Shown in pieces: positions 1-64,000 of a DNA stretch of 64,000 nt. How positions within the stretch are numbered: position 1 is the first letter of the stretch; the number at the start of each line of letters is the position of its first letter. The stretch is from Eledone cirrhosa. Taxonomy: Eukaryota. The position numbers and the translations under genes were made by a program. The stretch spans positions 9,610,001 to 9,674,000 of the forward strand of contig OZ024745.1 in NCBI GenBank assembly GCA_964016885.1, in the 5' to 3' direction. Under the pieces are notes generated by a model. It worked only from the letters and a program-made list of their open reading frames with translations. It had not been told where the DNA came from and did no database searches.

Positions 1-179
<179 letters not shown>

Positions 180-320
180 CTGTCCTTAATTGGTTGAATG
201 TTTGACCAAAGTCCAGCTGGAATGTCAGTCAGTTTGTTTCTAGATTTCTTTATTATTTATATGATTTCCTTTATTTGGAATAAAATTCTCTATATTGATT
301 TATATTTATATATTTTCCAG

Positions 321-375
321 AAAAGTACAGAAAGAAGATAAAATTCCTTTACAAGAAGATTATCAAGAATACAAA
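321..375 (+). CDS. FAM13A: FAM13-family protein, penultimate coding exon: (R)KVQKEDKIPLQEDYQEYK
   Basis: Acceptor tattttccag at 311-320 and donor gtaagg at 376. The 55-nt exon ends in phase 0 and splices in frame to 1358. The joined peptide resembles the FAM13A/B/C C-terminus as I recall it (QKEDRIPM..EY.EYK.IKAKLRLLEVLISK). Paralog assignment is not possible. Confidence 0.85.
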
Positions 376-439
376 GTAAGGTTAAATTTTGTGTTGCAGA
401 ACAATTTCTCTCTTTCTCTTTCCCTTACACACATTGTCA

Positions 440-605
440 GAGTTGTTAGAGCATCACACAAAATGCTTTGCTGTATTCAACTACAACCCTTCATGTTACT
501 GGTTCAAATCCCACTGAGGCCAACTTTTAAATAAAATAAAGTACCAGTAAAGTACTGAGGGTCAATATAATTGACTTCTTCCTGGATTTGTGCTTTAATT
601 AGAAA
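440..605 (+). mobile_element. Degenerate tRNA-derived SINE, family A (Meta/MESC-like core)
   Basis: B-box-like GGTTCAAATCCC at ~501, then aaataaagtaccagtaaagtactg.gggtcaat. The same core recurs at ~8270-8400 (-), ~15810-15940 (+) and ~21510-21600 (-). Confidence 0.65.
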
Positions 606-844
606 TCATTTATTTAGATATTTTAGTGTATATGTAGCTGATCATCCAAACTTTTACGAAGCACTGAGGGGATAAATTTAATATAAAGAGTGGTTTGCTC
701 ATGTGTGGATATGCTATCAAATAGCTTATAATATAGGCTGAAGACCCTTAAAGATGGAAATGGTAGTGGCCATCAGCTGCTATGAGGAATTGAACTCCAT
801 ATCTCGCAGATACCAGCTAAGCTGGTCTCTTGAATTGCAGGAAC

Positions 845-990
845 AGTTCATTTTTACCAGGTGAGTGGACTAGATCAATGTGAAATAAAATGCCTTGCTC
901 AAGAACACTAAGCACTGCTCTGTTCAGGAGTCAAACTCACCACCTTATAATCATGAGTCAAACATTCTAACCACTAAGCCATGAACCTTC
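845..990 (-). mobile_element. Degenerate tRNA-derived SINE, family B (CORE/V-like body)
   Basis: gagtggactagatcaatgtgaaataaaatgccttgctcaagaacac is the reverse complement of the body seen at 9790-9845. The A-box appears as accactaagcca at ~970-981. Confidence 0.65.
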
Positions 991-1357
991 ACTGTCTAAC
1001 AGGCTTCTTGACACCTGTTGCACTCTGTTCACTCTGTTGCACCTGAATGTATCCAAGGTGATGAAGCTGTAAAACTGGATGGATGCCAGACTCAACGCCT
1101 TTCAGTATATAGTTCCAGCCTCCTTTCTTTTAGTCAATAAAATAAATATCAAACATGTACTGGGTTCATTTCATCTATTAGCTTTCAATTTGGAGGATTG
1201 TTCTGTCATTTTGAATCTAGTATAACCTCTTCTATACAAATGTATATAATCTACTATAACCCCTTCTATACAAATGTATTGTTTTATGTCAATTTGAGAT
1301 ATCATTATTATTATTATTGTCTAATAGTTATTTATATTTTTTCCTTATGTCTTCCAG

Positions 1358-1423
1358 CAAGTAAAAGCAAGATTACGTCTGCTTGAGGCTCTGTTATCTA
1401 AATATCAGCAACAGAAACTGTAA
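1358..1423 (+). CDS. FAM13A: FAM13-family protein, last coding exon: QVKARLRLLEALLSKYQQQKL*
   Basis: Polypyrimidine acceptor ttttttccttatgtcttccag ending at 1357; 22 codons ending in TAA at 1421-1423; KARLRLLE.L.SK matches the FAM13 C-terminal motif. Confidence 0.85.
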   Translation, partial: QVKARLRLLEALLSKYQQQKL

Positions 1424-3840
1424 GCATCGTGATTGTTATTCCTGTTGTTGTTGCCATCACTGTCATCTTCACTCTTGAGCTGTATCAGTGTTTTTCTAAC
1501 AATTCACATGAACCAGTTTCTACAGAAGGCTCTTCTGCACAGTTCTATATAACTTACAACCTTAAGAACATTGTCTGAAATAACCTTCTCCTCTCTATAG
1601 TATTGCCTGTGCAGATAATCTGAAGTTCCACCATTTTTTTTTTCCAACTGTCTGCAGACAGAAACCATTGCTCACTGGTGTACTTGTCGTAAAATGTCAT
1701 AGAATACCAATATCTCTATTCTATGACATTTTCTGCCAATCAGAGAAAATAGAAACGTTCTGAGATAATCATTCTGTTCATACCGATCACATACTTATGT
1801 CTAATTGCTGCCATTAAACATCTCTTGTAACTGTTTTATTACCAAAGACATTTCTTCTTATTAAAGACCAACTGTTCGTTATGCAAACTACTCAAAACAA
1901 TCTGTTTGATAATTGTTCTGTTTTGCCTCATGCCTCACTGTCTCAGCTTGAGGACCACCCTTCCCTCATGTTGTTATTTGGTTTTATTTATACTTCCCCT
2001 TTATAGTGCCGTCACTGTACAAGATAGTTGTTGCTATTTTTGTTGTTAGTAGCTGATTATGTCGTAGTTAGAGCCTTGTGAAACATCATTTGCAGTTTAG
2101 AATTTTATATCCTATATCTGAGCAATCTTATTCTTTCTGCTTCAGTATTGCAGTAAAACAGTTGTTTACTAAAGTAGTGTAATGTAACAGTTACATGTAC
2201 TTTCATTTCAAAAAGGAATTTTATACATCACAATAAATGTGATTTTTAAAAAAAAAAAAATTTACTCCAAGGAAAATGTTTTTGTTAAAATTCTGATTGC
2301 CTTGGAACAGGTATCTCTAGCATGTTATTGTAGCTTGAAGCATAATTAGTGGCTGTATATATGGATAGATATCTCTCAGCTAAACTGGAATCAAATGAAC
2401 TGAGGTCTGTTTTTATGTTTTGAGAAACATATCTAACAGTTATGCTTATGTTACAATAGAATTTTTCACAGTGCCATTTCCTTCATGGTATTTATTCAGA
2501 CTATTGGAAAAAGCTAAACCCAAATGAGATTTGAAATTTTTTTCTTAATGTGTTAAAACTATTACTTTGACATGAATAGCTCTCATGTTTGGTGACCATG
2601 CATTAAAAGAAATATCTGATTTGAATTCAAAAACATAATTTATTTGTATTTATTTATCTTAAAAAGAAAACATCCATTACTTATAAAGTTCTTGTAACTT
2701 AGCTTTCTGCTAACATAAAAGACTGAAGTTGGCTACCTGTTACTGGAAGTAATTCCAGAGAAAAGTAAGCTGCGTAATACAATCGAAAGCCTCTTAACAA
2801 TTTTGGCTATTATTATCCCAGAACATCTCACCTGTTGGACTTATATATAGATCTTTATACTTTTCACTTAATTTGGAAGGATAAAAGTAAGAGCATTTTC
2901 CTCAGTTTTCAATGTTTAAGTGTGAAAGGAAAAGAGGGAAAAGAGAAACATGTCATATTAGTGAAACATTATTAAAAATAAATGAAAATACAAAAATTAA
3001 TAAATAATAATTGAGAATTTTCTGAAATCTTTAACTGGTGTGAACATACAATACTTTTGTGATAAGTTTGTTTTATAGATATTTGGTAGTTTTTACAGTA
3101 AAGTCTGTTCAAAACTGTGATAACATGTTCATCTAAAGCTCTTACAATGTTTTTGTCTTTCTGTTTGATGTTCAACAGATATCCGTCTGATTGCTATTTA
3201 TAATTTATCTGCTTTGTGAATTGCTACATCTGACAGCAATATAACTGAGAAAAAGGTGAATACCAAAGAGGCTGGGATATACATTCCTGTTGGTTTATGA
3301 AATGAATTCATCTGTTTTGTTTTTATTTTATTTTTATTTAACCCTGTAGAATTATATATTTACTAATGTTCTAGAGTTGGATATCTTAATATTTTCTTGT
3401 GGGTCGTCAAGTCTTTTCACTGGCTAGAAATTGTTATGAAGGTTAATATGACTTGTAGTACAACAGTCTGCATGTGGAAACATGCTTTGTGGAACATGAG
3501 TTCTCTGGCTTAAACTAGGGACAATAACCTTGCATTGCAGTAAACAAAAAAAGCTGAAACAAAAAGCAGGGAATTTTGTTTTATCATATTTTACAGAATT
3601 CAATAAATTATGAAAAATTAAAAGGGTAAAGAAGAAAAAAAAGAAAATACATTTCTTCTGGGTTTCTTGTATGTTAATAACATTTATGACATTGTAGAAT
3701 GTTGCTCAATGAAACATTGAATCTAGCTCTTACTTTTGACATTGTCATTAGAATGAAGAAATTTGGATTTTAGTCACTGCAACTGATGTGTCTAATATTT
3801 TAATATCTAATGAATAAAACATTTGTTACTATTATTGATT
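1424..3840 (+). other. Probable 3' UTR of the FAM13-like gene
   Basis: About 2.4 kb after the stop with no recognisable interspersed repeat, unlike the flanks. AATAAA at 3813-3818 is followed by a T-rich tract (~3839-3856). Other AATAAA sites lie near 2232, 2978 and 3603, so the end is uncertain. Confidence 0.5.
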
Positions 3841-4047
3841 TTTTTTTTTTTTTTTTATAGAAAACAATTATTTCCATCCTATAATATTTTTGATTTTAAT
3901 TGTAAATAGGAACATGTATTAAAATTAAAGCTAAGTATTTTATAAACATCAACCCATAGACACATTCAGTTATTGATTTTATAGAACAAATATTCTTTCT
4001 CCAGTAATCATCATCATCTTCATTTAACGTCCATTTTCCACGCTAGC

Positions 4048-5173
4048 ATAAAACAGAGGATGTCTGTCTGTGTAAATCCCTAAAAATTTTTTCCAACTTT
4101 ACACATGCGTTACTTATATTTCTTGAAGTGCAATGGGCTAAAAAGATGTTAACTTTTTCTGCCCTAGGGCCCACATTAGGCAAAAAAACGCATTTTTTAG
4201 GCTTTTTTTAGGCATAACTTAAAGATAATCCAGCCGATTTCCTTGAAATTTGCAGCACACATTAGTTAGTCCCCTCGCATTGCTGTGGACAAAAAAATTT
4301 CCGATTCCATTAATGGTTTCTAGGAAATTTACGAATTAGCATTGGGCATTACATGCCATTTTCATTTTCAATATAGACGCTACTGAAACATCGTAAGTAG
4401 CGTATATTTCGTTTAAAATTTGGTTTATTTAACAGAGGACACAACACTTATTTTTAAGCAGGACCATTTTCGGGGAATTGAGGAAATGAGGAGGACCTTA
4501 AAATTTTTGTCGGCGCCCTGTTGATGCTTCGTGCTTTCATCACACGCAAATCCGGACCCTGTGTACGTTGCCGTGTTATTGACACCATAAAACTCACGTC
4601 TGTGCTATTTCTACTAAGACCCCTTTTGTTGCACCTACTCTGCTGTATGAACGCCCTGCGCAAGTACACCGAACAGCGGTTGTGCTAATTCTGCAGTGAC
4701 TCCTTTTGTCGCACCTTTGTTGCTGTTAAACGCAGTGCAACCAGCATTTGTGCTAATTGCACTATGACCCCCTTCAGCTGCATTGCCACGTTGATTTTGT
4801 TATCTCAATATCCCTACTTGGTTTTCACATAATTGACTACGTCGCTCCTTCAGATGATGTCAGTCCGGATGACTGGGTGCGAATCTATAAAACTTGAAAA
4901 GTACCTAACCGATTTTCTCCAAATGGAAGAAACATCATACTCTAAGATTTAGTACGCTTAAAGAGTATCCAGCTGATTTTCTTTAGATTTTGCACATGCA
5001 TGCAGATGTTTCACGATTCGGACCTGCTGGTGTCCTACTTTTCCAGTAGATGAACAATCATTCCCTGAGAATAGGGGAATTCAAAAAGTACACAGCTACA
5101 TTCCTCAATCTTTGCATATGCGTGTTGCTATTTCTCGTTTCCTACCCCGTGCAACGCCGAGTCATGCTGCTAG
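4048..5173 (+). mobile_element. Non-autonomous Helitron-like element
   Basis: The 3' end has an imperfect hairpin ccccgtgcaacgccgag (~5145-5161), then CTAG (5170-5173) and a T. The 5' part has ataaaacagaggaTGTCTGTCTGTG. Internal ccgatttc...aaatttgca motifs repeat. The 5' TC is not identifiable. Confidence 0.65.
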
Positions 5174-6189
5174 TGACTGATAAAAATTAAAATGTAAGTA
5201 TTTGATGTCAACAAAAGCAATCTTAGTTAAATCATAATTAATTTTGTGAGCCAAAGAAATAAGATTGAATTTTTTCTTTGGTCAGAAATGACAGCTGTAT
5301 AGAAAACTTACTTTATAGATTCTCATAAATATCTACTAAGCTAGTTAAGAGAATTTAATCCTTAGTCTTTAAGTATCGTAATCTTTGTTTCCTTTGTTCA
5401 TAAACATTTTTATTTTCGAGATGTCTTAGTATTTCTTTCATATACGTGTTTGTCTGCAATTAAGGAGTTGTGTTATTTAATCAGAAAAGGATAATGTTTT
5501 TTTTTTTTTTAACTAAGTGTGATAAGTGAATAGGGAACAGTTAAATATCATAACCAGAGATACATCAGAAGGCCTAAAAGTGAGATGGAAACCCAAGTCC
5601 CATAATGCAAGAACAACCTGCCTGAAAAAGGTTCATATATAAATCTTACATTAAGTAATGTTCTAAACACCAGCTTAATAATGACAGATATTTTTATCAA
5701 ATCCTTCAAATTCCTAATTATTTTCAAAATGTATTGTGTATGTGATTAAAGGATTGAATACAGAGTTATTCACACACAAAGTGAGAATAATATTTGCTAT
5801 TTATAAAATATCTAAATTATTGGAAATTGGCTCATAAAACACAAGTTTGGAATACAAGATTTCTTTTATAACTAAGTTAAATGAGTTTCTCTTCCCAATG
5901 TTTAAGTTGGAAAAATCACCTTCACCAACTTTTCGATATTTAGCAAGTTTTTTATTGGTTCCAATCTTTGAATTGTGGTCATACAGGAGTACTACCTTTA
6001 AAGGTTTTTAGCTGATTATATTGATGTCAGTAATTATTTTGTTAATTTTCAATTTAATAAATAACTTGAGATATTTTTCTTCAATGCATCAAGTTATGCA
6101 ATTGTGTATTCACACACACATATATATATACACAGAAAGGGTTTCCACACAGTTTCTGCCTATCAAATTTCATTCAGACATTGGTCAAC

Positions 6190-6545
6190 ATCATAATCAT
6201 CATCACTAATTAACATCTATTTTCCATGCTTGCATGGGTTAGACTGGTTGTTGTGATCTGTGGCTAGACAAGTCAGGTTACCACATCTTGCTCATACAAT
6301 CTATTTTGGGCTTGGTTACTACAGCTGAATGTCCTTCTTAATGTTAACCACATTACAGCTTGTACTGGGAATGTTTGATTGTGACTCTAGCATTAACATC
6401 TTATATGGTAGACTACTTGCTTTTTGTCAAGGCACCGACACTACCACCTTACAGGGTGAACTGGGTCCTTTTTGTCATGACATCAACACTACCACCTTAC
6501 AGGGTGAACTGGGTGCTTTTTGCCTGGCACCAGCTCTACCACATG
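6190..6545 (-). mobile_element. RTE-tailed SINE-like element, family C, with an internal 48 bp tandem duplication
   Basis: (CAT)n then ttttccatgcttgcatgggttagac is the shared RTE-type 3' tail in reverse. acactaccaccttacagggtgaactgggt occurs twice (~6438 and ~6486). Confidence 0.6.
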
Positions 6546-7134
6546 TTTCTATAATAGAAAGCATTAACCCAAGGACCCACAACCATGCGTTTGCACAATC
6601 TTCTTATCCACAAGCATGCCTGCTTCCAATGTTCTTTTCATTGGAATTTTGTGGATGGATTTCTTTGATATTTTGATTAGTAGGACTGAAGTTAGTTTGT
6701 ATATTTTTGATGGCCAGTTAATGGTTATGGTTACTTTAAACTTTAAACCTTATGTAATTATGGTTAATTGCCCTCCCCCTCCTCTTTGCAGTTCTTATGA
6801 AATACTGCTGAAACTGCTATGAAACCATACATTTCCATTCTTTCAATATAACAAGTTCTTTAAAATAGAAATGTATTTTTGATAAATTTCAATTCAGGAT
6901 ATCTCTTCTGTTCAGTTACTGACCAAGCCAATGAAAGAGCCTCTATATGATCACTCAATCTGCTAGAAACAGTAGCTAAACTCCCTTCAAACTATAACTA
7001 ATTGTCTTTAAAAAGGGAGGACATATTAATGTAGTCCTGGTTGTCTGAAAATAAAAAGGAATAGCCATAGCTGGAATGCTTTGATCATAGTTGACCCTTA
7101 GGCTAAACAATATTCAGTTATTAGGCAACACTAT

Positions 7135-7465
7135 TCATCATCATCATCATCACCGTTTTACGTCCGTTCTTCCACGCTAGCATGGGTTAGACGGGTTGTC
7201 CTGTTGTGGGCAGTGTCTGGTTGGCTGACCATGCCTTGCTCATACAGGAACTGATTTGGCTTGATTTCTACAGCTGGATGCCCTTCCTCACACCAACCTC
7301 ATTTACAGTGAGTGCTGGGTGCTTTTTCGTGGCGCCTACATGTCCACTTTACAGTGTGGGCTGGGTGTTTTTTTGCCGTGGCACCTCCACAACCACCATG
7401 CAGTGGGGTCATATTGTCTATATGCTTCAGCTTGTACCCATGGGAGGTCGGGTACTCTGTATTGT
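7135..7465 (-). mobile_element. RTE-tailed SINE-like element, family C
   Basis: (CAT)n-cgttttacgtccgttcttccacgctagcatgggttagacgg, then ttctacagctggatgcccttcct and tttacagtg..ctgggtg repeats. Homologous to 16200-16365 and 22728-23010. Confidence 0.65.
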
Positions 7466-8267
7466 AAGTAATATTACATTGTTATATAAGTATTTCTTCG
7501 TTAGTAATATAGTCTCTTGATATATTCTAGAAAACAGGGTTTTCTAAATAATTTACATTTAGTCATACAACTACTTTTAGTTTTATTTTATTTTCATTGA
7601 CAGCAGATTCCATTGAAAACAAAAAACTCTTCAATAAATATGAATAATTTTATGTCAATGTTGAATTCTGAATGATCTCTTGAAAATATCTGAAAAATCA
7701 TTTAATTTAAACATTTCATACATATCCATATATAATAATTAACTTTGTGTCAAACAGGTTATCAAACAGCAACTAGATAGTCTATCAGCGAGTGACAGTA
7801 AGGGAAGTAAAATTAAAGTGGGTGGTAGGGTGAGGTGTTTATGATACTTGACTCGATTAGCAAATGTGTGAGAAGTCAGCATAGTCAACTCCCTTCTTAT
7901 ATGGTCTTCTGTTTCTTTCCATTGTACTTTTAAAATTGTGATCAAAAAGGAGCTGTAGTTAGCTTAATGTGATGTTGGAAAGGATGATGGAACCATAATC
8001 ATAACTATTTCTATCTACAGAAGACTCTCATGTTATAAACATGCAAGGTGAAATTATAACACATCTATTTACAGTTGCTACAAATATAAGTTACAAAGAC
8101 AACTTGTACAATTGACTGTTACTGTTGGCCACTATACACATATATGCAAGACACTAAAGTAAATTTATGTAAATAAAATGACCAAATTAAAAAGAAAAAC
8201 ATTACAATTGTTTAGTAACATAGGGGTAGGTTTGCATTCTATCTTCAAGTATTATAAACCTGTTAGA

Positions 8268-8420
8268 GGGATTAGTCAATTAAAATTACCCCAGTTCTTA
8301 GCTGGTACTTCCTATTATCAATCCTGAAATGAAAAAAGGCAAAATGAACCTCAGCAGCATTTTAACTATATGTAAAGAGATATAGCGAAATAGCACAAGG
8401 TGTTTTCTTCAGTGCTCCAA
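8268..8420 (-). mobile_element. Degenerate SINE, family A
   Basis: accccagttcttagctggtactt...aaaggcaaaatgaacctcagc is the reverse of the family A core. Confidence 0.55.
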
Positions 8421-9240
8421 TGCTTTTTTCCTATATATATTATATATAAATTTGATTGTGAAAGAAAACTTATTGTTTAATTACAAAGTCAATTTTTTAA
8501 TATTTAATGATGATTAGAGTTGATGGTTCAAAATTCTTGTATATTTTGCCAGGTAAACTGTTGGTGTGTAAAGCTCTGGAAAATTGGTAATTCAGTTGTT
8601 TTTATTTTCAGGAATTTATCAGCTGTTTCATAAATACATCTAACATTTGAGTATTTGTTTAAGAAAGCCAGACTCAATTGGGTCAATAACAGGATAAATA
8701 AAACTGCAGAGATTTCCTCATGATAACCTTTTTCACTGTCTCAATTATTGTCACTCTTCAGAATTCAGATATTAGGTTTATTTACTGATATAGTGTGTGT
8801 GGAAGGGTTCCTTTCACAGCATGTTTCTAGTCTCCTTCAATGACATTAAGAAGTTTAGAGTTGTTTGTCCATGACTTTATAATTTATTGTATGTGTGGTA
8901 TAAGTGTAAATACTTGGCTGATGAAAGACAATCATTTTATAGAATTTTGTATTGTAGCTTTTAAATATGGATTAGATTCAGTTACATTGATATTTAAACA
9001 GTTTACTTTTTTCCATTTCATTCAAAGTTTATCAAGATGATTCTATGATTTATTAAAATCAAATTTTGGAATAAAATATCCTCAATGAAAAGCGGGTGGA
9101 AGGAGGAGGGAGCCGATATCTTTTTTTTTTTTTCCCACATGAATTAGTTTCCAAAGTAAAGGTTTGATTCATCAAACTGGATACATTGTTATCTTAGTTT
9201 GCTGTATCATGTGATTCTGAATTCAAATTAGTTCAGTGTA

Positions 9241-9295
9241 ACCCATGCTAGCATGGAAGATGGACGTTAAACGATAATGATGATGACGATGATGA
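9241..9295 (+). mobile_element. Isolated RTE-type 3' tail (5'-truncated insertion)
   Basis: acccatgctagcatggaagatggacgttaaacgat(gat)n is the reverse complement of the tail at 4008, 7135 and 22728. Confidence 0.65.
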
Positions 9296-9711
9296 ACTCT
9301 ATAGAGGGCTTGTTAAACAAGTTCCAGTAATTACCAATTACTGATTGATTAGCTGATAGAAGGTTCCACACCTACTCTGTGATGTAGTAAACAGTGGAAT
9401 GGATAATTTTTAACTAAACACAAAACCAATTGCTCCAACAGTATTCAGATGTACAGATTTGCTATAGGAAAGGAAAAAATCCACTTGTGATGACATAAAA
9501 TTTGGAAAACAAGGGGAGTTCACTCTTACCTTGGTTTAAAAGGAGCTTTTAAGTTGACTGTGACATAACTCCCATTTCAAGTTGTGATAGATAGGTACAG
9601 GGAAACATCTATACAGAAAAAAAGACTATTCTTTCTGTTTTGGTTACTTATAGAAATGAGATAACTAATGTAAAGTTACTAGACAATTTTGTACATATAT
9701 TATTCAGTGAA

Positions 9712-9990
9712 GGCATCTGGCCTAGTGGCTAGGGCATTGGAGTAACAATCATAATGTTGAGGGTTTGATTTTTGGACCAGATGGTGCGTTGTGTTCTTGA
9801 GTAAAAAACACTTCATTTCGTGTTGCTTCAGTACACTCAGCTGAAAATGAATACCAGCAGTAACTGAAGGTGAACACTGTGATGGACTGGTGTCTTATCC
9901 AGAAGGAAGTCTTGAACTTTTAGTTGCTTAATGCCTACGTAACCGGGATAAATACTGGCCTGCTGAGCCTCCAGACTTGGGACAGACTTT
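9712..9990 (+). mobile_element. tRNA-derived SINE, family B, near full length
   Basis: A-box TGGCCTAGTGG (~9718), B-box-like GGTTTGATT (~9762), then the body gttgtgttcttgag..cacttcatttc..gttgct.cagt.cactcagctg. Confidence 0.7.
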
Positions 9991-10959
9991 AAATATTATT
10001 CAAATATATTTGTGACATATGCTGAAATGTGAGCTGTCTGCTTTACATCCGTTTTGTTTTGAAAGATGATTGTTAGATGTAGCATAATTTTATACTAAAT
10101 GACTTCAGCAAGGAATATGACCATGTAGTGAGAACAGCTGCTTCAGTTCCCTTTGCTTTGTTGTTGCTAATACCACCGTCCAATGTTTTGAGGCTATTTG
10201 TTGAGTGGTCAAGTATGAAATCAATCTGAATGACGTTATGTACAACAATGTAAATACTGATGGAAACAACAGATTGAATAATAAACATATGTCCACTTTC
10301 ATTGCCTTTGTTTTCCTTCCAAATAAAACTAACATATTAATTGTTCTTTTTTGTTTGTTTTTCCTTCTTTATTCATTTTAGTGAAAATAGTGAATTGGCA
10401 GAATAGAGAGGTTGAACCTAATACCTTGATATTCGTTCTGGCTCTCTTCATTCTGTATTTAAATCTTACCAAAGTCAACTTTGCCTGTCCCCTTTTCGAA
10501 GTTGAAAAAAAAAAGTACCAATCCAATACTCCAATTGGTTCTTTCTCTGTACCTCTTTCTTATTGCCCTTCTCTCTCTAAGAGCAATTAGCATATTTTTA
10601 GATCTAGAGAGGGAATGGCCTCTATATGCTATAATGCTGCTATTTTGACTCCATCATGATCTATAGATCCATACATGTATTTGTTCCAGCTTACTGCATG
10701 CTGAGTTCAACTTTGTCTTTCATTCTTTTAAGTTCAGTCTTGGGAGTTGATTCGTTATTTCTCCGGTAGAAATCAGCTGTGTTCCAACCTGAAGAGTGAT
10801 GGGCTCTACCATGTTTAAAAGGCAAATGACATGCTGTGAGTCAAGACAGCACTCCTAGGACACTCTCAGCAACTATCCTTGGAGGTCCAGCTGCTTGCCT
10901 GTCTTCATATCTTTGATTGCCTTACTTACTATATTACCATTATCTTACACAGCTGGTCC

Positions 10960-11290
10960 CTCTGTTGGGTCAACTTGGGGAAAACTATCTTCATTCTCTT
11001 CATTTAGTAGTCTTGCATAGTGGCTTTTCCATGCCACCTTCTTTTCATTATCAGTGAGAGCAAGTACTCCGTTATCATCGCAGACATACTTCTCCCCAAC
11101 GACATCACAATTTTCCCTGACATGTTGTCACGCAATCCTGAACACCTCATGCCTTTAGTCTTCATGTAGCAGAACATGTTTAAATTTCTTATCTTCTACT
11201 TCCCTTCTTGTAAAGTACACTTGTCGCCTAGCTTCTCTCCTAGCCTCCTGGTTGTGTTCTCTACTTCCTCCATCTCGCCATTCTTTCCAT
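10960..11290 (-). mobile_element. RTE-clade LINE fragment (linker between endonuclease and RT)
   Basis: My minus-strand translation gives VFRIA*QHVRENCDVVGEKYVCDDNGVLALTDNEKKVAWKSHYARLLNEE, with stops. Confidence 0.65.
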
Positions 11291-11359
11291 GCCTGTATTT
11301 ATTTATTTATATATATATATATATTAATATATATGTATGTATGTGTATATATATAATAT

Positions 11360-11505
11360 AGTGTCTGTTATAAAAACTAAGTCCTTCCCTGGTGAAGAAT
11401 GCACCTCTCAACATAGCCTAATAGTTAGTGACCTCATAGTCAAGACTAGACATACTCAAAGACAGATAACAACCTTGAGAAGAATGTGGAAGTTGAAGAT
11501 TCCAA
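11360..11505 (+). mobile_element. RTE-clade LINE fragment (end of the APE endonuclease)
   Basis: KTKSFPGEECTSQHSLIVSDL...RRMWKLK, homologous to KAYPGEECTP...RKVWKLK in the array unit. Confidence 0.65.
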
Positions 11506-12424
11506 CTCACTATATTTGGCGTTATATAGATATAATTTGTTCGTTAAAAATTTCGGTCCCTGTTTCAAAACAAACCTATTTTGTTATATACATTAGTGAA
11601 TAAATAAAACAATTAATTTCATCCCACATTGCTGTAACCAGAACATTAAAATACCGTGGTGCTGTAATATAAAATAAGGGTTAATATAATTACACCGGTG
11701 TCTTAATTAATTTTACGCCGTTATGGACGAGATGGCGGCAAGGAAGGACGTATGACACGGCTCTCCTATCTAAATATAACATTATCACCGAAAACTGCCA
11801 TTTTAACACATGTCAGATGGATTACAATATCCATTATTACAAATACCTTCACTGTTCCCTGACATTAGAACCAGGTTCAACATAACATTAGTTAACCAAG
11901 TATATCTGATTTTCGCCAACAAACCACCTGTAGACATGAATGAAATAAATAAATCACTACATCCCTTAGAAATCACAGTAAGTACTTCCTAAAAACTCTA
12001 TAAACAACAATATACACACAGATTTATATATAGATATATATACCACATACGTATATACACACAAAGTGAAGAGAAATCACTATTTTGTGTGAGAGACTCT
12101 ACCGGCCAATCCGAACTACATTATAAAACCATTCTGAACATTGACTTCTTTTGTAACCCACATACACCTTTTAATTATATACACGTGCGTAGATCTTTGT
12201 ATAGACACACACAATACAGAGGGAAACGGAAACAAAAATAATAAAACATAAACAAACATTTTATTTATCTGGTTAACAGGTGTGTTAAACTTACACAGCA
12301 TATCTATTTGTTTACATTTTGTTCTACTGAACGGATAGTAAGACAAGAAAACTGCCTTGCCTACCACCTGATGTACGTCGAAAGCTACGTGCTGCAGCTT
12401 CCTTAAATTGCAACTCAGCACAAT

Positions 12425-13015
12425 ATGAAAGCTCCAGCCTACGTGATGATGGACAGACAGAAGAAAACTGCTATTGTGACATCCATGGATGAAGTGTGTG
12501 ATAAAACAGAACATTGTCCAGAAAATCAAGTCTGTCATCTATGTACAGAACCAGAGAACTTCCGAAATCGATGGGTTGAATGTGGCAAATGTGTTTCTGT
12601 CCGTCTTCAATGTGCCACAAACTTTCGAAAGATCCTAGGTCAGAAAAAGAGACACAATATTTCTATGATGGGTGGACTCTGGGAAATGGTCCAGCTACCA
12701 AATTGGTCCTTTCAGTGCCTGGTCTGTGTGTCTGCCTATACCATTTCTGTTGAACAACAACAAAAACTGACGACCTTGGCTTCTGCTACTACTGTTGAAG
12801 AACATCATCAACAACAGCAACCCACGTCTTCCCCTCCCATTACTTCTCAACAACAACCGACGACTGTGTCTTCCCCTACCAATCCTGTTGAAGAAGAAGA
12901 ACAAAAATCGACCATCAATACAGAGTTTGCGGAAATATGACAAATGATTTCCGCTTTAAGCCGAGAAATAGCAGGAATCAAATCAAGCGTTCGTCTGGAA
13001 CCTCACCATGAGTGA
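12425..13015 (+). pseudogene. PHD-finger-like / low-complexity / short coiled-coil ORF in the gag position of the Gypsy remnant
   Basis: CHLC-x9-VECGKC-VSV(R)LQC-x34-CLVC. The expected His reads CGT (Arg). A Q/T/S/P-rich linker follows. The frame continues past TGA 12938-12940 as QMISALSREIAGIKSS. Confidence 0.5.
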
Positions 13016-13094
13016 TCTTACCTTGCTAAAAAATCTCCCTAAAGCTCTTACCGAATCTAGACACATTGAGAAAGCCACTGAATCTGTAAATTAT

Positions 13095-15230
13095 CGTGAC
13101 CTACTCAACAAAATTTCAAAACACGTATTTCTTGAAAATAGATCTAAAGGCGGCTTATCACCAAATAAATACCCATCAAATCTTCCGTCTTTAAGTTGAC
13201 TGCATTCGAAGCCTGTGGCTGACTATACGAATTTACCCGTCTTCTGTTTAGATGCACAAATGCCGTTCCAATTTTCCAACGAATAATGGACACTTTCATA
13301 GACAATTACAACTTACAAAATACCTACTCATACCTTGACGACATTATTATAGGAGGAGACAGCCGAAGAACAAAACCATAACCTAAAACAATTAATGAAT
13401 GCAGCTAACAATACAGGTATGCAATTGAATCGAGACAAATGTAGCTTTAATCAAAATAGAATACATTTCCTTGGATATGTCATAGAAAAAGGTAAATTAA
13501 GACCGGACCCTGAAAGGTATAAAGCCCTTATTGACATGCCGTTCCCAAAGACGTTAAAAGAGTTGAACCGGATAATCGGTCTTTTTGCATACTATGCTAA
13601 ATGGATTAAGGGCTCTTCTAACCTCTCAGTCGTTCTTACAAAGGCAAGAAACACCATTGATAAACAAGGTCTATCAAACAAAGAAAAATCTACTATTAAT
13701 AAGATGAAGGAAGAACTCATAAAGGCATCACTGTGTTCACCCGATTTCACTGCACCATTTATAATCGAAACCAACGCATCAGATATTGCCATTGGCGGAA
13801 CTCTATCACAAAATGGTCGTCCAATTGCTTTTCTTAGTAGGATCTAAATAAGTCAGAAAGAGGACATTCCATCAACGAAAAGGAAACTTGCGCAATTATA
13901 GAATGTTGTAGAAACTGGAGGCATATGATCAGCGCTGTTCCACATTGTAATATCATAACAGACCAACGATCGGTTGCATTTGCGTTCAACAAAAAACACA
14001 CTTCCAAGATTAAAAACGAGAAGGTAGCCCGTTGGCAACTGGAGCTAAGCGATCTTAACCCTACCTTCTCATTAAACCAAGCCGCAGACGCCCTATCGCG
14101 CTGCTGCTCTACTAAGACGGAACACGAATTATACAATATTCACTCACGTCTATGTCATCCGGGGGTCACCAGACTTCTACATTATTGTAAATCAATGAAC
14201 TTGGCATATCCTATTAATGAAATAAGAGAAGTTATCGCCAATTGCAAAATATGCCGTGAATTAAACCACAATTCTATAAACCACCCAAAGGAAGATTAAT
14301 ACATGCGACAAGACCCTGGGAAAGACTATCAATGGACTTTGTGGGTCCCATGGCTATCTCAAACGGTTTTCGATTTATGTTAACTATAGTTGACGAGTAC
14401 TCACGTTTTCCATTCGCCATTCACTGTAAAGAGATAACAACGGACGTAGTAATTAAACATCTATTGGAGATATTCTCTATATTTGGAAAACCCAGTTCGA
14501 TTCATACAGATAGGGGACGTCAATTTGAATCACAAAAACTCAAAGATTTATTATGGAATAATAACATTATAAAAAGCCACACCACACCATATCGACCCCA
14601 AGCCAACGGCCAATGCGAAAGAGTTAACGGCACAATATGCAAAGCGATAATCTCAATAAAAATGAATGGAGTAACATGATTCCAATCGCTCTGTCGTCTA
14701 TCCGAGGATTGCTTTGCACTGCTACAAACGCCACACCACATGAAAGAGTATTTTCATTCACCAGATTGACAAACAACGGCACAGAAATACCAGAGTTTCT
14801 AAATAAACCGGGCACAATCGTGCTACATTGACGTCACATAAGGAATAAAGGTGATGATCTCACGGAAAACGTTCAACTCATCGAGACGATCTCACCTCAC
14901 TTTGCCAAGGTACAATTTAATAATGGAAGAATAGACAGTCTCAACTACAAATCTCGCATCACCAGAAAACAATGGAAATTCAACAACATCGGAGTGTCAG
15001 AATAATAACTCCCCAAAAGACACCAATTTAACTCAACCAACAGCAATATCTACACCTGTGGCAGTTGGGAACGAAAGTGTCATCTACCGCCGATAACAAT
15101 CCTACAGAGAGTGCTGAATTCGACGACGATGAATCTTCTGACACATTCTTAACCTCGAATAACACACCCCAACAACAAAGAACACGGCGAGGATGCTTAG
15201 TAGTGAGGCCAATGTGATACAACAATTAAC
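13095..15230 (+). mobile_element. Ty3/Gypsy LTR retrotransposon pol remnant (RT, RNase H, integrase), frameshifted
   Basis: FLKIDLKAAYHQI (~13129), SYLDDIII (~13328), KCSF..IHFLG, ETNASDIAIGGTLSQ (RNase H), HSRLCHPG..CKIC, MDFVGP, VDEYSRF, HTDRGRQF and TPYRPQANGQCERVN. The order RT-RH-IN is Gypsy-type. Confidence 0.93.
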
Positions 15231-15233
15231 GCT

Positions 15234-15415
15234 AGAGGGAAAGAATGTGATGATATGATTTGTTTTATAGCATCACCTTCTTCTCTTTGATTCGATTCCT
15301 TTTTATTCTTATTTGTTGTATTGTTAACCCATACTAATTTCTTCTCTTATTGACTCTTTCTATATTATTCTTAGATTGAATAAAAACCTTTGATTTCGTA
15401 CAAAATAATACAACA
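15234..15415 (+). mobile_element. Polypurine tract and probable 3' LTR (TG...CA, ~170 bp)
   Basis: AGAGGGAAAGAA (15234-15245) is followed directly by TGTGAT. AATAAA at ~15379; ends ...TACAACA at ~15415. No matching 5' LTR seen. Confidence 0.6.
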
Positions 15416-15804
15416 CATACGTACGTATATATATATGTATGTGTGTGTGGTCTGTCATTCAGTCTGCTAGAAATAGGACCCACATTCTCCCTCAAATCGT
15501 TGATTAGGGCCGGAACAACTTTGTCTGTCCTAGATGGGTTGGGGTCATAAGCCAGCCTCTTCCCCCGATAACGATGATAACTCCACAAATAAAAACAAGA
15601 AAATCAGCTGCAGAAATTCACACAAAAGTGACATTAGGTTTATTTCCCATCTTGCTAAAAATAGCAGCCAAAAGTTTCCCTCTCACCATGTTAGTGTTCT
15701 TGAGCAAGACACTTCATTTCTCATTGCTCCAGTCCACCTAGTTACATGTAGACAGATATATACATACACATCTGTTGCAGAGACACATATACACATACAT
15801 ACAA

Positions 15805-15945
15805 AGTCATTAAAACGTCTGAATGCCTTGTGGTATTTATTCTGAATCTCTGTGATCCGACTTCAAATCTTGCCTATGCCAACTTTGTCTTTCGTTCATT
15901 ACTAGTCGATAAATAAAGTACCAGTTTAATACTGGGGTAAATTCT
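15805..15945 (+). mobile_element. Degenerate SINE, family A
   Basis: ttcaaatc...aactttgtctttc...gtcgataaataaagtaccagtttaatactgggg. Confidence 0.6.
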
Positions 15946-16199
15946 TCCTCTCCATATCTCTTTCAGTACCTGCCAGAGTTTATAAAACAGAAATCACATT
16001 TGTTTTTATAATTATGTCAAACATTATATGAAGATGCCTCTTGGGCCAACTTGAAAATGTTGGGAGCCTGAAATTTGAAACTAATGTTCCTATACTAATG
16101 GCAGCTAATTAGGTAATTAGTTCATTAATGATATGACCAACATCACAAGCATATCTGGCTAAAGCAAATTTCATATACACATATATATATGTGTGTATA

Positions 16200-16490
16200 T
16201 CATCATTTTACGTACGCTTTTCCCTGCTTGCAAGGGTGGGACGGGAACTGATTCTGGCTTGATTTCTACAGCTGGATGCCCTTCCTAACACCAACTTCAT
16301 TTACAGTGAGTGCTGGGTGTTTTTTTTTTTCCGTGACACCTACACGACAACTTTGCAGTGGAATGATGGGGACCCCAGTCCTACCATCTCATTTCTACAG
16401 CTGAGTAAACTGGAGCAATGTGAAATAAAGTGTTTTGCTCAAGGAAACAACACATCACCCGGTCTGAGAATTGAACTCACAACCATGTGC
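16200..16490 (-). mobile_element. Adjacent family C and family B SINE fragments
   Basis: catcattttacgtacgcttttcc and ttctacagctggatgcccttcctaac, then cagctgagtaaactggagcaatgtgaaataaagtgttttgctcaagg. Confidence 0.6.
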
Positions 16491-16497
16491 CTCCATA

Positions 16498-16532
<35 letters not shown>

Positions 16533-16564
16533 GCATGCATGCGTGTGTGTGTGTGAATGTATAT

Positions 16565-17175
16565 ATCATCAACATCAGTTTACGTCTGCTTTTCCCTGCT
16601 TGTAAGGGTAGGACGAGTCCTATTCAGCAGAGCATTTCTCCACTTGTCACGGTCCTTTGTCATCTCCTCGGTGAGTTTCAGCGATCTGAGGTCTGCTCTC
16701 ACCACCTTCGCCCATGTTTTTCGTGCTCTACCTCTACTGGGATTTCTTGGCATTTCTTAACCCAGCAGTCCTCCTCCATGCACATCACATATCCATACCA
16801 CCACAGTCTTCTCTCCCGCACACAACTTATCCCTCTTATACCCAGTTTCTCTCTCAACACATCCATGCTGGGTCATTTACGCACATTGACATTGCACATC
16901 CAACGGAGCATGCTTGCTTCATTTCTCTCCAGCCGTCGCATATCCTCTGCAGTTGCTGCCCATGTCTCACTACCATGCAGCATCGCGCTCCTCACACAGG
17001 TATCATATAACCGGCCTTCCATACATGGGGAGAAACCTTTGTCAACAGAGGAAGCAACTCCCTAAACTTCTTCCAACCCGTCATTCTAGATACTATGGCC
17101 ACGGAACCCCCCCCCCCCATGCTAATCTGATCACCTAAGTACCGGAAGCTATCAACTACTTCTATAGAACCCATA
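16565..17175 (-). mobile_element. RTE-clade LINE 3' end (RT C-terminal part and tail)
   Basis: IEVVDSFRYLG...WKKFRELLPLL and a MLHGSETW-type region; RTE tail at ~16565-16610; homologous to 25980-26440. Confidence 0.85.
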
Positions 17176-17185
17176 TCACTAGTGT

Positions 17186-17435
17186 ATATGCAATATTTAA
17201 TACCGAATTGGCTTGTATAGGACTAGGACTTTTACATTCAAATGAAATAGAATTTTATATGCAATATATAATAGAAAAATGACTTCTAAAGAACTAGAAC
17301 ACTTTAATTTGAAGGATAATTAGTAGATTATATGCAATATTTAATACAGAAATGGTTCTAAAGGACTAGAACTCTTTATTTTGTATGAAATAATATTATA
17401 TATGCCATATTTAATAAAGAAATTGCTTCTAAATT
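17186..17435. repeat. Diverged minisatellite, ~3.5 copies of ~70-73 bp
   Basis: tatgcaatatttaata..gaaatgg.ttctaaaggactagaac recurs at ~17187, 17258, 17331 and 17401. Confidence 0.8.
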
Positions 17436-18089
17436 GCCATATGATGCTTATGTTTGCCAGGGGGAGATAATTACATGATTGAGTGTATGACACGTGCGCA
17501 TATACCCACATTATAGACGAACGGCGGTGAATTTGATTTCGGTGAAAGTTTGCTAAGCGTCAACAACTGTTTACTAAGTTGTGTTTCATTGTTTGAACAA
17601 ACGGACCGTATTCTTCTTACTCTCCTTTCTCCTCCATGGAAGCAAATAAGACACTTATTTTACAAGAGAGTCACTTCAGAAAATTACTTTATCAATATTG
17701 ATACAACGCATAATAGTGATAACCATTTCAATGCAACAACTAACTTAAACAATAATATTAATGATATAAGGAAATATAGTTCAGAGGAAATTTAACAGAA
17801 GAAATGAATTAAGAGAGGAAAATAGAATTTCTCACAATGAAGCAAGACGAGGGAGGTAGCAGAAAGACGAAGGTATGTTAAACTGCGTAGTTCTATTAAA
17901 TATTTAATTGGTTTTATTTACAGGTGTTTAAATAACATTACAAATTGTTCAGTTCTTTCAGAATGAAAATAAAAACACATATAATACAATGTGTATAAAA
18001 ATATCTCTATTTGATTTATAGCTTTGAAAAACTCACAATTTATTTATGAAAATGCAAAGGAACGGAGCCAACAGCAGCGAGGGGTAAAT

Positions 18090-18300
18090 TTTTCAGCCTG
18101 TGGGGAGTCGGGCCGCTGACTGCGAGGTTCCTCGCTTCACTGGCGGCTCGCCTAATAGAGGTAACTGGCGAGGGCGCTTGTTTCTTCCAGCACCTCAGCC
18201 TCGCCATCACTCGAGGTAACATTGCCAGTGTGCTGGCTTGCCTCAAAAATCATTAGAGAGGTTGCCCAGTACCCTGGTGTTGGCTCCGTTTTCCACCCCT
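18090..18300 (+). mobile_element. 3' end of a CRE-like (restriction-like endonuclease) non-LTR retrotransposon
   Basis: GC-rich island. Frame 18110-18256 reads GPLTARFLASLAARLIEVTGEGACFFQHLSLAITRGNIASVLACLKNH*, resembling the CRE-type C-terminal motif (FQRLS.A.QRGNA..V) as I recall it. Confidence 0.65.
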
Positions 18301-18694
18301 TCAATTTATACTGTTACTTAATCATTTGTAGTGTTATGTATATATTTAAAACATTTGTTATTCTACTGTAAATTTATTTATATGCTTTGTATATATATGT
18401 GTTTATATTTTCACTCCCATTTGTAACGTTATTTAATATATAATAATTGTTTCTACTTTTGGCACAAAGCCGGCAAATATCCAGTGTATTACTGGTACTT
18501 TAATATATAATAAAATTTCAAATTGTAAGATGTAAATAATTGTTCCAAATGTATTTAGTTGATAACAAACTATCAAATTTCTTTTATTCACAGTTGTATA
18601 AATAACATTAGAAATCGTTTGTAATTCTTTCAGAATGAAAATATAAACAGAGCATATAAATAAATTTACAGTAGAATAACATAAGTTTTAAATA

Positions 18695-18787
18695 CAGTGA
18701 TACCTTGAGATACGAGTGAACCGACATAGGAGCTTTTTTTAGATACGAGCCCTCACTCGGCTAATTTTTTGCCTTGTGATACGAGCT
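18695..18787 (+). mobile_element. Tigger/pogo-type terminal sequence (single end)
   Basis: TA followed by CAGTGATACCTTGAGATACGAG, with gatacgag repeated three times. No partner TIR located. Confidence 0.45.
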
Positions 18788-19029
18788 AGCGCGTGCCTGA
18801 GAGGGGTGCAGAATTAATTTCGCCCGGTGAACTCCAACCAAAGTTACTCCCGTCGTTTATATCCGTAAAGTGACTAAAGATTAAAACAAATGTAATATAT
18901 TTACGGTTAGGGGATACTTGGTTTTAGTGTCCTAAATTATCATCGGCATTCAATTATTAGCGTCATCAGCTGCTGCTGTTTGATTTTTACATGTTAATTT
19001 TCTGACATGCTTCATTTTTACACGAAAAA

Positions 19030-19255
19030 ACATTGAATTTTTAGAATAAATATTTATTAAAATATTAACAGAGAAAATTAGATTTTTGATTTAATTTTTG
19101 AACAAAATAAATATTTATTTACAGTTTTTCACAGAAAAACTATGCTTCATTTTTACATGAATATTTATTTACAGTTTTTAACAGAAAAAATATTGCTGCG
19201 AAATACATTTTTTTTTCTTTAACAGATTTACAGTTTTTAACAGAAAAAAAAATTC
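19030..19255. repeat. AT-rich irregular tandem repeats (tatttatttacagtttttaacagaaaaa)
   Basis: About 4 imperfect copies directly upstream of the Merlin fragment. Confidence 0.7.
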
Positions 19256-19299
19256 TTTAAATAATATATTGTTGCGATATACAGTAAATTTTTTTTACC

Positions 19300-19625
19300 G
19301 GTGCAATTTTATGCGTGATGTATGTAGTGAATGGGTTGAGCAAAATCCGGCGATACTCGGTGGTCTTGAGACTGCTGCCTCTCATTGAAAGGCACTGTGC
19401 AAATGGATCTATGATCCATACAGATGAGTGGCGGGTATGCCTGGTCGTTATACACATCTCACTGTCAATCGTTCAAAGCATTTCGTTGATCCCATATCAA
19501 GTACACACGCGCAAAATATTGAGGGGGGTGTGGTCTGATGCCAACAAGAAACTAAAACGCATTAATGGTACCAGCCGACCAATATTTCAGTCGTATTTAA
19601 GGGAGTTTGAGTGGCAATGTCACGT
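19300..19625 (+). mobile_element. Merlin / IS1595-like DDE transposase remnant
   Basis: Across frameshifts: LLPLIERHCANGSMIHTDEW / YTHLTVNRSKHFVDPISSTHTQNIE / VWSDANKKLKRINGTSRPIFQSYLREFEW, matching ISXO2/Merlin motifs. Confidence 0.85.
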
Positions 19626-20149
19626 ATCCAACTGGTGAAGGTAAATGTTTCGAAAAAAATGTAGTTGTTCTAATGCAGTTTATATATAATATCGTCTTTG
19701 TTTTAATGCGTAGTGGAACTACGTCGCACTTCACAATACCAACATTTGCATACGCAATAATTTCAGCTGACCAATGGGAGGTTGCGTATGAATACATGGG
19801 CAGTCTCACTCTCTTGTTAAAAACCCGACACAGTTGACGCGTACCAGACACAGTTGACGCGTGAAGATGTAGCTATAAAAAATGGTGACCTGGCTGTAAA
19901 GAATACATCCTTCACACACATAAAAAAAAAATGTCGAGTTTACAATAACACAATATTTTGTTTGCACATGGCATTTTTGTCCAATGTGGCGACTCACCTC
20001 CTATTTCTTCATCACTTATTCCCGCGCTTTTACTTTGGCCAACATAAGCGCACTCTTTACTGTTTCAAGGATACTACGGACTTCAAAAAATTATTTTTAA
20101 ATGTTTTGTTCGCAACTATTTTGTTAAAGTTTACGAACGTCTTTGATGA

Positions 20150-20465
20150 ACACCTTGGCGACTATACACCTACACAGCTCTTACGCTCATAACATTTTGG
20201 AGTACTCCGGCAATTCGACCACTACTACGCCTTCACGACTTGCATGAAAACTAGGCAACAAACCTTTAAATATTCTGTTCCGAGGGACTTTCCTCGTGGA
20301 CCCATGTTTTTGTCAGAAATGACGGTGAGAAGACCTCTCACTCCACCTTATTCTGGACCCTATCGTGTACTTGCACGTAGAGATAAACATTTCACCTTTG
20401 ACTTTAATGGACATAAAGACACACTCTATTGACAGACTAAAGCGGGCCTACACAGATGCTCTCAC
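20150..20465 (+). mobile_element. Second Gypsy remnant: integrase C-terminal GPY/F region (CsRN1-like)
   Basis: THVFVRND / VRRPLTPPYSGPYRVLARRDKHFTFDFNGHKDT / SIDRLKRA, with frameshifts. Confidence 0.8.
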
Positions 20466-21265
20466 ATCAGAGCCTCATACTCCCCTCTGCTACAATGTGT
20501 CAATACAAGCACCACCGCAAACACCACAATCACATTCAAACACTCCTTTACTTTCAACATACATCAAACTGACCAATGGGAAGTTGCGTATGACAGACCG
20601 AACTGACTTGCAGATGATACATCGCGCGAAAATTTATTGTAAAATGACTCCTACAATCCTTTTCGACAAATAAAATTATATTTATAGAGGAGTGAGCATT
20701 GAAGAGCTATTTATTTATATCCTGGAAGTCAGAAGCATTTACTACCGATAAGAAGCTACCAACTCTTCGATTAAGGTATTTCAATTATATCACTTATAAC
20801 TAATATCCTTCGAAGACCTATAACAACAATGTAAAATCATATAGATAATATTTAGCCCCTCATCCTTATCTATAAATGTATCATTTATCACATAAGACAG
20901 TGTAACACAGTCTTCGTTCAACTAATGTGTATATTGTCAATTGCGATTTTATTTGACGTATCATATCTACATGTATATATACTTGCGTATAATATCAATA
21001 TACACACTACACATGCTAGCAGAAAACCACCCGTAGTATATATATATATAGCGTAGAGTGTAGCTAGTGTATGTATGTATATATAAGTATGTATGTATAT
21101 ATATGTGTGTGTAAAAATGTCAATAATGACCTTTTTTTTTTTTTGACAAAAAACTTGAATTTAAGTTGTCATGTTTACCTTAATTAACATTTTAAAAGAA
21201 AAGTTGGTTATTTTGACATCCCCCCCCCCCTCCCCAAACTAAAAACAAGACATAAAAATTTAAAT

Positions 21266-22075
21266 TTAAGTTTTAATTGTAAAAGTAACATTATCATATT
21301 TTAGCTCCTTGAGTTCCTTAAGTGCGTATTTCAGCTCGTATTCCCCATTTTCTAAACACAATGCTTTTGCAACCGAATCTTCACTCATTGAATTCTGTAT
21401 TCGTAGACCTGACTTTTCCCAGCAATTTACAATTGTCTCTTTTACAACCGAATCCCATGCCTGGACTGACCAAAAATACCATGCAATAACTGTTTTTACT
21501 TTTGCCAGCAATTATTCCAGTGCATCACTGGTACTTTATTTATCGACCCTATAAGGATGAAAGGCCAAGTTGAACTCGGAAAATAAAGGGGCGTAACTCA
21601 TGACGTTCCTTTTAAATTGACACTTTCACATCTTTATTAACCAACTTTATTAATAAAAATCGTATTGTAGTTGCTTTTGAATGACCAAATTATTCCTTGG
21701 TCTAAAGGTTGTAATTTTGTAGTTGTGTTCGAGGGTAGAAAAAAAAAAGTTTTATATTTTAAAAGCTTTGTTTGTGGCATGCTGCATTATCAAGGAGCAA
21801 TAATACTTTTCTCTATTGTTTAAAAAATTCGTAATTGATTTCTTTTAGGTAAAATGAAAATATATTGTCTGTCATCCATCCGTAATGTTCTTTTTATAAT
21901 AAAATTCCTGTTTAGAAATGTCAATATTCTTGAAACAACGAGGTTTAAGGCTTTTTTCAGTAAAAAGGGGTTTAAACTTTTCACCAGTTGCACTACATGT
22001 GAATAGTACTGTAATTCTCTTTTGATTCCTCTAATTTTGTATTATCATCGTTAAGAAAAACATAACTTTTAGTCC
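21266..22075 (-). mobile_element. Tigger/pogo (DDE_1) transposase remnant
   Basis: Minus strand: KERITVLFTCSATGEKFKPL..KPRCFKN (~22023-21925), GWMTDNIF (~21861), KVLLLLDNAACH (~21810), KLQPLDQGIIWSFK (~21718) and QAWDSVVKETIVNCWEKSGL. Interrupted by a family A SINE piece at ~21510-21600. Confidence 0.9.
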
Positions 22076-22727
22076 CTCTCCTTATTCCTACCCTTTGTCT
22101 CATCCTCGAATCCATATTCTCAGTCCCTGTCTCCTATTCCTTATCTCTCTATCTCTTACTTTTTATTATTTATTTAATCCTTTGATATTTTATTATACAA
22201 CTTGCCTTTTTATTTTGCTGAAACATATATCGTATTCCTTTTCATGTTATTGTTATCATTATTGTCATCACTATTTTACACATCCACTTACACTCTAACT
22301 TCTACTATTATCAGAAACCGTATTTTGTACTTATTTTTTATATCGTCATTCTTTCTTCTTTATACTTTTATTATTGTTTATCTTTTATTATTGATGTTTT
22401 CGTTTTCATTCACTCGATTCTCTGATGTATCTATAAATGCTAATGCCATGTGTTACACCCTCCAGTATTCCGATGATTTTATCAGAGCCACACACTGTAT
22501 TTAAGGTCGAGTGATTAGCGACTTTTAGACTCACCTGTTCAATGAAACAATTGTTAGTACTGTAAATAAAACCCTTTTTATACAGCCGACCATCTTACTC
22601 TTCATTCTTTCACTACTATTACTCCAAGATCGACCTGCATGGGAATTATTGCAAACTCGCTACCTAAGTAAGGAAACCTCTCACTGGATTACCTAAAACG
22701 ATAACTTGTTATCCCATGTGTATATAT

Positions 22728-23010
22728 CATCATCGTTTAAAGTCTATCTTCCACGCTAGCATGGGTTTAGACGGGAGATGTCCCACTTGAGGCAAGATTG
22801 GTTTTTCTCGCTCGTATAGGACTGTCTGGCAGGTTTTCTACGGTTGGGTGCCCTTCCTAACACCAACCACATTTAGTGTGGACTGGGAGGTTTTTACCGT
22901 GTTACCTACACGGGCACATTACAGCGTGGAGATTTTTTTTTTTTGTCGTGACATCTACACGACCTCATTTATTTAGGGCTGGATGTTGTGGTACCAACAT
23001 AACTTTACAG
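22728..23010 (-). mobile_element. RTE-tailed SINE-like element, family C
   Basis: catcatcgtttaaagtctatcttccacgctagcatgggtttagacgg, then ttttctacggttgggtgcccttcctaacaccaacc. Confidence 0.6.
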
Positions 23011-23244
23011 AGAAAGAGGTTGGAGGAGAGGGTAGTGGGATGCGGGTGTATTTTTGGTTAAGAGGTGCCTACTGACGAGGTTTCGCGTTGTACATAGACA
23101 AATCAGGTTTTCTGTATTACTGCGTAGTGCCAAAGATCTCTGTCCAGTGACATTGTCTTGGAGAGATGTATGTAAGGTCGGAATTTATCAGATCGTCCCA
23201 GGTTTTTCTGGGTCTGCCTACTCCGTAACTTCCATCAATTTTGA

Positions 23245-23944
23245 TATATATATATATATATGTGTGTATATATTTGTCCTGGGTATGACATTAAACTACA
23301 TCCAGTGGCAAGGCTCAAGTTCAGGAGGAACTGTGGGGAACGTGGAGTTACCCCCTTAGTTGTCATAACTCCCAGGTCTGCTCTGGCCTGGTGTAGTAGT
23401 ACCTGTTAGGGCCCCATTTATAGGTTAAATAATAAGATGACAGATCGGGGTACCCCTATCAAAGGCCTTCTCTAGGTCAACAAAGGCTAAGTATAGTGGC
23501 TTATTTTTCTCTAAGAACCTCTCTTGTAATTGTCTCATCAAGAAGAGGGCATCTGTTGTACTATTCCCAGGCACAAAACCAAACTGCATCTCATCTAGTT
23601 TGACCCTTTCTCTAATTAGTTGTGCTAATATCCTTTCTGCCACTTTCATAACCTGATCCATCAGTTTTATACCCCTATAATTTCTCCTCTCAAGAGCATC
23701 CCCTTTACTTTTGCACTAGTCTTTGGGTATGACACTGCCATATATAGCCTGATTGATGTGTGCAACCAGTTTAGTGCCTACGTCCCCTGAGGCCTTCAGC
23801 ATCTCAACAACTATCTCCGATGGTCCAGCAGCCTCACCATTTTTCATTTCCTTAATTGCCTCTTGGACCCTATATTCGTCAATCTCAATAGCTGGTTCTT
23901 CTGTCTGATCTACTGAGGGTAATTTCTCTCTCTCCCATATATAT

Positions 23945-23981
<37 letters not shown>

Positions 23982-24157
23982 CTTGAAATATTTGTAAATG
24001 TCTGAGAGATTGGCTAAATGTTTTACAGTGTACTGTGCCACTAAACTGCACCATACTAAATCACACTACACTACACTACACTGCACTGTACTGTTCACGC
24101 TAACGCTACTGTTTTCTATTTTGCAGTTATGATCAGTAAGAGAAAGGAAGTTATTTC
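23245..24157. repeat. Diverged partial paralog of the array unit (matches ~26500-27412): SINE core, RTE RT, (TA)n, pentamer tract, splice-acceptor segment
   Basis: Collinear with the unit but with scattered substitutions and small indels (e.g. gattgatgtg vs gattgatgatgtg; CACTA-rich vs CACTG-rich pentamers). Confidence 0.9.
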
Positions 24158-25505
24158 AACAAAAGCTAAGTATAGTGGCTTCTAATAACCTCTCTTGTAG
24201 TTGTCTCGCTAAGAGGGTATCTGTTGCACTTTTCCCAGGCACATAACCAAACTGCATCGCATCTAGTTGGACCCTTTCTATAATTAGTTGCGCTAATATC
24301 CTTTCTGCCACTTTCACAACCTGATCCATCAGCTTTATTCCTCTATAATTGCTCATGTCCAGAGCATCTCCTTTACCTTTGTAGCAATTTACGAGAATAT
24401 TGCTGCAGCAGTCTTTGAGTACAAAACCGACATATATAGCCTGATTTGATGAAGCGTGCAACCAGTTGAGTGCCTATGTCCCCTGATGCCTGCAGCATCT
24501 CGGCAACTATTCCTGACGGTCCAGCGGCCTTACCATTATTCATTTCCTTAATCGCCTCTTAGACCATATATTCGTCAATCTGAATAGCTGATCCCTCTGT
24601 CGGATGTACTGGGGGGGTAATTTCTCTCTTTCTCACATTGGGTCTCCACATTCATCAGTCTCTCTTAATGACATTTCCAGGCCTTTTTTTTCTGACCATC
24701 CGTGAAACTAAGTACGCCGGCATCATTAACCAGACAAACTTAATCTCGATTTGCACTGACACACAGCCTCGCAATACGGAACACGGCGCGTCTTTGATCT
24801 TCTTGTCGAGCAGCCTCCTTGCGTGCTAAGTACACCTGACGTCTAGCTTCTCTCTTAGCGGCTGTATATTCTTCTCTACTCGCACTAATTTTGCAAGCAT
24901 TCCATGCTAGTCTTTAGTCTCCAATGGCCCGATCTACCGTGCTGTCCCACCACCATGTCACTTTCTGTCTGGTTGGAACTCTGATCCAGCCACAAGTTTC
25001 ATCAGTAACCTGCAGTAAGGTATCGCATAAGAAATTCCAGTTATCATCTATGTTGTACGACTCTAAATCGTCTTCTTTTTCATCATACACATATTGAAGG
25101 GCTTTCCTAAATTTGTATTTTAGTGAGAGCTCTTTTAGCTTCCAGACCTTTCTTTTTTCCACACCTTCCTGTATGTCTCATTCAGTCTCTTGCTTGGGGT
25201 ACATTCTTCCCCGGGGTATGCCTTTGTATTTGACACCATCTGCCTGTCCCGCTGCCTAACTAGCAAGAAGTCAATCTGCCTTATGTGCTTGCCTGATTTG
25301 TAGGTTATTAGGTGGTTGGCAGATTTGTGTAAGTTAGTGTTGTAGATGGTTAGTGCAATTGCATCGCAAAATTCAAGAAGTTTCACTGCTTCATTTCTTA
25401 AGCCGTAAGTGTGCCCAACATGTACCTCAGTGTAACCATCGTAGAGCTGTCCAACATGACCATTGAAATCCCCTGCTAGCATAACGATGTCTCCGTCCTG
25501 TCATT
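24157..25505 (-). mobile_element. RTE-clade LINE fragment: APE endonuclease, linker, RT N-terminus (with deletions)
   Basis: AGDFNGHVG, QIDFLL, TWWW, NYRGIKL and QFGYVPGKSATD in the expected order on the minus strand. The part from 24805 onward belongs to the array. Confidence 0.9.
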
Positions 25506-25579
25506 GTGGCTGTTTGTAAAAATTGCTTGTAAATGCAGAATTTCTTGTCTTTACCTAGCAGCAGTTTCTTGCTCTCAAT

Positions 25580-25631
25580 TAACCCTAAAACTAGCCGTAA
25601 CGCTAACAGTAACACTAACCGTAACACTAAC
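25580..25631 (+). repeat. Degenerate (TAACCC)n-like hexamer tract (in every unit)
   Basis: taaccc taaaac tagccg taacgc taacag taacac taaccg taacac taac. Confidence 0.75.
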
Positions 25632-25632
25632 T

Positions 25633-25890
25633 TATGCAGGCCTAGGTAAAGACGAGAAAGATAAAACAAGGAGTGATGCTATTTGAATTTTGTGATGCAA
25701 GTGTTTTAACCATTTGCAAAACCAACTTCCGCAAACCTGCCAACTGCCTAATAACCTACAAATTAGGCAAGCACAGAAGCCGGATTTCTTGGTAGTTAGG
25801 CAGCGAGACAGACAGATGGTGTGAAGTACCAGGGTGTGCCCCGGGGAGGACTGTTTCCCACAGCGTGGGTTGGTTGTTGGTGATCCTGAG
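25633..25890 (+). mobile_element. Plus-strand RTE endonuclease fragment, inverted relative to 25193-25375 (in every unit)
   Basis: YAGLGKDEKDK, EFCDA, TNFRKPANCLITYKLGKH, VVRQRDRQMV and PGEDC are paralogous to the minus-strand copy. Confidence 0.85.
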
Positions 25891-25978
25891 ACGGAGTGAG
25901 GAGGGTGTTTATAGGTAAATAGATAGACTGATGCACAGATATCTGGATAGATTGATAGAGAGATAGATATATAGAGAG

Positions 25979-26445
25979 CATCATTATCATCGTCTGTTCA
26001 TCATTTTACGTCCGCTTTTCCCTGCTTGAAAGGGTGGGACAGGTCCTCTTGAGCAAAGCATCTCTTCACTTGTCACGGTCCTTCGTCATCTCCTTGGTGA
26101 GTTTCAGCGATCTGAAGTCGGCTCTCACCACCTCCACCCATGTTTTTCGTGGTCTTCCTCTACTGCGTCTCCCTTCTTTACCCAGCGCTCAACCTCCATG
26201 CGCATCACATGTCCATACCATCTCAGTCCTCTCTTGCACACCACAACTTATCCCTCTTAAACACAGTTTCTCTCTCAACTCGTTTATGCTTGGTCGTTCC
26301 CGCACATTGACATTGCACATCCAACGGAGCGTGCTTGCTTCATTTCTCTCCAGCCATCGCATACCCTCTGCAGTTGCTGTCCATGTCTCACTACCATGCA
26401 GGGTCGCACATCTCGCATAGGCATCATGTAACCACACTTTCGTAC
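25979..26445 (-). mobile_element. RTE LINE 3' end with (GAT)n-type tail (in every unit)
   Basis: LHGSETW...LERNEASTLRWMCNV; tail catcattttacgtccgcttttccctgcttg. Confidence 0.88.
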
Positions 26446-26518
26446 GCATATATATATTTGTATACATGTATATATATATATATATGTGTGTATGTATATA
26501 TATATGTATGTATATATT

Positions 26519-26678
26519 TGTCCTGGGTATGACATTAAACTACATCCAGTGGCAAGGCTCAAGTTCAGGAGGAACTGTGGGGAACGTGGAGTTACCCCCT
26601 TAGTTGTCATAACTCCCAGGTCTGCTCTGGCCTGGTGTAGTAGTACCTGTTGGGGCCCCATTTATAGGTTAAATAATA
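26519..26678 (+). mobile_element. SINE central-domain fragment (in every unit and at 23275-23432)
   Basis: tgtcctgggtatgacattaaactacatc...aaggctc...gtggagt.acccc...actcccaggtc...gtagtacctgtt.ggg.cccat resembles a widespread molluscan SINE core as I recall it. Family name not assigned. Confidence 0.55.
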
Positions 26679-27180
26679 AGATGACAGATCGGCGTACCCT
26701 ATCAAAGGCCTTCTCTAGGTCAACAAAGGCTAAGTATAGTGGCTTATTTTTCTCTAAGAACCTCTCTTGTAATTGTCTCATCAAGAAGAGGGCATCTGTT
26801 GTACTATTCCCAGGCACAAAACCAAACTGCATCTCATCTAGTTTGACCCTTTCTCTAATTAGTTGTGCTAATATCCTTTCTGCCACTTTCATAACCTGAT
26901 CCATCAGTTTTATATCCCTATAATTTCTCCTCTCAAGAGCGTCCCCTTTACTTTTGCACTAGTCTTTGGGTATGACACTGCCATATATAGCCTGATTGAT
27001 GATGTGTGCAACCAGTTTAGTGCCTACGTCCCCTGAGGCCTTCAGCATCTCAGCAACTATCTCCGATGGTCCAGCAGCCTCACCATTTTTCATTTCCTTA
27101 ATCGCCTCTTGGACCCTATATTCGTTAATCTCAATAGCTGGTCCCTCTGTCTGATCTACTGAGGGTAATTTCTCTCTCTC

Positions 27181-27183
<3 letters not shown>
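26679..27183 (-). mobile_element. RTE LINE reverse transcriptase N-terminal fragment (in every unit)
   Basis: MKNGEAAGPSEIVAEMLK, QFGFVPGNSTTDALF and YLAFVDLEKAFDRV. Truncated before the YADD motif. Confidence 0.92.
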
Positions 27184-27222
<39 letters not shown>

Positions 27223-27345
27223 TGAAAGATTTGTAAATGTCTGAGAGATTGGCTAAATGTTTTACAGTGTACTGTGCCACTAAACTGCACCATACTAAAT
27301 TACACTACACTGCACTGCACTGCACTGCACTGCACTGCACTGCAA
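27183..27345. repeat. (AT)19 and (TGCAC)6 microsatellites, length-variable among units
   Basis: Counted directly: the AT tract is 38 nt in unit 1, 32 in unit 2 and 34 in unit 5; TGCAC is x6 in unit 1 and x5 in units 2 and 5. Confidence 0.9.
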
Positions 27346-30300
27346 TGTTCACTCTAACGCTAGTGTTTTGTGTTTTGCAGGTATGACCAGTAAGAGCGAG
27401 GAAGTTATTTCAAAGGATTTTCGTAATTAAACACTTTTTTTACCATTATTTTAAGGTATTATCTCGGTTTTTTTTTTTAAATGGACCTCTTGATAAGACG
27501 AAATGACCTGTATAATTTGTTTTCATATTTAGATGGAATAGAAGAAAAAGAAGAGAAATGAAAGCAATGAAATTAAGTTTTAGAGAAAATATACGCCAAC
27601 GACAATGGAGGTATGATTTCAGTTTAATCTTAACCTAATGACCACTTTACAGAGTGTACTGGGTGTGTTTTACCTCGCTATGTTTACTGTAAACCCTAGA
27701 TAACGAATGCCTTGTTGAGTGTTGTGAATTGTGAACGTGAGGTTGTGTTGTGGGGTTGCTTGGTGAGGTTGCATAAGAAGGGTGTTGTGAGTTTGCATTA
27801 TGATGTAGCTTTGTGAGGCTTTGTTGTGAATTGATAAATATTTGAAAACACACCTCTGTCCCTCAACAGTCAGTCAGTCATTTTCTACTAAAACTCATTG
27901 ATGCGAGTCCCTAGCATTGTATCTGTAAGTACATTATGACTATTTTCTCTTGGTGGACTTGACATTCAAAGATATTTGTATATATTTTGTTGATGTTGTT
28001 TGTTAGTTAGGAAATTGCTTAAAAGCTACTTTGATCACAGCACTTTGTAAAGGCAACATATGTTTAAGATTCTTTTTTCTTTTATTTTTGTTATTCAGAT
28101 GACAGAGAAGGCAAAGAAAGGCACAGAAGAAAAGAACAATGACGATTATTATTATTATTATTACTATTATTATTTGTTTTATTATAATCAAAATATGCTG
28201 TTAGTTTGCCTGCTATCCCACTACGTGCCTGCTATCGCACTCGATCTTTTGTGTACGTTTTATATAATTTATGCCAGTTCCGTTTCTGCATATCGAACAT
28301 GGCCATTTCCCTGACGGAATAGAGTTTTGTCCTCTTTTCTACTCATCAACACTCATTCGTGACACAAAGTACAGCGGCATCATTGCGGACAGACTTAATC
28401 CCGATTTGCACTGACACACTGCCTTGCAGTACGGAACAGCGCACGTCGTCGAGCAGCCTCCTTGCATGCTAAGTACACCTGACGTCTAGCTTCTCTCTTA
28501 GCGGCTGTATATTCTTCTCTACTCGCACTAATTTTGCAAGCATTCCATGCTAGTCTTTAGTCTCCAATGGCCCGATCTACCGTGCTGTCCCACCACCATG
28601 TCACTTTCTGTCTGGTTGGAACTCTGATCCAGCCACAAGTTTCATCAGTAACCTGCAGTAAGGTATCGCATAAGAAATTCCAGTTATCATCTATGTTGTA
28701 CGACTCTAAATCGTCTTCTTTTTCATCATACACATATTGAAGGGCTTTCCTAAATTTGTATTTTAGTGAGAGCTCTTTTAGCTTCCAGACCTTTCTTTTT
28801 TCCACACCTTCCTGTATGTCTCATTCAGTCTCTTGCTTGGGGTACATTCTTCCCCGGGGTATGCCTTTGTATTTGACACCATCTGCCTGTCCCGCTGCCT
28901 AACTAGCAAGAAGTCAATCTGCCTTATGTGCTTGCCTGATTTGTAGGTTATTAGGTGGTTGGCAGATTTGTGTAAGTTAGTGTTGTAGATGGTTAGTGCA
29001 ATTGCATCGCAAAATTCAAGAAGTTTCACTGCTTCATTTCTTAAGCCGTAAGTGTGCCCAACATGTACCTCAGTGTAACCATCGTAGAGCTGTCCAACAT
29101 GACCATTGAAATCCCCTGCTAGCATAACGATGTCTCCGTCCTGTCATTGTGGCTGTTTGTAAAAATTGCTTGTAAATGCAGAATTTCTTGTCTTTACCTA
29201 GCAGCAGTTTCTTGCTCTCAATTAACCCTAAAACTAGCCGTAACGCTAACAGTAACACTAACCGTAACACTAACTTATGCAGGCCTAGGTAAAGACGAGA
29301 AAGATAAAACAAGGAGTGATGCTATTTGAATTTTGTGATGCAAGTGTTTTAACCATTTGCAAAACCAACTTCCGCAAACCTGCCAACTGCCTAATAACCT
29401 ACAAATTAGGCAAGCACAGAAGCCGGATTTCTCGGTAGTTAGGCAGCGAGACAGACAGATGGTGTGAAGTACCAGGGTGTGCCCCGGGGAGGACTGTTTC
29501 CCACAGCGTGGGTTGGTTGTTGGTGATCCTGAGACGGAGTGAGGAGGGTGTTTATAGGTAAATAGATAGACTGATGCACAGATATCTGGATAGATTGATA
29601 GAGAGATAGATATATAGAGAGCATCATTATCATCGTCTGTTCATCATTTTACGTCCGCTTTTCCCTGCTTGAAAGGGTGGGACAGGTCCTCTTGAGCAAA
29701 GCATCTCTTCACTTGTCACGGTCCTTCGTCATCTCCTTGGTGAGTTTCAGCGATCTGAAGTCGGCTCTCACCACCTCCACCCATGTTTTTCGTGGTCTTC
29801 CTCTACTGCGTCTCCCTTCTTTACCCAGCGCTCAACCTCCATGCGCATCACATGTCCATACCATCTCAGTCCTCTCTTGCACACCACAACTTATCCCTCT
29901 TAAACACAGTTTCTCTCTCAACTCGTTTATGCTTGGTCGTTCCCGCACATTGACATTGCACATCCAACGGAGCGTGCTTGCTTCATTTCTCTCCAGCCAT
30001 CGCATACCCTCTGCAGTTGCTGTCCATGTCTCACTACCATGCAGGGTCGCACATCTCGCATAGGCATCATGTAACCACACTTTCGTACGCATATATATAT
30101 TTGTATACATGTATATATATATATATATGTGTGTATGTATATATATATGTATGTATATATTTGTCCTGGGTATGACATTAAACTACATCCAGTGGCAAGG
30201 CTCAAGTTCAGGAGGAACTGTGGGGAACGTGGAGTTACCCCCTTAGTTGTCATAACTCCCAGGTCTGCTCTGGCCTGGTGTAGTAGTACCTGTTGGGGCC

Positions 30301-30823
30301 CCATTTATAGGTTAAATAATAAGATGACAGATCGGCGTACCCTATCAAAGGCCTTCTCTAGGTCAACAAAGGCTAAGTATAGTGGCTTATTTTTCTCTAA
30401 GAACCTCTCTTGTAATTGTCTCATCAAGAAGAGGGCATCTGTTGTACTATTCCCAGGCACAAAACCAAACTGCATCTCATCTAGTTTGACCCTTTCTCTA
30501 ATTAGTTGTGCTAATATCCTTTCTGCCACTTTCATAACCTGATCCATCAGTTTTATATCCCTATAATTTCTCCTCTCAAGAGCGTCCCCTTTACTTTTGC
30601 ACTAGTCTTTGGGTATGACACTGCCATATATAGCCTGATTGATGATGTGTGCAACCAGTTTAGTGCCTACGTCCCCTGAGGCCTTCAGCATCTCAGCAAC
30701 TATCTCCGATGGTCCAGCAGCCTCACCATTTTTCATTTCCTTAATCGCCTCTTGGACCCTATATTCGTTAATCTCAATAGCTGGTCCCTCTGTCTGATCT
30801 ACTGAGGGTAATTTCTCTCTCTC

Positions 30824-30859
<36 letters not shown>

Positions 30860-33800
30860 TGAAAGATTTGTAAATGTCTGAGAGATTGGCTAAATGTTTT
30901 ACAGTGTACTGTGCCACTAAACTGCACCATACTAAATTACACTACACTGCACTGCACTGCACTGCACTGCACTGCAATGTTCACTCTAACGCTAGTGTTT
31001 TGTGTTTTGCAGGTATGACCAGTAAGAGCGAGGAAGTTATTTCAAAGGATTTTCGTAATTAAACACTTTTTTTACCATTATTTTAAGGTATTATCTCGGT
31101 TTTTTTTTTTAAATGGACCTCTTGATAAGACGAAATGACCTGTATAATTTTTTTTCATATTTAGATGGAATAGAAGAAAAAGAAGAGAAATGAAAGCAAT
31201 GAAATTAAGTTTTAGAGAAAATATACGCCAACGACAATGGAGGTATGATTTCAGTTTAATCTTAACCTAATGACCACTTTACAGAGTGTACTGGGTGTGT
31301 TTTACCTCGCTATGTTTACTGTAAACCCTAGATAACGAATGCCTTGTTGAGTGTTGTGAATTGTGAACGTGAGGTTGTGTTGTGGGGTTGCTTGGTGAGG
31401 TTGCATAAGAAGGGTGTTGTGAGTTTGCATTATGATGTAGCTTTGTGAGGCTTTGTTGTGAATTGATAAATATTTGAAAACACACCTCTGTCCCTCAACA
31501 GTCAGTCAGTCATTTTCTACTAAAACTCATTGATGCGAGTCCCTAGCATTGTATCTGTAAGTACATTATGACTATTTTCTCTTGGTGGACTTGACATTCA
31601 AAGATATTTGTATATATTTTGTTGATGTTGTTTGTTAGTTAGGAAATTGCTTAAAAGCTACTTTGATCACAGCACTTTGTAAAGGCAACATATGTTTAAG
31701 ATTCTTTTTTCTTTTATTTTTGTTATTCAGATGACAGAGAAGGCAAAGAAAGGCACAGAAGAAAAGAACAATGACGATTATTATTATTATTATTACTATT
31801 ATTATTTGTTTTATTATAATCAAAATATGCTGTTAGTTTGCCTGCTATCCCACTACGTGCCTGCTATCGCACTCGATCTTTTGTGTACGTTTTATATAAT
31901 TTATGCCAGTTCCGTTTCTGCATATCGAACATGGCCATTTCCCTGACGGAATAGAGTTTTGTCCTCTTTTCTACTCATCAACACTCATTCGTGACACAAA
32001 GTACAGCGGCATCATTGCGGACAGACTTAATCCCGATTTGCACTGACACACTGCCTTGCAGTACGGAACAGCGCACGTCATCGAGCAGCCTCCTTGCATG
32101 CTAAGTACACCTGACGTCTAGCTTCTCTCTTAGCGGCTGTATATTCTTCTCTACTCGCACTAATTTTGCAAGCATTCCATGCTAGTCTTTAGTCTCCAAT
32201 GGCCCGATCTACCGTGCTGTCCCACCACCATGTCACTTTCTGTCTGGTTGGAACTCTGATCCAGCCACAAGTTTCATCAGTAACCTGCAGTAAGGTATCG
32301 CATAAGAAATTCCAGTTATCATCTATGTTGTACGACTCTAAATCGTCTTCTTTTTCATCATACACATATTGAAGGGCTTTCCTAAATTTGTATTTTAGTG
32401 AGAGCTCTTTTAGCTTCCAGACCTTTCTTTTTTCCACACCTTCCTGTATGTCTCATTCAGTCTCTTGCTTGGGGTACATTCTTCCCCGGGGTATGCCTTT
32501 GTATTTGACACCATCTGCCTGTCCCGCTGCCTAACTAGCAAGAAGTCAATCTGCCTTATGTGCTTGCCTGATTTGTAGGTTATTAGGTGGTTGGCAGATT
32601 TGTGTAAGTTAGTGTTGTAGATGGTTAGTGCAATTGCATCGCAAAATTCAAGAAGTTTCACTGCTTCATTTCTTAAGCCGTAAGTGTGCCCAACATGTAC
32701 CTCAGTGTAACCATCGTAGAGCTGTCCAACATGACCATTGAAATCCCCTGCTAGCATAACGATGTCTCCGTCCTGTCATTGTGGCTGTTTGTAAAAATTG
32801 CTTGTAAATGCAGAATTTCTTGTCTTTACCTAGCAGCAGTTTCTTGCTCTCAATTAACCCTAAAACTAGCCGTAACGCTAACAGTAACACTAACCGTAAC
32901 ACTAACTTATGCAGGCCTAGGTAAAGACGAGAAAGATAAAACAAGGAGTGATGCTATTTGAATTTTGTGATGCAAGTGTTTTAACCATTTGCAAAACCAA
33001 CTTCCGCAAACCTGCCAACTGCCTAATAACCTACAAATTAGGCAAGCACAGAAGCCGGATTTCTCGGTAGTTAGGCAGCGAGACAGACAGATGGTGTGAA
33101 GTACCAGGGTGTGCCCCGGGGAGGACTGTTTCCCACAGCGTGGGTTGGTTGTTGGTGATCCTGAGACGGAGTGAGGAGGGTGTTTATAGGTAAATAGATA
33201 GACTGATGCACAGATATCTGGATAGATTGATAGAGAGATAGATATATAGAGAGCATCATTATCATCGTCTGTTCATCATTTTACGTCCGCTTTTCCCTGC
33301 TTGAAAGGGTGGGACAGGTCCTCTTGAGCAAAGCATCTCTTCACTTGTCACGGTCCTTCGTCATCTCCTTGGTGAGTTTCAGCGATCTGAAGTCGGCTCT
33401 CACCACCTCCACCCATGTTTTTCGTGGTCTTCCTCTACTGCGTCTCCCTTCTTTACCCAGCGCTCAACCTCCATGCGCATCACATGTCCATACCATCTCA
33501 GTCCTCTCTTGCACACCACAACTTATCCCTCTTAAACACAGTTTCTCTCTCAACTCGTTTATGCTTGGTCGTTCCCGCACATTGACATTGCACATCCAAC
33601 GGAGCGTGCTTGCTTCATTTCTCTCCAGCCATCGCATACCCTCTGCAGTTGCTGTCCATGTCTCACTACCATGCAGGGTCGCACATCTCGCATAGGCATC
33701 ATGTAACCACACTTTCGTACGCATATATATATTTGTATACATGTATATATATATATATATGTGTGTATGTATATATATATGTATGTATATATTTGTCCTG

Positions 33801-34455
33801 GGTATGACATTAAACTACATCCAGTGGCAAGGCTCAAGTTCAGGAGGAACTGTGGGGAACGTGGAGTTACCCCCTTAGTTGTCATAACTCCCAGGTCTGC
33901 TCTGGCCTGGTGTAGTAGTACCTGTTGGGGCCCCATTTATAGGTTAAATAATAAGATGACAGATCGGCGTACCCTATCAAAGGCCTTCTCTAGGTCAACA
34001 AAGGCTAAGTATAGTGGCTTATTTTTCTCTAAGAACCTCTCTTGTAATTGTCTCATCAAGAAGAGGGCATCTGTTGTACTATTCCCAGGCACAAAACCAA
34101 ACTGCATCTCATCTAGTTTGACCCTTTCTCTAATTAGTTGTGCTAATATCCTTTCTGCCACTTTCATAACCTGATCCATCAGTTTTATATCCCTATAATT
34201 TCTCCTCTCAAGAGCGTCCCCTTTACTTTTGCACTAGTCTTTGGGTATGACACTGCCATATATAGCCTGATTGATGATGTGTGCAACCAGTTTAGTGCCT
34301 ACGTCCCCTGAGGCCTTCAGCATCTCAGCAACTATCTCCGATGGTCCAGCAGCCTCACCATTTTTCATTTCCTTAATCGCCTCTTGGACCCTATATTCGT
34401 TAATCTCAATAGCTGGTCCCTCTGTCTGATCTACTGAGGGTAATTTCTCTCTCTC

Positions 34456-34497
<42 letters not shown>

Positions 34498-37400
34498 TGA
34501 AAGATTTGTAAATGTCTGAGAGATTGGCTAAATGTTTTACAGTGTACTGTGCCACGAAACTGCACCATACTAAATTACACTGCACTGCACTGCACTGCAC
34601 TGCACTGCACTGCAATGTTCACTCTAACGCTAGTGTTTTGTGTTTTGCAGGTATGACCAGTAAGAGCGAGGAAGTTATTTCAAAGGATTTTCGTAATTAA
34701 ACACTTTTTTTACCATTATTTTAAGGTATTATCTCGGTTTTTTTTTTTAAATGGACCTCTTGATAAGACGAAATGACCTGTATAATTTTTTTTCATATTT
34801 AGATGGAATAGAAGAAAAAGAAGAGAAATGAAAGCAATGAAATTAAGTTTTAGAGAAAATATACGCCAACGACAATGGAGGTATGATTTCAGTTTAATCT
34901 TAACCTAATGACCACTTTACAGAGTGTACTGGGTGTGTTTTACCTCGCTATGTTTACTGTAAACCCTAGATAACGAATGCCTTGTTGAGTGTTGTGAATT
35001 GTGAACGTGAGGTTGTGTTGTGGGGTTGCTTGGTGAGGTTGCATAAGAAGGGTGTTGTGAGTTTGCATTATGATGTAGCTTTGTGAGGCTTTGTTGTGAA
35101 TTGATAAATATTTGAAAACACACCTCTGTCCCTCAACAGTCAGTCAGTCATTTTCTACTAAAACTCATTGATGCGAGTCCCTAGCATTGTATCTGTAAGT
35201 ACATTATGACTATTTTCTCTTGGTGGACTTGACATTCAAAGATATTTGTATATATTTTGTTGATGTTGTTTGTTAGTTAGGAAATTGCTTAAAAGCTACT
35301 TTGATCACAGCACTTTGTAAAGGCAACATATGTTTAAGATTCTTTTTTCTTTTATTTTTGTTATTCAGATGACAGAGAAGGTAAAGAAAGGCACAGAAGA
35401 AAAGAACAATGACGATTATTATTATTATTATTACTATTATTATTTGTTTTATTATAATCAAAATATGCTGTTAGTTTGCCTGCTATCCCACTACGTGCCT
35501 GCTATCGCACTCGATCTTTTGTGTACGTTTTATATAATTTATGCCAGTTCCGTTTCTGCATATCGAACATGGCCATTTCCCTGACGGAATAGAGTTTTGT
35601 CCTCTTTTCTACTCATCAACACTCATTCGTGACACAAAGTACAGCGGCATCATTGCGGACAGACTTAATCCCGATTTGCACTGACACACTGCCTTGCAGT
35701 ACGGAACAGCGCACGTCGTCGAGCAGCCTCCTTGAATGCTAAGTACACCTGACGTCTAGCTTCTCTCTTAGCGGCTGTATATTCTTCTCTACTCGCACTA
35801 ATTTTGCAAGCATTCCATGCTAGTCTTTAGTCTCCAATGGCCCGATCTACCGTGCTGTCCCACCACCATGTCACTTTCTGTCTGGTTGGAACTCTGATCC
35901 AGCCACAAGTTTCATCAGTAACCTGCAGTAAGGTATCGCATAAGAAATTCCAGTTATCATCTATGTTGTACGACTCTAAATCGTCTTCTTTTTCATCATA
36001 CACATATTGAAGGGCTTTCCTAAATTTGTATTTTAGTGAGAGCTCTTTTAGCTTCCAGACCTTTCTTTTTTCCACACCTTCCTGTATGTCTCATTCAGTC
36101 TCTTGCTTGGGGTACATTCTTCCCCGGGGTATGCCTTTGTATTTGACACCATCTGCCTGTCCCGCTGCCTAACTAGCAAGAAGTCAATCTGCCTTATGTG
36201 CTTGCCTGATTTGTAGGTTATTAGGTGGTTGGCAGATTTGTGTAAGTTAGTGTTGTAGATGGTTAGTGCAATTGCATCGCAAAATTCAAGAAGTTTCACT
36301 GCTTCATTTCTTAAGCCGTAAGTGTGCCCAACATGTACCTCAGTGTAACCATCGTAGAGCTGTCCAACATGACCATTGAAATCCCCTGCTAGCATAACGA
36401 TGTCTCCGTCCTGTCATTGTGGCTGTTTGTAAAAATTGCTTGTAAATGCAGAATTTCTTGTCTTTACCTAGCAGCAGTTTCTTGCTCTCAATTAACCCTA
36501 AAACTAGCCGTAACGCTAACAGTAACACTAACCGTAACACTAACTTATGCAGGCCTAGGTAAAGACGAGAAAGATAAAACAAGGAGTGATGCTATTTGAA
36601 TTTTGTGATGCAAGTGTTTTAACCATTTGCAAAACCAACTTCCGCAAACCTGCCAACTGCCTAATAACCTACAAATTAGGCAAGCACAGAAGCCGGATTT
36701 CTTGGTAGTTAGGCAGCGAGACAGACAGATGGTGTGAAGTACCAGGGTGTGCCCCGGGGAGGACTGTTTCCCACAGCGTGGGTTGGTTGTTGGTGATCCT
36801 GAGACGGAGTGAGGAGGGTGTTTATAGGTAAATAGATAGACTGATGCACAGATATCTGGATAGATTGATAGAGAGATAGATATATAGAGAGCATCATTAT
36901 CATCGTCTGTTCATCATTTTACGTCCGCTTTTCCCTGCTTGAAAGGGTGGGACAGGTCCTCTTGAGCAAAGCATCTCTTCACTTGTCACGGTCCTTCGTC
37001 ATCTCCTTGGTGAGTTTCAGCGATCTGAAGTCGGCTCTCACCACCTCCACCCATGTTTTTCGTGGTCTTCCTCTACTGCGTCTCCCTTCTTTACCCAGCG
37101 CTCAACCTCCATGCGCATCACATGTCCATACCATCTCAGTCCTCTCTTGCACACCACAACTTATCCCTCTTAAACACAGTTTCTCTCTCAACTCGTTTAT
37201 GCTTGGTCGTTCCCGCACATTGACATTGCACATCCAACGGAGCGTGCTTGCTTCATTTCTCTCCAGCCATCGCATACCCTCTGCAGTTGCTGTCCATGTC
37301 TCACTACCATGCAGGGTCGCACATCTCGCATAGGCATCATGTAACCACACTTTCGTACGCATATATATATTTGTATACATGTATATATATATATATATGT

Positions 37401-38093
37401 GTGTATGTATATATATATGTATGTATATATTTGTCCTGGGTATGACATTAAACTACATCCAGTGGCAAGGCTCAAGTTCAGGAGGAACTGTGGGGAACGT
37501 GGAGTTACCCCCTTAGTTGTCATAACTCCCAGGTCTGCTCTGGCCTGGTGTAGTAGTACCTGTTGGGGCCCCATTTATAGGTTAAATAATAAGATGACAG
37601 ATCGGCGTACCCTATCAAAGGCCTTCTCTAGGTCAACAAAGGCTAAGTATAGTGGCTTATTTTTCTCTAAGAACCTCTCTTGTAATTGTCTCATCAAGAA
37701 GAGGGCATCTGTTGTACTATTCCCAGGCACAAAACCAAACTGCATCTCATCTAGTTTGACCCTTTCTCTAATTAGTTGTGCTAATATCCTTTCTGCCACT
37801 TTCATAACCTGATCCATCAGTTTTATATCCCTATAATTTCTCCTCTCAAGAGCGTCCCCTTTACTTTTGCACTAGTCTTTGGGTATGACACTGCCATATA
37901 TAGCCTGATTGATGATGTGTGCAACCAGTTTAGTGCCTACGTCCCCTGAGGCCTTCAGCATCTCAGCAACTATCTCCGATGGTCCAGCAGCCTCACCATT
38001 TTTCATTTCCTTAATCGCCTCTTGGACCCTATATTCGTTAATCTCAATAGCTGGTCCCTCTGTCTGATCTACTGAGGGTAATTTCTCTCTCTC

Positions 38094-38135
<42 letters not shown>

Positions 38136-41100
38136 TGAAAGATTTGTAAATGTCTGAGAGATTGGCTAAATGTTTTACAGTGTACTGTGCCACTAAACTG
38201 CACCATACTAAATTACACTACACTGCACTGCACTGCACTGCACTGCACTGCACTGCAATGTTCACTCTAACGCTAGTGTTTTGTGTTTTGCAGGTATGAC
38301 CAGTAAGAGCGAGGAAGTTATTTCAAAGGATTTTCGTAATTAAACACTTTTTTTACCATTATTTTAAGGTATTATCTCGGTTTTTTTTTTTAAATGGACC
38401 TCTTGATAAGACGAAATGACCTGTATAATTTGTTTTCATATTTAGATGGAATAGAAGAAAAAGAAGAGAAATGAAAGCAATGAAATTAAGTTTTAGAGAA
38501 AATATACGCCAACGACAATGGAGGTATGATTTCAGTTTAATCTTAACCTAATGACCACTTTACAGAGTGTACTGGGTGTGTTTTACCTCGCTATGTTTAC
38601 TGTAAACCCTAGATAACGAATGCCTTGTTGAGTGTTGTGAATTGTGAACGTGAGGTTGTGTTGTGGGGTTGCTTGGTGAGGTTGCATAAGAAGGGTGTTG
38701 TGAGTTTGCATTATGATGTAGCTTTGTGAGGCTTTGTTGTGAATTGATAAATATTTGAAAACACACCTCTGTCCCTCAACAGTCAGTCAGTCATTTTCTA
38801 CTAAAACTCATTGATGCGAGTCCCTAGCATTGTATCTGTAAGTACATTATGACTATTTTCTCTTGGTGGACTTGACATTCAAAGATATTTGTATATATTT
38901 TGTTGATGTTGTTTGTTAGTTAGGAAATTGCTTAAAAGCTACTTTGATCACAGCACTTTGTAAAGGCAACATATGTTTAAGATTCTTTTTTCTTTTATTT
39001 TTGTTATTCAGATGACAGAGAAGGCAAAGAAAGGCACAGAAGAAAAGAACAATGACGATTATTATTATTATTATTACTATTATTATTTGTTTTATTATAA
39101 TCAAAATATGCTGTTAGTTTGCCTGCTATCCCACTACGTGCCTGCTATCGCACTCGATCTTTTGTGTACGTTTTATATAATTTATGCCAGTTCCGTTTCT
39201 GCATATCGAACATGGCCATTTCCCTGACGGAATAGAGTTTTGTCCTCTTTTCTACTCATCAACACTCATTCGTGACACAAAGTACAGCGGCATCATTGCG
39301 GACAGACTTAATCCCGATTTGCACTGACACACTGCCTTGCAGTACGGAACAGCGCACGTCGTCGAGCAGCCTCCTTGCATGCTAAGTACACCTGACGTCT
39401 AGCTTCTCTCTTAGCGGCTGTATATTCTTCTCTACTCGCACTAATTTTGCAAGCATTCCATGCTAGTCTTTAGTCTCCAATGGCCCGATCTACCGTGCTG
39501 TCCCACCACCATGTCACTTTCTGTCTGGTTGGAACTCTGATCCAGCCACAAGTTTCATCAGTAACCTGCAGTAAGGTATCGCATAAGAAATTCCAGTTAT
39601 CATCTATGTTGTACGACTCTAAATCGTCTTCTTTTTCATCATACACATATTGAAGGGCTTTCCTAAATTTGTATTTTAGTGAGAGCTCTTTTAGCTTCCA
39701 GACCTTTCTTTTTTCCACACCTTCCTGTATGTCTCATTCAGTCTCTTGCTTGGGGTACATTCTTCCCCGGGGTATGCCTTTGTATTTGACACCATCTGCC
39801 TGTCCCGCTGCCTAACTAGCAAGAAGTCAATCTGCCTTATGTGCTTGCCTGATTTGTAGGTTATTAGGTGGTTGGCAGATTTGTGTAAGTTAGTGTTGTA
39901 GATGGTTAGTGCAATTGCATCGCAAAATTCAAGAAGTTTCACTGCTTCATTTCTTAAGCCGTAAGTGTGCCCAACATGTACCTCAGTGTAACCATCGTAG
40001 AGCTGTCCAACATGACCATTGAAATCCCCTGCTAGCATAACGATGTCTCCGTCCTGTCATTGTGGCTGTTTGTAAAAATTGCTTGTAAATGCAGAATTTC
40101 TTGTCTTTACCTAGCAGCAGTTTCTTGCTCTCAATTAACCCTAAAACTAGCCGTAACGCTAACAGTAACACTAACCGTAACACTAACTTATGCAGGCCTA
40201 GGTAAAGACGAGAAAGATAAAACAAGGAGTGATGCTATTTGAATTTTGTGATGCAAGTGTTTTAACCATTTGCAAAACCAACTTCCGCAAACCTGCCAAC
40301 TGCCTAATAACCTACAAATTAGGCAAGCACAGAAGCCGGATTTCTCGGTAGTTAGGCAGCGAGACAGACAGATGGTGTGAAGTACCAGGGTGTGCCCCGG
40401 GGAGGACTGTTTCCCACAGCGTGGGTTGGTTGTTGGTGATCCTGAGACGGAGTGAGGAGGGTGTTTATAGGTAAATAGATAGACTGATGCACAGATATCT
40501 GGATAGATTGATAGAGAGATAGATATATAGAGAGCATCATTATCATCGTCTGTTCATCATTTTACGTCCGCTTTTCCCTGCTTGAAAGGGTGGGACAGGT
40601 CCTCTTGAGCAAAGCATCTCTTCACTTGTCACGGTCCTTCGTCATCTCCTTGGTGAGTTTCAGCGATCTGAAGTCGGCTCTCACCACCTCCACCCATGTT
40701 TTTCGTGGTCTTCCTCTACTGCGTCTCCCTTCTTTACCCAGCGCTCAACCTCCATGCGCATCACATGTCCATACCATCTCAGTCCTCTCTTGCACACCAC
40801 AACTTATCCCTCTTAAACACAGTTTCTCTCTCAACTCGTTTATGCTTGGTCGTTCCCGCACATTGACATTGCACATCCAACGGAGCGTGCTTGCTTCATT
40901 TCTCTCCAGCCATCGCATACCCTCTGCAGTTGCTGTCCATGTCTCACTACCATGCAGGGTCGCACATCTCGCATAGGCATCATGTAACCACACTTTCGTA
41001 CGCATATATATATTTGTATACATGTATATATATATATATATATGTGTGTATGTATATATATATGTATGTATATATTTGTCCTGGGTATGACATTAAACTA

Positions 41101-41738
41101 CATCCAGTGGCAAGGCTCAAATTCAGGAGGAACTGTGGGGAACGTGGAGTTACCCCCTTAGTTGTCATAACTCCCAGGTCTGCTCTGGCCTGGTGTAGTA
41201 GTACCTGTTGGGGCCCCATTTATAGGTTAAATAATAAGATGACAGATCGGCGTACCCTATCAAAGGCCTTCTCTAGGTCAACAAAGGCTAAGTATAGTGG
41301 CTTATTTTTCTCTAAGAACCTCTCTTGTAATTGTCTCATCAAGAAGAGGGCATCTGTTGTACTATTCCCAGGCACAAAACCAAACTGCATCTCATCTAGT
41401 TTGACCCTTTCTCTAATTAGTTGTGCTAATATCCTTTCTGCCACTTTCATAACCTGATCCATCAGTTTTATATCCCTATAATTTCTCCTCTCAAGAGCGT
41501 CCCCTTTACTTTTGCACTAGTCTTTGGGTATGACACTGCCATATATAGCCTGATTGATGATGTGTGCAACCAGTTTAGTGCCTACGTCCCCTGAGGCCTT
41601 CAGCATCTCAGCAACTATCTCCGATGGTCCAGCAGCCTCACCATTTTTCATTTCCTTAATCGCCTCTTGGACCCTATATTCGTTAATCTCAATAGCTGGT
41701 CCCTCTGTCTGATCTACTGAGGGTAATTTCTCTCTCTC

Positions 41739-41776
<38 letters not shown>

Positions 41777-44700
41777 TGAAAGATTTGTAAATGTCTGAGA
41801 GATTGGCTAAATGTTTTACAGTGTACTGTGCCACTAAACTGCACCATACTAAATTACACTACACTGCACTGCACTGCACTGCACTGCACTGCAATGTTCA
41901 CTCTAACGCTAGTGTTTTGTGTTTTGCAGGTATGACCAGTAAGAGCGAGGAAGTTATTTCAAAGGATTTTCGTAATTAAACACTTTTTTTACCATTATTT
42001 TAAGGTATTATCTCGGTTTTTTTTTTTAAATGGACCTCTTGATAAGACGAAATGACCTGTATAATTTTTTTTCATATTTAGATGGAATAGAAGAAAAAGA
42101 AGAGAAATGAAAGCAATGAAATTAAGTTTTAGAGAAAATATACGCCAACGACAATGGAGGTATGATTTCAGTTTAATCTTAACCTAATGACCACTTTACA
42201 GAGTGTACTGGGTGTGTTTTACCTCGCTATGTTTACTGTAAACCCTAGATAACGAATGCCTTGTTGAGTGTTGTGAATTGTGAACGTGAGGTTGTGTTGT
42301 GGGGTTGCTTGGTGAGGTTGCATAAGAAGGGTGTTGTGAGTTTGCATTATGATGTAGCTTTGTGAGGCTTTGTTGTGAATTGATAAATATTTGAAAACAC
42401 ACCTCTGTCCCTCAACAGTCAGTCAGTCATTTTCTACTAAAACTCATTGATGCGAGTCCCTAGCATTGTATCTGTAAGTACATTATGACTATTTTCTCTT
42501 GGTGGACTTGACATTCAAAGATATTTGTATATATTTTGTTGATGTTGTTTGTTAGTTAGGAAATTGCTTAAAAGCTACTTTGATCACAGCACTTTGTAAA
42601 GGCAACATATGTTTAAGATTCTTTTTTCTTTTATTTTTGTTATTCAGATGACAGAGAAGGCAAAGAAAGGCACAGAAGAAAAGAACAATGACGATTATTA
42701 TTATTATTATTACTATTATTATTTGTTTTATTATAATCAAAATATGCTGTTAGTTTGCCTGCTATCCCACTACGTGCCTGCTATCGCACTCGATCTTTTG
42801 TGTACGTTTTATATAATTTATGCCAGTTCCGTTTCTGCATATCGAACATGGCCATTTCCCTGACGGAATAGAGTTTTGTCCTCTTTTCTACTCATCAACA
42901 CTCATTCGTGACACAAAGTACAGCGGCATCATTGCGGACAGACTTAATCCCGATTTGCACTGACACACTGCCTTGCAGTACGGAACAGCGCACGTCGTCG
43001 AGCAGCCTCCTTGCATGCTAAGTACACCTGACGTCTAGCTTCTCTCTTAGCGGCTGTATATTCTTCTCTACTCGCACTAATTTTGCAAGCATTCCATGCT
43101 AGTCTTTAGTCTCCAATGGCCCGATCTACCGTGCTGTCCCACCACCATGTCACTTTCTGTCTGGTTGGAACTCTGATCCAGCCACAAGTTTCATCAGTAA
43201 CCTGCAGTAAGGTATCGCATAAGAAATTCCAGTTATCATCTATGTTGTACGACTCTAAATCGTCTTCTTTTTCATCATACACATATTGAAGGGCTTTCCT
43301 AAATTTGTATTTTAGTGAGAGCTCTTTTAGCTTCCAGACCTTTCTTTTTTCCACACCTTCCTGTATGTCTCATTCAGTCTCTTGCTTGGGGTACATTCTT
43401 CCCCGGGGTATGCCTTTGTATTTGACACCATCTGCCTGTCCCGCTGCCTAACTAGCAAGAAGTCAATCTGCCTTATGTGCTTGCCTGATTTGTAGGTTAT
43501 TAGGTGGTTGGCAGATTTGTGTAAGTTAGTGTTGTAGATGGTTAGTGCAATTGCATCGCAAAATTCAAGAAGTTTCACTGCTTCATTTCTTAAGCCGTAA
43601 GTGTGCCCAACATGTACCTCAGTGTAACCATCGTAGAGCTGTCCAACATGACCATTGAAATCCCCTGCTAGCATAACGATGTCTCCGTCCTGTCATTGTG
43701 GCTGTTTGTAAAAATTGCTTGTAAATGCAGAATTTCTTGTCTTTACCTAGCAGCAGTTTCTTGCTCTCAATTAACCCTAAAACTAGCCGTAACGCTAACA
43801 GTAACACTAACCGTAACACTAACTTATGCAGGCCTAGGTAAAGACGAGAAAGATAAAACAAGGAGTGATGCTATTTGAATTTTGTGATGCAAGTGTTTTA
43901 ACCATTTGCAAAACCAACTTCCGCAAACCTGCCAACTGCCTAATAACCTACAAATTAGGCAAGCACAGAAGCCGGATTTCTCGGTAGTTAGGCAGCGAGA
44001 CAGACAGATGGTGTGAAGTACCAGGGTGTGCCCCGGGGAGGACTGTTTCCCACAGCGTGGGTTGGTTGTTGGTGATCCTGAGACGGAGTGAGGAGGGTGT
44101 TTATAGGTAAATAGATAGACTGATGCACAGATATCTGGATAGATTGATAGAGAGATAGATATATAGAGAGCATCATTATCATCGTCTGTTCATCATTTTA
44201 CGTCCGCTTTTCCCTGCTTGAAAGGGTGGGACAGGTCCTCTTGAGCAAAGCATCTCTTCACTTGTCACGGTCCTTCGTCATCTCCTTGGTGAGTTTCAGC
44301 GATCTGAAGTCGGCTCTCACCACCTCCACCCATGTTTTTCGTGGTCTTCCTCTACTGCGTCTCCCTTCTTTACCCAGCGCTCAACCTCCATGCGCATCAC
44401 ATGTCCATACCATCTCAGTCCTCTCTTGCACACCACAACTTATCCCTCTTAAACACAGTTTCTCTCTCAACTCGTTTATGCTTGGTCGTTCCCGCACATT
44501 GACATTGCACATCCAACGGAGCGTGCTTGCTTCATTTCTCTCCAGCCATCGCATACCCTCTGCAGTTGCTGTCCATGTCTCACTACCATGCAGGGTCGCA
44601 CATCTCGCATAGGCATCATGTAACCACACTTTCGTACGCATATATATATTTGTATACATGTATATATATATATATATGTGTGTATGTATATATATATGTA

Positions 44701-45372
44701 TGTATATATTTGTCCTGGGTATGACATTAAACTACATCCAGTGGCAAGGCTCAAGTTCAGGAGGAACTGTGGGGAACGTGGAGTTACCCCCTTAGTTGTC
44801 ATAACTCCCAGGTCTGCTCTGGCCTGGTGTAGTAGTACCTGTTGGGGCCCCATTTATAGGTTAAATAATAAGATGACAGATCGGCGTACCCTATCAAAGG
44901 CCTTCTCTAGGTCAACAAAGGCTAAGTATAGTGGCTTATTTTTCTCTAAGAACCTCTCTTGTAATTGTCTCATCAAGAAGAGGGCATCTGTTGTACTATT
45001 CCCAGGCACAAAACCAAACTGCATCTCATCTAGTTTGACCCTTTCTCTAATTAGTTGTGCTAATATCCTTTCTGCCACTTTCATAACCTGATCCATCAGT
45101 TTTATATCCCTATAATTTCTCCTCTCAAGAGCGTCCCCTTTACTTTTGCACTAGTCTTTGGGTATGACACTGCCATATATAGCCTGATTGATGATGTGTG
45201 CAACCAGTTTAGTGCCTACGTCCCCTGAGGCCTTCAGCATCTCAGCAACTATCTCCGATGGTCCAGCAGCCTCACCATTTTTCATTTCCTTAATCGCCTC
45301 TTGGACCCTATATTCGTTAATCTCAATAGCTGGTCCCTCTGTCTGATCTACTGAGGGTAATTTCTCTCTCTC

Positions 45373-45414
<42 letters not shown>

Positions 45415-48400
45415 TGAAAGATTTGTAAATGTCTGAGAGATTGGCTAAATGTTTTACAGTGTACTGTGCCACTAAACTGCACCATACTAAATTACACTAC
45501 ACTGCACTGCACTGCACTGCACTGCACTGCACTGCAATGTTCACTCTAACGCTAGTGTTTTGTGTTTTGCAGGTATGACCAGTAAGAGCGAGGAAGTTAT
45601 TTCAAAGGATTTTCGTAATTAAACACTTTTTTTACCATTATTTTAAGGTATTATCTCGGTTTTTTTTTTTAAATGGACCTCTTGATAAGACGAAATGACC
45701 TGTATAATTTTTTTTCATATTTAGATGGAATAGAAGAAAAAGAAGAGAAATGAAAGCAATGAAATTAAGTTTTAGAGAAAATATACGCCAACGACAATGG
45801 AGGTATGATTTCAGTTTAATCTTAACCTAATGACCACTTTACAGAGTGTACTGGGTGTGTTTTACCTCGCTATGTTTACTGTAAACCCTAGATAACGAAT
45901 GCCTTGTTGAGTGTTGTGAATTGTGAACGTGAGGTTGTGTTGTGGGGTTGCTTGGTGAGGTTGCATAAGAAGGGTGTTGTGAGTTTGCATTATGATGTAG
46001 CTTTGTGAGGCTTTGTTGTGAATTGATAAATATTTGAAAACACACCTCTGTCCCTCAACAGTCAGTCAGTCATTTTCTACTAAAACTCATTGATGCGAGT
46101 CCCTAGCATTGTATCTGTAAGTACATTATGACTATTTTCTCTTGGTGGACTTGACATTCAAAGATATTTGTATATATTTTGTTGATGTTGTTTGTTAGTT
46201 AGGAAATTGCTTAAAAGCTACTTTGATCACAGCACTTTGTAAAGGCAACATATGTTTAAGATTCTTTTTTCTTTTATTTTTGTTATTCAGATGACAGAGA
46301 AGGCAAAGAAAGGCACAGAAGAAAAGAACAATGACGATTATTATTATTATTATTACTATTATTATTTGTTTTATTATAATCAAAATATGCTGTTAGTTTG
46401 CCTGCTATCCCACTACGTGCCTGCTATCGCACTCGATCTTTTGTGTACGTTTTATATAATTTATGCCAGTTCCGTTTCTGCATATCGAACATGGCCATTT
46501 CCCTGACGGAATAGAGTTTTGTCCTCTTTTCTACTCATCAACACTCATTCGTGACACAAAGTACAGCGGCATCATTGCGGACAGACTTAATCCCGATTTG
46601 CACTGACACACTGCCTTGCAGTACGGAACAGCGCACGTCGTCGAGCAGCCTCCTTGCATGCTAAGTACACCTGACGTCTAGCTTCTCTCTTAGCGGCTGT
46701 ATATTCTTCTCTACTCGCACTAATTTTGCAAGCATTCCATGCTAGTCTTTAGTCTCCAATGGCCCGATCTACCGTGCTGTCCCACCACCATGTCACTTTC
46801 TGTCTGGTTGGAACTCTGATCCAGCCACAAGTTTCATCAGTAACCTGCAGTAAGGTATCGCATAAGAAATTCCAGTTATCATCTATGTTGTACGACTCTA
46901 AATCGTCTTCTTTTTCATCATACACATATTGAAGGGCTTTCCTAAATTTGTATTTTAGTGAGAGCTCTTTTAGCTTCCAGACCTTTCTTTTTTCCACACC
47001 TTCCTGTATGTCTCATTCAGTCTCTTGCTTGGGGTACATTCTTCCCCGGGGTATGCCTTTGTATTTGACACCATCTGCCTGTCCCGCTGCCTAACTAGCA
47101 AGAAGTCAATCTGCCTTATGTGCTTGCCTGATTTGTAGGTTATTAGGTGGTTGGCAGATTTGTGTAAGTTAGTGTTGTAGATGGTTAGTGCAATTGCATC
47201 GCAAAATTCAAGAAGTTTCACTGCTTCATTTCTTAAGCCGTAAGTGTGCCCAACATGTACCTCAGTGTAACCATCGTAGAGCTGTCCAACATGACCATTG
47301 AAATCCCCTGCTAGCATAACGATGTCTCCGTCCTGTCATTGTGGCTGTTTGTAAAAATTGCTTGTAAATGCAGAATTTCTTGTCTTTACCTAGCAGCAGT
47401 TTCTTGCTCTCAATTAACCCTAAAACTAGCCGTAACGCTAACAGTAACACTAACCGTAACACTAACTTATGCAGGCCTAGGTAAAGACGAGAAAGATAAA
47501 ACAAGGAGTGATGCTATTTGAATTTTGTGATGCAAGTGTTTTAACCATTTGCAAAACCAACTTCCGCAAACCTGCCAACTGCCTAATAACCTACAAATTA
47601 GGCAAGCACAGAAGCCGGATTTCTCGGTAGTTAGGCAGCGAGACAGACAGATGGTGTGAAGTACCAGGGTGTGCCCCGGGGAGGACTGTTTCCCACAGCG
47701 TGGGTTGGTTGTTGGTGATCCTGAGACGGAGTGAGGAGGGTGTTTATAGGTAAATAGATAGACTGATGCACAGATATCTGGATAGATTGATAGAGAGATA
47801 GATATATAGAGAGCATCATTATCATCGTCTGTTCATCATTTTACGTCCGCTTTTCCCTGCTTGAAAGGGTGGGACAGGTCCTCTTGAGCAAAGCATCTCT
47901 TCACTTGTCACGGTCCTTCGTCATCTCCTTGGTGAGTTTCAGCGATCTGAAGTCGGCTCTCACCACCTCCACCCATGTTTTTCGTGGTCTTCCTCTACTG
48001 CGTCTCCCTTCTTTACCCAGCGCTCAACCTCCATGCGCATCACATGTCCATACCATCTCAGTCCTCTCTTGCACACCACAACTTATCCCTCTTAAACACA
48101 GTTTCTCTCTCAACTCGTTTATGCTTGGTCGTTCCCGCACATTGACATTGCACATCCAACGGAGCGTGCTTGCTTCATTTCTCTCCAGCCATCGCATACC
48201 CTCTGCAGTTGCTGTCCATGTCTCACTACCATGCAGGGTCGCACATCTCGCATAGGCATCATGTAACCACACTTTCGTACGCATATATATATTTGTATAC
48301 ATGTATATATATATATATATGTGTGTATGTATATATATATGTATGTATATATTTGTCCTGGGTATGACATTAAACTACATCCAGTGGCAAGGCTCAAGTT

Positions 48401-49015
48401 CAGGAGGAACTGTGGGGAACGTGGAGTTACCCCCTTAGTTGTCATAACTCCCAGGTCTGCTCTGGCCTGGTGTAGTAGTACCTGTTGGGGCCCCATTTAT
48501 AGGTTAAATAATAAGATGACAGATCGGCGTACCCTATCAAAGGCCTTCTCTAGGTCAACAAAGGCTAAGTATAGTGGCTTATTTTTCTCTAAGAACCTCT
48601 CTTGTAATTGTCTCATCAAGAAGAGGGCATCTGTTGTACTATTCCCAGGCACAAAACCAAACTGCATCTCATCTAGTTTGACCCTTTCTCTAATTAGTTG
48701 TGCTAATATCCTTTCTGCCACTTTCATAACCTGATCCATCAGTTTTATATCCCTATAATTTCTCCTCTCAAGAGCGTCCCCTTTACTTTTGCACTAGTCT
48801 TTGGGTATGACACTGCCATATATAGCCTGATTGATGATGTGTGCAACCAGTTTAGTGCCTACGTCCCCTGAGGCCTTCAGCATCTCAGCAACTATCTCCG
48901 ATGGTCCAGCAGCCTCACCATTTTTCATTTCCTTAATCGCCTCTTGGACCCTATATTCGTTAATCTCAATAGCTGGTCCCTCTGTCTGATCTACTGAGGG
49001 TAATTTCTCTCTCTC

Positions 49016-49057
<42 letters not shown>

Positions 49058-52000
49058 TGAAAGATTTGTAAATGTCTGAGAGATTGGCTAAATGTTTTAC
49101 AGTGTACTGTGCCACTAAACTGCACCATACTAAATTACACTACACTGCACTGCACTGCACTGCACTGCACTGCACTGCAATGTTCACTCTAACGCTAGTG
49201 TTTTGTGTTTTGCAGGTATGACCAGTAAGAGCGAGGAAGTTATTTCAAAGGATTTTCGTAATTAAACACTTTTTTTACCATTATTTTAAGGTATTATCTC
49301 GGTTTTTTTTTTTAAATGGACCTCTTGATAAGACGAAATGACCTGTATAATTTTTTTTCATATTTAGATGGAATAGAAGAAAAAGAAGAGAAATGAAAGC
49401 AATGAAATTAAGTTTTAGAGAAAATATACGCCAACGACAATGGAGGTATGATTTCAGTTTAATCTTAACCTAATGACCACTTTACAGAGTGTACTGGGTG
49501 TGTTTTACCTCGCTATGTTTACTGTAAACCCTAGATAACGAATGCCTTGTTGAGTGTTGTGAATTGTGAACGTGAGGTTGTGTTGTGGGGTTGCTTGGTG
49601 AGGTTGCATAAGAAGGGTGTTGTGAGTTTGCATTATGATGTAGCTTTGTGAGGCTTTGTTGTGAATTGATAAATATTTGAAAACACACCTCTGTCCCTCA
49701 ACAGTCAGTCAGTCATTTTCTACTAAAACTCATTGATGCGAGTCCCTAGCATTGTATCTGTAAGTACATTATGACTATTTTCTCTTGGTGGACTTGACAT
49801 TCAAAGATATTTGTATATATTTTGTTGATGTTGTTTGTTAGTTAGGAAATTGCTTAAAAGCTACTTTGATCACAGCACTTTGTAAAGGCAACATATGTTT
49901 AAGATTCTTTTTTCTTTTATTTTTGTTATTCAGATGACAGAGAAGGCAAAGAAAGGCACAGAAGAAAAGAACAATGACGATTATTATTATTATTATTACT
50001 ATTATTATTTGTTTTATTATAATCAAAATATGCTGTTAGTTTGCCTGCTATCCCACTACGTGCCTGCTATCGCACTCGATCTTTTGTGTACGTTTTATAT
50101 AATTTATGCCAGTTCCGTTTCTGCATATCGAACATGGCCATTTCCCTGACGGAATAGAGTTTTGTCCTCTTTTCTACTCATCAACACTCATTCGTGACAC
50201 AAAGTACAGCGGCATCATTGCGGACAGACTTAATCCCGATTTGCACTGACACACTGCCTTGCAGTACGGAACAGCGCACGTCGTCGAGCAGCCTCCTTGC
50301 ATGCTAAGTACACCTGACGTCTAGCTTCTCTCTTAGCGGCTGTATATTCTTCTCTACTCGCACTAATTTTGCAAGCATTCCATGCTAGTCTTTAGTCTCC
50401 AATGGCCCGATCTACCGTGCTGTCCCACCACCATGTCACTTTCTGTCTGGTTGGAACTCTGATCCAGCCACAAGTTTCATCAGTAACCTGCAGTAAGGTA
50501 TCGCATAAGAAATTCCAGTTATCATCTATGTTGTACGACTCTAAATCGTCTTCTTTTTCATCATACACATATTGAAGGGCTTTCCTAAATTTGTATTTTA
50601 GTGAGAGCTCTTTTAGCTTCCAGACCTTTCTTTTTTCCACACCTTCCTGTATGTCTCATTCAGTCTCTTGCTTGGGGTACATTCTTCCCCGGGGTATGCC
50701 TTTGTATTTGACACCATCTGCCTGTCCCGCTGCCTAACTAGCAAGAAGTCAATCTGCCTTATGTGCTTGCCTGATTTGTAGGTTATTAGGTGGTTGGCAG
50801 ATTTGTGTAAGTTAGTGTTGTAGATGGTTAGTGCAATTGCATCGCAAAATTCAAGAAGTTTCACTGCTTCATTTCTTAAGCCGTAAGTGTGCCCAACATG
50901 TACCTCAGTGTAACCATCGTAGAGCTGTCCAACATGACCATTGAAATCCCCTGCTAGCATAACGATGTCTCCGTCCTGTCATTGTGGCTGTTTGTAAAAA
51001 TTGCTTGTAAATGCAGAATTTCTTGTCTTTACCTAGCAGCAGTTTCTTGCTCTCAATTAACCCTAAAACTAGCCGTAACGCTAACAGTAACACTAACCGT
51101 AACACTAACTTATGCAGGCCTAGGTAAAGACGAGAAAGATAAAACAAGGAGTGATGCTATTTGAATTTTGTGATGCAAGTGTTTTAACCATTTGCAAAAC
51201 CAACTTCCGCAAACCTGCCAACTGCCTAATAACCTACAAATTAGGCAAGCACAGAAGCCGGATTTCTCGGTAGTTAGGCAGCGAGACAGACAGATGGTGT
51301 GAAGTACCAGGGTGTGCCCCGGGGAGGACTGTTTCCCACAGCGTGGGTTGGTTGTTGGTGATCCTGAGACGGAGTGAGGAGGGTGTTTATAGGTAAATAG
51401 ATAGACTGATGCACAGATATCTGGATAGATTGATAGAGAGATAGATATATAGAGAGCATCATTATCATCGTCTGTTCATCATTTTACGTCCGCTTTTCCC
51501 TGCTTGAAAGGGTGGGACAGGTCCTCTTGAGCAAAGCATCTCTTCACTTGTCACGGTCCTTCGTCATCTCCTTGGTGAGTTTCAGCGATCTGAAGTCGGC
51601 TCTCACCACCTCCACCCATGTTTTTCGTGGTCTTCCTCTACTGCGTCTCCCTTCTTTACCCAGCGCTCAACCTCCATGCGCATCACATGTCCATACCATC
51701 TCAGTCCTCTCTTGCACACCACAACTTATCCCTCTTAAACACAGTTTCTCTCTCAACTCGTTTATGCTTGGTCGTTCCCGCACATTGACATTGCACATCC
51801 AACGGAGCGTGCTTGCTTCATTTCTCTCCAGCCATCGCATACCCTCTGCAGTTGCTGTCCATGTCTCACTACCATGCAGGGTCGCACATCTCGCATAGGC
51901 ATCATGTAACCACACTTTCGTACGCATATATATATTTGTATACATGTATATATATATATATATGTGTGTATGTATATATATATGTATGTATATATTTGTC

Positions 52001-52658
52001 CTGGGTATGACATTAAACTACATCCAGTGGCAAGGCTCAAGTTCAGGAGGAACTGTGGGGAACGTGGAGTTACCCCCTTAGTTGTCATAACTCCCAGGTC
52101 TGCTCTGGCCTGGTGTAGTAGTACCTGTTGGGGCCCCATTTATAGGTTAAATAATAAGATGACAGATCGGCGTACCCTATCAAAGGCCTTCTCTAGGTCA
52201 ACAAAGGCTAAGTATAGTGGCTTATTTTTCTCTAAGAACCTCTCTTGTAATTGTCTCATCAAGAAGAGGGCATCTGTTGTACTATTCCCAGGCACAAAAC
52301 CAAACTGCATCTCATCTAGTTTGACCCTTTCTCTAATTAGTTGTGCTAATATCCTTTCTGCCACTTTCATAACCTGATCCATCAGTTTTATATCCCTATA
52401 ATTTCTCCTCTCAAGAGCGTCCCCTTTACTTTTGCACTAGTCTTTGGGTATGACACTGCCATATATAGCCTGATTGATGATGTGTGCAACCAGTTTAGTG
52501 CCTACGTCCCCTGAGGCCTTCAGCATCTCAGCAACTATCTCCGATGGTCCAGCAGCCTCACCATTTTTCATTTCCTTAATCGCCTCTTGGACCCTATATT
52601 CGTTAATCTCAATAGCTGGTCCCTCTGTCTGATCTACTGAGGGTAATTTCTCTCTCTC

Positions 52659-52700
<42 letters not shown>

Positions 52701-55700
52701 TGAAAGATTTGTAAATGTCTGAGAGATTGGCTAAATGTTTTACAGTGTACTGTGCCACTAAACTGCACCATACTAAATTACACTACACTGCACTGCACTG
52801 CACTGCACTGCACTGCACTGCAATGTTCACTCTAACGCTAGTGTTTTGTGTTTTGCAGGTATGACCAGTAAGAGCGAGGAAGTTATTTCAAAGGATTTTC
52901 GTAATTAAACACTTTTTTTACCATTATTTTAAGGTATTATCTCGGTTTTTTTTTTTAAATGGACCTCTTGATAAGACGAAATGACCTGTATAATTTTTTT
53001 TCATATTTAGATGGAATAGAAGAAAAAGAAGAGAAATGAAAGCAATGAAATTAAGTTTTAGAGAAAATATACGCCAACGACAATGGAGGTATGATTTCAG
53101 TTTAATCTTAACCTAATGACCACTTTACAGAGTGTACTGGGTGTGTTTTACCTCGCTATGTTTACTGTAAACCCTAGATAACGAATGCCTTGTTGAGTGT
53201 TGTGAATTGTGAACGTGAGGTTGTGTTGTGGGGTTGCTTGGTGAGGTTGCATAAGAAGGGTGTTGTGAGTTTGCATTATGATGTAGCTTTGTGAGGCTTT
53301 GTTGTGAATTGATAAATATTTGAAAACACACCTCTGTCCCTCAACAGTCAGTCAGTCATTTTCTACTAAAACTCATTGATGCGAGTCCCTAGCATTGTAT
53401 CTGTAAGTACATTATGACTATTTTCTCTTGGTGGACTTGACATTCAAAGATATTTGTATATATTTTGTTGATGTTGTTTGTTAGTTAGGAAATTGCTTAA
53501 AAGCTACTTTGATCACAGCACTTTGTAAAGGCAACATATGTTTAAGATTCTTTTTTCTTTTATTTTTGTTATTCAGATGACAGAGAAGGCAAAGAAAGGC
53601 ACAGAAGAAAAGAACAATGACGATTATTATTATTATTATTACTATTATTATTTGTTTTATTATAATCAAAATATGCTGTTAGTTTGCCTGCTATCCCACT
53701 ACGTGCCTGCTATCGCACTCGATCTTTTGTGTACGTTTTATATAATTTATGCCAGTTCCGTTTCTGCATATCGAACATGGCCATTTCCCTGACGGAATAG
53801 AGTTTTGTCCTCTTTTCTACTCATCAACACTCATTCGTGACACAAAGTACAGCGGCATCATTGCGGACAGACTTAATCCCGATTTGCACTGACACACTGC
53901 CTTGCAGTACGGAACAGCGCACGTCGTCGAGCAGCCTCCTTGCATGCTAAGTACACCTGACGTCTAGCTTCTCTCTTAGCGGCTGTATATTCTTCTCTAC
54001 TCGCACTAATTTTGCAAGCATTCCATGCTAGTCTTTAGTCTCCAATGGCCCGATCTACCGTGCTGTCCCACCACCATGTCACTTTCTGTCTGGTTGGAAC
54101 TCTGATCCAGCCACAAGTTTCATCAGTAACCTGCAGTAAGGTATCGCATAAGAAATTCCAGTTATCATCTATGTTGTACGACTCTAAATCGTCTTCTTTT
54201 TCATCATACACATATTGAAGGGCTTTCCTAAATTTGTATTTTAGTGAGAGCTCTTTTAGCTTCCAGACCTTTCTTTTTTCCACACCTTCCTGTATGTCTC
54301 ATTCAGTCTCTTGCTTGGGGTACATTCTTCCCCGGGGTATGCCTTTGTATTTGACACCATCTGCCTGTCCCGCTGCCTAACTAGCAAGAAGTCAATCTGC
54401 CTTATGTGCTTGCCTGATTTGTAGGTTATTAGGTGGTTGGCAGATTTGTGTAAGTTAGTGTTGTAGATGGTTAGTGCAATTGCATCGCAAAATTCAAGAA
54501 GTTTCACTGCTTCATTTCTTAAGCCGTAAGTGTGCCCAACATGTACCTCAGTGTAACCATCGTAGAGCTGTCCAACATGACCATTGAAATCCCCTGCTAG
54601 CATAACGATGTCTCCGTCCTGTCATTGTGGCTGTTTGTAAAAATTGCTTGTAAATGCAGAATTTCTTGTCTTTACCTAGCAGCAGTTTCTTGCTCTCAAT
54701 TAACCCTAAAACTAGCCGTAACGCTAACAGTAACACTAACCGTAACACTAACTTATGCAGGCCTAGGTAAAGACGAGAAAGATAAAACAAGGAGTGATGC
54801 TATTTGAATTTTGTGATGCAAGTGTTTTAACCATTTGCAAAACCAACTTCCGCAAACCTGCCAACTGCCTAATAACCTACAAATTAGGCAAGCACAGAAG
54901 CCGGATTTCTCGGTAGTTAGGCAGCGAGACAGACAGATGGTGTGAAGTACCAGGGTGTGCCCCGGGGAGGACTGTTTCCCACAGCGTGGGTTGGTTGTTG
55001 GTGATCCTGAGACGGAGTGAGGAGGGTGTTTATAGGTAAATAGATAGACTGATGCACAGATATCTGGATAGATTGATAGAGAGATAGATATATAGAGAGC
55101 ATCATTATCATCGTCTGTTCATCATTTTACGTCCGCTTTTCCCTGCTTGAAAGGGTGGGACAGGTCCTCTTGAGCAAAGCATCTCTTCACTTGTCACGGT
55201 CCTTCGTCATCTCCTTGGTGAGTTTCAGCGATCTGAAGTCGGCTCTCACCACCTCCACCCATGTTTTTCGTGGTCTTCCTCTACTGCGTCTCCCTTCTTT
55301 ACCCAGCGCTCAACCTCCATGCGCATCACATGTCCATACCATCTCAGTCCTCTCTTGCACACCACAACTTATCCCTCTTAAACACAGTTTCTCTCTCAAC
55401 TCGTTTATGCTTGGTCGTTCCCGCACATTGACATTGCACATCCAACGGAGCGTGCTTGCTTCATTTCTCTCCAGCCATCGCATACCCTCTGCAGTTGCTG
55501 TCCATGTCTCACTACCATGCAGGGTCGCACATCTCGCATAGGCATCATGTAACCACACTTTCGTACGCATATATATATTTGTATACATGTATATATATAT
55601 ATATATGTGTGTATGTATATATATATGTATGTATATATTTGTCCTGGGTATGACATTAAACTACATCCAGTGGCAAGGCTCAAGTTCAGGAGGAACTGTG

Positions 55701-56301
55701 GGGAACGTGGAGTTACCCCCTTAGTTGTCATAACTCCCAGGTCTGCTCTGGCCTGGTGTAGTAGTACCTGTTGGGGCCCCATTTATAGGTTAAATAATAA
55801 GATGACAGATCGGCGTACCCTATCAAAGGCCTTCTCTAGGTCAACAAAGGCTAAGTATAGTGGCTTATTTTTCTCTAAGAACCTCTCTTGTAATTGTCTC
55901 ATCAAGAAGAGGGCATCTGTTGTACTATTCCCAGGCACAAAACCAAACTGCATCTCATCTAGTTTGACCCTTTCTCTAATTAGTTGTGCTAATATCCTTT
56001 CTGCCACTTTCATAACCTGATCCATCAGTTTTATATCCCTATAATTTCTCCTCTCAAGAGCGTCCCCTTTACTTTTGCACTAGTCTTTGGGTATGACACT
56101 GCCATATATAGCCTGATTGATGATGTGTGCAACCAGTTTAGTGCCTACGTCCCCTGAGGCCTTCAGCATCTCAGCAACTATCTCCGATGGTCCAGCAGCC
56201 TCACCATTTTTCATTTCCTTAATCGCCTCTTGGACCCTATATTCGTTAATCTCAATAGCTGGTCCCTCTGTCTGATCTACTGAGGGTAATTTCTCTCTCT
56301 C

Positions 56302-56343
<42 letters not shown>

Positions 56344-59300
56344 TGAAAGATTTGTAAATGTCTGAGAGATTGGCTAAATGTTTTACAGTGTACTGTGCCA
56401 CTAAACTGCACCATACTAAATTACACTACACTGCACTGCACTGCACTGCACTGCACTGCACTGCAATGTTCACTCTAACGCTAGTGTTTTGTGTTTTGCA
56501 GGTATGACCAGTAAGAGCGAGGAAGTTATTTCAAAGGATTTTCGTAATTAAACACTTTTTTTACCATTATTTTAAGGTATTATCTCGGTTTTTTTTTTTA
56601 AATGGACCTCTTGATAAGACGAAATGACCTGTATAATTTGTTTTCATATTTAGATGGAATAGAAGAAAAAGAAGAGAAATGAAAGCAATGAAATTAAGTT
56701 TTAGAGAAAATATACGCCAACGACAATGGAGGTATGATTTCAGTTTAATCTTAACCTAATGACCACTTTACAGAGTGTACTGGGTGTGTTTTACCTCGCT
56801 ATGTTTACTGTAAACCCTAGATAACGAATGCCTTGTTGAGTGTTGTGAATTGTGAACGTGAGGTTGTGTTGTGGGGTTGCTTGGTGAGGTTGCATAAGAA
56901 GGGTGTTGTGAGTTTGCATTATGATGTAGCTTTGTGAGGCTTTGTTGTGAATTGATAAATATTTGAAAACACACCTCTGTCCCTCAACAGTCAGTCAGTC
57001 ATTTTCTACTAAAACTCATTGATGCGAGTCCCTAGCATTGTATCTGTAAGTACATTATGACTATTTTCTCTTGGTGGACTTGACATTCAAAGATATTTGT
57101 ATATATTTTGTTGATGTTGTTTGTTAGTTAGGAAATTGCTTAAAAGCTACTTTGATCACAGCACTTTGTAAAGGCAACATATGTTTAAGATTCTTTTTTC
57201 TTTTATTTTTGTTATTCAGATGACAGAGAAGGCAAAGAAAGGCACAGAAGAAAAGAACAATGACGATTATTATTATTATTATTACTATTATTATTTGTTT
57301 TATTATAATCAAAATATGCTGTTAGTTTGCCTGCTATCCCACTACGTGCCTGCTATCGCACTCGATCTTTTGTGTACGTTTTATATAATTTATGCCAGTT
57401 CCGTTTCTGCATATCGAACATGGCCATTTCCCTGACGGAATAGAGTTTTGTCCTCTTTTCTACTCATCAACACTCATTCGTGACACAAAGTACAGCGGCA
57501 TCATTGCGGACAGACTTAATCCCGATTTGCACTGACACACTGCCTTGCAGTACGGAACAGCGCACGTCGTCGAGCAGCCTCCTTGCATGCTAAGTACACC
57601 TGACGTCTAGCTTCTCTCTTAGCGGCTGTATATTCTTCTCTACTCGCACTAATTTTGCAAGCATTCCATGCTAGTCTTTAGTCTCCAATGGCCCGATCTA
57701 CCGTGCTGTCCCACCACCATGTCACTTTCTGTCTGGTTGGAACTCTGATCCAGCCACAAGTTTCATCAGTAACCTGCAGTAAGGTATCGCATAAGAAATT
57801 CCAGTTATCATCTATGTTGTACGACTCTAAATCGTCTTCTTTTTCATCATACACATATTGAAGGGCTTTCCTAAATTTGTATTTTAGTGAGAGCTCTTTT
57901 AGCTTCCAGACCTTTCTTTTTTCCACACCTTCCTGTATGTCTCATTCAGTCTCTTGCTTGGGGTACATTCTTCCCCGGGGTATGCCTTTGTATTTGACAC
58001 CATCTGCCTGTCCCGCTGCCTAACTAGCAAGAAGTCAATCTGCCTTATGTGCTTGCCTGATTTGTAGGTTATTAGGTGGTTGGCAGATTTGTGTAAGTTA
58101 GTGTTGTAGATGGTTAGTGCAATTGCATCGCAAAATTCAAGAAGTTTCACTGCTTCATTTCTTAAGCCGTAAGTGTGCCCAACATGTACCTCAGTGTAAC
58201 CATCGTAGAGCTGTCCAACATGACCATTGAAATCCCCTGCTAGCATAACGATGTCTCCGTCCTGTCATTGTGGCTGTTTGTAAAAATTGCTTGTAAATGC
58301 AGAATTTCTTGTCTTTACCTAGCAGCAGTTTCTTGCTCTCAATTAACCCTAAAACTAGCCGTAACGCTAACAGTAACACTAACCGTAACACTAACTTATG
58401 CAGGCCTAGGTAAAGACGAGAAAGATAAAACAAGGAGTGATGCTATTTGAATTTTGTGATGCAAGTGTTTTAACCATTTGCAAAACCAACTTCCGCAAAC
58501 CTGCCAACTGCCTAATAACCTACAAATTAGGCAAGCACAGAAGCCGGATTTCTCGGTAGTTAGGCAGCGAGACAGACAGATGGTGTGAAGTACCAGGGTG
58601 TGCCCCGGGGAGGACTGTTTCCCACAGCGTGGGTTGGTTGTTGGTGATCCTGAGACGGAGTGAGGAGGGTGTTTATAGGTAAATAGATAGACTGATGCAC
58701 AGATATCTGGATAGATTGATAGAGAGATAGATATATAGAGAGCATCATTATCATCGTCTGTTCATCATTTTACGTCCGCTTTTCCCTGCTTGAAAGGGTG
58801 GGACAGGTCCTCTTGAGCAAAGCATCTCTTCACTTGTCACGGTCCTTCGTCATCTCCTTGGTGAGTTTCAGCGATCTGAAGTCGGCTCTCACCACCTCCA
58901 CCCATGTTTTTCGTGGTCTTCCTCTACTGCGTCTCCCTTCTTTACCCAGCGCTCAACCTCCATGCGCATCACATGTCCATACCATCTCAGTCCTCTCTTG
59001 CACACCACAACTTATCCCTCTTAAACACAGTTTCTCTCTCAACTCGTTTATGCTTGGTCGTTCCCGCACATTGACATTGCACATCCAACGGAGCGTGCTT
59101 GCTTCATTTCTCTCCAGCCATCGCATACCCTCTGCAGTTGCTGTCCATGTCTCACTACCATGCAGGGTCGCACATCTCGCATAGGCATCATGTAACCACA
59201 CTTTCGTACGCATATATATATTTGTATACATGTATATATATATATATATGTGTGTATGTATATATATATGTATGTATATATTTGTCCTGGGTATGACATT

Positions 59301-59944
59301 AAACTACATCCAGTGGCAAGGCTCAAGTTCAGGAGGAACTGTGGGGAACGTGGAGTTACCCCCTTAGTTGTCATAACTCCCAGGTCTGCTCTGGCCTGGT
59401 GTAGTAGTACCTGTTGGGGCCCCATTTATAGGTTAAATAATAAGATGACAGATCGGCGTACCCTATCAAAGGCCTTCTCTAGGTCAACAAAGGCTAAGTA
59501 TAGTGGCTTATTTTTCTCTAAGAACCTCTCTTGTAATTGTCTCATCAAGAAGAGGGCATCTGTTGTACTATTCCCAGGCACAAAACCAAACTGCATCTCA
59601 TCTAGTTTGACCCTTTCTCTAATTAGTTGTGCTAATATCCTTTCTGCCACTTTCATAACCTGATCCATCAGTTTTATATCCCTATAATTTCTCCTCTCAA
59701 GAGCGTCCCCTTTACTTTTGCACTAGTCTTTGGGTATGACACTGCCATATATAGCCTGATTGATGATGTGTGCAACCAGTTTAGTGCCTACGTCCCCTGA
59801 GGCCTTCAGCATCTCAGCAACTATCTCCGATGGTCCAGCAGCCTCACCATTTTTCATTTCCTTAATCGCCTCTTGGACCCTATATTCGTTAATCTCAATA
59901 GCTGGTCCCTCTGTCTGATCTACTGAGGGTAATTTCTCTCTCTC

Positions 59945-59990
<46 letters not shown>

Positions 59991-62874
59991 TGAAAGATTT
60001 GTAAATGTCTGAGAGATTGGCTAAATGTTTTACAGTGTACTGTGCCACTAAACTGCACCATACTAAATTACACTACACTGCACTGCACTGCACTGCACTG
60101 CACTGCACTGCAATGTTCACTCTAACGCTAGTGTTTTGTGTTTTGCAGGTATGACCAGTAAGAGCGAGGAAGTTATTTCAAAGGATTTTCGTAATTAAAC
60201 ACTTTTTTTACCATTATTTTAAGGTATTATCTCGGTTTTTTTTTTTAAATGGACCTCTTGATAAGACGAAATGACCTGTATAATTTTTTTTCATATTTAG
60301 ATGGAATAGAAGAAAAAGAAGAGAAATGAAAGCAATGAAATTAAGTTTTAGAGAAAATATACGCCAACGACAATGGAGGTATGATTTCAGTTTAATCTTA
60401 ACCTAATGACCACTTTACAGAGTGTACTGGGTGTGTTTTACCTCGCTATGTTTACTGTAAACCCTAGATAACGAATGCCTTGTTGAGTGTTGTGAATTGT
60501 GAACGTGAGGTTGTGTTGTGGGGTTGCTTGGTGAGGTTGCATAAGAAGGGTGTTGTGAGTTTGCATTATGATGTAGCTTTGTGAGGCTTTGTTGTGAATT
60601 GATAAATATTTGAAAACACACCTCTGTCCCTCAACAGTCAGTCAGTCATTTTCTATTAAAACTCATTGATGCGAGTCCCTAGCATTGTATCTGTAAGTAC
60701 ATTATGACTATTTTCTCTTGGTGGACTTGACATTCAAAGATATTTGTATATATTTTGTTGATGTTGTTTGTTAGTTAGGAAATTGCTTAAAAGCTACTTT
60801 GATCACAGCACTTTGTAAAGGCAACATATGTTTAAGATTCTTTTTTCTTTTATTTTTGTTATTCAGATGACAGAGAAGGCAAAGAAAGGCACAGAAGAAA
60901 AGAACAATGACGATTATTATTATTATTATTACTATTATTATTTGTTTTATTATAATCAAAATATGCTGTTAGTTTGCCTGCTATCCCACTACGTGCCTGC
61001 TATCGCACTCGATCTTTTGTGTACGTTTTATATAATTTATGCCAGTTCCGTTTCTGCATATCGAACATGGCCATTTCCCTGACGGAATAGAGTTTTGTCC
61101 TCTTTTCTACTCATCAACACTCATTCGTGACACAAAGTACAGCGGCATCATTGCGGACAGACTTAATCCCGATTTGCACTGACACACTGCCTTGCAGTAC
61201 GGAACAGCGCACGTCGTCGAGCAGCCTCCTTGCATGCTAAGTACACCTGACGTCTAGCTTCTCTCTTAGCGGCTGTATATTCTTCTCTACTCGCACTAAT
61301 TTTGCAAGCATTCCATGCTAGTCTTTAGTCTCCAATGGCCCGATCTACCGTGCTGTCCCACCACCATGTCACTTTCTGTCTGGTTGGAACTCTGATCCAG
61401 CCACAAGTTTCATCAGTAACCTGCAGTAAGGTATCGCATAAGAAATTCCAGTTATCATCTATGTTGTACGACTCTAAATCGTCTTCTTTTTCATCATACA
61501 CATATTGAAGGGCTTTCCTAAATTTGTATTTTAGTGAGAGCTCTTTTAGCTTCCAGACCTTTCTTTTTTCCACACCTTCCTGTATGTCTCATTCAGTCTC
61601 TTGCTTGGGGTACATTCTTCCCCGGGGTATGCCTTTGTATTTGACACCATCTGCCTGTCCCGCTGCCTAACTAGCAAGAAGTCAATCTGCCTTATGTGCT
61701 TGCCTGATTTGTAGGTTATTAGGTGGTTGGCAGATTTGTGTAAGTTAGTGTTGTAGATGGTTAGTGCAATTGCATCGCAAAATTCAAGAAGTTTCACTGC
61801 TTCATTTCTTAAGCCGTAAGTGTGCCCAACATGTACCTCAGTGTAACCATCGTAGAGCTGTCCAACATGACCATTGAAATCCCCTGCTAGCATAACGATG
61901 TCTCCGTCCTGTCATTGTGGCTGTTTGTAAAAATTGCTTGTAAATGCAGAATTTCTTGTCTTTACCTAGCAGCAGTTTCTTGCTCTCAATTAACCCTAAA
62001 ACTAGCCGTAACGCTAACAGTAACACTAACCGTAACACTAACTTATGCAGGCCTAGGTAAAGACGAGAAAGATAAAACAAGGAGTGATGCTATTTGAATT
62101 TTGTGATGCAAGTGTTTTAACCATTTGCAAAACCAACTTCCGCAAACCTGCCAACTGCCTAATAACCTACAAATTAGGCAAGCACAGAAGCCGGATTTCT
62201 CGGTAGTTAGGCAGCGAGACAGACAGATGGTGTGAAGTACCAGGGTGTGCCCCGGGGAGGACTGTTTCCCACAGCGTGGGTTGGTTGTTGGTGATCCTGA
62301 GACGGAGTGAGGAGGGTGTTTATAGGTAAATAGATAGACTGATGCACAGATATCTGGATAGATTGATAGAGAGATAGATATATAGAGAGCATCATTATCA
62401 TCGTCTGTTCATCATTTTACGTCCGCTTTTCCCTGCTTGAAAGGGTGGGACAGGTCCTCTTGAGCAAAGCATCTCTTCACTTGTCACGGTCCTTCGTCAT
62501 CTCCTTGGTGAGTTTCAGCGATCTGAAGTCGGCTCTCACCACCTCCACCCATGTTTTTCGTGGTCTTCCTCTACTGCGTCTCCCTTCTTTACCCAGCGCT
62601 CAACCTCCATGCGCATCACATGTCCATACCATCTCAGTCCTCTCTTGCACACCACAACTTATCCCTCTTAAACACAGTTTCTCTCTCAACTCGTTTATGC
62701 TTGGTCGTTCCCGCACATTGACATTGCACATCCAACGGAGCATGCTTGCTTCCTTTCTCTCCAGCCATCGCATACCCTCTGCAGTTGCTGTCCATGTCTC
62801 ACTACCATGCAGCATCGCGCATCTCACTTGTGTGTGTGTGTGTGTATATATATATATGTACATACATATATATT

Positions 62875-63480
62875 ATGTCAGGTCACCAGTTGGTGCTACT
62901 GGTAACATGTATCCCAGTACAACCTGTCTCCTGGTCGGGTCGTTGGCGACTAAACTGGCAACCCCACTAAGGTTTCTTGGTGAGGAGGGTGACTTTGGAC
63001 ATCCTGCAGGACTAAAAACAAAACCTGTCAAAGGGCAAAGGAGCTCTTAAGAGTCAATGGCCATCCAAAATCACCGGGAGAGATGACCCCTTAGCCTGTG
63101 TCAAAGCAGAATTCTAGGAGAAGGAAAACTCTGATATAACACCTGCAACCCTGATGGTATCCAATGATGTTGACTTGTTTTTCTTTTTGGTAAATATCAT
63201 CTTGGTTAAGAGAGTGGGACTGGCTTTGTGCAGTGCCTTTGCTCACTATAAAAGCTTCACAGCACAGGCATTGCTTTATATCTGGAGATCTCTCTGCACT
63301 CGTCGTCACATGGTACGATTGGCCCAGCACTGTCAATAATTGTCACAAGTGTAGTGTTTGTACCAGAGTTTTCAAGTCACTGGCTGGACTAAAACGTCAC
63401 ACTCGTTCAGCCCATCGGTAGGGGTTCTCCTACATGGATATAAAGTAGGGGCCGTACTCGAAAAAGAGTTGGCAACCACC
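62875..63480 (+). mobile_element. Probable bipartite non-autonomous RTE derivative (5' UTR-like part joined to a 3' end with a C2H2 finger)
   Basis: ctaggagaaggaaaactctgat (~63114) resembles RTE 5' UTRs. HKCSVCTRVFKSLAGLKRHTRSAHR* ends at 63421, followed by a ~60 bp trailer and a (TA)n run. Flanked on both sides by TA microsatellite. Confidence 0.5.
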
Positions 63481-63531
63481 ATATATATGTATATATGTAT
63501 ATATTTATATGTATGTATATATGCATATATT

Positions 63532-63570
<39 letters not shown>

Positions 63571-64000
63571 TTCTGGCTTTCTCTTATTTTCACTCACTCC
63601 TCCGCTAGCTCACTTCCTTCCTCGTCCGTAACTGTCTCTTCTCTTGCTCACTTGCTCACACTTCTACAGTGAATGTGTCTTTTTTTCTTATCAAACCCGC
63701 CAGAACTTGTGTTCGAAATCAATTGTTCACTCGATTTTTTTTTTTTTTTTTTTTTTTTTTTGTTGCTTCAGCCTTTGTGTCTGTTTATATTTTTCTCTCT
63801 CTCTCCCCTCTTTTTTATCCCAATAACTTATTTTAGTTATTGTTCGGCCTAGGTTGAGGCATCTTGTCTCTAACGCGAAGAAATGCCTATGATTCCTAGC
63901 AGACAACTGACGATGGATATTGCCCTCTTTTGCCCGTAACTTTTATTTTGATTATATTTCAATGCAACCACACAGCTTACCATTTTATTCACATAGTTTT

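What the first reader, a model, noticed from the sequence alone, without database searches (positions are those of the whole stretch)
24805..62811. Young 38 kb macrosatellite built from scrambled dead retrotransposon pieces
Seen: ~10.4 nearly identical 3.64 kb units. The unit is not a transposon: it has no LTR or TIR and no intact ORF, and its RTE parts come from different decayed insertions in non-native order. The pieces are old (stops, deletions) but the copies are almost identical, so amplification is much younger than the decay. Inference: a satellite caught at birth by unequal exchange or rolling-circle/eccDNA reinsertion. It is probably copy-number polymorphic and could influence chromatin next to the FAM13-like gene, by analogy with D4Z4/DXZ4-type arrays. 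This is the best candidate for an undescribed system here; function is unproven.
Basis: partly seen in the sequence, partly recalled or inferred. Interest (0 to 1): 0.75.

Follow-up and report, generated by a model that had tools for sequence, protein, structure and literature searches.

The report
Old subtelomeric macrosatellite with rDNA-array sister
This 3.6-kb repeat of dead retrotransposon pieces is real but not newborn: it is one of 23 near-identical arrays, 20 of them with telomere repeats just beyond, likely spread and kept alike by exchange between chromosome ends, likely transcribed into a spliced non-coding hairpin RNA, and it has an older sister copy inside a giant ribosomal-DNA-derived repeat.

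Summary
The array is real: 10.47 units of about 3.64 kb at 24697-62825, with 0-5 substitutions between full units and scrambled dead RTE LINE pieces. The reading 'satellite caught at birth beside FAM13' fails. A unit-only 22-mer has 174 exact copies, and 23 arrays were located. TTAGGG tracts lie about 38-56 kb beyond 20 of the 23; where mapped, arrays share end points and flanks. Read-derived contig depth (about 7x flank) matches the assembly. Near-identity reflects homogenisation, not youth: units on different contigs can be identical, while a tandem relic on C2 and a sister cassette in a giant rDNA-derived repeat (61 junction matches) differ by about 4-8%. One run that behaves like RNA shows two GT-AG introns pointing towards the telomere. 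The unit folds into a 200-bp RTE hairpin; one arm has excess A-to-G changes (suggestive, not proven). Verdict: a D4Z4/TAS-type subtelomeric macrosatellite, a new member of a known kind. This scan already reported the family twice on other DNA (e1-10304785, e1-9585178).

The parts
24697..62825 (+). Macrosatellite array, 10.47 units of 3632-3647 bp; + strand points to the telomere
17920..24696 (.). Proximal part of the shared subtelomere block (pieces 90-99% identical at C6, C7, C11, C12, C13, C14, C18)
62826..64000 (.). Start of the distal shared block; it runs ~38 kb beyond the array to a >10 kb TTAGGG tract at window-equivalent 100.8-111.2 kb, then a 200-N gap
23247..24159 (+). Older single copy of part of the unit in the proximal flank (1.4% substitutions in its RTE part, 7.3% in the rest)
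24156..24696 (-). RTE RT N-terminal piece in the flank, lying in native RTE order next to the first unit's RTE piece
   Evidence: order inferred from the RTE map
28354..29201 (-). Unit 2: RTE endonuclease C-terminus and linker (RTE copy positions 389-1316), antisense to the + strand
28838..29034 (+). Unit 2: left arm of the ~200-bp inverted repeat
29308..29527 (+). Unit 2: right arm, an inverted RTE endonuclease piece with A-to-G excess
29669..30091 (-). Unit 2: RTE RT C-terminal / 3' piece; the array's distal end falls in this piece at 62825
30322..30827 (-). Unit 2: RTE RT N-terminal piece (Pfam RVT_1, E 3e-10)
31830..31985 (-). Unit 2: RTE piece (positions 2226-2383) joined to the next unit's linker piece across a ~0.9 kb deletion; the head-to-tail junction
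27381..27455 (+). Unit 1: exon a (its donor is seen spliced in X4; its start is predicted)
27533..27610 (+). Unit 1: exon b, 78 nt, flanked by two GT-AG introns seen in X4; 12-mers over both splice sites kept in 73 of 73 units and in the sister
28099..29557 (+). Exon c: acceptor seen in X4; predicted to run across the unit junction and through the hairpin to a donor near 29557 (end not observed)
17185..17433 (.). 71-bp minisatellite just proximal of the shared block; an 80% relative lies in the C28 giant repeat near the sister

Best explanation
This is an old subtelomeric macrosatellite inside a block shared by many chromosome ends, likely copied between ends and kept near-identical by ectopic and unequal recombination, and likely read towards the telomere into a spliced non-coding RNA that is predicted to fold into an RTE hairpin. 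Steps: (1) RTE LINE pieces accumulated and were rearranged in or beside a spliced non-coding transcription unit (pieces shown, history inferred). (2) A segment bounded by RTE homology was duplicated in tandem long ago (relic and sister shown; homology-driven duplication inferred). (3) The block holding it spread to at least 23 places (distribution shown; exchange between ends inferred). (4) Each array gains and loses units and is homogenised locally (patterns shown; unequal exchange or conversion inferred). (5) A sister of the mosaic was amplified separately inside an rDNA-derived giant repeat (shown; direction of transfer unknown). The array is most likely a passenger of subtelomere turnover whose RNA forms double-stranded RTE sequence as a by-product.
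For: 174 exact copies of a unit-only 22-mer. 23 arrays: 21, C12, C9. Telomere tracts found for 20 of 23, always with the array's + strand towards TTAGGG; the other 3 (C8, C15, C21 second array) are cut by a contig start or a gap. In 10 of 10 'interstitial' cases with a tract, a 200-N gap follows it. The distal end at unit position 1704 with the same flank was mapped in window, C5 end, C6, C11b, C12, C13a, C14, C18 and C19; C21a, C21b and C24 run from the last unit into the same flank. 73 units from 18 arrays: mean 5.6 substitutions within arrays, 16.7 between, over 3321 columns; identical units on C24 and C6, and on C13a and C11b. U1=U4 and shared U2/U5 variants point to block duplication. C2 tandem relic: 33/866 to 78/1107 mismatches. 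Sister cassette 4.6-8.0% diverged, once per 30-45 kb unit of a giant repeat that shares pre-18S spacer, 18S-start and LSU pieces with true rDNA. X1 depth ratio ~7 matches 174/~24. X4 shows two GT-AG joints not listed for X1, X5 or X6, with contig depth 264-377 in the unit against 3-4 in the flank. Hairpin -344 kcal/mol, z -15.6. Longest ATG frame of the predicted exon chain is 73 aa.
Against: Recombination between ends is inferred from one assembly; no pedigree or second assembly was available. X4 is not on record as RNA, is contigs only, and its joint table was cut (165 rows not shown). The third intron and the hairpin's place in the mature RNA are predicted, and one X4 contig inside the predicted intron has depth 264. 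12-mers over two donors and one acceptor are intact in only 48-53 of 73 units. 'Passenger' is a default: retention of exon b in both arrays could mean selection. C14 units differ as much within the array (25.9) as between arrays, so homogenisation is uneven.
Confidence: 0.76

Rival explanations
1. TAS-like silencing locus: the arrays are kept because their hairpin and antisense RNA feed siRNA or piRNA against the abundant RTE LINE family.
For: On the + strand most RTE pieces are antisense. The left arm is ~89% identical to 30 young RTE copies. Strong hairpin; likely transcription. Exon b splice sites are kept in 73 of 73 units and in the sister. Drosophila TAS are subtelomeric, hold retrotransposon pieces and are piRNA clusters (PMC5737368, abstract and introduction).
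Against: No small-RNA data were seen. The sister lost the left arm, so it has no such hairpin. Splice-site identity among units that are 99.5% alike is not evidence of selection.
Confidence: 0.16
2. One reading: a satellite born recently at this locus by rolling-circle or eccDNA reinsertion, acting on the neighbouring gene.
For: The window's units are only 1.6 substitutions apart on average and group together in the tree, so the last local homogenisation or expansion is recent.
Against: 23 arrays with shared flanks; tandem relic and sister 4-8% diverged; higher-order duplication pattern among units; no array at an unrelated insertion site among those fetched.
Confidence: 0.03
3. The array is cargo of a large mobile element, such as a non-autonomous Helitron, that prefers chromosome ends.
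For: Helitron-like helicase remnants and CTAG-ending hairpins lie in the distal flank (motifs recognised from recall). Two non-telomeric relics exist on C2 and C3.
Against: The shared sequence extends past those motifs on both sides, up to the telomere. No intact transposase or Rep/helicase frame in the block. The relics are rearranged and still carry block flanks.
Confidence: 0.04
4. Assembly artefact.
For: The internal placement on C5 (telomere, then gap) does look like a scaffolding error.
Against: Unit-to-flank contig depth of ~7 in X1; locus-specific variants and unit lengths.
Confidence: 0.01

Closest known systems
Human D4Z4 macrosatellite (4q35/10q26). PMC2639723: abstract. PMC12963445: abstract and 5 passages. 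PMC11062572: search listing.
   Same: 3.3-kb-class subtelomeric tandem unit with variable copy number, shared with flanks between non-homologous ends; diverged relatives elsewhere, including near rDNA on acrocentric arms.
   Different: No protein gene like DUX4 here (73-aa longest frame); built of RTE debris; near-identical arrays at about 23 ends; the sister sits inside an rDNA-derived repeat unit rather than beside rDNA. No sequence homology is claimed.
Drosophila telomere-associated sequences TAS-R / X-TAS (PMC5737368: abstract and introduction)
   Same: Non-coding kb-sized tandem repeats between genes and the telomere, shared by several ends, holding retrotransposon remnants (Invader4 solo LTRs).
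   Different: LINE instead of LTR pieces; a TTAGGG telomere; a spliced transcript and an internal hairpin. piRNA production, central to TAS function, is untested here.
Human subtelomeric pseudo-homolog regions (bioRxiv 10.64898/2026.07.10.737660: abstract and opening paragraphs)
   Same: High-identity blocks shared among many chromosome ends and homogenised by ectopic exchange.
   Different: Here one collinear block of about 45 kb plus the array is shared; exchange is inferred, not seen in a pedigree.
Retrotransposon-derived satellites of Lathyrus (PMC7004042: abstract)
   Same: Satellite DNA born from retrotransposon sequence.
   Different: Those grow from short arrays inside LTR elements; this unit is a mosaic of separate decayed LINE pieces and exons.

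Membership tests
Subtelomeric macrosatellite (D4Z4/TAS-type, architectural class) | Head-to-tail kb-sized units | tested here: met
Subtelomeric macrosatellite (D4Z4/TAS-type, architectural class) | Next to telomere repeats, with fixed polarity | tested here: met
   20 of 23 arrays; 3 cut by contig start or gap
Subtelomeric macrosatellite (D4Z4/TAS-type, architectural class) | Shared with its flanks among non-homologous ends | tested here: met
Subtelomeric macrosatellite (D4Z4/TAS-type, architectural class) | Variable copy number | tested here: met
   3 to 16 units between ends of one assembly; variation between individuals not measurable from RAD reads
D4Z4 proper | DUX homeobox ORF in each unit | tested here: not met
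   no frame over 155 aa; only an RVT_1 fragment passes Pfam
TAS-type piRNA cluster | Produces piRNAs that silence matching elements | not testable with these tools
   no small-RNA run was listed
TAS-type piRNA cluster | Heterochromatic marks | not testable with these tools
   no ChIP or methylation data
RTE non-LTR retrotransposon (unit as an element) | Endonuclease and RT in native order in one ORF | tested here: not met
   pieces out of order, one inverted, broken by stops
Non-autonomous Helitron / tandem Helitron | Defined termini with independent insertions in unrelated flanks | tested here: not met
   all mapped arrays share flanks up to the telomere
rDNA-spacer-derived satellite | Unit sequence present in true rDNA repeats | tested here: not met
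   0 BLAST hits to the block in rDNA units on C12 and C25; only generic repeat hits on C4. The sister is in the rDNA-derived repeat only.
ADAR-edited retrocopy (right arm) | Strand-specific A-to-G excess | tested here: inconclusive
   Non-synonymous A>G 12/59 vs 1/78 in the neighbouring RTE piece, p 2e-4, with G>A plus C>T alike (p 0.64); but A>G vs T>C within the arm gives p 0.02-0.37 depending on the alignment

The most novel reading that the evidence does not exclude
A telomere-anchored, amplified hairpin-RNA locus against the genome's dominant RTE LINE: a spliced non-coding exon chain that was amplified twice, at about 23 chromosome ends and inside an rDNA-derived giant repeat, and one of whose hairpin arms is an ADAR-edited RNA written back into DNA.
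Probability: 0.14. Interest if true: 0.72.

Novelty: new member of a known kind. Interest (0 to 1): 0.38.

Why it matters
It defines a subtelomere class of this genome and marks chromosome ends. Ten internal arrays are followed by telomere repeats and a gap, so they flag probable scaffolding joins at true ends. It shows that 99.9% identity within an array does not date its origin. The shared mosaic records sequence traffic between subtelomeres and an rDNA-derived array, as with D4Z4 relatives near human rDNA. If small RNAs come from the hairpin, it would be a TAS-like LINE-silencing locus at a TTAGGG telomere, which one small-RNA library could test.

Tried and rejected
Whole-unit genome search was not scored; shorter pieces were used. 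Rfam on window 17000-32000 gave only sub-threshold microsatellite matches: no structured RNA gene. No RNA holder listed; this blank is no evidence. Runs X5 and X6, labelled as other organisms, hold unit pieces with 0-1 differences at depth about 2-25; I cannot tell mixed DNA from a close relative and did not use them for dating. RAD runs X15-X17 show the unit and the sister junction in three more runs, but depth depends on cut sites, so copy number per individual could not be read. True rDNA spacer as the source: rejected. Helitron enclosing the array: rejected. A>G tests restricted to the arm itself were mostly not significant (p 0.075-0.44; 0.11 for the unit and 0.02 for the sister). The 30 reference RTE copies are one young subfamily, so direction of change is uncertain, and the left arm shows no excess (4/43 vs 3/65). 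FAM13 label not confirmed. Look-alikes in other scanned genomes: none. Literature: searches (4 papers; 10 of 50 listed) showed no title on cephalopod subtelomeric satellites; (edited retrocopies) found 0 papers; some searches were seen as listings only. No supplements were opened.
Full report
Observation. Self-BLAST shows one tandem block at 24697-62825. There are 10 full units of 3632-3647 bp and 0.47 of another; full units differ by 0-5 substitutions plus microsatellite length changes. U1 equals U4, U2 and U5 share variants, and U6-U8 are identical, a pattern expected from duplication of multi-unit blocks (inference). Against a genomic RTE copy from the left flank, the unit holds positions 389-1316, an inverted 558-781, 2619-3054, 1375-1899 and 2226-2383, so the scrambling is real. 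No frame exceeds 155 aa. One RVT_1 fragment passes Pfam among 6 unit frames scanned. Rfam finds nothing above threshold.

It is not a single locus. A unit-only piece hit tandem arrays on nine contigs at 97-100% (40 of 567 candidates scored). A protein probe listed 21 arrays, C12 and C9 add two, and a unit-only 22-mer has 174 exact copies, of which 100 were listed. My tally of the other 74 leaves little room for further arrays. Where mapped, arrays stop at unit position 1704 and continue into the same flank. The proximal flank is shared from about window 17920 at C6, C7, C11 and C14. At C11b, C12, C13a and C14 the distal flank is collinear with this window's up to a telomere tract.

Telomeres. 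The window's own array lies 38 kb from more than 10 kb of TTAGGG followed by a 200-N gap. Tracts were found for 20 of 23 arrays, always with the array's + strand towards TTAGGG; C8, C15 and one C21 array are cut by a contig start or gap. For C9, C10, C13b, C18 and C1499 I checked the tip only. All 10 internal arrays with a tract have a 200-N gap just beyond it, so they are probably chromosome ends joined inside scaffolds (inference). Copy number runs from 3 to 16 units, and a 3.35-kb deletion variant occurs at C5 end, C6, C11a, C18, C19 and C24.

Not an artefact. In run X1 a unit-only contig has depth 2772 and six flank contigs 351-431, a ratio near 7, against 174 units over about 24 blocks in the assembly. 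X1 may be the assembled sample, and contig depth is only a rough proxy.

Age. Among 73 units from 18 arrays, pairs differ by 5.6 substitutions within arrays and 16.7 between, over 3321 columns; this window's units differ by 1.6 and group together; some units are identical on different contigs. That fits concerted evolution with exchange between ends, as described for human subtelomeres (abstract and opening). Older layers exist. A rearranged tandem relic on C2 has about 4-7% mismatches. Joints at depth ~3800 in X1 led to a sister junction with 61 matches, most of them spaced 30-45 kb apart on C28 and small contigs. The sister shares the unit junction, the right hairpin arm, exon b and the same distal RTE end, differs by 4.6-8.0%, and repeats with a 1.91-kb period at the C18 copy. 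Its host repeat shares pre-18S spacer, 18S-start and LSU pieces with true rDNA but has no rRNA match at Rfam's cut-off; earlier notes call it a gutted rDNA array. True rDNA units on C12 and C25 have no match to the block. So the mosaic predates both amplifications; the direction of transfer is unknown. Both array ends fall inside RTE sequence at a switch to a diverged copy (17% and 3.9%), which fits homology-driven duplication or unhomogenised edges.

RNA. After my own reading was logged, earlier notes on this family gave two leads. Run X4, not on record as RNA, has joints matching GT-AG introns 27456-27532 and 27611-28098 on the + strand, with zero depth in X1, X5 and X6. Its contig depth is 264-377 over unit pieces, 75 in an intron, 23 at the first-unit junction and 3-4 in the flank. 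A third X4-only joint (depth 490) fits a donor present in the sister, so both arrays seem to splice into exon b. The direction is towards the telomere. The predicted chain has no ATG frame over 73 aa. The inverted RTE pieces fold at -344 kcal/mol, z -15.6 on 20 shuffles; that the mature RNA holds them is predicted from X4 depth and one unobserved donor.

A-to-G lead. Against 30 RTE copies the right arm has 18/83 A>G, the sister 19/87, with 16 shared; the left arm has 2/75 on the RTE sense strand and the family copies 0-2 each. Non-synonymous A>G is 12/59 against 1/78 in the neighbouring piece (p 2e-4), while G>A plus C>T rates are alike. Within the arm, however, A>G against T>C or other transitions is weak (p 0.02-0.44), and the references are one young subfamily. 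I rate an editing fossil as possible, not shown.

Mechanism and comparison. Best reading: an old mosaic unit in a shared subtelomere block, spread and homogenised by recombination between ends, with likely read-through transcription; function most likely incidental (0.76). A TAS-like silencing role is the main rival (0.16). It works like D4Z4 and Drosophila TAS in architecture. It is not D4Z4, and TAS-type piRNA output is untested. Rolling-circle birth at this locus and Helitron cargo are contradicted by the shared flanks. The animal is called a cephalopod in earlier notes; I did not test this. Searches listed no paper on this repeat, from listings only.

Noticed in passing
G000:C5 9,710,800-9,721,400 (window-equivalent 100.8-111.4 kb): A >10 kb TTAGGG tract, preceded by TTGGGG variants and followed by a 200-N gap, 9.7 Mb inside C5: probably a chromosome end mis-joined in scaffolding. 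The same pattern occurs at nine other internal sites.
   Followed up: partly
window-equivalent 82-98 kb (L012-L014): A second, older tandem array of roughly 4.4-5 kb period, 87-96% identical, in the same subtelomere block; it shares only one weak RTE piece with the 3.64-kb unit.
   Followed up: partly
G000:C28 124.7-126.4 Mb; C178, C1185, C18:6.71 Mb: Giant rDNA-derived repeat carrying the sister. X1 depth ~3800 against flank ~400 suggests roughly 200 or more copies, so the 61 assembled are probably collapsed. One unit also holds a 957-codon minus-strand frame of a non-LTR element and a Histone3 stem-loop match.
   Followed up: partly
G000:C2 412.37-412.38 Mb and C3 361.59-361.60 Mb: Rearranged, diverged relics of the block with no telomere repeats in the 10 kb fetched; possible fossils of former ends or ectopic copies.
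   Followed up: partly
L011 1100-3200 and 7300-8200; window-equivalent 73.9-75.3 kb: Decayed Helitron-like helicase pieces and a non-LTR remnant with a restriction-like endonuclease motif in the distal block (labels from recall).
   Followed up: no
L011 4577-4650 and 5450-5520; window 17800-17875: Exon-like segments ending in GT donors on the + strand in both flanks; they may belong to the same telomere-directed transcript.
   Followed up: no
window 12400-15300: Decayed LTR-retrotransposon pol-like sequence with stops and frameshifts (label from recall).
   Followed up: no
   Followed up: partly
G000:C1499 1-17,945: TTAGGG and CCCTAA tracts 4.4 kb apart at the contig start: two telomere tracts in opposite orientation.
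   Followed up: no
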